DNA from: Actinomycetota bacterium
GTDB taxonomy: Bacteria > Actinomycetota > Actinomycetes > JACCUZ01
NCBI GenBank assembly: GCA_030841025.1
Contig: JAVEDJ010000239.1
Coordinates: 1-46,637 of the forward strand
DNA: 46,637 nt
Reading direction: 5' to 3'
Shown here: piece by piece, positions 1-46,637 of the stretch
How the letters are laid out: each line of letters opens with the position of its first letter
Position numbering within the stretch: the stretch's first letter is position 1
The notes under the pieces: model-generated
Told to the model about the DNA's origin: nothing
Database searches by the model: none
What the model saw: the letters and a program-made list of their open reading frames with translations, nothing else
Made by a program: the position numbers and the translations under genes

Positions 1-534
1 GCGGGACTGATCCTTCGCCGGCTGCACCGCTCGGATCGGCAGGCGGCCACGGTCATGACTCCGCACGCGCAGCTCGCGGTCGCTGCCGACGCCGTGACGC
101 TCCTGGGCAGTGTCGTGCCAGAGCAGCGGGACAGGGCGCGCGCCTTGCTCCGCCATCTGCACGCCACGGCACCCTCCGACGTCCCCCTGGTGCTCAGCCA
201 CGGTGACTTCAACATCGGGCAGCTCCTCACCACTGCGCAGGGCACGGTCGTCACGGATGTCGACATGGTCTGCCGCGCACCTGCGGCCTACGACCTCGCC
301 AGCTACGCCGCCAACCTGGTCAGCGGCCGACCAGGCGACGAGCTTCGCGCAGAGGCCGCCCTCGAAGCGTTGCTGTCGACGTACGGCGACGTGCCCGCCC
401 TGCGCTGGCACCTCGCGACCGCACTGCTGCGGCGCTGTGACCGGCCCTTCCGCCGGGCGAAGAGACGTTGGATCGAGCACTGCACAACTGTCCTGGACAT
501 TGCCGAGGGAGTGAGCGAGTCATGGGGCGAGTGA
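1..534 (+). CDS. APH/choline-kinase-fold phosphotransferase, C-terminal part (5' end outside window)
   Basis: Frame 1 is open from nt 1. 'LVLSHGDFNIGQLL...VVTDVDM' matches the kinase catalytic loop (HGD-x4-N) and the DxD metal site of APH-fold kinases. Confidence 0.6.
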   Translation, partial: AGLILRRLHRSDRQAATVMTPHAQLAVAADAVTLLGSVVPEQRDRARALLRHLHATAPSDVPLVLSHGDFNIGQLLTTAQGTVVTDVDMVCRAPAAYDLASYAANLVSGRPGDELRAEAALEALLSTYGDVPALRWHLATALLRRCDRPFRRAKRRWIEHCTTVLDIAEGVSESWGE

Positions 535-1502
535 ACGGGGTACGACGCCGGGCAATCGTGACCGGTGCTGCAGGTTTCATCGGTTCACACCTGTCCGAAC
601 GGCTCGTCGCCGACGGCTGGCACGTCACCGGCATCGACTCCTTCACCGATTACTACCCACGCATGGACAAGGAGTCCAACCTCGCCTCGCTGAGCCGGGA
701 GAGTGCCTTCGACCTCGTGGAGTGCGATCTCTCGGTTGACGGCTGGCAGCGCGCTCTTGCCGGCAGCACAGCCGTGTTCCACCTGGCCGCTCAGGCGGGT
801 GTGCGCGGCAGCTTCGGCGAGAGCTTCGTGCGATACGCCCGCGACAACATGGTCGCGACGCAACGCGTCTTCGAAGGGGCGAACACCCACGGTGTGCGCC
901 GCGTCGTGTGGGCGTCGTCATCGTCGGTCTACGGGGATGCGGAGTCGCACCCGTGCCGTGAAGGCGTGACGCCGACGTTGCCCCGCTCCCCCTACGGGGT
1001 CACCAAGCGCGCCTGCGAGGACCTGGCCCAGGTCTATCGCAAGGCTGGCCTCGCGATCAGTGGTCTGCGGTACTTCACCGTCTACGGTCCACGGCAGCGA
1101 CCGGACATGGCGATCCGTCGCATCTGTGACGCCCTCGTCACCGGCGAGTCGTTCGCGGTGTACGGCGACGGATTCCAGTCCCGTGACTTCACCTACGTGA
1201 CCGACGCGGTCGACGCCACAGTCCGTGCTGCGTTGGCCGAGAACCCCGCTCCCGTCTACAACGTGGGGGGTGGCGACGAGGCGACGCTGTCGCGCATCAT
1301 CGCTCTGCTCGAGAACCTCGCCGGCTGTCGGCTGACACAGGAACGTCGCCCCGCACAGCACGGCGACGTCCGTCGTACCTCTGCCGATGTCAGCCTCGCC
1401 ACAAGCTCCCTGGGCTGGGCGCCAGAAGTATCACTCCCCGACGGGCTGGCCGCCCAGCTGAGCTGGGTACGTGGCCATGTCCTGGCCGAGGAGGTCGCGT
1501 GA
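522..1502 (+). CDS. NAD-dependent epimerase/dehydratase (extended SDR)
   Basis: 'VTGAAGFIGSHL' Rossmann motif and 'SPYGVTK' YxxxK catalytic motif. The start is ATG 522 or GTG 531; the latter forms a GTGA overlap with the upstream stop. Confidence 0.85.
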   Translation: MGRVNGVRRRAIVTGAAGFIGSHLSERLVADGWHVTGIDSFTDYYPRMDKESNLASLSRESAFDLVECDLSVDGWQRALAGSTAVFHLAAQAGVRGSFGESFVRYARDNMVATQRVFEGANTHGVRRVVWASSSSVYGDAESHPCREGVTPTLPRSPYGVTKRACEDLAQVYRKAGLAISGLRYFTVYGPRQRPDMAIRRICDALVTGESFAVYGDGFQSRDFTYVTDAVDATVRAALAENPAPVYNVGGGDEATLSRIIALLENLAGCRLTQERRPAQHGDVRRTSADVSLATSSLGWAPEVSLPDGLAAQLSWVRGHVLAEEVA

Positions 1503-2596
1503 GTACGACGGCATTGGCTGTCGTGGTCAGTGGCTTCCCTCGCACCTCGGAGACGTTTGCCGTCGCCGAGCTGACGGCACTCGCCGAGTCGGGCATGTTG
1601 ACGCGCATCTATGCGACGAAACCCGGGGACGGAGCACAGCTGCAACCCGGCGTCCAGGAGCTTCTCCCGTTCGTGCGACTGCTCCCACCCGGTGACTGCG
1701 AGACGCAGGCCGCGGCGATCGCCCACGACATGGCGGGCACCGGCGTGGACGGCCTGCACGGCTACTTCGCCCACGAGCCCACAGCAGTTGCCGCCGCGGC
1801 CGCCCGCAGGCTCGGTGTCGGGTACAGCTTCAGCGTCCACGCGCTGGATGCCCGCAAGATCACCGCGGCCGAGCTGGCGCTGCGCGCCCGCGAGGCGACC
1901 GGAGTCATCGCCTGCAACGACGACGTGGCCAGGCACGTGCAGGTGCCGGACGCGTGCGTGAGCATCGTGCCGCACGGCGTGAACCTGCAGCGCTTCCGCC
2001 AGCGGACCCTTCCGGCGCCCGGCGACGTGCTGCGGTTGCTGGCTGTGGGGAGGCTGGTGGAGAAGAAGGGCTTCTCGGTGCTGGTCGACTCGGTGAGCCG
2101 GCTTCGGCAACCCTGGACCTTGCGGATCATCGGGGACGGACCGCAGCGAGAACACCTGGAGCGGTCGGTCGCGCGCGCCGGGTTGCAGACCAGCGTCGAC
2201 TTCGTCGGGACCCGTGCGCACGACGAGCTGCCCGAGGACTACGCCTGGGCCGACATCGTCGTCGTACCTTCCGTCGTGGACAGCACCGGTGACCGCGACG
2301 GGCTTCCGAACGTCGTCCTGGAAGCCATGGCCACCGGGCGGCCTCTGGTTGCCGCGGAGGTCGCAGCCATCGGTCCAGCGCTCCGGCAGGCGGGAGCAGG
2401 CGTTCTCGTTCCCTCCGGTGATCCCACGGCGCTAGCTCACGCGATCGGACTTCTCGGTGCCGATCGAGAACGCCGCCGCTCGCTGGGGCTGGCGGGGCGT
2501 CGACATGTCGAGAGCCACTTCGCGCTCGAGTCCTGCACGCGTCGCTTGCAGACGCACCTGGAGGTGTTGCATGCGCCCGACGCCCAAAGCGCATGA
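1499..2596 (+). CDS. GT4-family glycosyltransferase
   Basis: 'GRLVEKKGF' and 'DGLPNVVLEAMATGRPLVAA' (E-x7-E region). GTGA overlap with the epimerase stop. Confidence 0.85.
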   Translation: MSTTALAVVVSGFPRTSETFAVAELTALAESGMLTRIYATKPGDGAQLQPGVQELLPFVRLLPPGDCETQAAAIAHDMAGTGVDGLHGYFAHEPTAVAAAAARRLGVGYSFSVHALDARKITAAELALRAREATGVIACNDDVARHVQVPDACVSIVPHGVNLQRFRQRTLPAPGDVLRLLAVGRLVEKKGFSVLVDSVSRLRQPWTLRIIGDGPQREHLERSVARAGLQTSVDFVGTRAHDELPEDYAWADIVVVPSVVDSTGDRDGLPNVVLEAMATGRPLVAAEVAAIGPALRQAGAGVLVPSGDPTALAHAIGLLGADRERRRSLGLAGRRHVESHFALESCTRRLQTHLEVLHAPDAQSA

Positions 2597-3899
2597 AGCC
2601 GACCGGGTCGCCTATGTGCTGAAGGGCTACCCCCGGCTGTCCGAGGTGTTCATCACCAGCGAGATCCATCGGCTGGAACAGCTCGGTGTGCCGCTCCGGC
2701 TGTTCGTGGTCAAGGGGGCTGACGAAGAGGTGCAGCATGACGTCGTTCGCCGAGTCAAGGCCGAGCCGACGTACCTGACCGACACCACGTCGCTGTCGGC
2801 AGCGCGGCTGCTTCCGTGGCTGGCGGCCAACATCGGTGCTTTCCGGCCGGCCTTGACCCGCGTCGCGGTCCGGCGTCCACTCGGCACGGCGATGGCCGCA
2901 GCAGCCGCCCTTGCCCAGGCCTTCCGGTCGCGTCGCGCCTTCCTCGCCGCGCCGCGGAAGCTGTACCTCAAGGAGTTCCTGCAGGCGGTTGCTCTCTCCG
3001 ACCAGCTGATCAGGGCGGGAGACGTGCGGCACCTGCACGCCCACTTCGCCCACGGTACGACGACGATCGCCTGGCTCGCCGCCACGATCACCGGCCTGCC
3101 GTTCTCCTTCACCGGGCACGCGAAGGACATCTACACCGAGGACCTGAACCCCGCAGGACTACTGCGACGTAAGACGGATGCGGCCAGCTTCGTCGTCACC
3201 TGCACCGAGGCGAACCGTCGCCACCTGCAGGCGCTGGGCTCCGAGACTCCGGTGCATCTGGTCTACCACGGTCTCAACGCCGACTTCGAACGCCTGGTCT
3301 CCGCCGCGGCCGGCCCCATCCGGCCATCCCGGGTACGACTGCTCGCAGTCGGGCGGCTGGTCCGCAAGAAGGGGCTCGACACGTTCGTGGACGCGTGCGC
3401 AGTCCTGCGTGACAGCGGTCTGGACTTCGAGGCCGTGATCGCCGGCGAGAGCGGAGACCACGAACCAGCGGTCCGCAGACGTGTCCTCGAGGCAGGGCTG
3501 ACCGATCGCATCAGCTTCCTGGGCCCGTTGACTCAGGACGCGCTGTACGAGCAGTACCGGCGAGCCACGGTCTTCACCCTGCCGTGCCGGGTGCTGGACG
3601 ACGGTGACCGTGACGGCATACCCAACGTCCTGATGGAAGCCATGGCCTGCGGGGTCCCGGTCGTCACGACCGCTGTCTCGGGCATCACGGAGCTGGTCCA
3701 CCACGACGAGAACGGACTGATCGTCCCGCCCGACGACGCCGAGCGCCTCGCTGCCGCCATCTCCCGCGTGGTGAACGAGCCAGGGCTCGCCGGCCGGCTG
3801 GGCGAGTCCGGCCGCAGCACCGTGGCGACCCGGTTCGACGCGGGCATCATGGCTGCGCGGATGGCTGCCTTGGTGGCAGCGGCCGGGGCCACGGCGTGA
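2571..3899 (+). CDS. GT4-family glycosyltransferase (WcaL-like N-terminus 'GYPRLSEVFI')
   Basis: ATG 2571 is preceded by GGAGGTG. 'GRLVRKKGLD' and 'DGIPNVLMEAMACGVPVVTT'. The upstream part of ORF 2457-3899 overlaps the previous gene and was discarded. Confidence 0.85.
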   Translation: MRPTPKAHEADRVAYVLKGYPRLSEVFITSEIHRLEQLGVPLRLFVVKGADEEVQHDVVRRVKAEPTYLTDTTSLSAARLLPWLAANIGAFRPALTRVAVRRPLGTAMAAAAALAQAFRSRRAFLAAPRKLYLKEFLQAVALSDQLIRAGDVRHLHAHFAHGTTTIAWLAATITGLPFSFTGHAKDIYTEDLNPAGLLRRKTDAASFVVTCTEANRRHLQALGSETPVHLVYHGLNADFERLVSAAAGPIRPSRVRLLAVGRLVRKKGLDTFVDACAVLRDSGLDFEAVIAGESGDHEPAVRRRVLEAGLTDRISFLGPLTQDALYEQYRRATVFTLPCRVLDDGDRDGIPNVLMEAMACGVPVVTTAVSGITELVHHDENGLIVPPDDAERLAAAISRVVNEPGLAGRLGESGRSTVATRFDAGIMAARMAALVAAAGATA

Positions 3900-5899
3900 G
3901 CGCGCCCGCGGGCAGCACGGCGGACTGGGCAGTCCTCGCCGGTCCGGCGTCCGCCGGCCACGGTGTCCATCCGCGGCGGGTGTACTGCCCCATCGAGTCG
4001 GCCCATCAGGACCGACGGGTCGCGGTCGACGCCCGAGCCGGGCGCTTCACCTACGCCGGCGTCAAGCTTGATCTCGGAACCACGCCCGCCTGGGTGGACG
4101 GTGGGCTCTCCACGGACGAGGAGTGGCGGATCGAGTGGAGCAAGTTCTACTTCGGGCTCGATCTGGCGGCCGCGTTCTCAGCCACGGGAGACGAGTCCTA
4201 CCTGAGGGCGTGGCTCGACCTCGTGACGTCCTGGATCGCCCAGGTACCGGTGGACCACGACCCCACCGACGTCATCGGACGGCGGCTGCAGAACTGGGTG
4301 TACGCGTGGCAGACGTTCGACAGCGCTCCCGGCGCCGCCCCGCTTCCGGCGGACTTCGAGCATGCGCTGCTGACCAGCATCCGCGACCAGCTCGACTACC
4401 TGCAGGCCCATCTGGCGCCGGAACGCAATCACCGCACCCTGGAGCTCTACGCCGTACTCGTGGTGACCCTCGCGCTGCCAAGCCTGGACCCCGGCTGCGT
4501 TCACCGGGACAGCGCGCTCGCAGCGCTGCACGAGAACCTGCTGACCGATGTGCGGGCGGACGGCGTGCACCGTGAACGCTCCACCCACTACCACTCGATC
4601 GCGCTCCGATCGTTCCTGGCCGCACGCCTGAACGCCACCATGTTCGGGCTCGAGGTGCCCGCAGGCTATGACGAACGGTTGGCTGCCGCCTTGCGGTTCG
4701 CCATGCACGTGCACCGGCCCGACGGTGAGATCCCGGCCCTGTCGGACAGCGACTCCGGGAGCTACCTCGACCTGCTGGTGCTCGGAGGACAAGTCCTCGG
4801 AGAGCCTGAGCTCACCTACGTCGGCACCCGCGGCTGTCGTGGCATTGCTCCCGCCGCACGCAACGTGTCCTTTCCTGAAGGCGGGTACCACGTTCAACGC
4901 AGTGGGTGGGGCGACCGCGGCGCGCGGATGGCCGACGAGAGGTTCTTGGTCCTGGGTTGTGGCCCCCTGGGCGACGGGGGGCACGGGCACTACGACGCGC
5001 TGAGTGTCGAGGCCTACGCCCACGGCGTGCCGCTGGTCGTCGATCCTGGCCGGTACACGTACTCCGAGGCTGCGCCCAACTGGCGCCGATGGTTCAAGGG
5101 GACGGCCGCGCACAACACGGTGACCGTGGACGGCCTCGACCAGACGCCCTACCGGCGCGGAAAGCCCAAGGGACCGGTGGCACGGGGCACATTGCTGGCG
5201 CGCCATTCGACCCAGGGGCTGGACCTGCTGTACGGCGAAGTGCGCAGCCCTGCCTACGACGCGGTGCACCGACGGGCGGTCATGTTCGTCGACGACGAGT
5301 ACTGGCTGGTGTTCGACCAGCTGCGTGCGGCGACCAGCCATGAGTACGTCGCCCGCTGGCATCTGCTCGCCGGCGAGCAGCCGGTCGTGTCCTCGCTGCC
5401 AGGGAGCCGCACCGCCGTGACGACACCGACCATGACCCTCGCCGCAGCCGGAGGCGCAGGTGCCCGGATCGAGTCCGGATGGGTGTCCAAGCGCTACGGC
5501 ATCAAGGATGCGGCTCCTGTGATCGTCGTTCCGCTGCTCGACACCACGGACGCGGACCTGGTCACGCTGCTTCATCCGCGGCGCCGCGGCCAGCTCCAGA
5601 CACCTGACGTGCAACTCGTCGACGGAAGCAGCGGACACCAGGCGGTCGTGGACTGCGCCGCCGGCCGTTGCCGTGACCTCGTGAGCTGGCATCAGCCCGA
5701 GCTGGCCATCAGCGGCGGGGGGCTCGCCGTGGCCGGTGACGTCGTCTGGCTGCGCAGCGACGGCGACGGCCGACTCGACAAGGTCCTCGTGCACCAGCCC
5801 ACAGCGCTTCATTGGTCCGGAACGGGCCCCGAACCTGCCCTGCAACCTGCGGGCGACGGCTGGTACAGCTGGAACCGTGCCGAGGCGGCATCACGATGA
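3896..5899 (+). CDS. heparinase II/III-like (alginate-lyase-fold N-domain plus heparinase II/III C-domain) protein
   Basis: 'ERNHRTLELYA', 'STHYHS' and 'GDGGHGHYDALSVE' resemble conserved heparinase II/III family blocks. GTGA overlap with the upstream GT. Confidence 0.7.
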   Translation: MSAPAGSTADWAVLAGPASAGHGVHPRRVYCPIESAHQDRRVAVDARAGRFTYAGVKLDLGTTPAWVDGGLSTDEEWRIEWSKFYFGLDLAAAFSATGDESYLRAWLDLVTSWIAQVPVDHDPTDVIGRRLQNWVYAWQTFDSAPGAAPLPADFEHALLTSIRDQLDYLQAHLAPERNHRTLELYAVLVVTLALPSLDPGCVHRDSALAALHENLLTDVRADGVHRERSTHYHSIALRSFLAARLNATMFGLEVPAGYDERLAAALRFAMHVHRPDGEIPALSDSDSGSYLDLLVLGGQVLGEPELTYVGTRGCRGIAPAARNVSFPEGGYHVQRSGWGDRGARMADERFLVLGCGPLGDGGHGHYDALSVEAYAHGVPLVVDPGRYTYSEAAPNWRRWFKGTAAHNTVTVDGLDQTPYRRGKPKGPVARGTLLARHSTQGLDLLYGEVRSPAYDAVHRRAVMFVDDEYWLVFDQLRAATSHEYVARWHLLAGEQPVVSSLPGSRTAVTTPTMTLAAAGGAGARIESGWVSKRYGIKDAAPVIVVPLLDTTDADLVTLLHPRRRGQLQTPDVQLVDGSSGHQAVVDCAAGRCRDLVSWHQPELAISGGGLAVAGDVVWLRSDGDGRLDKVLVHQPTALHWSGTGPEPALQPAGDGWYSWNRAEAASR

Positions 5900-7194
5900 C
5901 GATCACGGCCATCGCCGGCACCAGCCTGGCACCGGACCCCGCTCTGCCTCATCGGGATGAGCTGCTCGATGACGCCCTGGTCGGACAGCGGCTGGAGCGG
6001 CTGCTGGCCCGCGACGGCGATGGCGGCAGCCGGGTCCTCTCCTGCGTCCGGACACGAGCGAAGTACCGCGTCGGTGAGAGCCTGCGCGCGACGTTCGAGG
6101 TGCGGCTGCGCGGCGCCACCCGACTGGTCAGCGCGCGCATGTTCGCGGCGGGCGCGCCGAGGCCGGAATGGGCGAAGCCGGCCCCGGACGCCGACAGCGA
6201 CGTGACCGGCAGCTCCCCGACGACCGTGGCGGACCCGTCCATCGACACGGACTTCTGGGTCTTCCCGGCAGACCGCAAGCTCATCGGGCTGCCGGCGTTG
6301 CTCTGGCCACCGCGAGAGGCCCGCACCGCCTTCGCGGCCACCTGGACGCGCAGCCGGCTGCTGGCCTACAGCCCCGAGAAGGCGGCCACCGTGCGCTGCC
6401 TGACCGAGCGCGGCGACACGCTGGGCTACGCGAAGGTCCAGCTCGGCGACGAAGGCCTGCGCAGCATCGCTGTCCTGCAAGCAGTCACATCGGGCCTGGA
6501 CGGCGATGAGCGCCTGCGACTGCCGGCTGCCGTGGGCTATGTCGCGCAGCACCACATGGCGCTGTACGACGCGGCTCCCGGACGACCGCTGGCGGAGCTG
6601 CCCGCGACCGCGATGCCGGAGGCGATGGCTGCGCTCGGCCGCGCGCTGACCGTGCTGCACCACCAGCCGGTCGGTGATCTCCCACCGTTCAGCCGCCTGC
6701 TGCCGAGCCGCATCGTCCGCGCCGCCGAGCTCATCGGTGCTGCGCGCCCCGATGTCGCGGACGAGGTCGCGTTGCTCGTCGCCGCTCTGCTCGCGGCCCC
6801 GCCCGGCGCCGCGTCCACGGTGCTGCTCCACGGCGACGTACATCCCAAGAACGTGCTGGTCCACGCGGCCGGAGTCAGCCTGATCGACCTCGACCAAGCG
6901 GCCGTGGGCCCGGCCGCCGCGGAGCTGGGCGGGCTGCTGGCCCGGCTGTGGTGCCCTCGGGGCCGCACCGGCCTGAGCGCGTCCACCGGAACGGCAGCCG
7001 TCACCGCGCTCCTCGATTCGTACCAAGGCACGCTCGAGCGCGACGACCTGCTCTGGTACGCCGCGGCGGCCCTGCTCGTCGAGCGGGGCCTCCGCGCGCT
7101 CAACCGCGTGGACCACGAAGGCCTGATGGAGCTTTCCTCGGTGCTGGCCGTGGCCCGTCAATGGGCCGAACGCCGTGAAGGAGCCTGGACATGA
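5896..7194 (+). CDS. APH-fold phosphotransferase (second kinase in the operon)
   Basis: 'VLLHGDVHPKNVLV...SLIDLD' catalytic loop and DxD. ATGA overlap with the heparinase-like stop. The antisense ORF 5809-7203 is Arg/Gly-rich junk. Confidence 0.65.
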   Translation: MTITAIAGTSLAPDPALPHRDELLDDALVGQRLERLLARDGDGGSRVLSCVRTRAKYRVGESLRATFEVRLRGATRLVSARMFAAGAPRPEWAKPAPDADSDVTGSSPTTVADPSIDTDFWVFPADRKLIGLPALLWPPREARTAFAATWTRSRLLAYSPEKAATVRCLTERGDTLGYAKVQLGDEGLRSIAVLQAVTSGLDGDERLRLPAAVGYVAQHHMALYDAAPGRPLAELPATAMPEAMAALGRALTVLHHQPVGDLPPFSRLLPSRIVRAAELIGAARPDVADEVALLVAALLAAPPGAASTVLLHGDVHPKNVLVHAAGVSLIDLDQAAVGPAAAELGGLLARLWCPRGRTGLSASTGTAAVTALLDSYQGTLERDDLLWYAAAALLVERGLRALNRVDHEGLMELSSVLAVARQWAERREGAWT

Positions 7195-8366
7195 GCCGGT
7201 CACGACTTCTCTTCTACTGCCAGCACTCAGTGGGCCTCGGCCATCTGGTGCGATCGCTCAATCTCGCGACCGGCCTGGCGGAGAGCTTCGACGTCACCTT
7301 CCTCAACGGCGGGCCGTGGCCGCCGGACGTGGCTCCACCGCCGGGTGTGGCCATGGTGAACCTTCCTCCGCTCGGGCATGACGCTGACTACGCGCTCGTC
7401 AGCCGCGACCCGAAGCTCACCGTGGAGCAGGCCTGCGAGCTGCGCCGCCGTACGGTCCTGTCTACCTACGAGGAGATTCGGCCGGACGTCGTCTTGGTCG
7501 AGCTCTTCCCGTTCGGCCGCAAGAAGTTCGCCTTCGAGCTGCTGCCGCTTCTGCAAGCAGTCCGGGCCGCACCTGGCACCCGGCCGTTGGTGGTGAGCAG
7601 CCTGCGCGACATCCTCGTCGGCAGCCGACGTGACCAACAGGGTCATGACGACCGCGCGTGCCGGACGGCCAACGAGTACTTCGACGCGATACTCGTGCAT
7701 GCCGACGCCCGGTTCGCTGCGATCGAGGAGTCCTTCAGCCCCAGCATGCCGCTGGTGCCGCCGGTCCATTACACGGGATTCGTACGCACGCCGACGCCCG
7801 ATCGCCCCGTTCCGGGCGGACTGCGTCGGGTGCTCGTCTCGGCCGGCGGAGGGATGGTCGGCGAGCCGCTCTTCACGGCTGCAGTCGCCGCGCAGCCACG
7901 CCTGTTCGCGGAGCACGGCCTCCGGATGACGCTGGTCACCGGACCGTTCCTGCCGGAACAGGACCGCGCGAACCTGCACCGAGCTGCCACCGGCGTGCCG
8001 GGGCTGGAGGTCGTGCGGTTCCTGTCGGACCTCGCCGGCGAGATGGCAGCCTCCACCGTCTCGGTCAGCCAGGCCGGTTACAACACCACGATGGACCTGC
8101 TCGGCTGCGGCACTCCCGCCGTGGTCGTGCCCTACGGAGAGGGCCGCGAGGACGAGCAGGCCGAGCGGGCTCGACGACTCGAGACGATGGGCGCCCTCCG
8201 TGTGCTGGCGGCCGACAAGCTGTCCGGCGACGCCTTGGCCGACGCCGTCGTCGATGCGCTGGGCTGGCAGCCGCTCCCCCTACCGCTCGACCTGGACGGC
8301 CGAGAGGCGACCAGGCGACTGCTGCACTCGTTGACGGGTGCTCCCGTCGCGGAGGCGGTGGCATGA
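7191..8366 (+). CDS. MurG-like / GT28-C-domain glycosyltransferase (COG4671-like)
   Basis: 'LFYCQHSVGLGHLVRS' N-terminal motif and 'VSQAGYNTTMDLL' C-terminal nucleotide-sugar motif. GAAGGAG RBS and ATGA overlap with the kinase stop. Confidence 0.6.
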   Translation: MSRSRLLFYCQHSVGLGHLVRSLNLATGLAESFDVTFLNGGPWPPDVAPPPGVAMVNLPPLGHDADYALVSRDPKLTVEQACELRRRTVLSTYEEIRPDVVLVELFPFGRKKFAFELLPLLQAVRAAPGTRPLVVSSLRDILVGSRRDQQGHDDRACRTANEYFDAILVHADARFAAIEESFSPSMPLVPPVHYTGFVRTPTPDRPVPGGLRRVLVSAGGGMVGEPLFTAAVAAQPRLFAEHGLRMTLVTGPFLPEQDRANLHRAATGVPGLEVVRFLSDLAGEMAASTVSVSQAGYNTTMDLLGCGTPAVVVPYGEGREDEQAERARRLETMGALRVLAADKLSGDALADAVVDALGWQPLPLPLDLDGREATRRLLHSLTGAPVAEAVA

Positions 8367-9112
8367 CCCACTGGCTGGCGCCGCTACGGCAGGCCCTCGA
8401 CTCTGCTGCTGCGCCCGTGCGCTTCTTCTTCCGCGATGACGACGCCGGCTGGGACGACCCTGCCCTCGCTGCCCTGCTCAGCGTGTTCGAGGACCATTCG
8501 GTGCCGCTGGACGTGGCTGTGATCCCTACCGCCACGGATACTGCGACAGCAACCTTGCTCCGGGACCGGATCGACTCGGGCCGCAACGACGTGGCCGTCC
8601 ACCAGCACGGGTTCGCGCACGTCAACCATGAGGCTGAGGGACGCAAGTGCGAGTTCGGCGCGAGCCGTCCCGCGGAGCAGCAGCGTCGCGACATCGAGTA
8701 CGGACGAGAGCTGCTCGCCTCGAGCTTCCCGGACGCGGTGCCGGCCTTCACGCCGCCGTGGAACCGGTGTGCGCCGTGGACCCCGGAGGTGCTGCGGGAC
8801 GTGGGCTTCGAGGTGCTGTCGCGCGACCTGTCCGCAGGCCGGGCGGGGATTGCCGGACTAGTCGAGCTACCGGTGTCGGTGGACTGGTTCGGCAAGATTG
8901 CCCGCGTCCCGGTGGGGCCGGAAGGGCGGGGGGCGCTGCTCGCGAGTGGCTGCACTCAGGGTCAGCCCGTCGGCGTGATGCTCCATCACGCGGTCATGTC
9001 CGTCGATGACCTGACTCAGCTCGGCGAGCTGCTGGAGGTCGTCGTGGCGCACCCTCACGTGTCGGTGCACCATCTGCACCACCTTGCAATGGCGGCCGAC
9101 ACTCACCGCTGA
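8363..9112 (+). CDS. polysaccharide-deacetylase-like (NodB/DUF2334-type) protein
   Basis: 'FFFRDDDAGW', 'HQHGFAHVNH' and 'FTPPWNR' fit a D-D / H-x-x-H metal-site pattern. ATGA overlap with the upstream GT. Only the last 249 codons of ORF 7658-9112 are credible. Confidence 0.5.
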   Translation: MTHWLAPLRQALDSAAAPVRFFFRDDDAGWDDPALAALLSVFEDHSVPLDVAVIPTATDTATATLLRDRIDSGRNDVAVHQHGFAHVNHEAEGRKCEFGASRPAEQQRRDIEYGRELLASSFPDAVPAFTPPWNRCAPWTPEVLRDVGFEVLSRDLSAGRAGIAGLVELPVSVDWFGKIARVPVGPEGRGALLASGCTQGQPVGVMLHHAVMSVDDLTQLGELLEVVVAHPHVSVHHLHHLAMAADTHR

Positions 9113-9185
9113 CCTTGCGGAGGGCGTCGATTCGGGCGCGCCTGTGTTCCCGCTGCCCGCCCGTGCCCCGCCTCGTGGATGGTGC

Positions 9186-10466
9186 TCAGAGGCGCGTCAC
9201 ATGCGCGGCACGGTGTTCTGCCGTCATGTTGCGAGTGTCGAAGACTCGCCTGCTGTGCCGGACCACGTCGGCCACGTCGTACGCGGCGTGGTCGGTGTGG
9301 ATGATCACCAGGTCCGCGCCGGACAGCTCCACGGGGGTAAGGGCTCCCTCGACAGGCACGGCCTGGGTCCCGCGCAGGGGCTGCGCGGGAATGTGCGGGT
9401 CGTGCCACCGAACGATGGCGCCCTGGCTCTCGAGGCGCGAGATCAGCACGGGCGCCGGAGACTCGCGCATGTCGCCGAGGTCGCGCTTGTAGGCCACGCC
9501 GAGCACAAGGATGCGGGCGCCGGAGACGGACAGGCGGTCGCGGTTGAGGATGTCAGCGACGCGGGAGGCGACATAGCTCGGCATGCGGTCGTTGACCTCG
9601 CCGGCGAGCTCGACGAAGCGGAAGGGATAGCCCAGCCGCCGAACCCGCCAGGACAGGTAGGACGGGTCGACGGGGATGCAGTGCCCGCCAACGCCCGGCC
9701 CCGGAGTGAATGCCGCGAAACCGAAGGGCTTGGTCGATGCCGCGCCGATGGCTTCCCAGAGGTCGACACCCAGCTCGTCGCAGAAGATGGCCATCTCGTT
9801 GACCAGCGCGATGTTCACGTGGCGATAGGTGTTCTCCAGAAGCTTGGCCATCTCTGCTTCGCGCGGGCCGGAAACGACGTGCACCTGGTCGATGAACGAG
9901 GAGTAGAACTCCGCGGCGGCCGCACCCGCGGCCGGGCCCAGGCCGCCGACGACCCGCGGGGTGTTCTGCAGGCCGTAGTCCGGGTTGCCGGGGTCGATCC
10001 GCTCCGGTGAGAAGACCAGGTGGTAGTCGCGGGGGGCGTGCAGCCCGCTGAGCTCAGCGATCCGAGGGGCCAGCCGGTCCTCGGTGGTCCCTGGATAGGT
10101 CGTGGACTCGAGCACGACGAGGTCGCCCGGGTGCAACGCGGCCGCGACGGCGTCCACCGCCGAGTCGACCATGGTCAGGTCGGGCGTCTTGTCATGCAAC
10201 GGCGTCGGCACGCAGATGACGAAGACGTCGCAGGCGGTGAGGTCACCCGCATTCCCGGTGAACGACAGCAGGCCACTGGCCAACGACTTCTCCAACAGCC
10301 GGTCTTCCACGTCCTCCACCGGACTGCTGCCGGCGCACAGGCTGGCCACGCGCACCTCATCGGGGTCGTACCCGATGACTCGGTGGCCGGCACCGACGGC
10401 GGCACAGGCCAACGGGAGACCCACATATCCGAGACCGAGCACGCCTACCGTCCGACTGTTCGCCAC
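9186..10466 (-). CDS. nucleotide-sugar dehydrogenase (UDP-glucose/GDP-mannose dehydrogenase family)
   Basis: 'VGVLGLGYVGLPLA' NAD motif and 'GVGGHCIPVDP' catalytic Cys. GTG 10466 has a GGAG about 8 nt upstream. The longer ORF to 10751 has no family-like N-terminus. Confidence 0.85.
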   Translation of the reverse strand: MANSRTVGVLGLGYVGLPLACAAVGAGHRVIGYDPDEVRVASLCAGSSPVEDVEDRLLEKSLASGLLSFTGNAGDLTACDVFVICVPTPLHDKTPDLTMVDSAVDAVAAALHPGDLVVLESTTYPGTTEDRLAPRIAELSGLHAPRDYHLVFSPERIDPGNPDYGLQNTPRVVGGLGPAAGAAAAEFYSSFIDQVHVVSGPREAEMAKLLENTYRHVNIALVNEMAIFCDELGVDLWEAIGAASTKPFGFAAFTPGPGVGGHCIPVDPSYLSWRVRRLGYPFRFVELAGEVNDRMPSYVASRVADILNRDRLSVSGARILVLGVAYKRDLGDMRESPAPVLISRLESQGAIVRWHDPHIPAQPLRGTQAVPVEGALTPVELSGADLVIIHTDHAAYDVADVVRHSRRVFDTRNMTAEHRAAHVTRL

Positions 10467-10527
10467 TGGGTCTCCGTTTCGCCGTAGCCAGGCCTCGATT
10501 CTGTTGGCCACGGACGCCGCCGGGTAG

Positions 10528-10546
10528 TGGACATTGGTGCTAGGAC
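10528..10546 (+). promoter_or_regulatory. conserved upstream motif, copy 1 (upstream of HK1)
   Basis: TGGACATTGGTGCTAGGAC matches the minus-strand sequence TTGGACATTGGTTCTACGAC at 14410-14429 upstream of HK2. Confidence 0.45.
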
Positions 10547-10810
10547 GTCGCCGGGTGAGCCTGGCTGGGAACGGCCGGTTCCTCACGTCGACCGCTGGTC
10601 GGTGGCTGGGCTCACAAGTACTAAGACCATCGACCAATAGCACTCGGACACCACTTCCGGTGCATGCTGTCACCGGTGGAGCCTGCATGGGACCGGCTCC
10701 CGGGTCACTCCACTCGCGTCGGTGCGGCCCAGGACGACGCGGTGTCCCCACGCACGGGGAGGCTCGCGACCGATCAGACGATCGCTCACGGGCCGACGCG
10801 ACACAGAGGC

Positions 10811-12199
10811 ATGATGGTTCATGCCGAGGAGGGGACTGTGCTCGAACAGCCAGCTGTGAGCGAGGCGATCACGCCTGTCGTGCTCGCCGACGGGCGGCGC
10901 GCCCACCGCAGGGACCTGGAGCCGTCCCGGCGCGTCCTTGCCCGCTTCGGGATCAGCACCGCCCTTGCCTTGATGGTGATCCTGGTCGCTGGTCTCGTCT
11001 TCTCCTCGCGGGCCGCGGAGCGGGAGGGCGTCGCGGATGTGCGCCGACTGACCCACGTTCTCGCGCACAGTGTGGTGGAGCCCAACCTCACCGCCGGCCT
11101 GCTCGCGGGAGACGACGAGGCAGTGGCCGCCATGGACGACCTGGTCAAGCGACAGCTGGCCGAGAGCACCGATCTGGTCAGAGTGAAGCTCTGGGCCGAA
11201 GGCGGCCGGATCGTCTACTCCGACGAAGGACGCCTCATCGGCACCCAGTACGCGTTCGGCGATGAAGAGCTCGTGGCGCTGAAGGCGGGCACCACCGACG
11301 CCGAGGTCAGCGACCTAGGACGTAGTGAGAACCGCTTCGAACGCAACCTCGGTGGGCGGCTGCTGGAGGTCTACTCAGGGGTTCAAGCACCCGACGGAAC
11401 GCGCCTGCTCTTCGAGACCTATTTCTCCTTCGACGTCGTGCACGCGCGGCGCACGGTGCTGCTCTGGTCCTTCGCTTCCATCACCTTGGTGGGGCTCTTC
11501 GTCTTCGCAGCTTTTCAGCTCTCGCTGGGCTACACGACCGTTCGCTGGTTGCAACGCGAGCGCGAGCGGCTGCTGGAGAAGGCGGTCCGCGTGTCCGAGG
11601 ACGAGCGAAGACGGCTCGCGGCTGATCTGCACGACGGAATCGTTCAAGACCTCGTGGGCGCTGCCTACGTCGTGACCGGGACAAGTGCCGAGCTGCGGCG
11701 CCGTCGTGAGTACGACGAGTGCCAGACCAGGCTCTCCAGCGCAGCGGACAGCATCCGGACGAGCGTCCAAGGCCTCCGCTCGATGATCGTGGACCTCTAC
11801 CCGGCCAGTCTCGGCATGGCTGGCTTGCACGTGGCCATGTCCGACCTCGTGGCTCCGCTAAGGTCGCGCGGCATGTCGGTCGATCTCTTCATGCCGGAGG
11901 AGCTCCGGATTCCCGAGCACGTCCAGGCTCTGCTGTACCGAATCTCGCAGGAGGCGGTCCGCAACATCGTGCGTCATGCCCAGGCCAGCAGCGTCAGCAT
12001 CCATGTCGAGGGTCGACACGGCCGTACCGTGCTGTCCATCACGGACGACGGCACGGGATTCACGCCCGGCGGCAACTCCGTCCCCGGACACATCGGTCTG
12101 CGCACCATGGCCGACCTTGCCCAGGAGGCCGGCGCGCTGCTCGAGATCACGTCGGCGCCGGGCCGCGGGACCGCCATCGTGGTCGAGCTGCCGTCGTGA
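10811..12199 (+). CDS. sensor histidine kinase, HisKA_3 type (HK1)
   Basis: Two TM segments flank a ~170-aa extracytoplasmic domain. H-box 'DLHDGIVQDL' and HATPase 'DDGTGF...GLRTM'. The start was chosen by analogy with the paralog; 10814 is also possible. Confidence 0.85.
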   Translation: MMVHAEEGTVLEQPAVSEAITPVVLADGRRAHRRDLEPSRRVLARFGISTALALMVILVAGLVFSSRAAEREGVADVRRLTHVLAHSVVEPNLTAGLLAGDDEAVAAMDDLVKRQLAESTDLVRVKLWAEGGRIVYSDEGRLIGTQYAFGDEELVALKAGTTDAEVSDLGRSENRFERNLGGRLLEVYSGVQAPDGTRLLFETYFSFDVVHARRTVLLWSFASITLVGLFVFAAFQLSLGYTTVRWLQRERERLLEKAVRVSEDERRRLAADLHDGIVQDLVGAAYVVTGTSAELRRRREYDECQTRLSSAADSIRTSVQGLRSMIVDLYPASLGMAGLHVAMSDLVAPLRSRGMSVDLFMPEELRIPEHVQALLYRISQEAVRNIVRHAQASSVSIHVEGRHGRTVLSITDDGTGFTPGGNSVPGHIGLRTMADLAQEAGALLEITSAPGRGTAIVVELPS

Positions 12200-12831
12200 T
12201 CGGTGTCCTGCTCGTCGACGACCACCGGCTGGTCCGGACCGGCCTGGCCTCCCTTGTCGACGCCGCTGAGGACATGGCTGTCGTCGGCGTCGCGTCGGAC
12301 GGTGTGGAGGCGGTCAAGGTGGCGGCCGAGGAGCGGCCGGACGTCATCTTGATGGATCTGTCCATGCCCAACATGGACGGCATCGAGGCAACCCGCCTCA
12401 TCACTGCCGAGAACCCTGAGGCCTGCGTCCTCGTGCTGACCTCTTTCTCCGACCGTGACCGCGTCTTCGATGCGCTGCAAGCCGGCGCGGTGGGCTATCT
12501 GCTCAAGGACAGTGACCACGACGAGCTGCTTCGCGGCATCCGAGCCGCGGCAGCGGGCGGGTCGCCCCTCGACCCGCGCGTCGCGCGCGAGGTGCTCCGG
12601 GTCGGTAGCCGCCTGTCCCCCGGCGCGGTGGCCAACCTGACCGAGCGCGAGCTCGAGGTGCTGCGCCTCGTGGCGGAGGGCCTGGCCAACAAGCAGATCG
12701 CCTCTCGCCTCGGCATCACCGAGCGCACCGTGAAAGCGCATCTCGGCAGTGCCTTCCAGCGCATCGGGGTGGGCGACCGCACATCCGCCGCCCTGTGGGC
12801 GCAGCGCAACCTGTCGGCCGAGCCCGGCTGA
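12196..12831 (+). CDS. NarL/FixJ-family response regulator with LuxR HTH
   Basis: 'VLLVDDHRLVR...DVILMDLSMP' receiver domain and 'LTERELEVLRLVAEGLANKQIASRLGITERTVKAHL' LuxR HTH. GTGA overlap with the HK1 stop. Confidence 0.9.
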   Translation: MIGVLLVDDHRLVRTGLASLVDAAEDMAVVGVASDGVEAVKVAAEERPDVILMDLSMPNMDGIEATRLITAENPEACVLVLTSFSDRDRVFDALQAGAVGYLLKDSDHDELLRGIRAAAAGGSPLDPRVAREVLRVGSRLSPGAVANLTERELEVLRLVAEGLANKQIASRLGITERTVKAHLGSAFQRIGVGDRTSAALWAQRNLSAEPG

Positions 12832-12836
12832 GCCAA

Positions 12837-12856
12837 CAGGCTGATCGAACAGCCTG
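12837..12856. terminator. short hairpin (7-bp stem) between the convergent RR and HK2 genes
   Basis: CAGGCTG-atcgaa-CAGCCTG. It is embedded in a tandem 13-mer, ACAGGCTGATCGA / ACAGCCTGATCGA (12836-12861). Confidence 0.35.
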
Positions 12857-12873
12857 ATCGAATCGGCCTACCG

Positions 12874-14256
12874 TCAGGTCGGAAGCCGCATGCGGACGAT
12901 CGTTCCTTGCCCCGGCTCGGACACCACTTCCAGCAGAGCCTCGGCCTCTCTCGCCAGATCAGCCATGGCCCGCAGCCCGAGATGTTCCGCTGAGGACTCG
13001 TCTCCCACGAGGTAGCCGACGCCGTCGTCGGCGATCTCGACCACCGTGGTGGAGTCGCCGCTGTGGACCGTGAGGGTCACCTGGTGGGCCGAGGCGTGCT
13101 GCAGGATGCTGCGGAACGCCTCCTGCACCATGCGGTAGATCAACGTCTGGGAGTGCTCCGGCAGGTTCAGCTCAGCGGGAGTCTGCAGCTGGACGTCGAT
13201 GCCGCGCAGCCGCAGCGGTGCGGCAAGGTCGGAGAGCGCCACCTCGAGACCCGCCGTCTGGAGGGCCGCCGGGTAAAGGTCGACGATCATCGAGCGCAGC
13301 CGCTGGATGCTCGCCCGGATCCCGTGACTGGGCTCGCCGAGAGCGGCGGCCAGGCCTTGGTCCCCTCCGCGGCGGAGCTCGGCAGACGCGCCGGCGACGA
13401 GGAACGACGCGCCCACGAGATCCTGCACGATGCCGTCGTGCAGGTCCGAAGCAAGGCGCTTGCGATGGCCCTCGGACATCTTCACCGCCTTCTCGAGCAG
13501 GCGTTCCCGCTCACGGTGGAGCCAACGCACGGTCGTGTAACCCAGTGAGAGCTCGAAGCCGGCGAAGACGAAGAGCCCAGCCAGCGTGATGGACGCGAAT
13601 GACCGCAGGAGGACCGACCGGCGGGCGTTGACGCTCTCGAACGAGAAGTAGGCCTCGAACAGCAGCGGCGTGCCGTCAGGGGCCCGGATGCCGGAGTAGA
13701 CCTCGAGCAGGCGGCCACCGAGGGCCCGCTCCAACCGGTTCTCCGGAAGGCTCAGGTCGCTCACTTCCGCGTCCGTGCCACCATCCCGGAGTACGTGGAC
13801 CTCCTCGTCGCCGAGCGGGTAACGAGCACCGATCAGGCTCTGCGCGTCGGAATAGACGATGCGCCCGTCACCCGACCAGATCTTCACCCGGACTATGTCG
13901 GTCGGGACCAACAGACGCTGCCGGACGACCTCGTCCATCGCCGTGATCCGGTCCGACTGGCCCGCCAGCAGACCGGCCGAGAGCTGCGGCTGGATCACAG
14001 CGCTGGCCAAGACCTCCGTGATGCGGCGCACGTCGGCGACACCCTCGCGCTGCGCCGCGCGCGCGGACAGGGCCATGCCGGCGGCGAGGACAACTGCCAG
14101 GGCCAGCGCCGTCGCGAGCCCGAATCGCAGCCAGACACGTCCCCTCGACACCGGGCCTGCTGCGCCCGTTCGGCGGCCGTCTGCGAGCACCACGGGCGTC
14201 GCGGAGGGGCCGGGACGAAGCACGGACCGGTCGTCCATGTCCGACTGCCCACTCAT
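12874..14256 (-). CDS. sensor histidine kinase, HisKA_3 type, paralog of HK1 (HK2)
   Basis: Same architecture as HK1, with long identical runs ('LGGRLLEVYSG', 'SLGYTTVRWL', 'RERERLLEKAV', 'DLHDGIVQDLVGA', 'LRSMIVDLYPA'). ATG 14256 gives an N-terminus collinear with HK1. Confidence 0.8.
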   Translation of the reverse strand: MSGQSDMDDRSVLRPGPSATPVVLADGRRTGAAGPVSRGRVWLRFGLATALALAVVLAAGMALSARAAQREGVADVRRITEVLASAVIQPQLSAGLLAGQSDRITAMDEVVRQRLLVPTDIVRVKIWSGDGRIVYSDAQSLIGARYPLGDEEVHVLRDGGTDAEVSDLSLPENRLERALGGRLLEVYSGIRAPDGTPLLFEAYFSFESVNARRSVLLRSFASITLAGLFVFAGFELSLGYTTVRWLHRERERLLEKAVKMSEGHRKRLASDLHDGIVQDLVGASFLVAGASAELRRGGDQGLAAALGEPSHGIRASIQRLRSMIVDLYPAALQTAGLEVALSDLAAPLRLRGIDVQLQTPAELNLPEHSQTLIYRMVQEAFRSILQHASAHQVTLTVHSGDSTTVVEIADDGVGYLVGDESSAEHLGLRAMADLAREAEALLEVVSEPGQGTIVRMRLPT

Positions 14257-14409
14257 CGCTCGGCCACCGCCCTTCGGGCCCAGCCCGACCACAGCGGTCC
14301 GACACCGTGTCGCCGATGGTACGGGCCGCCACCACCGGCTGTCTCGACAAGCAAGGTGCGTGACCGACATCGGGACGAGAGGGTGCTCGTCGGGGCAAAC
14401 CGGGTGGTG

Positions 14410-14429
14410 GTCGTAGAACCAATGTCCAA
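14410..14429 (-). promoter_or_regulatory. conserved upstream motif, copy 2 (upstream of HK2)
   Basis: The reverse complement reads TTGGACATTGGTTCTACGAC. See copy 1. Confidence 0.45.
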
Positions 14430-14568
14430 GAGACGATCTCGCCCGGGAATGACAGGCTGATCTTCGCAGCGTCACCCGCCCGGCTTATCCCCCCCAGGCC
14501 GTGGGACGGCGTTGCCGGCCCGTCGGCCAGCTGCTACCCCCCCTCGCAGCTCACCGGCGGGCCGGGTG

Positions 14569-14589
14569 TTTTCCGGGGCCCCCGAAAAA
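14569..14589. terminator. near-palindrome TTTTCCGGGGCCCCCGAAAAA downstream of the class II aldolase gene
   Basis: GC-rich stem flanked by a T-run and an A-run (so a U-run on either strand). Lies 32 nt after the stop at 14621. Confidence 0.5.
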
Positions 14590-14620
14590 CGACGCGGCCG
14601 AGGCCCGGGATGCCCGCCGG

Positions 14621-15388
14621 TCACAGCTCCGGAGCCGGCAGGGCGAGGCCTTCCTGCTCGAGCCGGTTGACGTGAAATCGCCAGACGTTGATGTCGTTGA
14701 AGTTGCCACCGAGGTCGGGCAGCTCCGCGACGTCCTCGGGCGGCAGGACATCCGGCTTTGCGCCCACGCGCGCCAGGTCGAGGTTGATGCGCGCCAGGAC
14801 GTCGAGGTTCAGGGCGCGCACGACAGCCTGCTCGATGCTCTCGCCGCACGTCGTCACACCGTGGCCACGCAGCACGCAGACGGTCGAGCTCCCCATCGCC
14901 GCCAGCATCTCTTGCGCCAGCTCAGCGCGACGGATCAGTACCGACCGGCGGAAGACCGGTACAACGTCGAGGGCCATGCGGGCCGCAGGCATGTTGTAGG
15001 CGCCGAACACGGGGCGCAGCTCGATGTCGGCCAGTCCGGTGACCACCACGGCCGGGGGGTGCGCGTGCACCACCACCGACATGTCGTGTCGACGGCGCAG
15101 CAGCTCGGTGTGGATCGGCAGCTCGTTGGGGGCGGCATAACCGCCCTCGAGGTCCCCCTCGCCGTCGAAGTCGACGACCCGGACGTCCTCCGGGGTCGTG
15201 AACGTCAGCCCCCGTTCCCGAGGACCGCGGCATCGCACCAGCACGCGATCGCGACCGACCCGCACGCTGACGTGACCCAGCACGTCCTCGGCCAGCCCTC
15301 GGGCGCCGAGGATTCGGCAAGCGACGGCCACCTTGTGGCGCAGTGCCTCGAGCTCGTGACCCGTGACGTCGAGCCCGGTCTCAGCCAC
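14621..15388 (-). CDS. class II aldolase/adducin-domain protein (possible decarboxylase/aldolase)
   Basis: 'PIHTELLRRRHDMSVVVHAHPP' and 'LRGHGVTTCG' match class II aldolase metal-site blocks. GTG start overlaps the upstream stop by 8 nt. Confidence 0.8.
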   Translation of the reverse strand: MAETGLDVTGHELEALRHKVAVACRILGARGLAEDVLGHVSVRVGRDRVLVRCRGPRERGLTFTTPEDVRVVDFDGEGDLEGGYAAPNELPIHTELLRRRHDMSVVVHAHPPAVVVTGLADIELRPVFGAYNMPAARMALDVVPVFRRSVLIRRAELAQEMLAAMGSSTVCVLRGHGVTTCGESIEQAVVRALNLDVLARINLDLARVGAKPDVLPPEDVAELPDLGGNFNDINVWRFHVNRLEQEGLALPAPEL

Positions 15389-15896
15389 CCGCCGCCCGCC
15401 CGGCCTCCGTCAGCACCCGCTCGTCGCGGTCGGCCGCGAGCAGTGACCGCTCGCCCTTGTAGAGCGAGGCCAGCGCCAACGGACTGATGCCGAGCTCGCG
15501 TGCCACCTGGTGGATCTCGAGCTTGTGCATCCGTCCACCGGCCTGCGCGACACGGGTCAGCAGCTGCCGGACGGCCGGGGGATCAGCGACGTCGGGGTCG
15601 GACACCTCGGGCGAGTCAGCCAGCAGCGCGTCGAGCTGCCGCGAGAGCGCGCGCAGCGCAAGCCGTAGCCGCGTGGCCTCGTCAATCTCCCGCGGGGCGT
15701 CGACGGTGCCCTGCCAGGTGCGCTGGGGGTGTCGCCGGAGGTACTCCTCCTCCAGCTCGAGCATCCGCTCGGTGTGATGACGGAACTGGTCGCTGGTGCC
15801 GTGGTGGAACACCCAGTCACGGGTTGCGTGGGCATAGTTCGCCTGCTGGTCGAGCTCCTCGTCCGACAGCTCGCGGGCGGGTCTGGCTTGCTTCAC
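15381..15896 (-). CDS. hypothetical protein (helical N-domain, HTH-like C-terminal segment)
   Basis: The ORF overlaps both neighbours (GTGA with the ALDH stop, 8 nt with the aldolase start). GC3-rich codons. The 'LEIHQVARELGISPLALASLYKG' segment looks HTH-like. No enzyme motif recognised. Confidence 0.6.
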   Translation of the reverse strand: MKQARPARELSDEELDQQANYAHATRDWVFHHGTSDQFRHHTERMLELEEEYLRRHPQRTWQGTVDAPREIDEATRLRLALRALSRQLDALLADSPEVSDPDVADPPAVRQLLTRVAQAGGRMHKLEIHQVARELGISPLALASLYKGERSLLAADRDERVLTEAGRAAGG

Positions 15897-17365
15897 TGGG
15901 CACTCCTCCTCGGACCGGACGACGGCACCGGCACATCGTCGTGGATGGCCATCACGACTGCCTTCGGCTCGGTGAAGAACTCCCGGCTGAACGAGCCGCC
16001 CTCGCGGCCCACGCCGGAATCACCCACTCCGCCGAAGGGAGCACGCAGGTCGCGGATGAAGAAGCAGTTGGTCCACACGGTGCCGGCCTTGAGGGCCGCT
16101 GAGACCCGGTGCGCGCGAGACAGGTTCTCGGTGAAAAGCATGGCGTTCAGGCCGTACGGCGTGTCGTTGGCCAGTGCCACGGCCTCGGCCTCCGAGTCGA
16201 AGGGCTGTACGACGACGACCGGTCCGAACACCTCTTCCCGGTAGACCCGGGCGGTCGGCGGAGCGTGCACGACGGTGGGCCGGACGACCCAGCCGTCGTC
16301 GAGGCCACCGGCAAGGACCTCGCCGCCGTCTGCCTCGATCCCGTCGACGTACGACCGCACCTTCTTGTAGTGCTCTTCGGAGGCCAGTGGGCCGAGCTGG
16401 GTCGCGCGGTCCTTCGGGTCACCGAGCCGCAGGGCTGCCGCGGCCGCCGTGAAGCGCGCGAGGAACTCCGGCATCACGGAGCGCTCGACGAACAGCCGGC
16501 TGCCCGCCAGGCAGACCTGGCCGGCGTTCGAGAAGATGGCCTGCACCGACCACGGCACGGCGGTGTCGAGGTCCGCGTCCGCGAAGACGAGGTTCGCACC
16601 CTTGCCGCCGAGCTCGAGGCTCACCGGGGTGAGGTTCGCTGCTGCAGCGCGAGCGATGGCGCGACCCGTGCCGGACTCGCCGGTGAAGGTGATGCGGTCC
16701 ACCCGCGGATCCTCGGTGAGAGCCTGGCCCGCCGAGTCGGGGCCGAAGCCGTGCACGACGTTGAGCACGCCGGGCGGCATCCCCGCCTCCAGCGCCAGTC
16801 GAGCAAGCATCGTCGCCGAAGTGGGGGTGTCCTCGGCGGGCTTGAGCACGACGGTGTTGCCCCACGCCAGGGCCGGCGCCACCTTCCACGTCTCGAGCAT
16901 CAGCGGGAAGTTCCAGGGAGCGATGGCCGCGACGACACCGGCGGGCTCGAACCGGGTGTAGGCGTGGTGCCCGGTGTCCATCGGGAGCGCCTCCCCCGCG
17001 GCCAGCCGTGCATGGTCGGCGAAGAAGCGGAAGTTCAGGGCAGACCTCGGAACGTCCTTGCCCGTGCTGTCCGAGATGGGCTTTCCCATGTCGCGCGTGT
17101 CCGCGAGAGCGAGCTCTTCGGTGTGCTCCACCATCAGGTCGGCGAGGCGGTGCAGCACTGCCCCGCGTTCCGCGAAGCCCATCCGCGGCCAGGGGCCGTC
17201 GTCGAAGGCGCGGCGCGCTGCAGCGACAGCTCGGTCGGCCTCGCCCTGCCCTCCCAGGGCAACCTCGGCCCAGGCCTCTCGGGTCCAGGGGTCGACCGTG
17301 TGGAACCGGGCACCGCCTTCGGACTCGACCTCCTCGCCGTCAATGACGTGGGGCACCAGATCCAT
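15893..17365 (-). CDS. NAD(P)-dependent aldehyde dehydrogenase, 2-hydroxymuconate-semialdehyde dehydrogenase-like
   Basis: 'LELGGKG' and 'NAGQVCLAGSR' (catalytic Cys). Lies directly downstream of the 4-OT gene in the meta-pathway operon. Confidence 0.85.
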   Translation of the reverse strand: MDLVPHVIDGEEVESEGGARFHTVDPWTREAWAEVALGGQGEADRAVAAARRAFDDGPWPRMGFAERGAVLHRLADLMVEHTEELALADTRDMGKPISDSTGKDVPRSALNFRFFADHARLAAGEALPMDTGHHAYTRFEPAGVVAAIAPWNFPLMLETWKVAPALAWGNTVVLKPAEDTPTSATMLARLALEAGMPPGVLNVVHGFGPDSAGQALTEDPRVDRITFTGESGTGRAIARAAAANLTPVSLELGGKGANLVFADADLDTAVPWSVQAIFSNAGQVCLAGSRLFVERSVMPEFLARFTAAAAALRLGDPKDRATQLGPLASEEHYKKVRSYVDGIEADGGEVLAGGLDDGWVVRPTVVHAPPTARVYREEVFGPVVVVQPFDSEAEAVALANDTPYGLNAMLFTENLSRAHRVSAALKAGTVWTNCFFIRDLRAPFGGVGDSGVGREGGSFSREFFTEPKAVVMAIHDDVPVPSSGPRRSAQ

Positions 17366-17367
17366 GG

Positions 17368-17565
17368 CTAGCCATCCTTCCGCTGCTCTGCGATCGTAAT
17401 GTCGCCCGCCGCCCAGTGGGTGGCCGGAACCTCGCGCAGCACCACCCGCACGTTGGCTCGTGGGGCGCCGATGGCGCCTTCCACGGCGTCGGTCAGGGCG
17501 GTGATGAGCCCGCGCAGCTGCGCAGGGGTACGTCCCTCGACCAGGGTCACTTCCACAAGCGGCAC
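17368..17565 (-). CDS. dmpI: 4-oxalocrotonate tautomerase family protein
   Basis: GTG 17565 with a GGAGG RBS gives (M)PLVEVTLVEGRT..., the Pro-1 N-terminus typical of ~60-70 aa 4-OT enzymes. The longer 82-aa ORF was rejected. Confidence 0.75.
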   Translation of the reverse strand: MPLVEVTLVEGRTPAQLRGLITALTDAVEGAIGAPRANVRVVLREVPATHWAAGDITIAEQRKDG

Positions 17566-17566
17566 G

Positions 17567-18349
17567 TCAGCCTCCGTTGATGACGATCGATCCCAGGTGC
17601 GTGAAGTGTGCGGCAACGCGTGATCCTGGCGCCACGGCCACCGCGTCGGTCATACCGCCGGTCAGAACCACCCAGCCGGCCTCGAGCGCGTGGCCGCGCT
17701 CGCCCAGCGAGTTGGCGGCCATGGCCAGCGCCTCGCCGGGGTTGCCCTGGACCGCGGCCCCGGTCGCCGAGTCGACGACCTTGCCGTCGACCTCGAGCAG
17801 GCAGGCCTCCAACGAGAGGTCCAACGTGGCGGGAGGGCGGCCGACCGCTCCTGTCACGTAGTAGCCGGAAGAAGCGTTGTCAGCCACGACGTCGGGCAGC
17901 GTGAACCGGAAGTCGGCGTACCGGGAGTCGATGATCTCGATGCCTGCGTAGACCGTCTCGACCGCCCGCATGGCGGAGACGGCGGTCTCGCCGGGCCCCT
18001 GCAGCCGCTGGCCCAGCACGAACACCAGCTCAGGCTCCGCGCGGGGGTGGATCAGCCGGTCCTGCGGGACCGGCTCGCCCGCCGGGAGCACCATCGCATC
18101 GGTCAGCCATGCGGTCAGGGGCGTATCGACGTTCATCCGGCGCTGCTTGGCCCGCGACGTCAGACCGAGCTTGACGCCGACCAGCCGCTCTCCCCTGGCA
18201 AGCCGCCGGGCCAGCGCCTCGTCCTGGACGGCGTACGCCGTGGCCAGGTCGAGGTCGGGCCACTCGTCGGTGATCGGCCCCCGCTCGGCGCGAGTCCGCT
18301 CCGCCTCGAGCAGCACGTCGACCGCGCGGTCGACGTCCCAGTCGCTCAC
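17567..18349 (-). CDS. 2-oxopent-4-enoate hydratase / 4-oxalocrotonate decarboxylase family; its position after the aldolase suggests the decarboxylase
   Basis: '[12 protein letters not shown]...[12 protein letters not shown]' family block. GTGA overlap with the aldolase stop at 18346-18349. Gene order matches dmpEFGHI/xylJQKIH. Confidence 0.8.
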
Positions 18350-19404
18350 CGCGCACCCGCGGCGAGTGGCTCGCGCTCGCGCTCCTGCGCCAGCTGCAGC
18401 GCCACGTCGATGATCATGTCCTCCTGGCCACCGACGTACCCCGCCTCGCCGACGCGCTGCAGGATCTCGTGCGCCGGGACGCCGTAGCGGGCGGAGGCCC
18501 GCTCCGCGTGCAGCAGGAAGCTGGAGTAGACGCCGGCGTAGCCCTGGACGATCGAGGCGCGGTCCATCCACGGCAGCCGCGGGATGAACGGGCGTACGAC
18601 GTCCTCGGCCGCGGCGGCGGCGTGCTGCGGGTCCACTCCGGTGGTGATCCCGAGCCGGTCGAAGACCGCGGCCAGTACCTCGGTCGGGGAGTTCCCCGCG
18701 CCGGCACCGAGCGCGCACAACGCACCGTCGATCTGCTTGGCCCCGCTCTGGTAGGCCAGCACGGAGTTGGCGACCCCGAGGGAGAGGTTCTGGTGGCCGT
18801 GGAAGCCGACCTGCGCTTGGTCCCCTACCTCCTTCACCAGGGCCTGCACCCGCGCCTGGGCATCGCCCAGGACCAGGGCCCCGGCGGAGTCGACGACGTA
18901 GACGCACTCCGCCCCGGCGTCGACCATGATGCGCGCCTGACGCGCGAGGTTCTCCGGCGTCGTGCGGTGGGCCAGCATCAGGAAGCCCACCGTCTCCATG
19001 CCGAGGTCACGCGCTGCCCCGAAGTGCTGGATCGAGACGTCGGCCTCGGTGCAGTGCGTGGCGATGCGCGCTACCGAGGCACCGGCCGCGTGCGCCCGCT
19101 GCAGGTCCTCCACCGTGCCGAGACCGGGCAGCAGGAGTACGGCGATCTGGGCGCGCGTGGCCTCGTCGACGGCAGCCGCGATGAGCTCGATCTCGCTCTC
19201 GCGGGAGAAGCCGTAGTTGAAGGAGGAGCCGCCCAGCCCGTCACCGTGCGAGACCTCGACGACCTGCACGCCGGCGCCGTCCAGCGCGGAGACGGTGGCA
19301 CGCACCTGCTCTTCGGTGAACTGGTGCGCCATCGCGTGTGAGCCGTCGCGCAGCGTCGAGTCGGTGATCCGCAGGTCGAATGCCGCCGCGGGGGTCGCAG
19401 TCAT
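18346..19404 (-). CDS. dmpG: 4-hydroxy-2-oxovalerate aldolase
   Basis: '[12 protein letters not shown]', '[12 protein letters not shown]' and '[15 protein letters not shown]' are hallmark DmpG/MhpE blocks. Confidence 0.92.
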
Positions 19405-20300
19405 GCGGGTACCAGCTTTCCCTGGGCCAGCTGCTCGCCCACGCGAGCGGCAGCTGCGGTCATGATGTCGAGGTTGCCGGCGTACTCCGGCAGGTAGTCG
19501 CCGTTGCCACGGACCTCCAGGAAGACGGCCACGCGGGCGTTACCGGACCAGTCGTCGCGCGGCTCGTCGAACTGCGGGTCAGCCCGCAGCGCGTAGCCGG
19601 GCACGTACTCCTGCACCGCGGCGACCATCCGGGCCACCGACTCGGCGATCGCGTCGCGATCGGCGTCCGCCGGGATGGCGCAGAAGACCGTGTCCCGCAT
19701 GATCATCGGCGGCTCGACCGGGTTGAGGATGATGACCGCCTTGCCGCGCGCGGCTCCCCCGACGAGCTCGATCGCCCTCGAGGTCGTGGCGGTGAACTCG
19801 TCGATGTTGGCGCGCGTGCCGGGACCGGCAGAGCGCGAGGCGATCGAGGCGACGATCTCGGCGTACGGGACCGGGGCCACCCGGGAGACCGCGTGCACGA
19901 TCGGGATGGTGGCCTGCCCGCCGCACGTGATCATGTTGACGTTGGGGGCCGCAAGATGCTCGTCGAGGTTCACCGTCGGGCACACGAGCGGACCGATCAT
20001 GGCCGGGGTGAGATCGACAGCCTGGATGCCGGCCTCGGCGTACTTCGGCGCATTGGCCGCATGGGCCTTGGCGCTTGTTGCCTCGAAGACGATGCGCGGC
20101 GCGTCGGACTGGGCGAGCAACCAGTCGACGCCGCCGGCGGACGCCTCGACGCCGCGGGCTCGGGCCTTGGCGAGCCCGTCAGAGCTGGGGTCGACCCCCA
20201 CCATGTAGCCGACCTCGATGGCCGCCGACCGCTGCAGCTTCACCAACAGGTCGGTGCCGATGTTCCCCGGCCCGACGATCGCGGCCAATACCTTGCTCAT
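19401..20300 (-). CDS. dmpF: acetaldehyde dehydrogenase (acylating)
   Basis: '[12 protein letters not shown]', '[12 protein letters not shown]' (catalytic Cys) and 'GNLDIMT' are hallmark DmpF/MhpF blocks. Overlaps both neighbours by 4 nt. Confidence 0.92.
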
Positions 20301-21091
20301 GCGCTGTTCCTTCCGAATCGCGCCGTCACGGTGCCGAGGCCCGCAAAGACGGCGCTCCAGGTGTCACCGGGAGATGCCGGCTGGGCCGATGTCACCGAGC
20401 CCGGCAGCACGACCTGTCCGGGCTGGAGCACGACGCCGTGCTCCCCCACGGTGTTGGCCAGCCATGCGAGAGAGATGAGCGGCGAGCCCAGGACCGCGCC
20501 GCCGGCGCCCGTGGCCACGAGGTCACCGTTGCCGTACAGGTTGCAGCCAGCGAGACGCAGGTCGACGTCGGTGAGCCGCACCGGGCGGCTGCCCAGTACG
20601 ACGCCGCCGGACGAGGCATTGTCCGCGATGGTGTCGATGATGCTGATCTTCCAGTCCCGGATGCGCGAGTCGATGATCTCGAGTGCCGGCAGCACGAAGT
20701 CGACGGCGGCAGCAGCCTGGGCGACGGTGACACCGGGGCCGCGCAGCTCGCGGCCGAGGACGAAGGCGACCTCCGGCTCGACGCGCGGCGCGATGAACGT
20801 CCCAGCATCGATGGGATGGTGCTCGGGATAGAACATGTCGTCGCGCAGGACGCCGTAGTCGGGCTGGTCGACCCCCATCTGCCGCTGCATCGCCGCCGAT
20901 GTCAGGCCGACCTTGTGACCTTGCAGCACGCGCCCGTCGCGCTGCCAGGCCTCGACCTGCAGCTGTTGGACGGCGTAGGCGCCGGCGAGGTCCAGGTCCG
21001 GATGGCTCTGTACCAGCGGCGGGACCGCGACCCGCGACCCATACGCCCCGAGCAGGAGGTCCGCCGCCTCCTGGTGGGTTCCGTCACCCAT
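20297..21091 (-). CDS. 2-oxopent-4-enoate hydratase family; first gene of the operon, position suggests the hydratase
   Basis: '[12 protein letters not shown]...[12 protein letters not shown]' family block. ATGA overlap with the dmpF-like start. Confidence 0.8.
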
Positions 21092-21122
21092 GCGTGCACC
21101 GCCTCCTCGCCCCGAACCACTT

Positions 21123-21154
21123 GCATCATGTCACTTCCAGACCGCATCATCACT
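21123..21154. promoter_or_regulatory. direct repeat GCATCAT(GT)CACT x2 in the 65-bp divergent IclR / meta-operon intergenic region; candidate operator
   Basis: gcatcatgtcact (21123-21135) and gcatcatcact (21144-21154), with starts 21 bp apart. Confidence 0.35.
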
Positions 21155-21156
21155 CG

Positions 21157-21981
21157 GTGCGGTCCACTCAACGAGACGTCGGTCCGAAGTCGGTTCTGGG
21201 GCGAGCGTTCGCACTGCTCGGCTGCTTCACGGTTGCCGACGCAGAGCTGAGCCTGGCCGAGATGTCCGCCCGGACCGGCATCCCGAAGGCCACCGTCCAC
21301 CGGCTGGTCGGTCAGCTCGCGGAGTGGGGGGCGGTCGAGCAGACCCCCGCGGGCGTGCGCCTCGGCATGCGGCTCTTCGAGCTCGGGCAGCTGGCCCCGC
21401 GGCACCGTGACCTGCGCGAATCCGCGCTGCCGCACATGGAGGACCTGCTGCAGGCGACAGCCCACACGGTTCACCTGGCCGTGCTGGACGGGACCGAGGT
21501 GGTCTACCTCGAGAAGCTGACCGGCCGCGGCGGGCCGCCGTTGCCCTCCCGCGTCGGTGGCCGCATGCCCGCGCACTGCACCGGGGTCGGCAAGGCGCTG
21601 CTGGCGTTCTCGCCGACGGCGACCGTGGCCGAGGTCGCGGGGTCGGAGCTGGTCCGCCGTACCCCGCACACGGTCACGACCCCCGCTGCCCTGACGCGTG
21701 AGCTGGCCGACATCCGGCGCAGCGGGTTCGCCTACGACCGTGAGGAGTCCACCCCAGGAGTGGTGTGCGTGGCGTGCCCCGTGCTGGGTACGACGGGCGA
21801 TGTGGTGGCAGCGATCTCCATCAGCGGCTGGTCCAACCGGCTCGACACCGGCCGGGTCGCCTCCGCTGTGCGGACGGCTACCCTCTCGATCTCCCGTCAG
21901 CTGGGCGCGGGACGCTCCGCCGGCCCGCGACCGCCCTCCGGCGGCACTGCTTCCGCTTCCCCGTCCAGAGTATTACGCTAG
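21157..21981 (+). CDS. IclR-family transcriptional regulator
   Basis: 'LSLAEMSARTGIPKATVHRLVGQL' HTH and 'AISISG' effector-domain block. GTG 21157 is the only in-frame start upstream of the HTH after the divergent gene. Confidence 0.8.
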   Translation: MRSTQRDVGPKSVLGRAFALLGCFTVADAELSLAEMSARTGIPKATVHRLVGQLAEWGAVEQTPAGVRLGMRLFELGQLAPRHRDLRESALPHMEDLLQATAHTVHLAVLDGTEVVYLEKLTGRGGPPLPSRVGGRMPAHCTGVGKALLAFSPTATVAEVAGSELVRRTPHTVTTPAALTRELADIRRSGFAYDREESTPGVVCVACPVLGTTGDVVAAISISGWSNRLDTGRVASAVRTATLSISRQLGAGRSAGPRPPSGGTASASPSRVLR

Positions 21982-22046
21982 CCGACTATCTTGTTGCTGT
22001 AGTACCTCCGTCCTCAGCCAGCCGTCAGCCAGCCAAGGAGCGCCAC

Positions 22047-23087
22047 GTGAGCCCCGATGCGACCCTGGGCGACGAGCAGGGCTCGGCGACCCTGGCCGTC
22101 GACCTGCTCATCGTCGGGGCAGGCCCGGTCGGCCTGTTCGGCGCCTACTACGCGGGCTTTCGCGGCCTCAGCGTCGCGCTGATCGACGCGCTGCCTGAGG
22201 TCGGCGGTCAGATCAGCGCGATGTACCCGGAGAAGCTGATCCACGATGTCGCCGGCTTCCCCGCCGTGCGCGGCCGCGACCTCGTCCAGCACCTCGTCGA
22301 CCAGGCCGCGCCGTTCTCGCCGCGGTACCTCTTGGGCGAGCAGGCCTGCACGCTCTCCTACGACGAGGACGGCAGCGTGCTCGTCGGCACCGACCGCGGC
22401 CGCTCCGTGCATGCCCAGGCGGTCATCATCACCGGGGGCATCGGCTCCTTCAGCCCCCGACCACTGCCGACCGGGACGGAGTTCGAGGGCAGGGGGCTGC
22501 GCTACTTCGTGCGCGAGCTGGCTGAGCTCGCGGACCAGGACGTCATCATCGTCGGCGGCGGCGACAGCGCCTTCGACTGGGCCCAGAGCCTGGAGCCGCT
22601 GGCACGTTCGGTCACCCTCGTCCACCGCCGCAAGGCGTTCCGCGCGCACGAGCACACCGTCAAGCAGGTCCTGGCGTCGAACGTCGAGGTCGTCGTCGAC
22701 AGCCAGGTGACGGCGATCCGTGGCGACGCCCACGCCGACGCGGACGACGCGCACATCGACGAGGTCGAGATCACTCACGTGCCGACCAAGGAGGTGCGGG
22801 CGATCAAGGCGCAGGCAGTCGTGGCTGCACTCGGCTTCACGGCTGACCTCGGGCCGCTCCTCGAATGGGGACTCGAGATCTCCGAGCGGCACATCGTGGT
22901 CGACACCCGGATGGCGACCAACCAACCGCGCGTGTTCGCGGCGGGAGACATCACCGAGTACGTCGGCAAGGTGCGGCTCATCGCCGTCGGGTTCGGGGAG
23001 GTCGCCACCGCTGTCAACAACGCGGCGACGGTCCTGGACCCGAACGCCGCGCTGTTCCCCGGGCACTCGACCGAGGAAATGACCTAA
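22047..23087 (+). CDS. ferredoxin-NADP+ reductase, thioredoxin-reductase-like type
   Basis: 'IVGAGPVGLFGA', 'EVGGQISAMYPEK.IHDVAGFP' and 'VGGGDSAFDWA'. GTG 22047 is preceded by AAGGAG. Confidence 0.85.
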   Translation: MSPDATLGDEQGSATLAVDLLIVGAGPVGLFGAYYAGFRGLSVALIDALPEVGGQISAMYPEKLIHDVAGFPAVRGRDLVQHLVDQAAPFSPRYLLGEQACTLSYDEDGSVLVGTDRGRSVHAQAVIITGGIGSFSPRPLPTGTEFEGRGLRYFVRELAELADQDVIIVGGGDSAFDWAQSLEPLARSVTLVHRRKAFRAHEHTVKQVLASNVEVVVDSQVTAIRGDAHADADDAHIDEVEITHVPTKEVRAIKAQAVVAALGFTADLGPLLEWGLEISERHIVVDTRMATNQPRVFAAGDITEYVGKVRLIAVGFGEVATAVNNAATVLDPNAALFPGHSTEEMT

Positions 23088-23131
23088 AAAGCCCTTCATC
23101 CACCGCACCGCCAGCTACCGGAGGACGACGA

Positions 23132-23476
23132 ATGCCCTTTGTGATCGGCAGCCCGTGCATCGACGTCATGGACAAGTCGTGCACAGAGGAGTGTCCCGTC
23201 GACTGCATCTACGAAGGGGAACGGAAGCTGTACATCCACCCTGGCGAGTGCATCGACTGCGGGGCATGCGAGCCGGTTTGTCCGGTCGAAGCGATCTCTG
23301 TCGACCGTCGCCTCCCGGCGGAACAGGAAGTGCACAAGGCGGACAACGCAGCGTTCTTTGCGACCCCTCTGCCCGGGCGCGACGAGCCGATCGGCAGCCC
23401 GGGCGGCGCCCGGAAGCTGGGGCCGGTCGGCGTGGACACGCCCTTGGTGGCAGCGGCGGAGGCCGACGCCAGCTGA
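23132..23476 (+). CDS. fdxA: 7Fe-type ([3Fe-4S][4Fe-4S]) ferredoxin
   Basis: 'CIDVMDKSCTEECPVDC' and 'CIDCGACEPVCP' cluster motifs. GGAGGA RBS. Confidence 0.85.
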   Translation: MPFVIGSPCIDVMDKSCTEECPVDCIYEGERKLYIHPGECIDCGACEPVCPVEAISVDRRLPAEQEVHKADNAAFFATPLPGRDEPIGSPGGARKLGPVGVDTPLVAAAEADAS

Positions 23477-23518
23477 GCAGGCCGCCGCTGGGCCAGCGAA
23501 GCGACGGGCCGGTGCCGG

Positions 23519-24778
23519 CTAGACCTGCGCGGGGGCCGTGCGGACAGCTGCGGCAGCCTGCTGCACCACGTCGTCCAGAAGCGGCTGGGGGCCCAGCGGA
23601 ACCTGAAGGCGCAGCGGCATCTCTCGACGCTGCTCGGACGACCTTGTGAGGGCGTCGCACACCTCGAGGTTGGCCAGACCCCAGGGTCCGTCGTGCGTCA
23701 CCACTCCCCCGGCATCACCGCGCACGGCAGCGACGAGCTCGTCGAGGAGCAGCTGGCGACCGACGCGCAAGCCCGCCAGCGAGACCTCGACCTTGTTCGT
23801 GTCGCCGTAGACGGTCAGCCCGTCCGGCGAGACCCGCACGTCGCCGCGATCGCAGCTGAGGATCACCAGGCCGAAGAACGGCTGGCGGTCACCGGAGCGC
23901 AACATCTCCGACTGCCTGCTGACCCCGCCGGTCCCCCGCTTGAGCGCCAGCTCGCCCTCGACGGAGTCGACCTGTGCGAGCCGGCCCCGAGCCACGGCGT
24001 AGTCCGAACCGAGCTGTTGGCCGGACTCCCCGATGCCGAAGGTGAACTCGGTGCTGGGGAAGTGGTCGTAGCCGCTGTAGAACGCGGTCACGGGCGTGCC
24101 GTCCTCGAACTCGAGGTATGCGGTGTAGGCACCTGCGGTGCGCCGAGCCGGGTCCCAGGTACCGACCCGCCCGCGCACACTGTGCAGCAGGCCGCCGCCG
24201 AGGAACCGGATGATGTCGACGTGGTGGGCGCCCTGGCGCATCGGCACGCCGCCGCCCTTGGCAGCGTCGAGCTCGTCGGGGTGACGCGGCCGGTACATCC
24301 AGTCGGTGTAGTACCAGCAGTTCACCGCGCGCAGCTGACCGAGGACCCCCGACGCCACGATCGCCCGCATGGCGCGCACCGGCGCCTCGAAGCTCTGGGA
24401 GTGCCCGACCAGCAGCACCCGGTCGTGGCGGGCGGCGTCGGCCACCATCCGTTCGGCATCCAGGAGCGACGGTGCCATCGGCTTCTCCACCACGACGTGC
24501 TTGCCGGCTTCGAAGCCCAGCCGGACGTGCTCGGGGTGCAGCGGCGTCGGGCTGGCGACGTACACCGCATCGACGTCAGCCGATGCGAGCAGCTCCGCCA
24601 CGGTCGCGTAGGCCGCAGCCCCGGACCGGGCGAACGCCTCGCGCGCCCGGACGTCCGGGTCTGCTCCCGCGGTGACGACGACGTCCGGGTGTCCCTGCAC
24701 GTACGGCAGCAGGGACGTCCCGGCCGGACCGAGGCCCACGATGCCCAAGCGGACCGGCAGCTGATCTGCCGGGGTCAC
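23519..24778 (-). CDS. Gfo/Idh/MocA-family oxidoreductase, long (~420 aa) form; candidate cis-dihydrodiol dehydrogenase
   Basis: 'LGIVGLGPAG' Rossmann and 'KHVVVEKPMA' family motif. Last gene of the oxygenase operon. GTG start; the RBS is unclear. Confidence 0.8.
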   Translation of the reverse strand: MTPADQLPVRLGIVGLGPAGTSLLPYVQGHPDVVVTAGADPDVRAREAFARSGAAAYATVAELLASADVDAVYVASPTPLHPEHVRLGFEAGKHVVVEKPMAPSLLDAERMVADAARHDRVLLVGHSQSFEAPVRAMRAIVASGVLGQLRAVNCWYYTDWMYRPRHPDELDAAKGGGVPMRQGAHHVDIIRFLGGGLLHSVRGRVGTWDPARRTAGAYTAYLEFEDGTPVTAFYSGYDHFPSTEFTFGIGESGQQLGSDYAVARGRLAQVDSVEGELALKRGTGGVSRQSEMLRSGDRQPFFGLVILSCDRGDVRVSPDGLTVYGDTNKVEVSLAGLRVGRQLLLDELVAAVRGDAGGVVTHDGPWGLANLEVCDALTRSSEQRREMPLRLQVPLGPQPLLDDVVQQAAAAVRTAPAQV

Positions 24779-24812
24779 GAACGTGTGACGGGCACGGTCA
24801 TGTCAAGCACGG

Positions 24813-25073
24813 TCACTCGTGCGCCGGCTCGTGGGTCGTCACCCGCGCCGTGGGCTTCACGTCGAAGACGTAGCGGCACCTCTCGCACCACACATGGAAC
24901 AGCCGGGCGTCCGCCGTCCAGTACTCCTGGACGAAGGACTGCACATCCAGCTGCGCCCCGCAGTGCGGGCAGAACTGCACCAGTGCCTGCACGTTGTCGT
25001 CGATCGCAGTGGCCTCCCCCTCGAGGGGGGCGTTGGGGATCTCGGACACGCCTGCCTCCTTGGCGAACGACAT
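24813..25073 (-). CDS. small CxxC...CxxC (zinc-ribbon-like) protein of unknown function
   Basis: 86 aa with 'CPHC' (C35, C38) and 'CERC' (C63, C66). ATG starts 2 nt after the Rieske stop. GC3-rich codon pattern. Confidence 0.55.
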   Translation of the reverse strand: MSFAKEAGVSEIPNAPLEGEATAIDDNVQALVQFCPHCGAQLDVQSFVQEYWTADARLFHVWCERCRYVFDVKPTARVTTHEPAHE

Positions 25074-25074
25074 G

Positions 25075-26352
25075 TCAGACGGTCGCGTCGTGGTGCTCGG
25101 TATCGCTGGCCGGAAGGCTCTTCTCTGCCTCTTCGAACAGTCGGAGCACGTCCTGCGCGATCGGACTGTAACGGCACTGTCCCATGGTCAGGAACTCGTA
25201 GCGGAAGCCTGCTCCGGTGCCGAACTTCTTCTTCTCCTGCGGCAGCGTGATGCAGTCGTTGATGCTCTCGTCGCGCACCACGCCCAACGGGTCCTCGCCG
25301 TCCTCGACCTTGTCCAGCTGCTCCTGGAAGAGGCGGCGCAACATGATGACGCCGAGGTCGGACTTGCCGAGATGCTCGTTGGAGCGGTCGGCGATGGCCC
25401 CTTGGCTCGCCCACGCCATGACGTCCTGGCCGTCGACGAAGTCGACGAGGAAGTCGCCCTTCTCGTCGTAGATCGGGACCTCGAACAGCGGGATCGAGTC
25501 CTGCGGCGGCACGGTGTAGTCGCCGTCAGGCTTGTAGACGTCGTACCAGAAGTGCGAGGTGTGGGTGTCGTCCACGGGGACCCGGATCTGGAACTGGTAG
25601 TGACCGCCGCCCCCGACCCGCAGCATCGCGGGGAACACCAGCGGGTGCCCCACCTTCCAGTCCTCGTCCTCCTCGGTCATGCCTTCGAGCACTCGCCGCT
25701 TGATGATCCCGTAGTCGAAGACGTCAAAGGCGACCTTCTCGTGCTTGCGCATCAGCACCTCGGCCTGCGCCTCGCCCGAGATGCCACGCACGAAGTTCAT
25801 GTAGTGCCCGTGCAGCCACTCGACGTGGTGCGGGTCGACGGAGTTCTCCATCACCTGAAGCCAGTTCATCGGCAGCAGGGCATGGCCCACGTCGCGCAGG
25901 CAGTTGTCCCAGACGAACAGGTCGAACCTCGGCAGCAGCGGCGCTGGGTCCTCACCCATGTAGACGAAGATCAGGCCGCCGAGCTCCTGGGCCTGGTACG
26001 TAACGGCCTGGATGCGGTCCTTGAACGTGCTGTCCGCGGGCTCCGCCGGCTGCTCGAGGCACTTGCCGTCCATGCCGTAGAGCCATCCGTGGTAGCCGCA
26101 CCGGATGCCGCGCTCCTCGACGATCGCGTAGCGCATCGAGGCACGGCGGTGCGGACACTGGGCCTCGATGACACCGATCTCGTCGCCCTTGCGGTACAGC
26201 ACGATGTCCTCGCCCAGCAGCCGGCGCTGGATCGGCTCTGGGCCGAGCTCTGACGTGGCGGCGAGGGGGTACCAGTAGTGACGGAGCAACGTGCCCATCG
26301 GCGTGCCCGGCCCTACCTGGGTCAGCCGCTCGTTCAACTCGGTCGTCAGCAT
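25075..26352 (-). CDS. Rieske [2Fe-2S] non-heme-iron oxygenase, single-subunit phthalate-family type
   Basis: 'CPHRRASMRYAIVEERGIRCGYHGWLY' Rieske CxH...CxxH. 'NWLQVMENSVDPHHVEWLH' mononuclear-iron motif. No beta-subunit gene is adjacent. Confidence 0.9.
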   Translation of the reverse strand: MLTTELNERLTQVGPGTPMGTLLRHYWYPLAATSELGPEPIQRRLLGEDIVLYRKGDEIGVIEAQCPHRRASMRYAIVEERGIRCGYHGWLYGMDGKCLEQPAEPADSTFKDRIQAVTYQAQELGGLIFVYMGEDPAPLLPRFDLFVWDNCLRDVGHALLPMNWLQVMENSVDPHHVEWLHGHYMNFVRGISGEAQAEVLMRKHEKVAFDVFDYGIIKRRVLEGMTEEDEDWKVGHPLVFPAMLRVGGGGHYQFQIRVPVDDTHTSHFWYDVYKPDGDYTVPPQDSIPLFEVPIYDEKGDFLVDFVDGQDVMAWASQGAIADRSNEHLGKSDLGVIMLRRLFQEQLDKVEDGEDPLGVVRDESINDCITLPQEKKKFGTGAGFRYEFLTMGQCRYSPIAQDVLRLFEEAEKSLPASDTEHHDATV

Positions 26353-26397
26353 CTCCGCGCCTTTCTGTTCATCGAATGTCCTACGGCCGGTACAACA

Positions 26398-27249
26398 TCA
26401 GCTGAAGAACCCGGCCACGTGCCGCTGGAAGTCCTCTGCCCGTTCGATCTGCGTCCAATGCCCACACCGGTGGAAGACCACCAGGTCCGCGGACGGCAGA
26501 ATGTGCAGCAGCCGCTGGCTGGTGGCTTCCAGGGGAATGATCTGGTCGTCGCGGCCATGGATCAGGAGCGTCGGGGTCTGGATGCTCGCCAGCTCGTCCT
26601 CGGTGAGCGCCATCGCCGTGATGTGGCGCTGACGTGGGGCGGCGAAGGCCGTGGCGTAACGCTCCTGGACGTCACCTACCTCGGTCGCCCGGAAACGCAG
26701 CTCGATCAGCTCGTCGGTCACGAGGCCCTGATCATAGGCGAACAGTCGCATGAGGGCGGCCATGTTGTCGTGGGAGGGCGTGTAGCCCCAGACCCGGTCC
26801 AGCCCTTCCGTGATCGGGAAGTCGATGCCGACAGCGCCCATCAGGACCATGCGGCGGATCCGCTCGGGATGGCGGTGCGCCAGCGCGAGGGCGAGCGCGC
26901 CGCCCATCGAGTTGCCCACCACATCGACCTGGTCCAGGCCCAGCGCGTCGAGGAAGCCGAGCAGGTGCCGGACCCGGGTGTCATGGTCGAGCTCGACACC
27001 GTCCGCCGCCCGCGTCTCGCCGAAGCCCACGACGTCGGGTGCCAGGAGCCGGCGGCCGTCAGCCAGCGGGGAGCGCATCAGCCCCTGCCAGTTGGCCCGA
27101 CCGGACACGCCTGGCCCCGACCCGTGGATCAACAGGACGGGCGGCCCGTCCGAGACCCCCGACTCGAGGTAGTGGGTGTCGAACGGGCCGTGCTGGACCC
27201 GGTCCTGCCGAAGGTCGTCGACGGCCGGCGTCGTGGAGGTGGCGGTCAC
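26398..27249 (-). CDS. alpha/beta-fold meta-cleavage-product hydrolase (XylF/DmpD/BphD-like)
   Basis: 'LLIHGSGPGVS', 'GNSMGG' nucleophile elbow and 'HRCGHWTQIE' catalytic His region. Confidence 0.85.
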   Translation of the reverse strand: MTATSTTPAVDDLRQDRVQHGPFDTHYLESGVSDGPPVLLIHGSGPGVSGRANWQGLMRSPLADGRRLLAPDVVGFGETRAADGVELDHDTRVRHLLGFLDALGLDQVDVVGNSMGGALALALAHRHPERIRRMVLMGAVGIDFPITEGLDRVWGYTPSHDNMAALMRLFAYDQGLVTDELIELRFRATEVGDVQERYATAFAAPRQRHITAMALTEDELASIQTPTLLIHGRDDQIIPLEATSQRLLHILPSADLVVFHRCGHWTQIERAEDFQRHVAGFFS

Positions 27250-28319
27250 GTACTCGGGTGATAGGCCGCGAAGACCTTGTTCGAGTTGAAGATGCCGGTC
27301 TCGGCGAAGTTCGACCAGGCGGGGACCTTCTGACCCAGCGCCTCCATCGCGCCCAGCAGCGGGAACCAGTTCAACAGCTCTTGCTGTCCTGCTCCCTCGA
27401 TCTCCTCCAACGACGTGGATCGCCAGGCGTCGAGGTCACCGCTGGTCATGGCGTCGTACAGCCGCCGGTCGCTGGGGGTGTCCGGTCGCAACCGCCAGGT
27501 GCGGTCGCAGATGAAGGCGTGCGACCAGCTCGACGAGGCGAGCAGCGCGATCCGCCAGGGCGACTCGGCACAGATCCGACCGACCTCGGCGCCGACGTCC
27601 ATCAGCCGAGCCGGCGTCGGGGAAGGCGGGTCCAGCTCGCGGATGTCGTCGAAGGGCGCCATGAACCCTTGGTAGCTGACCACACGACGGCCGTAGCAGT
27701 TGATCGGGAACGGTACGACGGGGTAGTCGAACCCCCGGCGGTGGTAGTCGAGGTAGAGCACGGCGTTGAGGAACGCGTGCGGCAGGCCGGGGTGGTGCAG
27801 CTGCTTGTAGGCGTAGGCCACGTCGACGCCACGGCCCATCAGCTCGGACACGATGTGCTTGCCGATGTCCGGGCGTCCCTTGACCGTGAACGCGGTATCG
27901 CCGCTCTCGCCCCAGACGTTGGGCCGACCCTTCATGTCGGAGGACTCCGCAGCGTGTGCCCAGGGGCGGACCTCGATGTCGTCGTAGGCCAGCACGGCGT
28001 ACGGCGGGATGAGGTCTTCCTTGAAGTTCTCGTACTGGTCGTCGCCCCAGATCACGATGGCATCGGGCTGGAAGTCATCGATCGCCGCACGGACGTCCTC
28101 GAAGCCCTTGATCAGCGCCGCCCGGTGGTCGGCCGCCGCGGCGCGGCCCTCGTCATCGGCCCATTCACGCCTGGCGATCTCCGGCCAGTTGGCGACGTCC
28201 TTCTCCGCCTCCGGGATGCCGGGATCCTCGAGGATGCGGCGCAGGATGCCCGCCATGTCCTCGTCGAGCCCGCTGAACGGGGGGTAGTGGGACAGCCCTA
28301 CGCCGAGAACCTCACCCAT
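27246..28319 (-). CDS. class III (LigB-superfamily) extradiol ring-cleavage dioxygenase, single polypeptide
   Basis: 'GVGLSHYPP', 'VIWGDDQYENF' and 'SSSWSHAF' resemble MhpB/LigB-type blocks. ATG 28319 has GGAGG 7 nt upstream. The 15-codon upstream extension was rejected. Confidence 0.75.
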   Translation of the reverse strand: MGEVLGVGLSHYPPFSGLDEDMAGILRRILEDPGIPEAEKDVANWPEIARREWADDEGRAAAADHRAALIKGFEDVRAAIDDFQPDAIVIWGDDQYENFKEDLIPPYAVLAYDDIEVRPWAHAAESSDMKGRPNVWGESGDTAFTVKGRPDIGKHIVSELMGRGVDVAYAYKQLHHPGLPHAFLNAVLYLDYHRRGFDYPVVPFPINCYGRRVVSYQGFMAPFDDIRELDPPSPTPARLMDVGAEVGRICAESPWRIALLASSSWSHAFICDRTWRLRPDTPSDRRLYDAMTSGDLDAWRSTSLEEIEGAGQQELLNWFPLLGAMEALGQKVPAWSNFAETGIFNSNKVFAAYHPST

Positions 28320-28480
28320 CTGCGTACCTCCGATCCGTCCGGTCGTGCCGGGAGTGATCGCCACCGTAAGTCGGTTCGTGAACTATCGTCAAGAGAAACT
28401 ATTTAAACTCGGAACCAAGACGTCGCCCTCAGCACCCCCCGGGCGGTACCGTGACGTGGTTGCACGAAGGAGGCAAAACG
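28320..28480. promoter_or_regulatory. divergent promoter region between the extradiol-dioxygenase operon and the MarR-decarboxylase operon
   Basis: Locally AT-rich island 'gttcgtgaactatcgtcaagagaaactatttaaactcggaac' with GTTC-n2-GAAC and repeated AACTAT, in otherwise high-GC DNA. Confidence 0.5.
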
Positions 28481-29056
28481 GTGTCACATCAAGGGCGCGC
28501 ACGCACGGAGGCCGATTCGACGACCGGAGAGGGCGACCCGGCGTCGACCGTGCCGTGGCAGGTCTCTCGTGCGGCAGCCGAACACGGAGCGGACTTCGAC
28601 CCGAGCGTCCTGTCGCTCACGCTGACCCTCTACCGCGCCATGTCCGCGTTCGACCGGGCCGGCCAGGCCGAGCTCGCCCCACACGGGCTGAGCGTGAGCC
28701 AGCTCAACATCCTGACCGTTCTGCACCGGGCCGACAGCCCGCTGACGATGGGCGAGCTGGGCCACGCCGTGTCCGTTCGCCCCGCCAACCTCACCAGCGT
28801 CGTGGACGCGCTGACCCAGCGCTCACTCATTGAGCGGCGGGTCAACCCCGGCGACCGCCGGTCCTATCTCATCGCGAACACGCCTGCCGGCGACGACTTC
28901 CTGGTGCGCTTCCTGCCGAGCCACTGGCGCTACCTCGAGACCTTGACCAGTGACCTGAGCAGCGAGGAGCGCATGCTGCTGACCGATCTGCTCGAGCGCC
29001 TCCGCGTCTCCGCCGAGGCTGCTCCCGGGAGCGAGCCCGTCCGGATGGCCGAGTGA
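28481..29056 (+). CDS. MarR-family transcriptional regulator
   Basis: 'LSVSQLNILTVLHRADSPLTMGELGHAVSVRPANLTSVVDALTQRSLIERRVNPGDRRS' winged HTH. GTG 28481 follows AAGGAGG. Confidence 0.8.
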   Translation: MSHQGRARTEADSTTGEGDPASTVPWQVSRAAAEHGADFDPSVLSLTLTLYRAMSAFDRAGQAELAPHGLSVSQLNILTVLHRADSPLTMGELGHAVSVRPANLTSVVDALTQRSLIERRVNPGDRRSYLIANTPAGDDFLVRFLPSHWRYLETLTSDLSSEERMLLTDLLERLRVSAEAAPGSEPVRMAE

Positions 29057-30066
29057 GCGCATCGCCCGTCGGTTCGGGGGCGCCCCGTGTCGACGTCCAC
29101 ACACATGCCATCCCGCCGCAGCTCCCTCGTCTCGCGGAGCGGTACGCCGGGTCCTGGCCCTCACTGGTCGCGACGGGCCCCTGCACCGCAGACCTGCTGC
29201 TGGGCGAGGACTTCTTCCGGGCCCTCGACGACCGCTGCTGGGACGCCCGCCGGCGCATCGAGGACATGGACGCCGAGCAGGTGGCGGTCCAGGTCGTCTC
29301 GCCGATCCCCGTGACGTTCTCCTACCGGCTGCCGGCCGACGGGGTGACCGAGCTGGCCCGCGTGCAGAACGAGTGGATCGCCGAGCTCGTGCGCGACACC
29401 CCGGACCGCTTCGTCGGACTCGGCACCGTTGCGTTGCAGGACCCTGCGGCTGCCGCCAGCTCGGTCATCGAGTGCATCACCACGTTCGGGCTGCGCGGCA
29501 TCGAGATCGGCAGCAACGTCGATGGGCTGGCCCTCGACGACCCGGCGCTCGAGGACTTCTGGGCCGCCTGCGCCGACACCGGAGCGGTCGTGCTCGTGCA
29601 CCCATGGCAGGTTCTCGGCGAGGAGCGGCTCGGGCGGCACGGACTGCTCTACTCCGTGGGCATGCCCGCCGAGACAGCTGCCGCTGCCGCGACGCTGATG
29701 CTCGGTGGTGTGTTGGACCGCCACCCCGCCCTCCGCGTCGTGCTCGCGCACGGCGGCGGCGCTCTGCTGGCGATGCTGCCGCGTATCGAGCGGTGCCTCA
29801 CGATGCTGCCGGGCATGACACCGCCTGCACTCGCACCGCGCGAGTACTTGCGCCGGTTCTGGTACGACTCGCTCGTCTACGACCCGGGCACCGTTCACTC
29901 GCTGGTGCGGGCCGTCGGTGCCGACCGGGTGATGGTCGGCAGCGACTATCCCTTCCCCATCGCCGAGCGACCCGTCGGCAGCGGCGTCCTGGCCGCGGGC
30001 TTGGCCGACGAGGAGCAGACCGCGGTCCTCACCGGGACTGCGGCCGACCTGTTCGGCCTTCGCTGA
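29053..30066 (+). CDS. amidohydrolase_2 / ACMSD-family non-oxidative decarboxylase
   Basis: 'VDVHTHAIPP' HxH, 'CWD...RIEDMD...VQVVSPIPVTFSY', 'VLVHPW' and 'GSDYPFP' are collinear with ACMSD-type enzymes. GTGA overlap with the MarR stop. Confidence 0.8.
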   Translation: MSASPVGSGAPRVDVHTHAIPPQLPRLAERYAGSWPSLVATGPCTADLLLGEDFFRALDDRCWDARRRIEDMDAEQVAVQVVSPIPVTFSYRLPADGVTELARVQNEWIAELVRDTPDRFVGLGTVALQDPAAAASSVIECITTFGLRGIEIGSNVDGLALDDPALEDFWAACADTGAVVLVHPWQVLGEERLGRHGLLYSVGMPAETAAAAATLMLGGVLDRHPALRVVLAHGGGALLAMLPRIERCLTMLPGMTPPALAPREYLRRFWYDSLVYDPGTVHSLVRAVGADRVMVGSDYPFPIAERPVGSGVLAAGLADEEQTAVLTGTAADLFGLR

Positions 30067-30075
30067 GCCGAACCC

Positions 30076-31071
30076 TCAGACCTTCGCGTCGGTCAACGTG
30101 GCCGGGAGGAACAGGTCCGCCGGGTCCAGTGGCCGGGACGTGAACCCCTGCTCGTGGGCGTAGCGCAGCAGGGTGGTCAGCGCGGCCCGGTTGGCATCCA
30201 CGCCGTAGGCGAAGGCATCGCCCAGCAGCGCGGCCTCCTCCTCGGCGTACGCCGACTCCCAGACCAGCGAGGAGAAGCACACCGCGGAGTCCCGCAGGGC
30301 TGGGCCGGCCTGGGCCCGGGCGACCTCGAAGGCGTGCCGCAGGTTGTTGGCGATCCAGGGGTGCTCCTCGACGAGCGCCTTCTTGAGCACCACGACATGC
30401 ATCAGCGGGATGATCCCGGTCTTCTCGAAGAAGCCGCGCTCCTCTGCGCGGTAGTCGGGAAAGACTCGCCGGATGCGCCGATCGCCCTTGAGGAAGAGGG
30501 TCGGTGGTCGAGCGGTGATGAGGGCGTCGATGCCACCCTCCAGCAGCTGATCGGTCAACGTCATCGACGCATCGATCGGGTCCACCCGGAACCGGCTCGG
30601 CGGCGTCACCCGTGACTTCTCCTGGCGCCCGGGCTCCTCCAGCCCGCCGGTGCGCCAGTGGACGCTCTCGAGATCGAGCCCGTAGTGCTCGCCGAGGAGG
30701 CCGCGCATCCAAAGCGATGCGGTCATGCTCCACTCAGGCGTGCCGATCGAGCGCCCCGACAGGTCGTCCGGGCGCTGCACGTCGGAGTCGGCGCGGACGT
30801 AGAACGCCGAGTGACGAAAGGCGCGGGAGGGGAAGACCGGGATCGCGCAGAAGGGACCGTCCGCCTGCTCGACGCCGGCGATGAAGGCCCCGAAGGAGAA
30901 CTCGGCCGCGTCGAACTCGCCGTACCTCCCTTGACGCCAGAACAGCTCCTCGATGCCGGTCTGCAGGTAACGCAGATCGACGCCCTCCACCTGCACGTCG
31001 CCGGTGTACAGCGCCCTCGTGCGGTCATAGACCGCACCGGCGTAGGTGACTGGAACGGGGCGACGGGTCAC
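30076..31071 (-). CDS. 4,5-dihydroxyphthalate-decarboxylase-like protein (cytoplasmic NMT1/SsuA-fold)
   Basis: 'YDRTRALYTGDVQVEGVDL', 'FCAIPVFPSRAFRHSAFYVR' and 'WRTGGLEEPG' fit my recollection of the Pht5/OphC family. No signal peptide. GTG 31071 with an AGGAG RBS. Confidence 0.65.
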   Translation of the reverse strand: MTRRPVPVTYAGAVYDRTRALYTGDVQVEGVDLRYLQTGIEELFWRQGRYGEFDAAEFSFGAFIAGVEQADGPFCAIPVFPSRAFRHSAFYVRADSDVQRPDDLSGRSIGTPEWSMTASLWMRGLLGEHYGLDLESVHWRTGGLEEPGRQEKSRVTPPSRFRVDPIDASMTLTDQLLEGGIDALITARPPTLFLKGDRRIRRVFPDYRAEERGFFEKTGIIPLMHVVVLKKALVEEHPWIANNLRHAFEVARAQAGPALRDSAVCFSSLVWESAYAEEEAALLGDAFAYGVDANRAALTTLLRYAHEQGFTSRPLDPADLFLPATLTDAKV

Positions 31072-31105
31072 GGGGCAGCTCCTGCGTTGGTGGTGAGCGG
31101 TGGTG

Positions 31106-32062
31106 TCAGGCGAGTAGGAGGCCGGCAACGCCGGCGAGGATCAGTAGGCCACCCACGGCCGTCCGGCCGGTCACCGCTTCCTTGTTCTTGAGCAGGAGGA
31201 CACTCGCGGGGATGACGAAGACCGGCAGCGCAGCGGACACCACCACACCGACGGCGATGGGGATGTGCCGAGTCGCTGCCATGAGGCAGACCTGGGCGGA
31301 GATGGTGAGCACGCCGGACAGGGTCCAGAGCCAGATGCCGATCCGGTCGGCGCCCCGCACGGCCTCGACGACGCTGCGGACCTTGGTGTGCAGCACGAGG
31401 TAGGCCAAGGTGCCCGCGACCGCGCCGACGAAGCCACCCAGGATGGGTTCGTTCCAGTCACGCACCCCGCTGCTGCGCACGACGTTGCCGACCGCGTAGG
31501 AGAAGGCACCGATGAGAGCGAGAGCCACCTCGCGTTTCGGCAGTCCGTCGAAACGGGCCACCGACCGGTCGCGCTCGACGTCCGGCGGCCGGGTGCCCTC
31601 CCCGTCCGCCCCCACCGCGACGGGCACCTTGCGCGCGACGGGGACCCGCGTCGTCAGGTAGAGCCCGACGAGCACAGCGGTGATGAAGGCGATGGCGGAC
31701 GGGCCGAGTACCTCATCGAGGAAGATCCAGCTGATGACGCCGGCGAACACGGGGTTGGTGATCTGCAGCGACGCCGCACGGGACGGACCGATCGACTGCA
31801 CCGACAGGAAGAAGAGCCGACGACCGAAGTACGACGTCAGCAGACCGCCGATCGCGAACATGGCCAGCGGGGCCCACTGCACTTCGATCCCTCGACCCAG
31901 CACGGCGTGCTGGCCCAGGACGAGCAGACCGGAGAACACCACGTTGCTTCCGAGTGCCAGCAGGAAGCCGATGTTATGACCGAGCCGTGGTCCCGCAACC
32001 GTGACCACCAGGACGTTGCAGCTGAACAGGAGGAGCGAAAGGAGGGCAAGCGCCTCACCCAT
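31106..32062 (-). CDS. DMT/EamA-family membrane transporter
   Basis: About 10 hydrophobic segments in two EamA-like halves. The start overlaps the upstream stop by 8 nt. Confidence 0.8.
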   Translation of the reverse strand: MGEALALLSLLLFSCNVLVVTVAGPRLGHNIGFLLALGSNVVFSGLLVLGQHAVLGRGIEVQWAPLAMFAIGGLLTSYFGRRLFFLSVQSIGPSRAASLQITNPVFAGVISWIFLDEVLGPSAIAFITAVLVGLYLTTRVPVARKVPVAVGADGEGTRPPDVERDRSVARFDGLPKREVALALIGAFSYAVGNVVRSSGVRDWNEPILGGFVGAVAGTLAYLVLHTKVRSVVEAVRGADRIGIWLWTLSGVLTISAQVCLMAATRHIPIAVGVVVSAALPVFVIPASVLLLKNKEAVTGRTAVGGLLILAGVAGLLLA

Positions 32063-33692
32063 GCCGGCTGCCCACCGACTCCGTTCCGCGTGCCAGCACG
32101 CCGCTCCCAGAGACCGCCTGGGGCGGCGCGTCGAACAACAGGGACTTGATGATGACGGGCACGACGCCGGCAGGGCGGATCAGCTCGCCGATGTCGACAT
32201 AGTCGAACTCCTCGAGGCGTACCCCGTCGAGGCAGACCACAGGCTGCTGCACGCCGAGCTCCTCGGTGAGGAGGCGGCCCAGCGATCGAGCAAGGTCTCC
32301 GTCGAGCAGCACCACCAGGGGGTGACCGGCCGCCAGGTGCTCCGCGAGACCAGCGACCAGGCCCTCGGCGAGGGCGCGCAACCGCCGGTACTCGGGGTCA
32401 CCCGACCAGTGCAGCGCCACGGCAACCGGCTGACCTGCGTCCTCGACGTCGAACCGGCGGGCGGCAGCAGCGACGGCGTCGGCCACCGCAGCCGGCTCGA
32501 AGTCACCCTCGAGCGAGACCCGCGGGAACAGCACGGGAAGGTTGCGCACCGGCAGGATGTCGGCGCCGGAGAGCCCCACGGTGTTGCCGCTCACCTGTAC
32601 CGAGAACTGTGACGCGCCGATCACGGTAGCTCGGATATGGGCGCGGGCCTCCACGACCTCCATGTCGAGCCGGCCGGCGTCGAATGCCGCGCGCAGCTCT
32701 GCCGCGAGGCTCGGTGCCACGTCGCCGAACGTTTGCGACTCGCGGCCGTAGAAGTACTCCGCGACCCCACCGGAGAAGCTGACGACCTGGGGGCGCGCGG
32801 ACGGTGGCCGGTCGTCGACCAGCAACAGGTCGGCGGGGTACGACGCGGGCACTCCACCCTCGTCGATACAGCCCACGAGGACATCGACGAACGAACGTAC
32901 GAGCCGTTGCTCATCGCCCTCGCTGAGCTCCTCCCCCAGCGCGAGGGGGATGCCGGCCGCCTGCGCGACCTCCAGGGCCGGGCCCTCGACACGCACCACG
33001 CGACGACCGTCCAGAGCGACCAGCCGGCCTCCGACGGCTACCGCCGCCGTCCCCAGGATGGCCCCGTCGGCGATCAGCGCGAGCTTTGCCGTCCCTCCGC
33101 CGACGTCGACGTGGAGCCGGACTCGTGGGTCCTCGCGGCTGTCGGCCACGGCTCCTGAGCCGTGAGCGGCCATCGCCGCCTCGAGGTGGTGCCCGGCCGA
33201 GGCGCAGACGAACGTCCCGGTCTCCGTCGCGAACAGGTCGGCAATGGCCCGGGCGTTGCGTCGCTTGAGTGCCTCACCGGTCAGCACCACCGCTCCGGTG
33301 TCGATGGAGGTGCGTTCGACCCCAGCCTCGACGTAGCACTCCTGCACGAACTTCCCGAGGACATCGGCATCGATGCTGTTGTCGGGAAGGTAGGGCGTCA
33401 GTACGACCGGCGAGCGCCACACGACCTTGCGGTCGACGACGACGAACCGGCTCGAGAGGCCCTGGGCCAGGCGCTGCATGTGCACCCGGGCGAACATGAG
33501 GTGTGACGTGGACGAGCCGATGTCGATGCCCACCGTGTCGAGCTGGACGTTCTCGACGTCCCAGTACTCCTCCGGCTCCTGGCTCGGGTCGCCGACCCCG
33601 TCCGGCTCGTCCTCGTCGTGGTGGTGATCCGGAAAGTGAATCTGGTCCAGCGAGATGGAGGACTCGCCGTGGGAGTGGCCGGAAGACGTCAT
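32055..33692 (-). CDS. EutA-family (ethanolamine ammonia-lyase reactivase-like, ASKHA-fold) ATPase with His/acid-rich N-terminal extension
   Basis: 'VGIDIGSSTSHLMFAR', 'DTGAVVLTGEALKRRNA', 'FVCASAGHHLEAAMAAHGSGA', 'LPVRNLPVLFP' and 'VVPVIIKSLLF' are collinear with E. coli EutA as I recall it. ATGA overlap with the bicupin stop. Confidence 0.7.
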   Translation of the reverse strand: MTSSGHSHGESSISLDQIHFPDHHHDEDEPDGVGDPSQEPEEYWDVENVQLDTVGIDIGSSTSHLMFARVHMQRLAQGLSSRFVVVDRKVVWRSPVVLTPYLPDNSIDADVLGKFVQECYVEAGVERTSIDTGAVVLTGEALKRRNARAIADLFATETGTFVCASAGHHLEAAMAAHGSGAVADSREDPRVRLHVDVGGGTAKLALIADGAILGTAAVAVGGRLVALDGRRVVRVEGPALEVAQAAGIPLALGEELSEGDEQRLVRSFVDVLVGCIDEGGVPASYPADLLLVDDRPPSARPQVVSFSGGVAEYFYGRESQTFGDVAPSLAAELRAAFDAGRLDMEVVEARAHIRATVIGASQFSVQVSGNTVGLSGADILPVRNLPVLFPRVSLEGDFEPAAVADAVAAAARRFDVEDAGQPVAVALHWSGDPEYRRLRALAEGLVAGLAEHLAAGHPLVVLLDGDLARSLGRLLTEELGVQQPVVCLDGVRLEEFDYVDIGELIRPAGVVPVIIKSLLFDAPPQAVSGSGVLARGTESVGSRHG

Positions 33693-34774
33693 CCCCGGGT
33701 GGCCACGAAGTCCTGCATGCGCATCTCGGCCCCGGACTTGGCCAGCTCCTTGGCGTAGAGCTCGTGGATCTCAGGCCTCTGGTCCTCGTACTCGATCTGC
33801 CGGCCGCCGTCCTTGAGGCTGACGTCCATGCCCATGAACGTCTTGCGCTTGTCCTCTGTGAACGGATAACGCAGCCCGCCGAAGGCCACCGCGAGGTAGC
33901 GCGCGGGATCAGGGCTGGTGTTGAAGTGCTGGTGGAACATCCTGTCCGGTGGCGCATAGAAGACGCCATGGCGCCAGTCGACGCGGTGGAAGTCCGTGTC
34001 GCCGTCGTACCACAGCAGTGAGTAGCCGTGGCCCGTCACCGCGTAGACATGGAAATCCGCCCCGTGTCGGTGACCCTTCTTGTACGTGCCGACCGGCATC
34101 TCGGAGATGTGGGCGTGCATCGTACCGTCAGCCAGCACGAACATCATGTTGCTACCGCCGGCACCACGAGCAGACCACTTCTGCAGCTCGAAGGACGCGA
34201 GGTCCGGGACGAAGTTGGTCTCCCACATGTGACGACCAGGCCGCATCGGGATGAAGTCGCCGTCACCCGAGAAGTGCTTCTCCGAGCCGACCCGCTCATC
34301 GAAGGACCACGGGTTGTCAAAGACGAACCGCTCGTTGTGGTACAGGTTGAGGGTGATCGGCGCGCTCGTGGTCGACGCCATCCGCGCCGGCTCCGAACCG
34401 CTCGCGTTGAAGTGGCGGTAGCGCGCGTTCAGCGGCAGCGCGAAGAGGCTCTTGGGGCCCCACTCGAAGCTGTGCTTTGTCCCGTCGGCGGCCTCGATGG
34501 TGGTGCTGCCGGTGCCGCTGAGCACGTAGACGACCTCTTCGTAGAGGTGCTTCTGCGGCTCCGTGCTGGTTCCCGGCGCAAGCTCGATGACCACGACATT
34601 GATGGAGTCGCCGCGACCCTTGAGATTGACGAACGCCGCGTCGGCACCCAGCCGAGCCCACGGCGCGGTCTCGACGGCGAGGAGGTCCACACCGAAGTCC
34701 TCGACGACGGGCACCCCCTCGCCCTTGACCCACTCGAGGTAGCTGTCAATCAGGAACTTCGGCTCTTCAGACAC
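33689..34774 (-). CDS. bicupin protein (gentisate-dioxygenase-like fold), function unknown
   Basis: The N-cupin 'PGTSTEPQKHLYEEVVYVLSGTG...FEWGPKSLFALP' has only one His of HxH. The C-cupin 'GTYKKGHRHGADFHVYAVTGHG...FHQHFN' has a full HxH...H motif. Confidence 0.65.
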   Translation of the reverse strand: MSEEPKFLIDSYLEWVKGEGVPVVEDFGVDLLAVETAPWARLGADAAFVNLKGRGDSINVVVIELAPGTSTEPQKHLYEEVVYVLSGTGSTTIEAADGTKHSFEWGPKSLFALPLNARYRHFNASGSEPARMASTTSAPITLNLYHNERFVFDNPWSFDERVGSEKHFSGDGDFIPMRPGRHMWETNFVPDLASFELQKWSARGAGGSNMMFVLADGTMHAHISEMPVGTYKKGHRHGADFHVYAVTGHGYSLLWYDGDTDFHRVDWRHGVFYAPPDRMFHQHFNTSPDPARYLAVAFGGLRYPFTEDKRKTFMGMDVSLKDGGRQIEYEDQRPEIHELYAKELAKSGAEMRMQDFVATRG

Positions 34775-34849
34775 TCTTGCGTCCTCTCCGCCGCTGCTGC
34801 GGCGTTGTTGTCCCGCCGCGCGACGAACCCGCGCGGCAGGGGTGGTTGC

Positions 34850-35692
34850 TCACAGGGCTACTGGCACCTCGGGCTTGGGTGCGTGCAACAGACCCCAGAT
34901 TTCCCGGCTGAGCTCAGCGATCCGGTCGCTCTGCTGGAACTCGGCGCCACGCGGGTGCTTCTCGTCGACCTCGTAGACCTTGACGAAGCGGCCAGGGTTG
35001 CTAGCCATCACAAAGACCCGGTCAGCCTGGAAGATGGCCTCGCGGATGTCGTGCGTGATGAAGATGGTGGTCGTACCGATCTCGGAGACGACCTTCTGCA
35101 GGTCGCGCTGGAGCTTCTCCCGGGTCTGTGCGTCCAGAGCGCTGAACGGCTCGTCCATCAGCAGCACCGACGGCTGGATCGCCAGCGCCCGCGCGAGGTT
35201 GACGCGCTGCTGCATGCCACCGGAGATCTGCGAGGGGTAGTAGTCGGCGAACTCGGTCAGGTTGGTCAGCTGCAGCAGCTGGGCGACCCGCTCCTTGCTC
35301 CCGTCCTTGCCCGGCGGCCGGTTCGGCGTGTCCTTGAGCACACTGAGGTCCAGCCCGAACGCCACATTGCGCTGCACCGTGCGCCATGGGAACAGCGATG
35401 CCTTCTGGAAGACGAAGCCGGTAGCGACCTTGCCTGGCGCCTGTCCGTCCACCAGGACCTCGCCGCCGTCGTGCTCCTCGAGGCCTTGGAGGATCCGCAG
35501 CAGCGTCGTCTTGCCACAGCCGGACGGACCGACGATCGAGACGAACTCACCCGGGCGAACGTCGAGCGACACTCGGTCGAGAACGGTGAGTGTTTCCCCC
35601 TTGGGGGTGGCGTAGTGCTTGGACAGCTCCCGGACGACGACGCCTCCCGACGAGGTCGTCTGCGTCTGATGCTCGGTTGAGTTCGTCGCCAT
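34850..35692 (-). CDS. ABC transporter ATP-binding protein (NitT/TauT, SsuB-like)
   Basis: Walker A 'GPSGCGKTT', signature 'ISGGMQQR' and Walker B 'LLMDEPFSALD'. ATG 35692 abuts the permease stop. Confidence 0.9.
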   Translation of the reverse strand: MATNSTEHQTQTTSSGGVVVRELSKHYATPKGETLTVLDRVSLDVRPGEFVSIVGPSGCGKTTLLRILQGLEEHDGGEVLVDGQAPGKVATGFVFQKASLFPWRTVQRNVAFGLDLSVLKDTPNRPPGKDGSKERVAQLLQLTNLTEFADYYPSQISGGMQQRVNLARALAIQPSVLLMDEPFSALDAQTREKLQRDLQKVVSEIGTTTIFITHDIREAIFQADRVFVMASNPGRFVKVYEVDEKHPRGAEFQQSDRIAELSREIWGLLHAPKPEVPVAL

Positions 35693-36615
35693 CACGTCTG
35701 CCCCTTCACTTCGACCTGCCACGGGGTGAGGTACTTCTGCAGGACTCGCAGGGCGAACGTCAGTCCGACCCCGAGTGCGGCGAGGATCAAGACCCCGACG
35801 AACACGTTCGCGGTCTGGAACAGCTGCGACGAGGTGAGGATGAGGTAACCCAGCCCTGCTTGCGCGCCGAACAGGTCGGCGACCACGATGCCAACCAGTG
35901 CGCGGGCCAGAGCGAGTCGCAACCCGGTGAAGATGTAGGGCATCGCACCCGGCAGGTCGATGCGACCGAACACCTCGCGTTTGTTGGCTCGGAAGGCGAT
36001 CCCGACCTCGCGCAGGTCTCGCTCGACCGCATGCACGCCGTCGATCGTGTTGATGATGACCGGGAAGAACGCCACCAGCGCGATGATCGCGACGTGCGCC
36101 GGGTCACCGAAGCCGAGCCAGATGACGAAAAGCGGCGCCAGGGCCACGCTGGGCGTGGCATAGAGCGCGGTGAGCCATGGATCGCCGTAGTCGTGGGCCC
36201 GCCGGCTAGCTCCCATCCACAGCCCGAGCGGAATCGCTATCGCCGCTGCGACGAGGTAACCGAGCAGGAACTGACGCATGCTCACCGAGAAGTGGTGCCA
36301 CAGCTCTCCGGACTTCGCGAGCGTCCAGAAAGCAGAGGGAATGGCACTGGGAGCCACGATGATGACGGTGCTCGGCTGGAAGATCCGGACAGCGGCCTCC
36401 CAGACCGCGAGCACCACCACCACCGACACGATCCCGCGGATGAGCGAGCGCCGGCGTACCTTCGCACGCTTGACCTTCTCGCTCTCCACGATGTGCACCG
36501 GCTGAGGCGTCGTCTGCCGCGGCGTCTCAGCCGGTCGGTAGTCAGCCTCTGCTGGCCCCCCACCAGTCCGGTCGGCGCCCGCGGAGGCGCCGGGCCGTGC
36601 CAGTTGTTCAGCCAT
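35692..36615 (-). CDS. ABC transporter permease (NitT/TauT, SsuC-like)
   Basis: Six hydrophobic segments and the EAA-like loop 'AFRANKREVFGRIDLPGAMPYIFTGLR'. Confidence 0.85.
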   Translation of the reverse strand: MAEQLARPGASAGADRTGGGPAEADYRPAETPRQTTPQPVHIVESEKVKRAKVRRRSLIRGIVSVVVVLAVWEAAVRIFQPSTVIIVAPSAIPSAFWTLAKSGELWHHFSVSMRQFLLGYLVAAAIAIPLGLWMGASRRAHDYGDPWLTALYATPSVALAPLFVIWLGFGDPAHVAIIALVAFFPVIINTIDGVHAVERDLREVGIAFRANKREVFGRIDLPGAMPYIFTGLRLALARALVGIVVADLFGAQAGLGYLILTSSQLFQTANVFVGVLILAALGVGLTFALRVLQKYLTPWQVEVKGQT

Positions 36616-36671
36616 TCGCGTATCGCTCCCTTGTCCCGATCGGAGTCACCGCTCCTGGGCCCGGCGGTCGG

Positions 36672-37751
36672 TCAGCTGCCCTTCGGCGGGTCTGTCTTCA
36701 GGCTGTTCTGCGCGTCCTCGAGGTAGGAGTTGTCGATGGTGCTCGACGCGTCGATCTTCTTCTTCAACGCCCCGAACTCCACGAACGCGTCGGCCGCCGT
36801 CTGCAGGGCTGCGGGGTCGACCTTCGCGTCCTTGGGCATCGACTTGCTCTTGCCGCTGAGGAAGATCTCGTCGATCGCCCGCTCGACGTACGGCTTGTCG
36901 ACCTTGATGCCCGCGGCCACGATGTCGGCGATCTTGTCCTTCATCGCGGGGTCGTAGAGGGCGTCGATGGTGCGCTGGTAGGCGCGCAGGAAGCGGCGCA
37001 GCTCCTCCTTGTGCCCATCGGCCCACTTCTTGCTCACCGTGATGACGGCTCCCGACAGCGGCGGGGCACCGAGGTCGTTCGTGTTACCGAAGTCCTTGAA
37101 CCCTTCGCTCTCACTGGCCTGGTAGTTGACCGGGATGCCGAGCGGAACTGCCTTGACCTGGCCTGCCTGCAGCGCGGCGAACCGCTTCGAGCTGCCCCCG
37201 GCGACGATGAACTTGAGGGACTTGGGGTCCACCCCGTTGGCGGCGAGCGCCTGCCGGGTCGTCACGGTGCTGATGGACTGCAGCGCGGAGACACCGATGG
37301 CCGCGCCCTGCAGCTGCTTGATGTCCGTGATCCCCTTGGCGGCCACGAGGTTCCAGATGGAGGTGTTCGACCCTGCGGCGATGAAGCGCAGGTCAGCACC
37401 TTGCTCGTTGGCGCTCAGGCCTTCGGGCCCACCGTTGTAGAGGTCGATCGACCCACCGATGAGGCCCTGTACGGAGTTGGCCGTGCTCTCACCGACCGTG
37501 ACGTTCACCTTGAGGTTCTCGTCCTTGAAGTAGCCAAGGGCTTCGGCGAGCTGCGGGTAGTAGGTCTGGATGACCAGCGACTGCACGCCCATGTTGAGCG
37601 TCAGTTGCTTGTCGGCGGCAGCCGAGCTGCCGGAGGAGGACGACTCTGTGCTGCTCGAGCCGCCACAGGCCGAGGTACCGGCGAGCAGGAGCGCAACTGA
37701 CACCACGGACAAGACACGGGTGTTTCCCCGTTGACCAAAAATGCGACGCAC
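36672..37751 (-). CDS. ABC transporter substrate-binding lipoprotein (NMT1/SsuA-like)
   Basis: Signal/lipobox-like 'VALLLAGTSACGG' followed by a Ser-rich linker. GTG 37751 with GGAG upstream. The N-terminal 45 codons of the ORF were rejected. Confidence 0.8.
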   Translation of the reverse strand: MRRIFGQRGNTRVLSVVSVALLLAGTSACGGSSSTESSSSGSSAAADKQLTLNMGVQSLVIQTYYPQLAEALGYFKDENLKVNVTVGESTANSVQGLIGGSIDLYNGGPEGLSANEQGADLRFIAAGSNTSIWNLVAAKGITDIKQLQGAAIGVSALQSISTVTTRQALAANGVDPKSLKFIVAGGSSKRFAALQAGQVKAVPLGIPVNYQASESEGFKDFGNTNDLGAPPLSGAVITVSKKWADGHKEELRRFLRAYQRTIDALYDPAMKDKIADIVAAGIKVDKPYVERAIDEIFLSGKSKSMPKDAKVDPAALQTAADAFVEFGALKKKIDASSTIDNSYLEDAQNSLKTDPPKGS

Positions 37752-37973
37752 CGGCAACTCACTCCATTCATGGAAGGGTGGCGAGCGGAGCCTCGTGGTC
37801 GGGGACTGCCCCACTTTAGGCTCGTGCTGTGTCGAGCGCCACATTTCTACCTTGTTACCCTGACTATTAGCAAGAAGGATTGTCAATTTTCGTAGTAACT
37901 TCGCTGATACAGAGAGTCGCCGCGACGGCGACCGCTGTCCGATCGCCCACGACGGCCCGAAAGGTGGTTCGGC
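37752..37973. promoter_or_regulatory. divergent promoter region between the ABC-importer operon and the MFS gene
   Basis: AT-rich island 'attagcaagaaggattgtcaattttcgtagtaac' and a hairpin GTCGCCG-cga-CGGCGAC (37916-37932) in the MFS leader. Confidence 0.5.
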
Positions 37974-39275
37974 GTGAGCAGCGCAACTCCACGGTCGGAT
38001 GACGACCCGGGCCGGATGCGCTCAGGTCCGACGACGACGACTCCCCCCGCCGAGGCTTCCTCGGTCAACCGCCTGGCACTCGGCACGACCCTGGCCGTGG
38101 TGATGGCGGCCGGGCCGCTCGCGGTGCTGGCCATCAGCGCGCTGGGCCCACAGATCACGGCCGACCTGGGCCTGAGCCACGCCGAGTTCGGGCTGCTGGC
38201 CACGCTCGCCTTCGCCGCCGCGGTCCCGTGCGCGGTGCTCCTGGGCCGTTCGGTGGACCGCTACCCGGCTCGGGCCATCCTGGTCGGTGTCTTCGCGGCC
38301 TCCGGTCTCTCCGTGGCGGTGACGGCGTATGCCCCGTCGTTCGGCTGGCTCGTCGCGGGCGTGCTGCTCTCTGGGCTTGCCATGTCGGTGACCAATCCGG
38401 TCACCAACCATGTCGTCTCCCGTCACGTTGCTCCCGGCCAGCGGGGCAGCATCATGGGCGCGAAGCAGTCCGGCGTCCAGATCAGTCAGCTCCTTGCCGG
38501 GCTGGTCCTTCCAGGCCTCGCTGCAGCCGTCGGATGGCATGGCGCGATCGTCGCAATGTTGGCCATCGTGCTGGTGGGCCTCGTGCTCAGCCATCTGTTC
38601 ATCCCTGCACACGAGCCGATTCACCATGAGCGCCGAGGGTCGGCACCGCCGGCCAAGTTGCCGTCGGATGTGTGGTTCCTGCTGTTCTACAGCCTGCTCA
38701 GCGGAGCGGCACTGCAGGCGACGCTCACGTATCTGCCACTGTTCGGGTACGAGCGGATCTCCTTGAGCAACGCCGCGGCGGGACTGACCGTCGCGGTCGT
38801 AGGAGCCATCGGGCTCGTGGCGCGCATGGGCTGGGGATGGGCGGCCGACCGCAGCCGAGGACACCGCAGGATTCTGGCGCCGATGGCGATCAGCGGCGCG
38901 GCTGCGGCCTGTCTGCTTGCGGCAGCATCCGCGACGGAGAGCGCGTGGTTGTTGTGGATCGCCGCGGCGCTGAGCGGCGCCACCACCGTGGCGTCGAACG
39001 TGGTCGTGATGACGACGCTGGTCCGGGTCGTCGACACGCGGCTGATCGGAAGGGCAACTGGCCGACTGGCCATCGGTCTCTACGGTGGCTTTGCGATCGG
39101 ACCGGTGTCGTTCGGCATCCTCGTAGAGACCGCGGGCTACACCGCCGCCTGGTTGGTCCTGGCCGCGGTCTACTTCGTCGCCGCCCTCCTGGTCGCGGGA
39201 TCTCGACCGTCGGCCGACGTCCTTCCCCACGCGGCTCCCGACCTGCAGGAGCAGGACGGGATCGTCCCGGGGTAG
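37974..39275 (+). CDS. MFS transporter
   Basis: About 12 hydrophobic segments and a 'GRSVDRYPAR' MFS loop 2-3-like motif. GTG preceded by AAGGTGG. Confidence 0.8.
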   Translation: MSSATPRSDDDPGRMRSGPTTTTPPAEASSVNRLALGTTLAVVMAAGPLAVLAISALGPQITADLGLSHAEFGLLATLAFAAAVPCAVLLGRSVDRYPARAILVGVFAASGLSVAVTAYAPSFGWLVAGVLLSGLAMSVTNPVTNHVVSRHVAPGQRGSIMGAKQSGVQISQLLAGLVLPGLAAAVGWHGAIVAMLAIVLVGLVLSHLFIPAHEPIHHERRGSAPPAKLPSDVWFLLFYSLLSGAALQATLTYLPLFGYERISLSNAAAGLTVAVVGAIGLVARMGWGWAADRSRGHRRILAPMAISGAAAACLLAAASATESAWLLWIAAALSGATTVASNVVVMTTLVRVVDTRLIGRATGRLAIGLYGGFAIGPVSFGILVETAGYTAAWLVLAAVYFVAALLVAGSRPSADVLPHAAPDLQEQDGIVPG

Positions 39276-39287
39276 CGGCACGCAGAA

Positions 39288-39338
39288 GGACCCCGGTGCG
39301 TCCACATGAGTGATCCTGATGTGGACGCACCGGGGTCC
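39288..39338. terminator. perfect 20-bp inverted repeat (11-nt loop) between convergent genes; likely bidirectional terminator
   Basis: GGACCCCGGTGCGTCCACAT - gagtgatcctg - ATGTGGACGCACCGGGGTCC, read directly. Lies 13 nt after the MFS stop and 41 nt after the gamma-like stop. Confidence 0.7.
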
Positions 39339-39378
39339 CTGGCCTGCTCAGCGGCTTTCCGGCCGCCGGCGGAAGCCG

Positions 39379-39663
39379 TCAGCTCGGCACGAAGTCCTCG
39401 CCCACCGGCACGACCTCGGTGTGGAACGCGACCGCGCACCCCGGGCAGATGTACTGCCGGAACACGACATCCGTGTCGACGAATGCCCGCGAATCCGTGA
39501 AGATGTGCGGCCCGGCCGCGTCGACCGTCGTCTCGTAGAACGGCAACTTCGAGACGTAGTCCGTCGGTCCACCCTCCAGCGACTGGTCGCAGTGGGCACA
39601 GAAGATGCTGCCGTCCTCCCTGCGGAGCACGTTCTCGTTGAGCCGCCTGCCGGACGTGGTCAT
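39379..39663 (-). CDS. small acetone-carboxylase-gamma-like zinc-binding protein
   Basis: 94 aa with 'CAHC' and 'CPGC' pairs. ATGA overlap with the HyuB-like stop. Its position matches the gamma subunit in the acxABC order. Confidence 0.6.
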   Translation of the reverse strand: MTTSGRRLNENVLRREDGSIFCAHCDQSLEGGPTDYVSKLPFYETTVDAAGPHIFTDSRAFVDTDVVFRQYICPGCAVAFHTEVVPVGEDFVPS

Positions 39664-41636
39664 CGTGACTCCTTCGCGAGCTCGCGGCGCTGCTCTTTGA
39701 GCTGACGCCGGTGCTCTTCTGTCGCTGCCAGATCTGCCTCGCCGGACTCCGCGAGCACCACGCCGTAGACCGCTCTGGCGCTCTGCTCGGTCACCCGGAA
39801 CTCACCCACGTCGTGCGCAACTCGGGCAGGCTCGCGTAGCAGGGGGTCGCCGTAGCCGCCGCCGGACTGCCATGACATGTAGTGCACGTCGGTGGGTGAC
39901 AGCAGCACCTCGTCCTCGCAGGCGAGCAGGTGCTGCTCACCCGTGATCTCGTCCAGGGACGACGGGATGATGCCCTTGGCGAACAGCTCCTGCACATTGG
40001 CGCTGCGCATCGCGATGTCGGCCTGGCTGCTCCCTGGGTAGCCTCCGGCGAGTCCGGGGTTCATCGGGATCGACTTGCCGGACCCGGACACCACCTGCAT
40101 CATCGGCACCGGCGTGTCGTGCGGCACGAAGCACAGCGAGGCCGTGACGCCGCCACGGAACCGTCCGGGACCACCGCTGTCGGGCTCCTCACGTCGCCAC
40201 AGATACAGCATCGGCAGCATGAACTCGTTCATCTCCACGTCGGGCATCTTGCCCATCGGGATGAGCAAGAGCCCGGCCGTGTCCACGCCATCGTGGTCGT
40301 TGCCGGCGCCGAAGCCCGCACCCATGGAGTCGGTGATCATCGTGGCGAACGGGTTGCCGCGTTGGTCCAGCCCGGCCATGACGCACAGGTCCCACGTGCC
40401 GCAGCAGACCGACTGCACGTCCTTGTTGTGCTCGACGCTGGTGTCGAGCATCTTGGACAGGCACTCGGTCGCGGCGTTCGTCGTCGCCCAGGCCGACGCC
40501 ACCGATCCCTTGCCGACACCGGAAGGGAAGGTGGCGTTGTTCAGGGTCCCCTCCTCGGTCTTGAAGGTCAGGCACCGGCGCAGACCGCCGGCTGCCCAAG
40601 GGATGTCGCCGCACAGCACCGGGAGCACCGCGGACATGACCCCGCCGTAGAGGCCGGTGAACGTGCAGTTGATCATGCCGGACTGGGGACCCGTCCCGGT
40701 GAAGTCGAACTCCAGGTCGGTGCCTCGCTTGGTCAGCGTGCAGACGATGGGGTGAACACCTCGGTCGTCCTTCATCGACTGCTCCTGGTAGCTCACGGCT
40801 TTCCAGGTTCCGTCCTCGATCTTCTCCAGCTTGGCGCGCAGCCGGCTCTCCGCGTCGTCGAGCTGACGCTGCATGGCCGCCTTGACCGTCTCAGCGCTGT
40901 AGCGCTCGATGAGCTGGCGGATGCGCTCGTGTCCGACCATGTTGGCGCCGAACTTCGCCCGCAGGTCGAGGGCCACGAGCTTGGGCACGCGAGAACGCCG
41001 TACGTAAAGGTCCTCAACGTCCTGGCGCAGCTGGTACTTCTCGGCGATCTTGACGGGTGGCGTGGGCAGCGACTCCCAGAAGACGTCCTCCGCGCGTGGC
41101 GTCCAGCTGCCGGGTGACACGCCGCCGAGGTCTGCCTGGTGGGCGACCGCACAGGTCCATGCGAACAGCTCGCCGTCGTGGAACAACGGTGCGAACAGCG
41201 CCACGTCGTTCTGGTGCAAGCCACCACCCACCCAGGGGTCGTTGCACAGGAACATGTCGCCTTCGTGGATGCCCGGGTTGATCGAACGATGCTCGAGGAT
41301 CCACTTGATCGCGAGGTCCGTGGAGGCCACGAGCTCGGTGTTGTAGGGGCCCACCTGTACGACGTCGCCGACCTCGTCCGTGATGGCGACGTCGAAGTCG
41401 TTGCAGTCGGTGACCACCAGGGAGCCGGACATGGCCTTGAGGGCCTGTCCCATCATGTCGGTGATCGCCCAGAGCCGGTGGCGGATCACCTCGTAGGTGA
41501 GGGCGTCCATCTTCTCGACTGCCTCGGGGCTGCCCCGGTGCAGCACGAGCGAGTCGGGTAGCGATGCGAGAACTTCTTCGGGGGTTCGGATCCGGCTGGC
41601 GAAGACCTCGGAGCCGGGTACCTGCATGAAGGGCAT
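39660..41636 (-). CDS. hydantoinase B/oxoprolinase-family subunit (carboxylase alpha-like)
   Basis: 'CNDPWVGGGLHQNDV' and 'GGGYGDP' Hydantoinase_B blocks. ATG 41636 with an AGGAG RBS 5 nt upstream. The upstream 56 codons were rejected. Confidence 0.85.
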   Translation of the reverse strand: MPFMQVPGSEVFASRIRTPEEVLASLPDSLVLHRGSPEAVEKMDALTYEVIRHRLWAITDMMGQALKAMSGSLVVTDCNDFDVAITDEVGDVVQVGPYNTELVASTDLAIKWILEHRSINPGIHEGDMFLCNDPWVGGGLHQNDVALFAPLFHDGELFAWTCAVAHQADLGGVSPGSWTPRAEDVFWESLPTPPVKIAEKYQLRQDVEDLYVRRSRVPKLVALDLRAKFGANMVGHERIRQLIERYSAETVKAAMQRQLDDAESRLRAKLEKIEDGTWKAVSYQEQSMKDDRGVHPIVCTLTKRGTDLEFDFTGTGPQSGMINCTFTGLYGGVMSAVLPVLCGDIPWAAGGLRRCLTFKTEEGTLNNATFPSGVGKGSVASAWATTNAATECLSKMLDTSVEHNKDVQSVCCGTWDLCVMAGLDQRGNPFATMITDSMGAGFGAGNDHDGVDTAGLLLIPMGKMPDVEMNEFMLPMLYLWRREEPDSGGPGRFRGGVTASLCFVPHDTPVPMMQVVSGSGKSIPMNPGLAGGYPGSSQADIAMRSANVQELFAKGIIPSSLDEITGEQHLLACEDEVLLSPTDVHYMSWQSGGGYGDPLLREPARVAHDVGEFRVTEQSARAVYGVVLAESGEADLAATEEHRRQLKEQRRELAKESR

Positions 41637-41644
41637 GGGATCTC

Positions 41645-43744
41645 CTACTGGTAGCGGATGACGAGGTTGCCGAGCTGGTCCACGGTCGCCGAAGTGGTCG
41701 GGGGGATCACGACGGTCGTGGTGGGGGCCTCGACGATCGCCGGGCCCTGGATCTGGTGGCCACGGCCGAGTGCCGTGTAGTCGTAGACGGCGACCTCCTG
41801 CCATCCGGCCCGGATGTCGAGCATCGCCCGACGGTGTTCCTTGACCTCGGGAGGCCCGTCGGTCCCATCGGCCGTCATCGTCGGGAGCTCGGGCTTGAAC
41901 GGCAGCTTGCCGGTTCCGAACACGCGATAGGTGATGAACTGCACCCCCGCCTCGCGGAAACCGCTGCCGGCACCGAAGAGGTTGGCGTAGCGCTCTTCGA
42001 AGTCGTGCGAGACCTGCAGGACTGCGGCCTCGTCCAGCGAGCCGGCCTTCACGGGAGTGGCTACCTCGAAGATCTGCATCGTGTAGCGAGCGTCGATCTC
42101 TCGCGACGCCACAATCTCCTTGAAGTCCACCCGCTGCTCGGTCAGCCGCCGCCGCACCTCGTCCTCGAGCTGAGAGAGGTTGCCCTCCACCGTCGCCGGG
42201 TCGACCGGGAAGTTGGCCGGGTCGGACAGCTCCGCCGACAGCACCACGTCGGACGTCGCCAGCCCGTAGGCCGAGAATGTCGCCGCCGTCTCACCGAGCG
42301 GCACGACGATCTCCTGCACACCGAGGTCGGCGCCGTACGCCGCGCAGTGGACCGGCCCGGCACCGCCGAACGCGTACATCACGAAGTCGCGCGGGTCGTG
42401 CCCGGCACCGACCACCACGGACCGGACGAGGTCAGCGGTCTGGGAGTTCTGGATCTCGAAGACCGCAGCCGCGGCTTCCTCCGGGGTCATGCCGAGCGGG
42501 TCGCCGATGGCCTGCTTGAGTGCTGCCCGGGCGAGGTCGATGTCGAGCTTCTTCTCCCCGCCGAGGAAGAAGTCGGGGTTGAGGATCCCGAGCACCAGGT
42601 TGGCGTCGGAGACCGTCGGCTCGGTGCCGCCCTGGCCGTAACAGGCCGGGCCGGGTGACGCGCCCGCACTGCGGGGTCCGACGCGTAGGTTTCCTCCGTC
42701 GTCGAGCCAGGCGATTGCGCCGCCGCCGCTGCCGATCGTGGCGACCTTCATCATCGGCACGGTGATCTGGTACTGGTTCAACGTCGTGGTCGAGTCGAAG
42801 ACGGGCTCGCCGTCGACGACGAGGCCGACGAGGAACGTGGTGCCGCCGACGTCGGTCGAGATGATGTTCTTGTGCCCCAGCTGCTTGCCCAGGGTGCGCG
42901 CGCCGATGACGCCGCCGGTGAGCACCGAGCCGATGGTGGTGATGGCGTATGCCGGCGCCTCGTGCGCTGACACGCTTCCGCCGGAGCCTTGCATGATCAG
43001 GAGCGGGCCCTTGAGACCGCGCTGGGCGAGCTGCTCGGCGAGAGGGTTCAGGTAGTCGCGGAGCGTGGGTCCGATCTGGGTGCTCATCACGGTTGTCGCG
43101 CTGCGGGGGTACTCCCGGATGCGGGGGCTGATCTCGCTCGAGAGAGCGACGTACATGTCCGGCGCGAGCTCATGGACCAGCTCACGCACTCGCTGCTCGT
43201 GTGCCGGGTTACGGAACGACCAGAGCAGTGAGACGGCAATCGCCTCGACCCCGTCGTCGATCAGCTCGCGAATCGCGGTGCGGGTCGCGTCCTCGTCGAG
43301 AGCGACGATCTCGGCACCCTTGTAGTCGATCCGCTCGACGACCTCCTTGACCCGCCGCTTCGGCACCAGTGGCTTCGGCTTGCGCGTCGAGGTGATGTCC
43401 TGGATCTCCTCGGGGCTCAGACCGGCATAGCGGCCCTCCAGGTTCATGATGTAGATCGAGTCGCGGTGGCCCTTGGTGGTCAGGAACCCCACCTCGGCCA
43501 CATCGCCGGTGACCAGCGCATTCAGCGACGCAGTCGTTCCGTGACAGATGTACGCCGTGTCACCCAAGAGGTCCCCCACCTCCCTGCCGATGGTCTCCGC
43601 GAGCGCATCGATCGAGCTGAGCACGCCGCGGGCAAAGTCCGGTGGCGTCGAGGGCACCTTGGCCGAGTAGACGTGACCGCTGTCGTCAGCGGCGAAGGCG
43701 TCTGTGAATGTCCCCCCGACGTCGATCCCGATGATGTGTGGCAC
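41645..43744 (-). CDS. hydantoinase A/oxoprolinase-family ATPase subunit (carboxylase beta-like)
   Basis: 'IGIDVGGTFTDAF' and 'DVGGTTFLV' ASKHA phosphate motifs. GTG 43744 is preceded by GGAGGA. The TTG 43777 alternative is less likely. Confidence 0.85.
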   Translation of the reverse strand: MPHIIGIDVGGTFTDAFAADDSGHVYSAKVPSTPPDFARGVLSSIDALAETIGREVGDLLGDTAYICHGTTASLNALVTGDVAEVGFLTTKGHRDSIYIMNLEGRYAGLSPEEIQDITSTRKPKPLVPKRRVKEVVERIDYKGAEIVALDEDATRTAIRELIDDGVEAIAVSLLWSFRNPAHEQRVRELVHELAPDMYVALSSEISPRIREYPRSATTVMSTQIGPTLRDYLNPLAEQLAQRGLKGPLLIMQGSGGSVSAHEAPAYAITTIGSVLTGGVIGARTLGKQLGHKNIISTDVGGTTFLVGLVVDGEPVFDSTTTLNQYQITVPMMKVATIGSGGGAIAWLDDGGNLRVGPRSAGASPGPACYGQGGTEPTVSDANLVLGILNPDFFLGGEKKLDIDLARAALKQAIGDPLGMTPEEAAAAVFEIQNSQTADLVRSVVVGAGHDPRDFVMYAFGGAGPVHCAAYGADLGVQEIVVPLGETAATFSAYGLATSDVVLSAELSDPANFPVDPATVEGNLSQLEDEVRRRLTEQRVDFKEIVASREIDARYTMQIFEVATPVKAGSLDEAAVLQVSHDFEERYANLFGAGSGFREAGVQFITYRVFGTGKLPFKPELPTMTADGTDGPPEVKEHRRAMLDIRAGWQEVAVYDYTALGRGHQIQGPAIVEAPTTTVVIPPTTSATVDQLGNLVIRYQ

Positions 43745-43831
43745 TCGTCCGTCCTCCAAGTAAGCGAAATCAGGCAACTGGTCCCGAAGCAGGGCCCAGG
43801 TCGAGCAGCAGCGACAACCGCGACCCTGTGG

Positions 43832-44941
43832 TCAGGGGATGATCACGGGTTTGATCTCTCGCATGGACTCCATGCCGTCGAGCGCTTCTCCGACCTGGTC
43901 CAGGGAGTAGCGAGACCCCAGTAGGTCACCGAAGGAGAAGCGGTCTTGATGGTCACGGAGGAACGTGAGGGCTCGGTAGTAGTGCGAGACGTCTCCGCTC
44001 ATGGTGCCGGCGACCGTGAGCTGACGCAGGTTGAAGTAGGTCGGGCGGATCTCCACCGGCCGGGGTTCGGACGCGCCGATGATGAGGTACCGGCCGCCGC
44101 GCCGGACGAGGTCCATGCCCTCGACGAATGCCGCGTTGGCGCCGCTGCACTCGACGACCAGGTCAGCGCCCCTGCCGTCGGTGAGCTCGAGCACCTGCTC
44201 ACGGCGAGTGGCCGGGTCACCGTTCTGCACGTCGAGAACCACATCGGCGCCCCAGCGCCGGGCGATGTCCAGCCTGGCCTCCGGCGCCCCGATCATGATG
44301 GTCTGGCGGGCACCCGACTGGATCGCGAACGCGAGGGCGTAGAGACCGACGGGGCCGCTGCCCTGGACGACCACGGTCTCGTGGGTCTCGATGCGGCCGA
44401 TCTTCTCGTAGCCGTGGATGATCGTGCGGAACGCGCACGTCGCCGACGCCGCCACCGCCGGGTCGAGCCCCTCAGGGACCTTCACGATGCTGCAGGGCGG
44501 CATGATGTAGGCGTACTCCGCGAAGCCGCCGGTGATGTACGGCGCCTTGTCCGCGGGGCCCCAGCCGTACATCCGGGCGTTCTCGCAGGCCGTCGGCTGC
44601 TTGGCGAGGGTGCACCAGTAACAGCTGCCGCACCAGGCGTAGGACCAGGCGACCAGGTCACCCTCGGCGAGGGGACGGTTGAGCGCGTCGACCGTACGCT
44701 CGCTGCCGAGCTCAGCGATGCGTCCCACGATCTCGTGGCCGGGAACCAGCGGCAGCTTGGACAGCCCGGCCGCGGCGTACTCGCCACGCCAGATGTGCAC
44801 GTCGGTCCCGCACATCGTGGTGGCTTCGACCTTCACGATCGCCGCCTTGGGTTCCGGCGGCGGGACGGGGAGGGAACGCACCTCGAGTGGTTTCTCGTAG
44901 TCGACCAGGACGGCCGCCCGCGTCTCCGCTGGCCTAGTCAT
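43832..44941 (-). CDS. zinc-dependent medium-chain alcohol dehydrogenase
   Basis: 'CGTDVHIWRGEY', 'GHEIVGRI', structural-Zn 'CGSCYWCTLAKQPTAC' and 'VVQGSGPVGL'. ATG 44941 with a GGAGG RBS. Confidence 0.85.
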   Translation of the reverse strand: MTRPAETRAAVLVDYEKPLEVRSLPVPPPEPKAAIVKVEATTMCGTDVHIWRGEYAAAGLSKLPLVPGHEIVGRIAELGSERTVDALNRPLAEGDLVAWSYAWCGSCYWCTLAKQPTACENARMYGWGPADKAPYITGGFAEYAYIMPPCSIVKVPEGLDPAVAASATCAFRTIIHGYEKIGRIETHETVVVQGSGPVGLYALAFAIQSGARQTIMIGAPEARLDIARRWGADVVLDVQNGDPATRREQVLELTDGRGADLVVECSGANAAFVEGMDLVRRGGRYLIIGASEPRPVEIRPTYFNLRQLTVAGTMSGDVSHYYRALTFLRDHQDRFSFGDLLGSRYSLDQVGEALDGMESMREIKPVIIP

Positions 44942-44978
44942 CGGTGCCTCCGTTGCGTGGAAGAAACTGGGTTCGTGG

Positions 44979-46472
44979 TCATCGCAGTGCGATGTTGACG
45001 GTCTTGGACTGGGTGTAGCTGAGGAGCTCCTCGATGCCCTCCTCCGAGTCAGTGCCACTGTTCTTGTGGCCCGAGAAGGGGGCGCCGAGGAAGTGGCTGC
45101 CGGTGCCGTTGACCCACACATAGCCGGTGTCCAGCCGGTCAGCGACCGAGAGCGCCGTCTGCAGGTCCTTGGTCCAGACCGCGCCGGTGAGCCCGTAGGG
45201 AACGTCGTTGGCCTGGGCGATCACGTCGTCGAGGTCGTTCCATCGCAGGACCGAGAGCACCGGCCCGAAGATCTCCTCACGGGCGATGCGCATGGACATG
45301 TCGACGTCGGCGAAGACGGTGGGTTCGACGAAGAAGCCGTCCTTCAGTGCCGGGTCCTGCGGTTTGCCGCCACCGGTGACCAGCCGCGCACCGTCCTCGC
45401 GACCCTTGTCGATGTACGACGTGACCTTGTCGTACTGCGCCTGTGACACGAGGCAGCCCATCTCGGTCTCGGCGTCGAGCGGGTGTCCGATGCGGATGGC
45501 CTGCAGCCGGCGCGTGAGCTTCTCGAGCACCTCGTCGTGGACCGACTCATGCAGAAACAGACGCGTCGTGGAGCCGCAGGACTGCCCCTGGCACCAGTGG
45601 CAGTTCATGCCGAAGGCAGCGCCCTCGACGACGGCGTCGATGTCGGCGTCCTCGCAGACGATCATCGGGTTCTTCCCGCCGAGCTCGAGGCTGACGTGCT
45701 TGACCCCGGCCGTCGCGGCCGCGGCCTGCACGCGCTGACCCGTCTCGACGCTTCCGATGAGCGCGATGCGCTTGACCTCCGGGTGCCGGACGAGGGCGTC
45801 GCCGGTCACCGCGCCGGTTCCGCTCAGGATGTTCACCACGCCCGGGGGGAAGATCTCCTGCAGCAGCTCCGCCATCAGCAGAGCCGACAGCGGCGCCTGG
45901 TCGGGCACCTTCAGGATGAGCGTGTTGCCGGTGACCAGCGGTGCACCCAGCTTGGCGGCCGCGAACAGGATCGGGTGGTTGTAGGGAATGATCCGCCCGA
46001 CGACGCCGTAGGGCTCGCGACGGGTCAACAGCCAGCTGCGCGTCATCGACGGGAGGGTCGATCCCTTGATCTCGAAAGCCACCCCCGTCTGGTAGTCCAG
46101 CCACCGGGCCGCCATCGCGACATCGCCGATCATCGCCGTGACGGGGTTGCCGACATCGGCAGCATCGAGCAGCCCGAACTCCCGGGAGCGGTCGAGCAGC
46201 CTGGTGGCGAACCGGCGGATCAGCGCCGACCGCTCGGTCAGCGGCGTGTCCCGCCAGGCAGGGAACGCGGCCTGGGCCGCGCGGACGGCTGCATCGACGT
46301 CCTCCGGCCCGGCCAGTGGGACGTGCGCGAGGTGCGAGCCGTCGTACGGGGCGGTCGTCTGCATCGTCTGACCGGACTGTGCGGCGACCAGCTCGCCGCC
46401 GATGAGCATGCGCCAGTCCCGCTTCAGCAGAACCTGCAGATCGGTGGTGTTCTCCGTGACAGATACCGACAT
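44979..46472 (-). CDS. NAD(P)-dependent aldehyde dehydrogenase
   Basis: 'LELGGKNP' and 'CQGQSCGSTTR' catalytic Cys. ATG 46472. The upstream 48 codons run through AT-rich promoter-like DNA and were rejected. Confidence 0.9.
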   Translation of the reverse strand: MSVSVTENTTDLQVLLKRDWRMLIGGELVAAQSGQTMQTTAPYDGSHLAHVPLAGPEDVDAAVRAAQAAFPAWRDTPLTERSALIRRFATRLLDRSREFGLLDAADVGNPVTAMIGDVAMAARWLDYQTGVAFEIKGSTLPSMTRSWLLTRREPYGVVGRIIPYNHPILFAAAKLGAPLVTGNTLILKVPDQAPLSALLMAELLQEIFPPGVVNILSGTGAVTGDALVRHPEVKRIALIGSVETGQRVQAAAATAGVKHVSLELGGKNPMIVCEDADIDAVVEGAAFGMNCHWCQGQSCGSTTRLFLHESVHDEVLEKLTRRLQAIRIGHPLDAETEMGCLVSQAQYDKVTSYIDKGREDGARLVTGGGKPQDPALKDGFFVEPTVFADVDMSMRIAREEIFGPVLSVLRWNDLDDVIAQANDVPYGLTGAVWTKDLQTALSVADRLDTGYVWVNGTGSHFLGAPFSGHKNSGTDSEEGIEELLSYTQSKTVNIALR

Positions 46473-46637
46473 TGACGCTCCATCCCGAGAAGGGTGGACC
46501 AGCGGTGGTGGCCGGATGGTCCGGGCTCGTGCTCTGCGGTGAGCGGACGCTACCGCTCGGCCCTTGTTAAATCTAGGTTTCTGGACATTTACGCTCTCTG
46601 ACTTTTGGCAATACAAGTAGTGGAATGGCAGGTCAGG

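Follow-up and report, generated by a model that had tools for sequence, protein, structure and literature searches.

Which aromatic compound is broken down by the catabolic island carried on a window of 46,637 nucleotides from the metagenome-assembled genome of an uncultured soil actinomycete, and how is its ring opened? An initial annotation had proposed a hybrid pathway for positions 14621–31071, in which phthalate-type 4,5-dioxygenation feeds 2,3-cleavage of protocatechuate. It is possible, and is our tentatively preferred reading of the sequence, that the island from 14621 to approximately 38021 breaks down a benzene-dicarboxylate, either o-phthalate or a compound close to it, via protocatechuate and 2,3-cleavage. 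The cluster is most likely a previously undescribed mix of known enzyme types; in keeping with the initial annotation, a description of this gene combination was not found in the searchable literature.

Gene content and proposed route

The seven gene families named in the initial annotation all lie where it had placed them (Table 1), including both the aldehyde dehydrogenase/4-OT/4-OD branch and the alpha/beta hydrolase branch, with the hydratase, acylating acetaldehyde dehydrogenase and aldolase in dmpEFGHI order on the minus strand. The functional unit runs past 31071 to about 38021, taking in the EamA, EutA-like, bicupin and ABC importer genes. Not named previously were this transporter/cupin/EutA operon, the PhtC homolog, the DUF6158, IclR and MarR genes, the TrxR-like reductase, the FdxA-type ferredoxin and the zinc-ribbon ORF. 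The analysis directly showed which families the proteins belong to, that catalytic residues are conserved and that the genes stay linked.

Table 1. Features of the island, with positions in the window and the evidence for each assignment.
Feature	Position	Strand	Evidence or remark
Catabolic island	14621 to ~38021	both	Five transcription units
PhtC homolog (3,4-dihydroxyphthalate decarboxylase), class II aldolase family	14621-15388	-	NCBIfam NF053537 327.8 bits (cutoff 200)
DUF6158 protein	15381-15896	-	Pfam PF19655 51.5 bits
2-Hydroxymuconate-semialdehyde dehydrogenase-like ALDH	15893-17365	-	Pfam Aldedh; NCBIfam HpaE and OH_muco_semi_DH ~520 bits, under equivalog cutoffs
4-Oxalocrotonate tautomerase (4-OT)	17368-17565	-	Pfam Tautomerase; 65-aa gene in MAG records
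4-Oxalocrotonate decarboxylase-like protein (4-OD)	17567-18349	-	Pfam FAA_hydrolase; 260-aa gene call
4-Hydroxy-2-oxovalerate aldolase (DmpG type)	18346-19404	-	Pfam HMGL-like and DmpG_comm
Acylating acetaldehyde dehydrogenase (AcDH, DmpF type)	19401-20300	-	Pfam AcetDehyd-dimer 210 bits
2-Hydroxypenta-2,4-dienoate hydratase-like protein	20297-21091	-	Pfam FAA_hydrolase; first gene of lower-pathway operon
IclR-family regulator	21262-21981	+	HTH_IclR and IclR_C (MAG gene call); divergent from lower-pathway operon
Thioredoxin-reductase-like FAD reductase	22047-23087	+	Pfam Pyr_redox_2; NCBIfam TRX_reduct 138.8 bits, under cutoff
FdxA-type ferredoxin	23132-23476	+	NCBIfam NF045480 FdxA_Actino 151 bits (cutoff 125)
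Gfo/Idh/MocA cis-dihydrodiol dehydrogenase, 419 aa	23519-24778	-	Phthalate 4,5-dihydrodiol dehydrogenase subfamily
Zinc-ribbon protein (CxxC...CxxC), 86 aa	24813-25073	-	Small ORF conserved alongside this Rieske clade
Single-subunit Rieske oxygenase, distant PDO/LigXa family member	25075-26352	-	Pfam Rieske and weak LigXa_C/PDO-type domain
Meta-cleavage-product hydrolase (alpha/beta), monocyclic CumD/TodF/XylF-like type	26398-27249	-	PDB CumD 2d0d E 1.8e-77, 263 bits
Class III (LigB-fold) extradiol dioxygenase, 357 aa	27246-28319	-	Pfam LigB 53.7 bits
MarR-family regulator	28481-29056	+	Pfam MarR; divergent from LigB-like gene
ACMSD-family decarboxylase (Amidohydro_2)	29053-30066	+	PDB ACMSD E 4e-61
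NMT1/PBP-fold decarboxylase, 4,5-dihydroxyphthalate decarboxylase homolog	30076-31071	-	YDRTRAL motif present
EamA-family membrane transporter	31106-32062	-	Pfam EamA
EutA-family ATPase, accessory	32055-33692	-	Pfam EutA 378 bits; NCBIfam EutA models under cutoff
Cupin (bicupin) protein, 361 aa, accessory	33689-34774	-	Cupin_2 only
ABC importer (ATPase, permease, NMT1/SsuA-type binding protein)	34850-38021	-	Upstream of cupin gene; Pfam BPD_transp_1 and NMT1; ABC_tran gene call in L001

In the preferred scheme the acid would be taken up by the ABC importer and/or the EamA protein and converted to a cis-dihydrodiol by a three-component oxygenase assembled from the Rieske protein, the TrxR-like reductase and the FdxA-type ferredoxin, perhaps joined by the zinc-ribbon protein. 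The Gfo/Idh/MocA dehydrogenase would re-aromatise the diol to a dihydroxy-dicarboxylate, from which the NMT1-fold decarboxylase would remove one carboxyl to give a dihydroxybenzoate, most likely protocatechuate. The class III dioxygenase would then cut the ring beside the diol (2,3-cleavage) and the ACMSD-like enzyme strip the second carboxyl to yield 2-hydroxymuconate semialdehyde (HMS), which would be processed either by the dehydrogenase, 4-OT and 4-OD or by the CumD-like hydrolase, with the hydratase, aldolase and acylating dehydrogenase forming pyruvate and acetyl-CoA. Deduced in this scheme are which compound is degraded, that protocatechuate is formed on the way, where the ring is cut and which proteins supply the electrons. 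A gene is at hand for each step and all core enzymes are used; the scheme assigns no function to the PhtC homolog, DUF6158, cupin and EutA-like genes.

Comparison with characterized enzymes strongly supports the calls for the dehydrogenase and the NMT1-fold decarboxylase, with the Rieske oxygenase and the extradiol enzyme being weak links. The dehydrogenase, previously assigned to the phthalate 4,5-cis-dihydrodiol type, proved to be a specific relative of the solved enzyme (7wzd, E 1.2e-79; 3moi, E 2.2e-80), other Gfo proteins matching at only ~1e-19 to 7e-19, and is ~42% identical to its counterpart in a proteobacterial PDO (phthalate 4,5-dioxygenase) cluster. Likewise, the suggested likeness of the NMT1-fold protein to 4,5-dihydroxyphthalate decarboxylase, for which its motif had been quoted, is borne out by its sole PDB match, the solved form of that enzyme (9jp7, E 3.9e-64, 220 bits). 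Compared with the proteobacterial oph-type cluster the two proteins show ~40–42% identity. The PhtC homolog is 53% identical to PhtC of Arthrobacter keyseri pRE1, which belongs to the 3,4-route, and the IclR-family regulator shares 33% identity with PhtR of pRE1. The characterized forms of both dihydroxyphthalate-decarboxylase homologs in the window yield protocatechuate, and no further protocatechuate dioxygenase besides the LigB-like candidate was found there.

Proposed ring cleavage and second decarboxylation

A LigB-superfamily dioxygenase and an ACMSD-family decarboxylase are both present as first described, and their pairing with an HMS lower pathway is kept across phyla. The LigB-like enzyme gave no match in a sequence search of the PDB, its identity to any solved class III enzyme being only ~15%. 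Its AF2 model (pLDDT 86.6) matched LigB in Foldseek (1bou_B, E 8.5e-13), and hhalign aligned it with the fused LigAB of pRE1 (95% probability), bringing the SH and E catalytic motifs into register. It is longer than PraA, with 357 aa compared with about 290 aa encoded by an 881-bp gene (PMC13254512). The enzyme is predicted to cleave a carboxy-catechol (protocatechuate), and we infer 2,3-cleavage. It belongs to a deeply diverged clade of more than 3,700 proteins from many phyla, all uncharacterized, whose genes most commonly neighbor an ACMSD-like or class II aldolase decarboxylase gene. In 23 of the 40 loci whose flanks were complete, a gene of the Amidohydro_2 or class II aldolase family lay within 8 kb, and half (20/40) had an aromatic-acid-type Rieske alpha subunit. 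On pANTQ-1 the LigB-like gene adjoins a benzoate-type Rieske pair and a dehydrogenase of the PdxA family, which includes TphB. The ring-cleavage module of LigB-like enzyme and decarboxylase is real and wider than this island.

The ACMSD-like protein keeps the residues aligned with the HxH, His, Asp and two Arg positions of ACMSD and is a predicted carboxy-2-hydroxymuconate-semialdehyde decarboxylase. The hydrolase gene shares its first four bases with the last four of the LigB-like gene, and its product scores only ~136 bits against BphD and HsaD.

The same architecture could serve other central chemistry, an alternative that we consider rather unlikely, in which the LigB-like enzyme cleaves 2,3-dihydroxybenzoate or another carboxy-catechol at the 3,4-position distal to the carboxyl and the ACMSD-like enzyme acts on 3-carboxy-2-hydroxymuconate semialdehyde in the style of opa, dhb and cmt, the starting compound perhaps being, in place of o-phthalate, isophthalate, terephthalate or a benzene that is substituted or carries three carboxyls. 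Such a route fits the gene content equally well, and there is precedent for exactly this decarboxylation, by the ACMSD-family OpaD in PTH10 and the class II aldolase DhbB in MT1 (PMC6362003). Either decarboxylase family accompanies the LigB-like clade, the nearest relative of the hydrolase is CumD, whose substrate is that of the cmt hydrolase, and the Rieske active site is unlike that of PDO. The natural ACMSD substrate has its isostere in the 3-carboxy compound formed when 2,3-dihydroxybenzoate is cleaved, rather than in the 5-carboxy compound that 2,3-cleavage of protocatechuate gives, and the two retained Arg positions are those at which the carboxylates of such a 3-carboxy substrate are bound. 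An island with two or three types of decarboxylase would also suit a more carboxylated substrate. Against this, the specific relatives of the dehydrogenase and NMT1-fold decarboxylase are the 4,5-dihydroxyphthalate enzymes, which yield protocatechuate, as does PhtC, and none of the genes was recognized as coding for an enzyme known to form 2,3-dihydroxybenzoate.

The Rieske oxygenase and its probable redox partners

The previous description of the Rieske protein as phthalate-family stands in that it is a single-subunit, distant member of the PDO/LigXa family, but it is not a PDO ortholog. The top PDB match is PDO (7fjl, 168 bits) but with 29% identity, the Pfam LigXa_C score is 64 bits compared with 559 bits for PDO, and the phthalate-binding residues are mostly absent, with S179, S182, R244, F278, F280 and F339 of PDO (PMC8649396) all replaced and the counterpart of Arg207 uncertain. 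The substituted positions are nearly invariant within the Rieske protein's own clade, including members in very different contexts, and as such say little about phthalate. The hybrid 4,5-route as first proposed is partly supported, in the dehydrogenase, the decarboxylase and the LigB/ACMSD/HMS pairing, but not in the Rieske protein.

Homologs 58–63% identical to the Rieske protein occur in unrelated gene contexts, and one (63% identity) lies immediately upstream of catBAC without a dehydrogenase, implying that catechol there arises without a diol dehydrogenase. In keeping with this, and with the name 5,5′-dehydrodivanillate O-demethylase carried by homologs of 55–65% identity, the enzyme could belong with LigXa and VanA as a monooxygenase or O-demethylase that acts on a methoxylated lignin-derived aromatic acid, with the LigB-like enzyme cleaving the catechol product and the Gfo and NMT1-fold proteins serving other steps. 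We regard this as improbable, as the names are automatic and the LigXa_C label cannot separate demethylases from dioxygenases, PDO being a core member of the family and the Rieske protein a distant one. Moreover, the Rieske gene is co-transcribed with a diol-dehydrogenase homolog in all close relatives (at least 71% identity) and in the more distant locus L087.

The TrxR-like protein is the probable reductase and the FdxA-type ferredoxin, of a type that carries 7Fe, the probable electron carrier of the oxygenase system, with a 65%-identical copy of the reductase lying within the Rieske operon of L087 and a 72%-identical ferredoxin adjoining it. The small zinc-ribbon ORF trails the Rieske gene in L005, L007, L008, L086, L087, L094, L095 and L096.

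Conservation of the gene set and accessory genes

Linkage of the gene families is kept in at least six other genomes, and their co-occurrence is therefore not due to chance. The same gene set, mostly in the same order, was found at 56–92% protein identity in L005, L007, L008, L088 and L094. In L007 the genes for EamA, decarboxylase, hydratase, AcDH, aldolase, 4-OD, 4-OT, ALDH, ACMSD-like, MarR, LigB-like, hydrolase, Rieske, zinc-ribbon and Gfo occupy 15 kb with no other genes interspersed, and the other four loci are similar. Cultured carriers of the cluster include Pseudonocardia sp. K10HN5 and P. benzenivorans. The PhtC homolog is missing from this compact cluster and is accessory, outside the conserved core. 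L087 is a distant version with homologs of the Rieske, zinc-ribbon, Gfo, decarboxylase, Amidohydro_2, hydrolase, reductase and ferredoxin genes plus hydratase, AcDH and aldolase, in which a VOC-type extradiol enzyme replaces the LigB-like one, and which we regard as an independent re-invention.

The spread of the island over five transcription units on both strands, the differences among genomes in accessory genes (PhtC homolog, DUF6158, cupin, EutA-like) and the many unrelated contexts of the LigB-like gene might point to independent modules that lie together by chance, namely a phthalate-type upper pathway, a catechol meta pathway of generic kind and some unrelated genes, with no single flux. 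Since the gene set recurs in other genomes, surviving rearrangement in the five similar loci and re-assembled in L087 around a different extradiol enzyme, and since all proposed steps are covered with every core enzyme used, this is held to be quite improbable. A nitrobenzoate/kynurenine-type route, in which cleavage of 3-hydroxyanthranilate would feed the ACMSD-like enzyme as a genuine 2-amino-3-carboxymuconate-semialdehyde decarboxylase, is suggested by a nearby cupin gene and by a similarity to bona fide ACMSD roughly on a par with that of the bacterial and human ACMSD hits of one search (210 and 203 bits), but is most improbable given that the 361-aa cupin was rejected as a 3-hydroxyanthranilate dioxygenase (no 3-HAO domain), that no RidA-type or other 2-aminomuconate deaminase was recognized on looking for these pointers named in the initial annotation, that 4-oxalocrotonate tautomerase, which the amino route does not need, is present, and that in many genomes the partner of the ACMSD-like enzyme is a LigB-type dioxygenase.

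The cupin itself bears just faint similarity to gentisate and 5-aminosalicylate dioxygenases. In many actinobacterial loci, and in some from betaproteobacteria, a MarR gene adjoins the LigB-like gene. The NMT1-fold decarboxylase gene is found in L005, L007, L008 and L088, in each case linked with an EamA gene.

Organization and conservation of the gene cluster

The reading frames of the window, which has a G+C content of about 70%, were chosen by third-position G+C and verified against the gene calls of GCA_025965375.1, GCA_030841065.1, and GCA_030841005.1, all actinomycete MAGs with an identical Rieske protein. The initial annotation had proposed that phthalate 4,5-dioxygenation feeds protocatechuate 2,3-cleavage within 14621-31071, and every enzyme family that it listed was located where it had been placed. 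Seven genes within this interval were absent from its list, and the functional unit reaches about 7 kb further to the right.

Coordinates of the genes and gene units in the window and in related loci
Feature	Locus	Position	Strand	Content or arrangement
Polysaccharide-type cluster	window	1-14484		epimerase/dehydratase, three glycosyltransferases, heparinase II/III-like, two APH-type kinases, UDP-glucose/GDP-mannose dehydrogenase
HisKA_3 histidine kinase	window	10625-12199	+	after the polysaccharide genes
HisKA_3 histidine kinase	window	12874-14484	-	after the polysaccharide genes
Lower-pathway operon	window	21091 to 14621	-	hydratase, acylating acetaldehyde dehydrogenase, DmpG-type aldolase, 4-oxalocrotonate decarboxylase (4-OD), 4-oxalocrotonate tautomerase (4-OT), aldehyde dehydrogenase (ALDH) like 2-hydroxymuconate semialdehyde (HMS) dehydrogenase, DUF6158, class II aldolase-family protein
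PhtC homolog	window	14621-15388	-
PhtC homolog and DUF6158 gene	window	14621-15896	-
IclR regulator, TrxR-like flavoprotein, FdxA-type ferredoxin	window		+	divergent from the lower-pathway operon
Ferredoxin-reductase pair	window	22047-23476	+
Ferredoxin-reductase pair	L087 (distant version of the cluster)	11486-12874
LigB-like, alpha/beta hydrolase, Rieske, 86-aa zinc-ribbon ORF, Gfo/Idh/MocA	window	28319 to 23519	-	converges on the IclR-reductase-ferredoxin unit
MarR and ACMSD-like gene	window			divergent from the LigB-like gene
NMT1-type binding protein, permease, ATPase, cupin, EutA-family ATPase, EamA transporter, NMT1-fold decarboxylase-like protein	window	~38021 to 30076	-	one long unit
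Cupin and EutA-family ATPase with EamA transporter and decarboxylase gene	window	31106-34774	-	co-transcribed
Genes right of the island	window	39660-46637; 37908-39275	-; +	hydantoinase B and A (oxoprolinase/acetone-carboxylase family), zinc alcohol dehydrogenase, aldehyde dehydrogenase, MFS transporter
Zinc-ribbon ORF	window	24813-25073	-
Zinc-ribbon ORF	L086 (Rieske homolog locus)	10248-10463
Zinc-ribbon ORF	L087	10296-10529
Zinc-ribbon ORF	L094 (metagenome contig)	4911-5168
Zinc-ribbon ORF	L095 (Rieske homolog locus)	10262-10501
Zinc-ribbon ORF	L096 (Rieske homolog locus)	10227-10430
Decarboxylase and dehydrogenase homologs	L093 (plasmid pACP3.2)	10361-11291, 13322-14475
LigB-like gene	L092 (plasmid pANTQ-1)	64086-65174

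The fifteen core genes lie side by side, uninterrupted by others, in a Micromonosporaceae MAG (L007), and the same gene set has been kept through rearrangements in Pseudonocardia sp. K10HN5 (L088), P. benzenivorans (L008), an actinomycete MAG (L005) and the metagenome contig L094. The distant version, L087, carries homologs of the Rieske protein, zinc-ribbon protein, Gfo dehydrogenase, NMT1-fold decarboxylase, Amidohydro_2 protein, hydrolase, reductase, ferredoxin, hydratase, dehydrogenase and aldolase, with a VOC-type extradiol dioxygenase in place of the LigB-like one. Such a non-orthologous replacement of one step in an otherwise matching set is good evidence that the genes serve a single route. 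In this route the Rieske system would convert a diacid to a cis-diol, which the Gfo dehydrogenase would oxidize to a dihydroxy-diacid and the NMT1-fold decarboxylase would turn into a dihydroxybenzoate. The LigB-like enzyme would then open the ring, with the ACMSD-like enzyme converting the ring-fission product to HMS and the lower pathway taking HMS to pyruvate and acetyl-CoA. These assignments are all predictions from sequence and gene context in uncultured or unstudied organisms.

The most economical guess is that protocatechuate is the central intermediate. The window encodes two homologs of dihydroxyphthalate decarboxylases, the NMT1-fold protein and the PhtC homolog, whose characterized forms both yield protocatechuate, and no other protocatechuate dioxygenase was found there. 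To our knowledge the product of 2,3-cleavage is the only one among the protocatechuate cleavages to yield HMS by decarboxylation.

Enzymes of the proposed upper pathway

The dehydrogenase and the NMT1-fold decarboxylase, proposed as relatives of 4,5-type phthalate enzymes, are the best-supported parts of the earlier scheme. In a PDB search the Gfo/Idh/MocA dehydrogenase matched phthalate 4,5-dihydrodiol dehydrogenase (7wzd) over residues 9-387 with an E value of 1.2e-79, with the first Gfo-family structure outside the phthalate-dihydrodiol-dehydrogenase subfamily reaching only 7e-19. Judged by its sequence, this full-length similarity separates the protein from other Gfo/Idh/MocA enzymes, and activity on phthalate cis-4,5-dihydrodiol is predicted. 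The single PDB match of the NMT1-fold protein was the 4,5-dihydroxyphthalate decarboxylase Pht5/OphC (9jp7; E 3.9e-64), to which it is similar over its full length (residues 25-345 against 24-344) and with which it shares the cytoplasmic NMT1/PBP fold; the literature search did not find a paper on the structure of this decarboxylase. When compared with the phthalate 4,5-dioxygenase (PDO) cluster of a proteobacterial Acidovorax plasmid, the dehydrogenase and the decarboxylase were about 42% and 40% identical, respectively. On the Acidovorax carolinensis plasmid pACP3.2 (L093) the homologs of the two proteins match piecewise in different frames and do not appear in the plasmid gene table, and they may be frameshifted pseudogenes or may simply be absent from an incomplete PLSDB annotation.

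The Rieske oxygenase is the weak link of the proposal. It has the CxH...CxxH cluster (Rieske domain 62.6 bits) and the His-His-Asp mononuclear iron site, with D173, H176, H181 and D310 aligning with D178, H181, H186 and D343 of PDO and being invariant in 41 homologs. Its best solved relatives were PDO_KF1 (168 bits) followed by RO_CH34 and isophthalate dioxygenase, and its full-length identity to PDO was 29%. Against Pfam LigXa_C a PDO ortholog scores 559.5 bits from end to end (model 1-301), whereas the window protein reaches 64 bits, its best segment being limited to 206-260, making it a distant branch of the PDO/LigXa family and not, by similarity over the whole catalytic domain, a member of the PDO subfamily. 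In the PDO structure Arg207 and Arg244 are essential and Ser179, Ser182, Phe278, Phe280 and Phe339 are pocket residues (PMC8649396). In both the HMMER and the MAFFT alignment Ser179, Ser182, Arg244, Phe278, Phe280 and Phe339 of PDO correspond to Pro, Val, Val (next to a Lys), His, Trp and Val in the window protein, such that the substrate-positioning residues of PDO are replaced at six positions; the counterpart of Arg207 was ambiguous, being Arg202 in the HMMER alignment and a gap in that of MAFFT. Across 41 members of the window Rieske clade these replacements hardly vary.

The clade comprises over 6,000 proteins, many of them automatically named "DDVA O-demethylase." The LigXa_C label was rejected as evidence for O-demethylase activity, since PDO is itself a core member of that Pfam family and the name is silent on the choice between demethylase and dioxygenase. 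On sequence grounds the window enzyme is most likely a ring-dihydroxylating dioxygenase, and the same grounds are insufficient for calling phthalate its substrate. Members of the clade occur in at least two contexts. Those at least 71% identical to the window protein, together with one at 59% in L087, are co-transcribed with a Gfo dehydrogenase homolog. At 58-63% identity the dehydrogenase is absent and the neighbors are a pair of PEP-utilizing enzymes, a histidine phosphatase and a HAD hydrolase. Three such loci (L086, L095, and L096) form the nearest out-group, with a conserved context of a divergent PEP-utilizer/PPDK_N pair, histidine phosphatase, HAD hydrolase and Fer2-type reductase, and in Amycolatopsis alkalitolerans an out-group gene lies directly upstream of catBAC. 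This context looks like an unknown pathway producing catechol.

In every context examined the Rieske gene is followed by a zinc-ribbon ORF of 67-86 aa, with CxxC...CxxC and a conserved QEYW motif, which trails this single-subunit clade whatever the pathway. Its product may be an unrecognized small subunit or an assembly factor of the oxygenase. The FdxA ferredoxin and the thioredoxin-reductase-like (TrxR-like) reductase are the probable electron donors, and the Rieske operon of L087 contains the same ferredoxin and reductase, 72% and 65% identical to those of the window. Actinobacterial FdxA is of the 7Fe type, and as far as we know its pairing with a TrxR-like flavoprotein lies outside the usual classes of Rieske oxygenase. 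No match was found between the window ferredoxin and reductase and PhtAc or PhtAd.

Predicted ring cleavage and decarboxylation, and accessory genes

The LigB-like protein (357 aa) matches Pfam LigB weakly and its PDB sequence search returned no match, so structure prediction and Foldseek were needed. The AF2 model (pLDDT 86.6, pTM 0.90) had class III enzymes as all of its top 31 matches (LigB, DesB, DHPAO, MhpB, and APD), the best being LigB (E 8.5e-13, about 15% identity), and a LigB fold is thus predicted by the model. Residues H11, H65, H267 and E314 do not vary among 32 family members. When aligned by hhalign with the fused LigAB of A. keyseri pRE1, H267 (SSSWSH) and E314 (QQELLNW) fell on GGMSH and IELVDW, motifs that in LigB contain the catalytic His and the Glu that binds iron; the N-terminal His residues lay outside the aligned range.

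Among the candidates scored, 3,741 proteins belong to the LigB-like clade at E 1e-5 or better. The clade is strongly conserved, with identities of 53-92% in Actinomycetes, Burkholderiales, Acidimicrobiia, Rokubacteria and others, and bears generic names only. ORF clustering of 79 loci showed Amidohydro_2 to be the commonest neighbor (32), followed by Rieske alpha (21) and beta (19) subunits of two-subunit enzymes, SDR (21), hydratase/4-OD (20) and ALDH (14). Forty loci had full flanks: in 23 an Amidohydro_2 or class II aldolase gene lay no further than 8 kb away, and half (20/40) had a Rieske alpha subunit. By type these alpha subunits belong with benzoate/anthranilate (aromatic acid) enzymes, and they are not PhtAa orthologs; as candidate phthalate 3,4-dioxygenases the two-subunit genes were rejected, being 26-35% identical to PhtAa and below all cutoffs. 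The neighbor pattern of decarboxylase families and aromatic-acid Rieske oxygenases fits a LigB-like enzyme that would cleave a carboxylated catechol, the product then being decarboxylated. PraA and PraH reportedly act in this way on protocatechuate by 2,3-cleavage. The same logic is seen for OpaC/OpaD or DhbA/DhbB on 2,3-dihydroxybenzoate, where decarboxylation falls to an ACMSD-like enzyme or to a class II aldolase (PMC6362003).

Two further loci illustrate the settings of this clade. On plasmid pANTQ-1 of Sphingobium sp. AntQ-1 (L092) a LigB-like gene, 57% identical and annotated "hypothetical protein," adjoins genes for a class II aldolase, a PdxA-family dehydrogenase (the family of TphB), a benzoate-type Rieske pair, a hydrolase, a catechol 2,3-dioxygenase and an HMS dehydrogenase. 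It lies just outside the region analyzed for this anthraquinone degrader and is not mentioned in the published AntQ-1 paper. In Pseudonocardia hydrocarbonoxydans (L091) the LigB-like gene is the first of an operon with a two-subunit Rieske oxygenase, NMT1-type ABC importer, MFS transporter, SDR, small ferredoxin (Fer4_13/15) and Reductase_C-type FAD reductase, with MarR and class II aldolase genes divergent from it; the layout is pht-operon-like, yet the alpha subunit reaches only 30% identity with PhtAa.

The ACMSD-like protein matched ACMSD from human and Pseudomonas with E values from 1e-59 to 1e-61, with DVHTH, FFR, VHPW, AHGGG, PRIE and GSDYPF conserved in the alignment to 2hbv. The Amidohydro_2 fold, the HxH/His/Asp metal ligands, the catalytic His and two substrate-binding Arg were all found, and we take the Asp ligand, catalytic His and carboxylate-binding Arg to have these roles in ACMSD. 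The Zn ligands of ACMSD are His9, His11 and His177 (PMC6362003). An amino (nba/kynurenine) route, which the initial annotation had named as one that would refute its proposal, is unlikely, since no 3-hydroxyanthranilate dioxygenase or deaminase was found in the window, the 361-aa cupin considered for the former proved an unrelated protein, and a 4-OT is present. The alpha/beta hydrolase is closest to CumD (263 bits against about 136 for BphD and HsaD), which marks it as a monocyclic meta-cleavage-product type and suits an HMS hydrolase branch.

The PhtC homolog scores 327.8 bits against an NCBIfam equivalog cutoff of 200 and is 53% identical to A. keyseri PhtC, and its predicted membership of the PhtC family (3,4-dihydroxyphthalate decarboxylase) is clear by this measure. 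Other class II aldolases in the related loci are 27-31% identical to it and at different positions. Together with the DUF6158 gene it terminates the lower operon only in this species, the pair being absent from the otherwise equivalent cluster of L007. No 3,4-dioxygenase was found in the window, and the two genes do not fit the proposed scheme. The cupin and the full-length EutA-family ATPase (Pfam EutA 378 bits) likewise have no role in it; in L005 and L088 both again accompany the genes for the transporter and the decarboxylase, and no ethanolamine ammonia-lyase genes were found near the EutA-like gene.

Relationship to known phthalate and protocatechuate pathways

The upper pathway resembles the proteobacterial 4,5-pathway (OphA2/Pht3, Pht4/OphB, and Pht5/OphC; 7fjl, 7wzd, and 9jp7) in three respects: its Rieske oxygenase is likewise single-subunit and from the same broad family, its Gfo/Idh/MocA diol dehydrogenase falls in the same subfamily (E 1e-79), and its decarboxylase also has the NMT1 fold (E 4e-64), the latter two at about 40-42% identity. 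It differs in its actinomycete host, in an oxygenase 29% identical to PDO that lacks the PDO substrate-binding residues and is accompanied by a zinc-ribbon ORF, in having a separate 7Fe ferredoxin and TrxR-like reductase instead of the one-protein PDR reductase, and in leading to a meta-cleavage route rather than to pca or lig genes. To the actinobacterial 3,4-pathway (pht/pad; A. keyseri pRE1, Terrabacter, Mycobacterium, and Rhodococcus) it is linked by the PhtC homolog (53%), an IclR regulator 33% identical to PhtR and a three-component electron supply. The two-subunit PhtAa/Ab oxygenase is absent, neither the ferredoxin nor the reductase is related to PhtAc or PhtAd, and the dehydrogenase belongs to a different family.

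With the pra operon of Paenibacillus sp. JJ-1b (praRABEGFDCHI) the cluster shares extradiol cleavage followed by ACMSD-family decarboxylation of a carboxy-hydroxymuconate semialdehyde, and the lower steps of dehydrogenase, 4-OT, 4-OD, hydratase, aldolase and acetaldehyde dehydrogenase. Compared by length only, the window dioxygenase, from an uncharacterized clade, has 357 aa against about 290 aa for PraA (881-bp gene; PMC13254512), a mismatch in size that sits poorly with the scheme. The window has a hydrolase branch, which the pra operon lacks (PMC12455638), and is fed by a Rieske/dehydrogenase/decarboxylase module rather than by 4-hydroxybenzoate hydroxylase. The opa (Pseudomonas sp. PTH10), dhb and cmt systems resemble it in decarboxylating the ring-fission product with an ACMSD-family enzyme (OpaD) or a class II aldolase (DhbB and CmtD), in tying phthalate to meta-cleavage and in having both HMS dehydrogenase and hydrolase branches. 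The opa system relies on a 2,3-dioxygenase of two subunits, an SDR dehydrogenase that also decarboxylates, and an extradiol enzyme of type I (VOC). In the window the oxygenase has one subunit, the dehydrogenase is of the Gfo family, an aromatic decarboxylase is encoded separately, and the extradiol enzyme belongs to class III.

Among the major pollutants derived from plastics are phthalates and related aromatic diacids, which also arise as intermediates when PAHs are broken down. In textbook accounts the 4,5-route of Gram-negatives and the 3,4-route of Gram-positives both lead to protocatechuate, which then undergoes ortho or 4,5-cleavage. A 2026 review recognizes three aerobic o-phthalate routes, with no description of a connection to 2,3-cleavage of protocatechuate (PMC13040137). 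Full-text literature searches did not find a natural route from phthalate through protocatechuate to 2,3-cleavage, in keeping with the earlier claim that the combination is undescribed. The enzyme families involved are all known, and what is new is their combination. Of more interest are the by-products: a large extradiol clade, uncharacterized and partnered by decarboxylases, a new Rieske clade accompanied by a zinc-ribbon protein, and an unusual redox pair. It is tentatively suggested, as a possibility rather than an expectation, that this never characterized LigB-fold clade (over 3,700 proteins from Actinomycetota, Burkholderiales, Acidimicrobiia, Rokubacteria and others) could form, with ACMSD-like or class II aldolase decarboxylases, a widespread route of carboxy-catechol meta-cleavage and decarboxylation, a logic so far known only from one Paenibacillus (pra) and two Pseudomonas (opa and dhb). 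Here it would be fed by a new three-component 4,5-type phthalate pathway, in which a new Rieske clade always found with a zinc-ribbon partner would be supplied with electrons by a 7Fe ferredoxin and a TrxR-like reductase.

If the cluster works as proposed, the 4,5-type upper pathway would be present in actinomycetes too, and protocatechuate-type intermediates could enter a decarboxylating meta route to pyruvate and acetyl-CoA, with a different carbon yield of relevance to the valorization of plastic and lignin. A very widespread and unstudied clade of extradiol dioxygenases would also gain a function. Cultured carriers of the cluster are Pseudonocardia sp. K10HN5 and P. benzenivorans JCM 12694.

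Follow-up and report, generated by a model that had tools for sequence, protein, structure and literature searches.

Why would an ATPase of the EutA family, known for the reactivation of ethanolamine ammonia-lyase, be encoded directly against a two-domain cupin? The window analyzed here (the whole 46,637-nucleotide stretch of an Actinomycetota bacterium; GCA_030841025.1, contig JAVEDJ010000239.1) carries a seven-gene minus-strand operon made up of an ABC importer, a bicupin, the EutA-like ATPase, an EamA transporter, and a PhtD-like protein (Table 1). An initial annotation, made from the letters alone, proposed that the bicupin and the ATPase form a two-protein module apart from eutBC. We tentatively favor one form of that proposal, in which the ATPase is a dedicated activase of the bicupin.

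Table 1. Positions of the bicupin/ATPase pair, its parts, and its operon neighbors in the window
Feature	Position	Strand	Basis
Bicupin, 361 aa	33689..34774	-	ORF; Pfam Cupin_2; AF2 model; homolog search
C-terminal cupin, putative metal/active-site region of bicupin, residues 220-285	33920..34117	-	Alignments
ATGA stop-start overlap, bicupin/ATPase	33689..33692	-	Sequence read
EutA-family ASKHA ATPase, 545 aa	32055..33692	-	ORF; Pfam PF06277; motifs
N-terminal extension of ATPase, residues 1-54	33531..33692	-	Without counterpart in EutA HMMs or E. coli EutA; low pLDDT
EamA/DMT transporter	31106..32062	-	Pfam EamA
PhtD-like (4,5-dihydroxyphthalate-decarboxylase-like) protein, binding-protein fold	30076..31128	-	Weak Pfam Phosphonate-bd and NMT1 matches
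NMT1/SsuA-type ABC importer, upstream in the operon	34850..37886	-	Pfam and NCBIfam
Importer SBP	36672-37886	-	
Importer permease	35692-36615	-	
Importer ATPase	34850-35722	-	

The open reading frames and the junction (...GGGG ATGA CG, in which the ATPase ATG overlaps the bicupin TGA) bore out the coordinates, frames, and overlap first assigned to the two genes. The bicupin starts at a GTG codon with GGAGAGGA directly ahead. Coupling continues downstream, since the EamA start overlaps the ATPase stop (ATGGGTGA) and the EamA gene also overlaps the next gene. The PhtD-like protein is predicted to be cytosolic; no N-terminal signal-peptide-like hydrophobic segment was seen in it by eye. As the initial annotation had stated, eutB/eutC, B12-binding, and microcompartment genes are missing from the window: tblastn found no EutB or EutC homolog in it, and the Pfam annotation of its other genes held no B12 or shell-protein family.

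Membership of the ATPase in the EutA family, at first a reading by eye, was confirmed with Pfam PF06277 (377.9 bits, cut-off of 27; residues 51-520). The protein is homologous to E. coli EutA (b2451) across the entire ASKHA core (34% identity; E = 9e-69; ATPase residues 50-520 versus EutA residues 5-465) and has all nucleotide-binding motifs in common with it; DIGSSTS, DVGGGT, SGGV, and TGEA are invariant in the ATPase subfamily. Foldseek matched it to Ppx/GppA, MreB, PilM, HgdC, and EutJ; no close solved structure was found for it or for the bicupin. Unlike EutA, it fell below all four NCBIfam EutA equivalog cut-offs (best, 315 bits against 598) and carries subfamily-specific residues, namely H64, H71, and H168 (invariant) and C163 (near-invariant, in at least 90% of sequences), in place of the Q, E, P, and V of E. 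coli EutA. By these sequence measures, it is a member of a bicupin-linked EutA subfamily and not an EAL reactivase equivalog.

A further difference lies at the N terminus, where the ~55-aa His- and acid-rich extension noticed initially is indeed foreign to canonical EutA: Pfam and NCBIfam EutA models begin aligning at residue 49-53, and residue 50 pairs with E. coli EutA residue 5. Among the 54 residues, His accounts for 6 and Asp/Glu for 15; after an IHFPDHHH motif come an acidic stretch and W44, and residues 1-44 are predicted to be disordered (pLDDT, <50). Across 117 homologs, the median length of the extension is 52 aa, and His makes up 11% of it (3.2% of whole proteins); the motifs MHDLEF[DE]HxH, DH[HE]G, and FPDHHG recur between phyla. 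The tail is N-terminal in most homologs; some Rhodospirillales have additional HD-repeat tails, with as many as 14 His, at the C terminus, and the His motif is not universal, with none in Streptomyces and some other homologs.

The bicupin belongs to a distinct, highly conserved family (~70% identity between phyla; >6900 homologs; 558 species genomes). Its AF2 model has two beta-barrels (pLDDT, 85.7; pTM, 0.88), and Foldseek returned only generic bicupins (oxalate decarboxylase, MncA, vicilin, quercetinase, and GDO; TM, ~0.48; 14-16% identity). It shares the two-barrel cupin fold of gentisate 1,2-dioxygenase (3bu7), OxdC (1j58 and 1uw8), MncA (2vqa), and quercetinase YxaG (1y3t), and the HRH...H of its C-terminal barrel aligns with the C-terminal barrel of GDO. 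However, a profile search of the PDB gave a best E value of 7e-4, over 70 residues, and the bicupin passed no NCBIfam dioxygenase model (5-aminosalicylate dioxygenase, 23.8 bits against a cut-off of 650). We know of no requirement for an ATPase partner in gentisate 1,2-dioxygenase, OxdC, MncA, or YxaG.

Pfam Cupin_2 matches bicupin residues 62-132, the N-terminal barrel and not the C-terminal one. The motifs read as stated initially, with a full HxH...H metal motif only in the C-terminal domain (GHRHGADFH...FHQHFN; H235, H237, H242, and H281) and QKHLYEE in the N-terminal domain (PQKHLYEE; Q74, H76, E79/80, and H121). Invariant in both bicupin alignments (A1 and A2) are H220, H222, Y231-K232-K233, H235-R236-H237, H242, W267, H269, H281-Q282-H283, and N285. 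Across divergent paralogs, the His cluster is retained in the C-terminal cupin alone: at 41-53% identity, H222, YKK, HRH, H242, W267, HQH, N285, and R292-Y293 are still invariant, and Q74, H76, and H121 vary. Roughly half of the positions in segment 300-320 are invariant (L301, R302, Y303, P304, K309, G315, D317, and V318 in A1) despite low model confidence, which makes this segment a candidate partner interface.

An ATGA overlap is by itself commonplace; the recurrence of the pair in 75 of 80 species-level genomes exceeds chance. The sample was the 80 best species genomes, and in these 75 the bicupin is followed downstream, on the same strand, by the EutA-like gene; it directly adjoins the bicupin in 65 of the 80, and a second, paralogous bicupin lies between the two in 9 loci. 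The order bicupin-ATPase is fixed in Actinomycetota, Alphaproteobacteria, Chloroflexota, Dormibacterota, and Acidobacteriota. Pairing was also found in 9 further loci (L001, L002, L004, L085-L087, L089, L090, and L092), with tight junctions (1- to 14-nt overlap or a gap of <=19 nt) in L001, L002, L004, L085, L086, L087, L090, and L092, and an older paralogous pair (41%-identical bicupin and 43%-identical ATPase) is present in L028. Divergences of the two proteins correlate (r = 0.92, a value reached by 0 of 2000 Mantel permutations). EutB and EutC gave no tblastn match in the window and 87 loci (88 sources, 1.5 Mb in total). The neighborhood statistics that the initial annotation called for, with nearby eutBC and an unconserved pairing as the outcome that would count against its module, returned a conserved pair in fixed order away from eutBC.

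Co-occurrence is strong from bicupin to ATPase and looser in reverse. Among three EutA-like genes looked up, a bicupin is close in one (two genes upstream), 6 kb off in L095, and absent within 8 kb in L094, and 4 of the 80 bicupins, all keeping every key residue, have no EutA-like gene within 10 kb. Given these exceptions, the ATPase may have other clients, or the bicupin may act alone.

Only the two genes are invariant; their neighbors otherwise differ between loci. The description of a transporter/decarboxylase operon accordingly holds at the window locus and is only partly general. The third gene most often seen with the pair encodes a PhtD-like homolog, which 33 of 80 loci have no more than 10 kb away. 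An EamA gene is present in just 6 of 80 (L087 is arranged as in the window), and an NMT1/SsuA-type importer precedes the pair in L002, L003, and L087 and is not general (7-16 of 80 loci). The commonest flanking Pfam families (MmgE/PrpD, MFS_1, and MarR) account for 9 of 137 flanking ORFs each, and in L085 and L090 the pair stands among unrelated genes. HyuA/HyuB-type genes also occur at 39660-43777 of the window and, in L087, close to the pair.

EutA spends ATP on opening ethanolamine ammonia-lyase, which allows a damaged cofactor to be exchanged, and the E. coli protein is experimentally an ATP-dependent reactivase. By analogy, the EutA-like protein may be a dedicated ATP-dependent activase of a nonheme metal bicupin, inserting or exchanging the metal or reactivating the enzyme, a reading that we hold tentatively. 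Like EutA, it is encoded beside a partner enzyme and presumably acts on it; here, the partner is a bicupin, and eutBC, B12, and microcompartment genes are absent. We infer a physical interaction in which the ATPase acts on the bicupin and not on the substrate. ATP binding and hydrolysis would open or remodel the bicupin, whose catalytic metal would sit in the C-terminal barrel (at the four His of its motif), and the correct metal would be inserted, or a wrong or oxidized metal or dead-end ligand removed.

In such an activase, the flexible His/Asp-rich N-terminal segment (C-terminal too in some lineages) would serve as a metal-holding or metal-handing arm, and its recurrence agrees with the option, raised at the outset, that the ATPase metallates or repairs the cupin; the lack of the His motif in Streptomyces and some other homologs counts against it. 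His-rich tails are typical of the metallochaperones UreE, HypB, and CooJ. The systems UreG/UreE, HypB/SlyD, CooC/CooJ, and COG0523 (e.g., nitrile-hydratase activators) each combine a nucleotide-hydrolyzing accessory protein, flexible His/Asp-rich segments, and an adjoining metalloenzyme gene. The ATPase may be likened to them in its His/Asp-rich tails and its place next to a putative metalloenzyme; those proteins are P-loop GTPases or ATPases, whereas this one is an ASKHA (actin/Hsp70-like) ATPase with putative metal binding. To our knowledge, all NTPase metallochaperones belong to the P-loop class and none to the ASKHA class, which counts against an activase. Exported bicupin relatives, which are unable to meet a cytoplasmic ATPase, bear a His-rich stretch on the cupin itself (P0274), which counts for one. 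Once activated, the bicupin would catalyze an oxygen- or metal-dependent reaction (ring cleavage and oxidative decarboxylation are the most plausible) on a substrate imported by adjacent carboxylate transporters and trimmed by neighboring decarboxylases. It probably works in the catabolism of hydroxylated aromatic or other carboxylic acids.

ATGA-type coupling implies roughly equal amounts of both proteins, a ratio that fits a subunit no less well than a helper. The strict adjacency, fixed order, stop-start overlaps, and co-divergence would likewise fit an obligate two-subunit ATP-consuming enzyme, in which the ASKHA protein and the bicupin form one catalytic complex and a demanding reaction of the substrate (e.g., carboxylation, decarboxylation, activation of a ring, or opening of a ring or lactam) is powered by ATP hydrolysis or phosphoryl transfer. 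So would the frequent neighbors of non-oxidative (de)carboxylase type (PhtD-like, Aldolase_II/PhtC-like, Amidohydro_2, UbiD, and TPP enzymes) and the apparent position of H64, C163, and H168 in or beside conserved ASKHA motif segments (phosphate-1 loop and ASAGHH strand), which in ASKHA kinases probably line the nucleotide cleft. The model would be HyuA/HyuB-type enzymes (hydantoinase, 5-oxoprolinase, and acetone/acetophenone carboxylases), which pair an ASKHA-fold ATPase module with a second, metal-binding catalytic protein; here, however, no HyuA relationship was found in Pfam or NCBIfam, and the partner is a cupin, not HyuB. We consider such a complex unlikely. The only characterized EutA-family activity that we know of is protein-directed reactivation, disordered His-rich tails are unusual on a catalytic subunit, one ATPase is common to two bicupin paralogs in 9 loci, and each protein occurs apart from the other (the four lone bicupins, with all putative catalytic residues, and the L094 ATPase).

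In inositol catabolism, a cupin isomerase (IolB) and a kinase (IolC) are followed by an aldolase, and the EutA-like protein might similarly be a small-molecule ASKHA kinase of an intermediate, with the bicupin an isomerase or lyase before or after it. Genes of the class II aldolase/adducin family, whose members mostly have phosphorylated sugars as substrates, are found with the pair repeatedly, and so are TPP enzymes and HIBADH-like or Zn-ADH dehydrogenases (L086, L089, L091, L002, and L004); the best NCBIfam match of the L089 Zn-ADH is scyllo-inosose 3-dehydrogenase, below cut-off. However, the TPP enzyme is not IolD-like (best NCBIfam match PRK08327, below cut-off; no IolD model among the 25 matches listed), the pathway neighbors vary while the pair is constant, and in several loci the surroundings clearly point to aromatic compounds (Rieske, LigB, FAD monooxygenase, and ring-hydroxylase genes). 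A sequential pathway would also leave the His-rich tails and the invariant His cluster without explanation, and no EutA-family member is known to us as a kinase. We regard it as improbable.

Fe(II) ring-cleaving dioxygenases are well known to be inactivated by oxidation, and the ASKHA protein could in principle inject a low-potential electron to reduce an oxidized metal, e.g., Fe(III) to Fe(II), as in HgdC-, BcrAD-, or BadFG-like activases. The presence of HgdC among its Foldseek matches and a weak Pfam BcrAD_BadFG similarity (E = 0.0033, below cut-off) point that way. Such a role is very improbable: C163 is the sole conserved Cys, which rules out the bridging [4Fe-4S] cluster of HgdC-type activators, and the Pfam survey of flanking ORFs found no ferredoxin or flavodoxin gene consistently adjoining the pair. 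That the protein is an ordinary EutA for a B12-dependent enzyme encoded elsewhere, with a meaningless cupin adjacency, is hardly credible, for although PGAP and JGI label such proteins "ethanolamine ammonia-lyase reactivating factor EutA," the equivalog scores, the 1.5 Mb of loci free of eutB/eutC, the co-diverging pairing across phyla, and the 25 commonest Pfam families listed for flanking ORFs, none of them B12-binding or microcompartment families, all speak against it.

The pairing of a bicupin with an EutA-like protein is provisionally novel. Canonical EutA shares its operon with a cupin-fold protein, EutQ (PF06249) (PMC12487888), as the E. coli eut locus also shows. In this respect, the arrangements are alike; the bicupin, however, has no Pfam match to PF06249 and no eut genes around it, and EutQ, a small protein with one cupin only, has roles in shell binding and as an acetate kinase.

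The initial annotation had placed a bicupin gene and a EutA-like ATPase gene, joined by an ATGA stop-start overlap, between an ABC importer and a transporter plus decarboxylase-like gene. The overlap (by sequence reading) and the placement (open reading frames [ORFs], Pfam, and NCBIfam) were confirmed, as was the observation as a whole. Because the genes overlap or adjoin in a chain, the pair belongs to a seven-gene operon, ending in a gene for a 4,5-dihydroxyphthalate-decarboxylase-like (PhtD-like) protein. A scan for operon promoters and terminators returned no signal exceeding shuffle expectation.

Genes and gene blocks of the window, with positions and strand where reported
Feature	Position	Strand	Remarks
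Bicupin ORF	33689-34774	-	361 aa; GTG start behind GGAGAGGA; 3' end ...GGGG ATGA
EutA-like ATPase ORF	32055-33692	-	545 aa; own ATG overlaps bicupin TGA
EamA transporter gene			Start overlaps ATPase stop, ATGGGTGA; also overlaps PhtD-like gene
PhtD-like gene	30076-31128		Overlapped by EamA gene; part of aromatic block
NMT1/SsuA-type binding protein, permease, and ABC ATPase	34850-37886		Upstream of bicupin (Pfam, NCBIfam)
Aromatic-acid catabolic block	21765-31128		Adjoins the pair
Pyr_redox_2 reductase	21765-23087		Aromatic block
GFO/Idh/MocA oxidoreductase	23519-24778		Aromatic block
86-aa ORF	24813-25073		Possibly ferredoxin
Alpha-only Rieske oxygenase	25075-26352		LigXa_C in relatives
Alpha/beta hydrolase	26398-27249		Aromatic block
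LigB-type extradiol dioxygenase	27246-28364		Aromatic block
MarR and Amidohydro_2 (LigW/ACMSD-type) genes			With PhtD-like gene, complete the aromatic block
94-aa ORF	39379-39663		May be small third subunit of HyuA/HyuB-like enzyme
HyuB-like gene	39660-41804		
HyuA-like gene	41645-43777		
Polysaccharide gene cluster	468-10751		NAD-dependent epimerase/dehydratase, two GT4 glycosyltransferases, GT28-like, UDP-glucose/GDP-mannose dehydrogenase
Heparinase II/III-like protein gene	3896-5899		Polysaccharide cluster
HisKA_3 histidine kinase	10664-12199	+	
HisKA_3 histidine kinase	12874-14475	-	

A pattern scan (one genome per species) found a bicupin relative in 558 genomes, and the best 80 loci were analyzed. 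Pairing was counted by tblastn with the window ATPase, since in 22 loci the ATPase had escaped a gene caller based on GC3. These neighborhood statistics, suggested in the initial annotation, found the pairing conserved without eutBC and in fixed order: a EutA homolog lay downstream on the same strand in 75 of the 80 loci, was directly adjacent to the bicupin in 65, followed a second, paralogous bicupin in 9 (e.g., locus L024, 11112-12212), and was absent within 10 kb in 4. The same gene order, with overlaps of 1 to 14 nt or small gaps, was seen in nine further loci (from seven exact metagenome-protein look-ups and one plasmid record), and the sequence of a tenth (L091) ended early inside the ATPase gene. 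Divergences of the two proteins were correlated (r = 0.92, 48 pairs; 0 of 2,000 Mantel permutations reached this value), and one locus (L028) held a diverged paralogous pair (identity to the window proteins, 41% for the bicupin and 43% for the ATPase). A genuine two-gene module of bicupin and ATPase is strongly supported. Linkage was looser when started from EutA-like genes (three looked up), with a bicupin two genes upstream in Streptomyces (L093), 6 kb off in L095, and none found within 8 kb in L094. The L094 (1-17665) protein was 58% identical to the window ATPase, and its gene sat after one of two GFO oxidoreductase genes, in surroundings that also contained three Rieske LigXa_C-type oxygenase genes. 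From this locus there is a hint that members of the ATPase subfamily may also assist metalloenzymes other than the bicupin.

Tandem bicupin duplication followed by a single EutA-like gene was observed in Rhodospirillales (L024, 9980-13820, as well as L021, L037, L054, L055, L062, L063, L082, L083, L091, and L092; paralogs ~65 to 69% identical to the window bicupin). In these loci, the EutA-like gene behind the duplicated bicupins frequently encodes an extended His/Asp repeat tail at its end, e.g., DHDHHHGHSHDHDHSDGQDHGHTHD.

In the family search proposed initially, the ATPase passed Pfam EutA (PF06277; 377.9 bits versus a cutoff of 27) over its full length (residues 51 to 520 on model positions 3 to 474 of 475), and it aligned with Escherichia coli EutA (reference locus L088) across the whole core (50-520 versus 5-465; 34% identity; E = 9e-69). 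The ASKHA nucleotide-binding motifs DIGSSTS (D57), DVGGGT (D196), SGGV (S307), and TGEA were invariant in the subfamily (51 to 55 homologs) and present in E. coli EutA; phosphate-1 (DxGxxxx), phosphate-2 (DxGGGT), and adenosine (GG) motifs together with fold matches place the ATPase among ASKHA proteins. Its AF2 model (pLDDT, 75) was ASKHA-like, with Foldseek matches to Ppx/GppA, MreB, PilM, HgdC, and EutJ; a sequence search of the PDB returned no EutA structure. The reactivase of ethanolamine ammonia-lyase (EAL; EutBC) exchanges damaged cobalamin on that enzyme in an ATP/Mg-dependent way; the ATP-binding motifs are conserved in the window ATPase. Reactivation of EutBC has been ascribed to EutA and EutT (PMC12487888). 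The ATPase failed all four NCBIfam EutA equivalogs (NF007991 to NF007994), scoring at best 315.3 bits against a cutoff of 598 and 208 to 245 bits against cutoffs of 769 to 952 for the remaining three. As the initial annotation had reported for the window, eutB/eutC, B12-binding, and microcompartment genes were absent: tblastn with E. coli EutB and EutC gave no match in the window or in the 87 related loci, which with the window span 1.5 Mb, so that no eutBC lay near the pair there either, and B12 and shell families were missing from the annotated window genes and the 25 commonest flanking Pfam families shown. Because of these equivalog and genomic-context results, the ATPase is, judged by sequence, a distant EutA-family member and not the EAL reactivase. 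Within the subfamily, H64, H71, and H168 were invariant and C163 near-invariant, at positions where E. coli EutA carries Q, E, P, and V. Public annotations name the ATPase "ethanolamine ammonia-lyase reactivating factor EutA" and the bicupin "hypothetical," "gentisate 1,2-dioxygenase," or "mannose-6-phosphate isomerase-like"; for the ATPase-linked subfamily, the names of both proteins are very likely wrong.

An N-terminal extension of ~55 aa, rich in His and acidic residues and foreign to canonical EutA, had also been described and was found to recur in homologs. In the window ATPase, residues 1 to ~54 fall outside all EutA models and outside E. coli EutA, and residues 1 to 44 are predicted to be disordered (AF2 pLDDT, <50). 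The extension spanned a median of 52 aa across 117 homologs and contained 11% His (3.2% overall). Its motifs were IHFPDHHH or VIHDHHAE in Actinomycetota, LRFPDHHG...H.H in Chloroflexota, and MHDLEF[DE]H[LIM]H in Alphaproteobacteria, followed by an acidic stretch and then an almost universal W..[ED]NVE[LM]TTVG. In some Rhodospirillales, the ATPase also had an HD-repeat tail at its C terminus, containing as many as 14 His, and His was absent from the extension in a minority of homologs (e.g., Streptomyces). His-enriched, predicted-disordered tails, a candidate counterpart of the flexible metal-binding segments of metallochaperones, are present in most ATPase homologs, not all. Four distant bicupin relatives (P0274, P0358, P0308, and P0316) bore Tat or Sec signal peptides; in P0274 the signal peptide was immediately followed by a His-rich stretch, and P0316 had an internal 45-aa His/Asp-rich insert and had lost the HRH and HQH motifs. 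Taken with the ATPase tails, P0274 and P0316 indicate that this cupin family is accompanied by His-rich segments located on one or the other protein, the ATPase or the cupin.

The bicupin was modeled as two barrels (AF2 pLDDT, 85.7; pTM, 0.88), matching OxdC, MncA, vicilins, YxaG, and gentisate 1,2-dioxygenase (GDO) with a Foldseek probability of 1.0 over ~320 columns, and its predicted two-barrel form and His/Glu ligand motifs are those of bicupin metalloproteins. The nearest solved structures were generic bicupins (TM, ~0.48; 14 to 16% identity), and for neither protein did Foldseek and PDB sequence and profile searches indicate a function beyond generic bicupin or ASKHA matches. Compared with GDO-type dioxygenases, the resemblance appears confined to ~70 residues of the C-terminal barrel (best PDB profile match, GDO 3bu7, E = 7e-4; single-sequence search, E = 0.004); no GDO-type match spanned both domains (NCBIfam, PDB), and no NCBIfam dioxygenase model was passed, the 5-aminosalicylate dioxygenase model giving a partial match of 23.8 bits versus a cutoff of 650. 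As far as these family searches tell, the bicupin is a cupin-superfamily member that falls into none of the tested characterized ring-cleaving families. Homologs were numerous (>6,900 matches; identity to the window protein was 69% or higher for each of the best 120 listed, which came from several phyla), and a representative search returned 2,012 clusters at E ≤ 1e-3 and 339 at E ≤ 1e-30; no cupin-EutA fusion occurred among the 150 best 50%-identity representatives.

The suspicion that only the C-terminal cupin keeps a metal motif was borne out by paralog alignment. The C-domain ligand-like residues H235-x-H237-x4-H242 and H281 were invariant, paralogs included, while the N-domain ligand-like residues of the core family (Q74-x-H76-x2-E79 and H121) changed in 41 to 53%-identical paralogs (Q74 to E/V, H76 to Q, and H121 to L/I). 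These paralogs kept H222, Y231-K232-K233, H235-R236-H237, H242, W267, H281-Q282-H283, N285, and R292-Y293 invariant. Because N-barrel residues change while C-barrel residues stay invariant, the catalytic metal site is assigned, from the alignment, to the C-terminal barrel. About half of the positions in bicupin residues 300 to 320 (LRYP..K..G.DV) were invariant at a model pLDDT of ~50, and since this segment is conserved yet modeled with low confidence, it is a candidate surface that may order upon partner binding.

No dominant family emerged when the 137 ORFs lying no more than two genes from the pair were clustered and their Pfam families counted; MmgE/PrpD, MFS_1, and MarR were commonest, at 9 ORFs each. 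The PhtD-like protein was the sole frequent third partner (33 of 80 loci; ~33% identity). Rieske plus GFO as a general partner, an idea that arose from L094, L095, and the window, was rejected (4 to 5 of 80 loci only), and a IolD-like identity for a recurrent TPP enzyme was rejected as unsupported by family search. Transporters by the pair included TctABC, TRAP, and NMT1-ABC. Locus contexts point to imported carboxylic acids as the substrate class, and the window and several other loci point to aromatic catabolism; the gene set of the window's aromatic block is reminiscent of pathways of the phthalate 4,5-dioxygenase or dehydrodivanillate type. A plasmid search returned four rhizobial replicons only, with no characterized cluster among them. 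On one, the Phyllobacterium zundukense plasmid NZ_CP104971.1 (L089, a cultured rhizobium), the pair (11929-16461; annotated "hypothetical protein" and "ethanolamine ammonia-lyase reactivating factor EutA") was flanked by TctABC, a TPP enzyme, a HIBADH-like reductase, and a class II aldolase, with a putative YjbE/TerC family metal transporter two genes downstream. In two loci of one alphaproteobacterial lineage (L085 and L090, 8500-13900), the pair was set among unrelated genes and catabolic genes were absent from its vicinity. Upstream of the pair, these loci shared in synteny a GST gene and a metallo-beta-lactamase-fold gene, and downstream they encoded two unknown proteins, of ~118 to 131 aa and 274 to 276 aa, without Pfam match.

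The best-supported reading, which we hold tentatively and at a little under even odds, is that the ATPase would be an ATP-dependent activase dedicated to the bicupin and would work by metal insertion, metal exchange, or reactivation. To our knowledge, the only known EutA-family function is protein-directed, ATP-driven cofactor exchange. Metallochaperones typically bear His/Asp-rich disordered tails. An activase role is favored because of this family function, because the ATPase tails are likewise His/Asp-rich and predicted to be disordered, because the partner bicupin holds an invariant His cluster, and because the pairing is strict and independent of context; overall, the proposed mechanism is plausible. 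The main rival, an obligate ATP-consuming catalytic complex of the HyuA/HyuB-like kind, draws on the translational coupling of the two genes and the many (de)carboxylase-type neighbors (PhtD-like, Aldolase_II/PhtC-like, Amidohydro_2, UbiD, and TPP enzymes) and is unlikely by our estimate. That the ATPase is a pathway kinase, as class II aldolase, TPP, and dehydrogenase genes recurring near the pair might suggest, would leave the His-rich tails and invariant pairing unexplained, and we give it little credence. HgdC/BcrAD activators have two conserved Cys per monomer and an inter-subunit [4Fe-4S] cluster, whereas the ATPase has a single conserved Cys (C163), so that an HgdC-like electron activase is unlikely; Pfam BcrAD_BadFG scored 17.4 bits versus a cutoff of 31.5. 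The reading in which the ATPase is simply a standard EutA for a B12 enzyme encoded far away is essentially excluded.

Should the ATPase be an activase, the bicupin-linked EutA subfamily might provide a non-B12 metalloenzyme with an ATP-driven metallochaperone or reactivase of ASKHA fold, the first of its kind, a claim we consider possible and hold more loosely still than the activase role itself. P-loop metallochaperones (UreG, HypB, CooC, and COG0523) have a P-loop Walker A fold, whereas the ATPase here is ASKHA-like; the likeness to NTPase metallochaperones would be one of logic and function, not fold, and an actin/Hsp70-fold member would join an otherwise P-loop group. The general job of the EutA family would then be ATP-powered opening of a partner to exchange active-site content, cobalamin in EAL and a metal ion in the cupin. 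EutA-type activation or repair would reach past B12 enzymes to the very large cupin superfamily, cupin enzymes could solve mis-metallation with a dedicated ATPase, and thousands of "ethanolamine ammonia-lyase reactivating factor" genes would be misnamed. Bicupin expressed without the ATPase may be an inactive enzyme. Its relatives, present in at least 558 species-level genomes and in thousands of sequences from metagenomes, are frequently located in aromatic or carboxylic-acid catabolic islands, and cultured carriers of the pair include Pseudonocardia acidicola, Phyllobacterium zundukense, and Sinorhizobium spp. No published description of the pair was found in a literature search of limited reach, so its newness is provisional.

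Elsewhere in the window, the HyuA/HyuB-like genes correspond to a hydantoinase/acetone-carboxylase-type ATP-dependent enzyme; because the HyuB ORF as listed shares 160 nt with HyuA, its true start is probably an internal Met. In L087, Acetone_carb_G and HyuA lay ~8 kb from the pair. Gene order and ORF coordinates compared around the pair were nearly equal in L046 and L048, of which one genome is labeled Alphaproteobacteria and the other "uncultured Flavobacteriales"; given this near-equal layout under conflicting taxon labels, the "uncultured Flavobacteriales" contig was probably mis-binned.

What the first reader, a model, noticed from the sequence alone, without database searches (positions are those of the whole stretch)
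39379..46472. ALDH, Zn-ADH, HyuA, HyuB and mini-gamma operon: an acetone/acetophenone-carboxylase-like ATP-dependent enzyme of unknown substrate
Seen in sequence: five co-directional genes with short gaps or overlaps. The HyuA-like (699 aa), HyuB-like (658 aa) and 94-aa CxxC...CxxC protein lie in the same beta-alpha-gamma order as acxABC, with an ATGA overlap between the last two. Established knowledge: acetone carboxylase and acetophenone carboxylase are hydantoinase-family ATP-dependent carboxylases with a small Zn-binding gamma subunit. By contrast, 5-oxoprolinase, caprolactamase and N-methylhydantoinase lack it. Here both the alpha-like and gamma-like proteins are clearly shorter than the Xanthobacter sizes I recall (about 776 and 168 aa). 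The enzyme is preceded by an alcohol and an aldehyde dehydrogenase. Inference: this is an alcohol -> carbonyl -> ATP-dependent carboxylation (or lactam/ketone activation) route for an unidentified substrate. The alcohols could even come from phthalate-ester side chains, given the neighbouring cluster, but that link is speculative.
Basis: partly seen in the sequence, partly recalled or inferred. Interest (0 to 1): 0.65.

Follow-up and report, generated by a model that had tools for sequence, protein, structure and literature searches.

The report
Ketone-carboxylase-like three-subunit enzyme operon
A soil actinobacterium carries a five-gene operon whose last three genes encode an uncharacterised ATP-driven enzyme related to acetone and acetophenone carboxylases; it probably adds CO2 to a ketone formed during breakdown of an aromatic compound, but no activity has been measured.

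Summary
Five tightly packed minus-strand genes encode an ALDH, a Zn-ADH, HyuA (699 aa), HyuB (658 aa) and a 94-aa four-cysteine protein that overlaps HyuB by ATGA.

The small protein misses the Pfam PF08882 threshold (14.8 bits against 21). A 64-member family profile nevertheless hits the acetophenone carboxylase small subunit (E 8e-12) and acetone carboxylase gamma (E 3e-5). Its AlphaFold model matches only those chains, and relatives carry it fused to HyuB.

HyuA keeps all the ATP-binding motifs. HyuB keeps the Asp-His-Asp-His metal site.

In a rough tree, HyuB falls in a third clade. That clade lies outside both the Apc/Acx carboxylases and the known hydrolases, and every sampled member has a free or fused gamma.

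Neighbours across this clade are alcohol dehydrogenases and CoA ligases, CoA-transferases or thiolases, never amine-handling genes.

In the same species, a complete five-subunit Apc-like operon with a CoA-transferase lies directly upstream of the window's end. An aromatic ring-cleavage module is a conserved neighbour in three lineages.

Best reading: a new branch of ATP-dependent ketone carboxylases with unknown substrate (confidence about 0.55). A hydrolase cannot be excluded. The proposed phthalate-ester link is unsupported.

The parts
44979..46472 (-). NAD(P)-dependent aldehyde dehydrogenase, 497 aa; first gene of the five-gene unit
   Evidence: PF00171 E 7e-154. No NCBIfam equivalog cut-off is reached. 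The best PDB matches are generic class 1/2 ALDHs. A GGATGGAG motif lies before the ATG.
43832..44941 (-). Zn-dependent medium-chain alcohol dehydrogenase, 369 aa
   Evidence: ADH_N plus ADH_zinc_N. The best NCBIfam match is TIGR03366 at 178 bits, below its cut-off of 328. The best PDB match is the uncharacterised 1vj0. Substrate class is not assignable.
41645..43744 (-). HyuA-like ATP-binding (kinase) subunit, 699 aa; 'alpha' in the unified nomenclature
   Evidence: Hydant_A_N, Hydantoinase_A and Hydant_A_C. In the numbering of the 710-aa TTG-start ORF, the motifs are DVGGTFTD at 19, DVGGT at 309, GASPGP at 372 and the alpha-type fingerprint VERIDYKG at 147. Motif definitions come from PMC8453981 and PMC5214803. 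The GTG start is preceded by GGAGGA.
39660..41636 (-). HyuB-like metal-site subunit, 658 aa; 'beta' in the unified nomenclature
   Evidence: PF02538 E 3e-117. Asp80/His141/Asp144/His166 align with CapB Asp41/His99/Asp102/His124. The clade profile scores ApcD 316, CapB 253, AcxA 250 and N-methylhydantoinase 225 bits. HyuB falls in a separate clade in the tree.
39379..39663 (-). Minimal gamma subunit, 94 aa: a four-cysteine Zn-ribbon-like protein homologous to ApcB/AcxC, translationally coupled to HyuB by an ATGA overlap
   Evidence: PF08882 gives only 14.8 bits. The family profile A2 hits 5l9w_C at E 8.3e-12 and 5m45_C at E 2.7e-5. Thirty of 64 family members hit PF08882. The AF2 model has pLDDT 92.3 and its Foldseek top five are Apc/Acx small chains only. 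HyuB-gamma fusions exist.
39288..39338 (.). 20-bp perfect inverted repeat between the convergent gamma and MFS genes; likely a bidirectional terminator that ends the operon
   Evidence: Sequence read. The 101-nt stretch containing it folds at -70.9 kcal/mol, z -7.7, and none of 200 shuffles matches it.
46473..46637 (-). 163-bp gap upstream of the ALDH gene, partly AT-rich by eye. It may hold an internal promoter. The window ends where the upstream Amidohydro_2 gene stops.
   Evidence: Sequence. The consensus scan found no sigma-70-like site. The gap is only about 30-40 nt in relatives L024 and L031, so co-transcription with the upstream operon is possible.
23519..30066 (.). Conserved neighbouring aromatic module: GFO/IDH/MocA dehydrogenase, Rieske oxygenase (LigXa_C-type), BphD/HsaD-like meta-cleavage hydrolase, LigB-type dioxygenase, MarR and Amidohydro_2
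   Evidence: Pfam and NCBIfam. Orthologues at 58-80% identity lie within about 170 nt downstream of gamma in L028 and directly after it in L031.

Best explanation
[quoted passage not shown] It most likely works like acetone or acetophenone carboxylase.

Proposed mechanism, by analogy to the Acx and Apc structures:
- The ASKHA-type HyuA subunit uses ATP to phosphorylate an enolisable ketone and bicarbonate.
- The activated intermediates pass to the Asp-His-Asp-His metal site in HyuB, where the C-C bond forms and yields a beta-keto acid.
- The small Zn-ribbon subunit clamps onto HyuB in a structural role.

Proposed pathway:
- The co-transcribed Zn-ADH would supply the ketone from a secondary alcohol.
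- The ALDH would feed a related aldehyde into the same acid pool.
- The family III CoA-transferase encoded upstream would activate the beta-keto acid for thiolysis.
- The substrate is probably a ketone connected with aromatic-compound catabolism.

Shown: gene content, subunit homology, intact ATP and metal motifs, gamma homology and its fusion to HyuB, conserved synteny.

Inferred: carboxylation chemistry, the roles of ADH, ALDH and the CoA-transferase, and the substrate class.
For: - Gamma homology. Profile hits to ApcB (E 8e-12) and AcxC (E 3e-5). The Foldseek top five are exclusively Apc/Acx small chains, with TMq 0.57-0.70. The cysteines at 22/25/73/76 compare with Apc-gamma 22/25/75/78.
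- Physical coupling to HyuB. The two genes overlap by ATGA, and natural HyuB-gamma fusions occur in several lineages.
- Gene order. HyuA-HyuB-gamma is the order that defines acx-type clusters, and no characterised hydrolase has gamma (PMC5214803).
- Intact catalytic motifs.
- Closest solved relative. The HyuB clade profile is closest to ApcD, at 316 bits against 253 for CapB.
- Neighbourhoods across the clade pair the enzyme with alcohol dehydrogenases and CoA-activating or beta-oxidation enzymes. Examples are a family III CoA-transferase, an NDP-forming acyl-CoA synthetase, thiolase plus an acyl-CoA dehydrogenase, an AMP-binding ligase, a Zn-dehydrogenase and an acetoacetate-decarboxylase-family protein, and SDRs plus an acyl-CoA ligase. 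No aminotransferase or amine oxidase appears in any of them.
- A complete Apc-like operon (ApcB-, C-, D-, E- and A-like, then CoA-transferase) lies immediately upstream in the same species.
Against: - In the tree HyuB is not inside the Apc+Acx group. It forms a separate clade (split supported 100/100), so function cannot be transferred by orthology.
- HyuA scores higher against the caprolactamase alpha model (523 bits) than against the ApcC model (407 bits).
- Subunit lengths (699 and 658 aa) lie nearer hydrolase and Apc sizes than Acx sizes.
- The first metal ligand is Asp, as in hydrolases and Apc, not the gating Glu of Acx.
- One gamma-fused HyuB, from R. pseudokoreensis, groups with the hydrolase branch (91/100). 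Gamma is therefore not a strict marker of carboxylases.
- The role of gamma is unknown even in Apc and Acx, where it sits far from the active sites.
- There are no expression or biochemical data.
- The ALDH has no obligatory role in a simple ketone-carboxylation route.
Confidence: 0.55

Rival explanations
1. It is an ATP-dependent hydrolase of the hydantoinase/lactamase type. It would open a cyclic amide or similar stable carbonyl compound via a phosphorylated intermediate and merely retains a gamma-like Zn-ribbon accessory subunit.
For: - HyuA scores best against the caprolactamase alpha model (522.8 bits) and against N-methylhydantoinase in the PDB (408 bits).
- The Asp-His-Asp-His site is the hydrolase/Apc version (PMC8453981).
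- Subunit lengths are close to those of hydrolases.
- A gamma-fused HyuB groups with the hydrolase branch.
- Caprolactamase also needs bicarbonate, so the two chemistries are mechanistically close.
Against: - No characterised hydrolase of the family has a gamma subunit.
- HyuB lies outside the hydrolase clade, which itself has 99/100 support.
- None of the roughly ten neighbourhoods inspected has an aminotransferase, amine oxidase or deaminase. They have CoA ligases, CoA-transferases, thiolase and alcohol dehydrogenases instead.
Confidence: 0.2
2. It is not an autonomous enzyme. It would be a second alpha-beta-gamma core that works with the alpha' (ApcA-like) and epsilon (ApcE-like) proteins of the Apc-like operon directly upstream. 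That would give two Apc-type isoenzymes with different ketone specificities that share accessory subunits.
For: - The ApcA-like alpha' gene lies upstream of the five-gene block in three lineages.
- The full set with epsilon is seen in two species.
- In Apc, alpha' contacts only alpha, and epsilon is a dissociable subunit.
- The gap between the two gene blocks shrinks to about 30-40 nt in relatives.
Against: - More distant members (L030, Natronosalvus, Haloterrigena, R. opacus) show HyuA-HyuB-gamma with no ApcE-like gene in the stretches inspected. No alpha'-like HyuA is seen either, apart from one extra HyuA copy about 4 kb away in Haloterrigena.
- Set 2 is only 27-32% identical to set 1, so conserved interfaces are not evident.
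Confidence: 0.15
3. It uses ATP-dependent carbonyl or enol activation for a different outcome, such as cleavage, isomerisation or net decarboxylation of a beta-dicarbonyl or aryl ketone intermediate. That would be chemistry not yet described for the family.
For: - The clade is separate from all characterised members.
- Neighbours include an acetoacetate-decarboxylase-family protein and a 2,4'-dihydroxyacetophenone-dioxygenase-family protein.
- The clade is linked to ring-cleavage genes.
Against: There is no positive evidence. All known members either carboxylate ketones or hydrolyse amides.
Confidence: 0.1

Closest known systems
Acetophenone carboxylase ApcABCDE of Aromatoleum aromaticum (PDB 5L9W)
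   Same: - It is the closest solved relative of HyuB: 196 bits to the single sequence and 316 bits to the clade profile.
- It is also the closest solved relative of the small protein: E 8e-12 and TMq 0.70.
- The four cysteines sit at nearly the same positions.
- The first metal ligand is Asp.
- HyuA carries the alpha-type ERID..G fingerprint.
- The context matches: a CoA-activating enzyme and an alcohol dehydrogenase.
   Different: - It has no alpha' or epsilon of its own.
- The gene order is alpha-beta-gamma, not alpha'-gamma-alpha-beta-epsilon.
- Gamma is 94 aa against 129 aa.
- The HyuB C-terminal arm is shorter.
- NCBIfam equivalog cut-offs are missed by a wide margin (224/1500 and 407/1500).
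- It falls outside the Apc clade.
Acetone carboxylase AcxABC of Xanthobacter autotrophicus (PDB 5M45/5SVB)
   Same: - It has the same three-subunit composition and the same gene order, HyuA-like, HyuB-like, gamma.
- The gamma fold matches (TMq about 0.6).
- A single ATP-binding subunit would have to activate both substrates.
   Different: - HyuB is 658 aa against 776 aa, and gamma is 94 aa against 168 aa.
- Asp80 replaces the gating Glu89.
- It is the lowest-scoring PDB match of the HyuB single sequence (122 bits).
- It falls outside the Acx branch.
ATP-dependent lactamases/hydantoinases (caprolactamase CapAB, PDB 6YRA; N-methylhydantoinase, PDB 7HK5)
   Same: - They share the HyuA/HyuB fold family, the ATP motifs and the Asp-His-Asp-His metal site.
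- HyuA length and scores are similar.
   Different: - They have no gamma subunit.
- HyuB is not in their clade.
- Their pathways need amine-handling enzymes, which are absent here.

Membership tests
Hydantoinase/ketone-carboxylase superfamily (Weidenweber et al. 2017) | HyuA-like subunit with ASKHA ATP-binding motifs (DxGGTxxD, DxGGT, GxxPGP) | tested here: met
   DVGGTFTD at 19, DVGGT at 309 and GASPGP at 372. Pfam domains.
Hydantoinase/ketone-carboxylase superfamily (Weidenweber et al. 2017) | [quoted passage not shown] | tested here: met
   D80, H141, D144 and H166 align with the CapB ligands.
Ketone carboxylases (Acx and Apc together) | Small gamma subunit with four conserved cysteines, homologous to AcxC/ApcB (PF08882) | tested here: met
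   The direct Pfam hit is below the gathering score (14.8 bits against 21). The family profile hits ApcB at E 8e-12 and AcxC at E 3e-5. Thirty of 64 relatives hit PF08882. The fold matches only Apc/Acx small chains.
Ketone carboxylases (Acx and Apc together) | HyuB-like subunit clusters with characterised carboxylases in a phylogeny | tested here: not met
   A neighbour-joining tree with 100 bootstraps puts it in a separate clade. The split from the carboxylases plus hydrolases has 100/100 support. The tree is rough, because the reference sequences were taken from the aligned parts only.
Ketone carboxylases (Acx and Apc together) | ATP- and bicarbonate-dependent formation of a beta-keto acid from a ketone | not testable with these tools
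   This needs an enzyme assay with labelled bicarbonate. Bicarbonate-stimulated ATPase alone is not diagnostic, because caprolactamase shows it too.
Acetone carboxylase (Acx) | Gene order HyuA-like, HyuB-like, gamma | tested here: met
   criterion.
Acetone carboxylase (Acx) | Long subunits: HyuB-like about 776 aa in X. autotrophicus (PDB chain length) and gamma about 168 aa with an N-terminal extension | tested here: not met
   658 aa and 94 aa, against PDB chains of 776 and 168 aa.
Acetone carboxylase (Acx) | Glu as the first (gating) metal ligand | tested here: not met
   Asp80 occupies this position; criterion.
Acetophenone carboxylase (Apc) | Five subunits (alpha', gamma, alpha, beta, epsilon) encoded together | tested here: not met
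   The five-gene unit holds only alpha, beta and gamma. The full set exists in the separate operon upstream.
Acetophenone carboxylase (Apc) | NCBIfam equivalog scores for ApcC and ApcD | tested here: not met
   406.9 against a cut-off of 1500, and 224 against 1500.
ATP-dependent hydantoinase/lactamase (Hyd, CapAB, OplAB) | Two subunits only, with no gamma | tested here: not met
   Gamma is present, translationally coupled and conserved, and it is fused to HyuB in relatives.
ATP-dependent hydantoinase/lactamase (Hyd, CapAB, OplAB) | Clusters with CapB or N-methylhydantoinase; NCBIfam CapA/CapB cut-offs reached | tested here: not met
   It lies outside the hydrolase clade, which has 99/100 support. 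Scores are 522.8 against 1000 and 206.4 against 1000.

The most novel reading that the evidence does not exclude
[quoted passage not shown] In this soil actinobacterium the enzyme would carboxylate an aromatic-pathway ketone that the neighbouring Apc-like enzyme does not accept, for example a hydroxylated or methoxylated aryl methyl ketone of the acetovanillone or 4-hydroxyacetophenone type. With the ADH and ALDH routes it would converge on an aroylacetate that the CoA-transferase then activates. That would be a biotin-independent alternative to the two known acetovanillone pathways, and a minimal three-subunit aryl-ketone carboxylase.
Probability: 0.15. Interest if true: 0.7.

Novelty: new variant of a known kind. 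Interest (0 to 1): 0.45.

Why it matters
Only two enzyme types of this family, acetone and acetophenone carboxylase, are known to form C-C bonds from bicarbonate without biotin, and only one Apc has been characterised.

This is a separate and widespread clade: 262 representative small subunits, found in actinobacteria, haloarchaea and others. It has a minimal or fused gamma subunit and sits in ketone/CoA-type neighbourhoods. It is therefore a concrete target for finding new ATP-dependent carboxylases, which are useful for CO2-fixing biocatalysis and lignin or aromatic valorisation. It could also show what the gamma subunit does.

The pairing of a full Apc-like operon with this second enzyme next to a ring-cleavage module points to an undescribed catabolic route for aromatic ketones or alcohols in a soil Nocardioidaceae bacterium whose locus appears in soil metagenomes from at least 17 studies.

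Tried and rejected
- Direct Pfam, NCBIfam and PDB searches with the 94-aa protein gave nothing significant. A shallow 19-sequence profile reached only E 0.12 to ApcB. The deeper 64-sequence profile was needed.
- A genome-contig scan with the CoA-transferase found only distant CoA-transferases without the cluster.
- A homologue search with the partial alpha' protein did not return the full-length protein. The upstream context was instead recovered through the ApcE-like protein.
- The promoter/terminator consensus scan found no promoter-like site, and its two terminator-like hits were within chance expectation.
- PDB searches with the ADH and ALDH gave no substrate clue.
- A search for RNA runs found no usable transcript data.
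- The window's 361-aa cupin shows no BLAST similarity to the M. branderi 2,4'-dihydroxyacetophenone-dioxygenase-family protein.
- I considered a lactam pathway (caprolactam or N-methylpyrrolidone type) and rated it lower, because no amine-handling genes occur in any neighbourhood.
- I considered the phthalate-ester alcohol idea and rejected it as unsupported. The alpha/beta hydrolase nearby is a BphD/HsaD-type C-C hydrolase, not an esterase match.
- My recollection that SYK-6 VceA is an NDP-forming synthetase was wrong. The paper describes an acetyl-CoA-dependent converting enzyme, so that parallel was dropped.

Full report
**1. Observation**

The region 39379-46472 holds five co-directional genes on the minus strand:
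- an aldehyde dehydrogenase (46472..44979, 497 aa);
- a Zn-dependent medium-chain alcohol dehydrogenase (44941..43832, 369 aa);
- a HyuA-like protein (43744..41645, 699 aa);
- a HyuB-like protein (41636..39660, 658 aa);
- a 94-aa protein (39663..39379).

The four large proteins give unambiguous Pfam hits. The gaps are 37, 87 and 8 nt, and the last two genes overlap by ATGA. Every start is preceded by a GGAG-type ribosome-binding site. For HyuA this site favours the GTG at 43744 over the longer TTG ORF. Third-position GC is 0.85-0.89. A stem-loop with a 20-bp perfect inverted repeat follows the small gene, before a convergent MFS gene. The 101-nt stretch containing it folds at -70.9 kcal/mol, z -7.7.

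**2. The small protein**

- PF08882 is the top Pfam hit, but at 14.8 bits (E 0.034) against a gathering score of 21.
- NCBIfam and PDB sequence searches give nothing.

It is nevertheless conserved. In 19 close homologues Cys22, Cys25, Cys73 and Cys76 are invariant, as is an FRQ..CP.C....TEVVP motif. An exhaustive profile search found 262 cluster representatives at E <= 1e-3.

Three lines of evidence tie it to the carboxylase gamma subunits:
- Of 64 diverse members, 30 hit PF08882, with a best E of 7.8e-14.
- A profile of those 64 hits the acetophenone carboxylase small subunit 5L9W_C at E 8.3e-12 and acetone carboxylase gamma 5M45_C at E 2.7e-5. Both cysteine pairs are in register.
- An AlphaFold2 model (pLDDT 92.3) matches only those chains in the PDB (TMq 0.70 and 0.57-0.62). 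The next hit is at noise level.

Weidenweber et al. place the Apc small-subunit cysteines at 22, 25, 75 and 78 (PMC5214803), almost the same positions. The protein is therefore a minimal gamma subunit, shorter than Apc (129 aa) and Acx (168 aa).

Several lineages encode it fused to the C-terminus of HyuB through a 15-25-residue linker. That supports a physical partnership with HyuB, as in the Apc structure, where gamma wraps the HyuB-like subunit.

**3. The large subunits**

HyuA has the three ASKHA nucleotide-binding motifs. It also has the ERID..G fingerprint that distinguishes the beta-contacting alpha subunit from Apc alpha' (definitions). HyuB has Asp80, His141, Asp144 and His166 aligned with the caprolactamase metal ligands. 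This tetrad is shared by hydrolases and carboxylases (PMC8453981), so it shows an intact enzyme but not which chemistry it performs.

No curated equivalog model is reached:

| Subunit | Model | Score (bits) | Cut-off (bits) |
|---|---|---|---|
| HyuA | CapA | 523 | 1000 |
| HyuA | ApcC | 407 | 1500 |
| HyuB | ApcD | 224 | 1500 |
| HyuB | CapB | 206 | 1000 |

Against solved structures:
- The HyuB single sequence is closest to ApcD (196 bits), then CapB 161, N-methylhydantoinase 128 and AcxA 122.
- A profile of the gamma-associated HyuB clade scores ApcD 316, CapB 253, AcxA 250 and N-methylhydantoinase 225 bits.
- HyuA is about equidistant from all of them (335-408 bits).

**4. Phylogeny**

I built a neighbour-joining tree of 19 HyuB-like sequences (623 columns, 100 bootstraps). 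It has limits: the PDB references were transcribed from the aligned parts, AcxA is partial, and sampling is small. It gives three groups:
- hydrolases: CapB, N-methylhydantoinase and a gamma-less Ketogulonicigenium protein (99/100);
- carboxylases: ApcD with two Apc-like proteins (100/100), plus AcxA (98/100);
- a third clade holding the window's HyuB and all sampled partners of the mini-gamma, separated from the other two by a split with 100/100 support.

It is also not a member of the Acx or Apc branches.

One gamma-fused HyuB, from Rhodococcus pseudokoreensis, groups with the hydrolases (91/100). This is a warning that gamma is not a perfect marker of carboxylases.

**5. Context**

*Upstream.* An almost identical contig (GCA_025965375.1; one of its proteins is named by NCBI as from a Marmoricola sp. 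MAG) shows what lies beyond the window's end. It is an eight-gene run with 4-nt overlaps:
- an IclR regulator;
- a PF08882 small subunit (121 aa);
- HyuA (715 aa) and HyuB (710 aa);
- an ApcE-like protein;
- an ApcA-like second HyuA (679 aa);
- a family III CoA-transferase;
- an Amidohydro_2 protein.

A 163-bp gap follows, and then the ALDH gene. In a relative with 85-88% protein identity, all five Apc subunit models are matched below their cut-offs (ApcB 126, ApcC 553, ApcD 378, ApcE 58 and ApcA 443 bits). The finding is therefore the second and more divergent hydantoinase-type enzyme of a larger cluster. It is only 27-32% identical to the first set.

*Downstream.* In two other lineages the ALDH-ADH-HyuA-HyuB-gamma block is followed closely (within about 170 nt in one, directly in the other) by an aromatic module. 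The module holds MarR, Amidohydro_2, a LigB-type dioxygenase, a BphD/HsaD-like meta-cleavage hydrolase, a Rieske oxygenase and a GFO-family dehydrogenase. Orthologues at 58-80% identity lie in the window at 23519-30066. This link to aromatic ring cleavage is conserved despite rearrangement.

*More distant members* of the clade keep a common theme:
- an NDP-forming acyl-CoA synthetase, an aromatic hydroxylase and a P450;
- thiolase and an acyl-CoA dehydrogenase in a haloarchaeal plasmid, where PGAP already names the 93-aa protein 'acetone carboxylase subunit gamma';
- an acetoacetate-decarboxylase-family protein, an AMP-binding ligase and a Zn-dehydrogenase;
- SDRs and an acyl-CoA ligase in R. 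opacus;
- P450s and a 2,4'-dihydroxyacetophenone-dioxygenase-family protein in M. branderi.

None has amine-handling genes.

**6. Interpretation**

This neighbourhood pattern is what the Apc and Acx paradigms predict: alcohol dehydrogenase, then ketone carboxylase, then CoA activation of the beta-keto acid, then thiolysis. It is not what lactam pathways predict.

Together with the gamma subunit and the closer profile score to ApcD, I favour an ATP-dependent ketone carboxylase (confidence about 0.55). The mechanism would follow the Acx structures. The ketone and bicarbonate are phosphorylated at the HyuA nucleotide site, the intermediates transfer to the HyuB metal site, and the C-C bond forms there (PMC5543143).

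The ALDH is not needed in a simple ketone route. One rationale has a precedent in Sphingobium SYK-6. There, oxidation of beta-hydroxypropiovanillone via an aldehyde and carboxylation of acetovanillone both yield vanilloyl acetic acid (bioRxiv 10.1101/2022.04.28.489975). Alcohol/aldehyde oxidation and ketone carboxylation could converge in the same way on one aroylacetate here. This is a hypothesis only.

Rivals are a gamma-bearing hydrolase (0.2), a core that borrows alpha' and epsilon from the neighbouring Apc-like enzyme (0.15), and different chemistry (0.1).

**7. Comparison, novelty and verdict**

The enzyme works most like Apc or Acx, but it fails the membership tests of each described branch:
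- Acx: subunit lengths, the gating Glu and clade placement;
- Apc: five-subunit composition, equivalog scores and clade placement;
- Hyd: absence of gamma and clade placement.

It is best filed as a new variant, an uncharacterised mini-gamma branch of a known family.

The phthalate-ester speculation is not supported. A PhtC equivalog is indeed present at 14621-15388 (328 bits, cut-off 200), but nothing ties ester-derived alcohols to this operon.

The locus is common in soil metagenomes. No transcript data were found.

Interest is moderate. This is a sound, testable lead to a new ATP-dependent carboxylase type and to the role of gamma, but it is not a surprise in kind.

Noticed in passing
beyond the window end; L040 1-10444 (JAOPXB010000065.1) and L024 2436-12868: A complete Apc-like operon lies directly upstream of the ALDH gene in the same species. 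It runs IclR, PF08882 gamma (121 aa), HyuA, HyuB, ApcE-like, ApcA-like, family III CoA-transferase and Amidohydro_2, with 4-nt overlaps. All five Apc subunit models are matched below their equivalog cut-offs.
   Followed up: yes
window 14621-15388 (-): A class II aldolase-family protein passes the NCBIfam equivalog cut-off for 3,4-dihydroxyphthalate decarboxylase PhtC (327.8 bits against 200). This is the only firm phthalate-pathway assignment I saw.
   Followed up: partly
window 18346-21091 (-) and 15893-17365 (-): The meta-cleavage lower pathway is present: a DmpG-like aldolase, an acylating acetaldehyde dehydrogenase, a FAA-family hydratase, and a hydroxymuconic-semialdehyde-type ALDH (520 bits, below cut-off).
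   Followed up: partly
window 30076-37886 (-): A block separates the carboxylase-like operon from the aromatic module here but is absent in relatives L028 and L031, so it looks inserted. It holds an NMT1/SsuA-type ABC transporter, a 361-aa cupin, a 545-aa EutA-like ASKHA protein, an EamA transporter and a second binding protein. A EutA-like reactivase with no ethanolamine ammonia-lyase nearby is unexplained.
   Followed up: partly
P0081, P0091, P0103, P0131, P0148; L034 6884-9214; L037 7986-10163; L035 7893-10202: Natural HyuB-gamma fusion proteins occur in several lineages. The R. opacus pCP105 copy keeps a gamma-like tail that has lost the cysteines. The R. pseudokoreensis fusion groups with the hydrolase branch in the tree.
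   Followed up: partly
window 39379-39663 compared with 39660-43744; L024, L028, L031: The gamma subunit evolves much faster than its partners between the same genome pairs: 64-72% identity against 84-90% for HyuA and HyuB.
   Followed up: no
window 39288-39338: A perfect 20-bp inverted repeat lies between the convergent gamma and MFS genes. The 101-nt stretch containing it folds at -70.9 kcal/mol, z -7.7. There is no T-tract, as is usual in high-GC actinobacteria.
   Followed up: yes
L036 4913-5710 (Haloterrigena plasmid) and L034 3497-3973 (M. branderi): An acetoacetate-decarboxylase-family gene lies directly upstream of a HyuA-HyuB-gamma set. In another member, a 2,4'-dihydroxyacetophenone-dioxygenase-family gene sits near a HyuB-gamma fusion. 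Both hint at ketone or beta-keto-acid chemistry in the clade.
   Followed up: no
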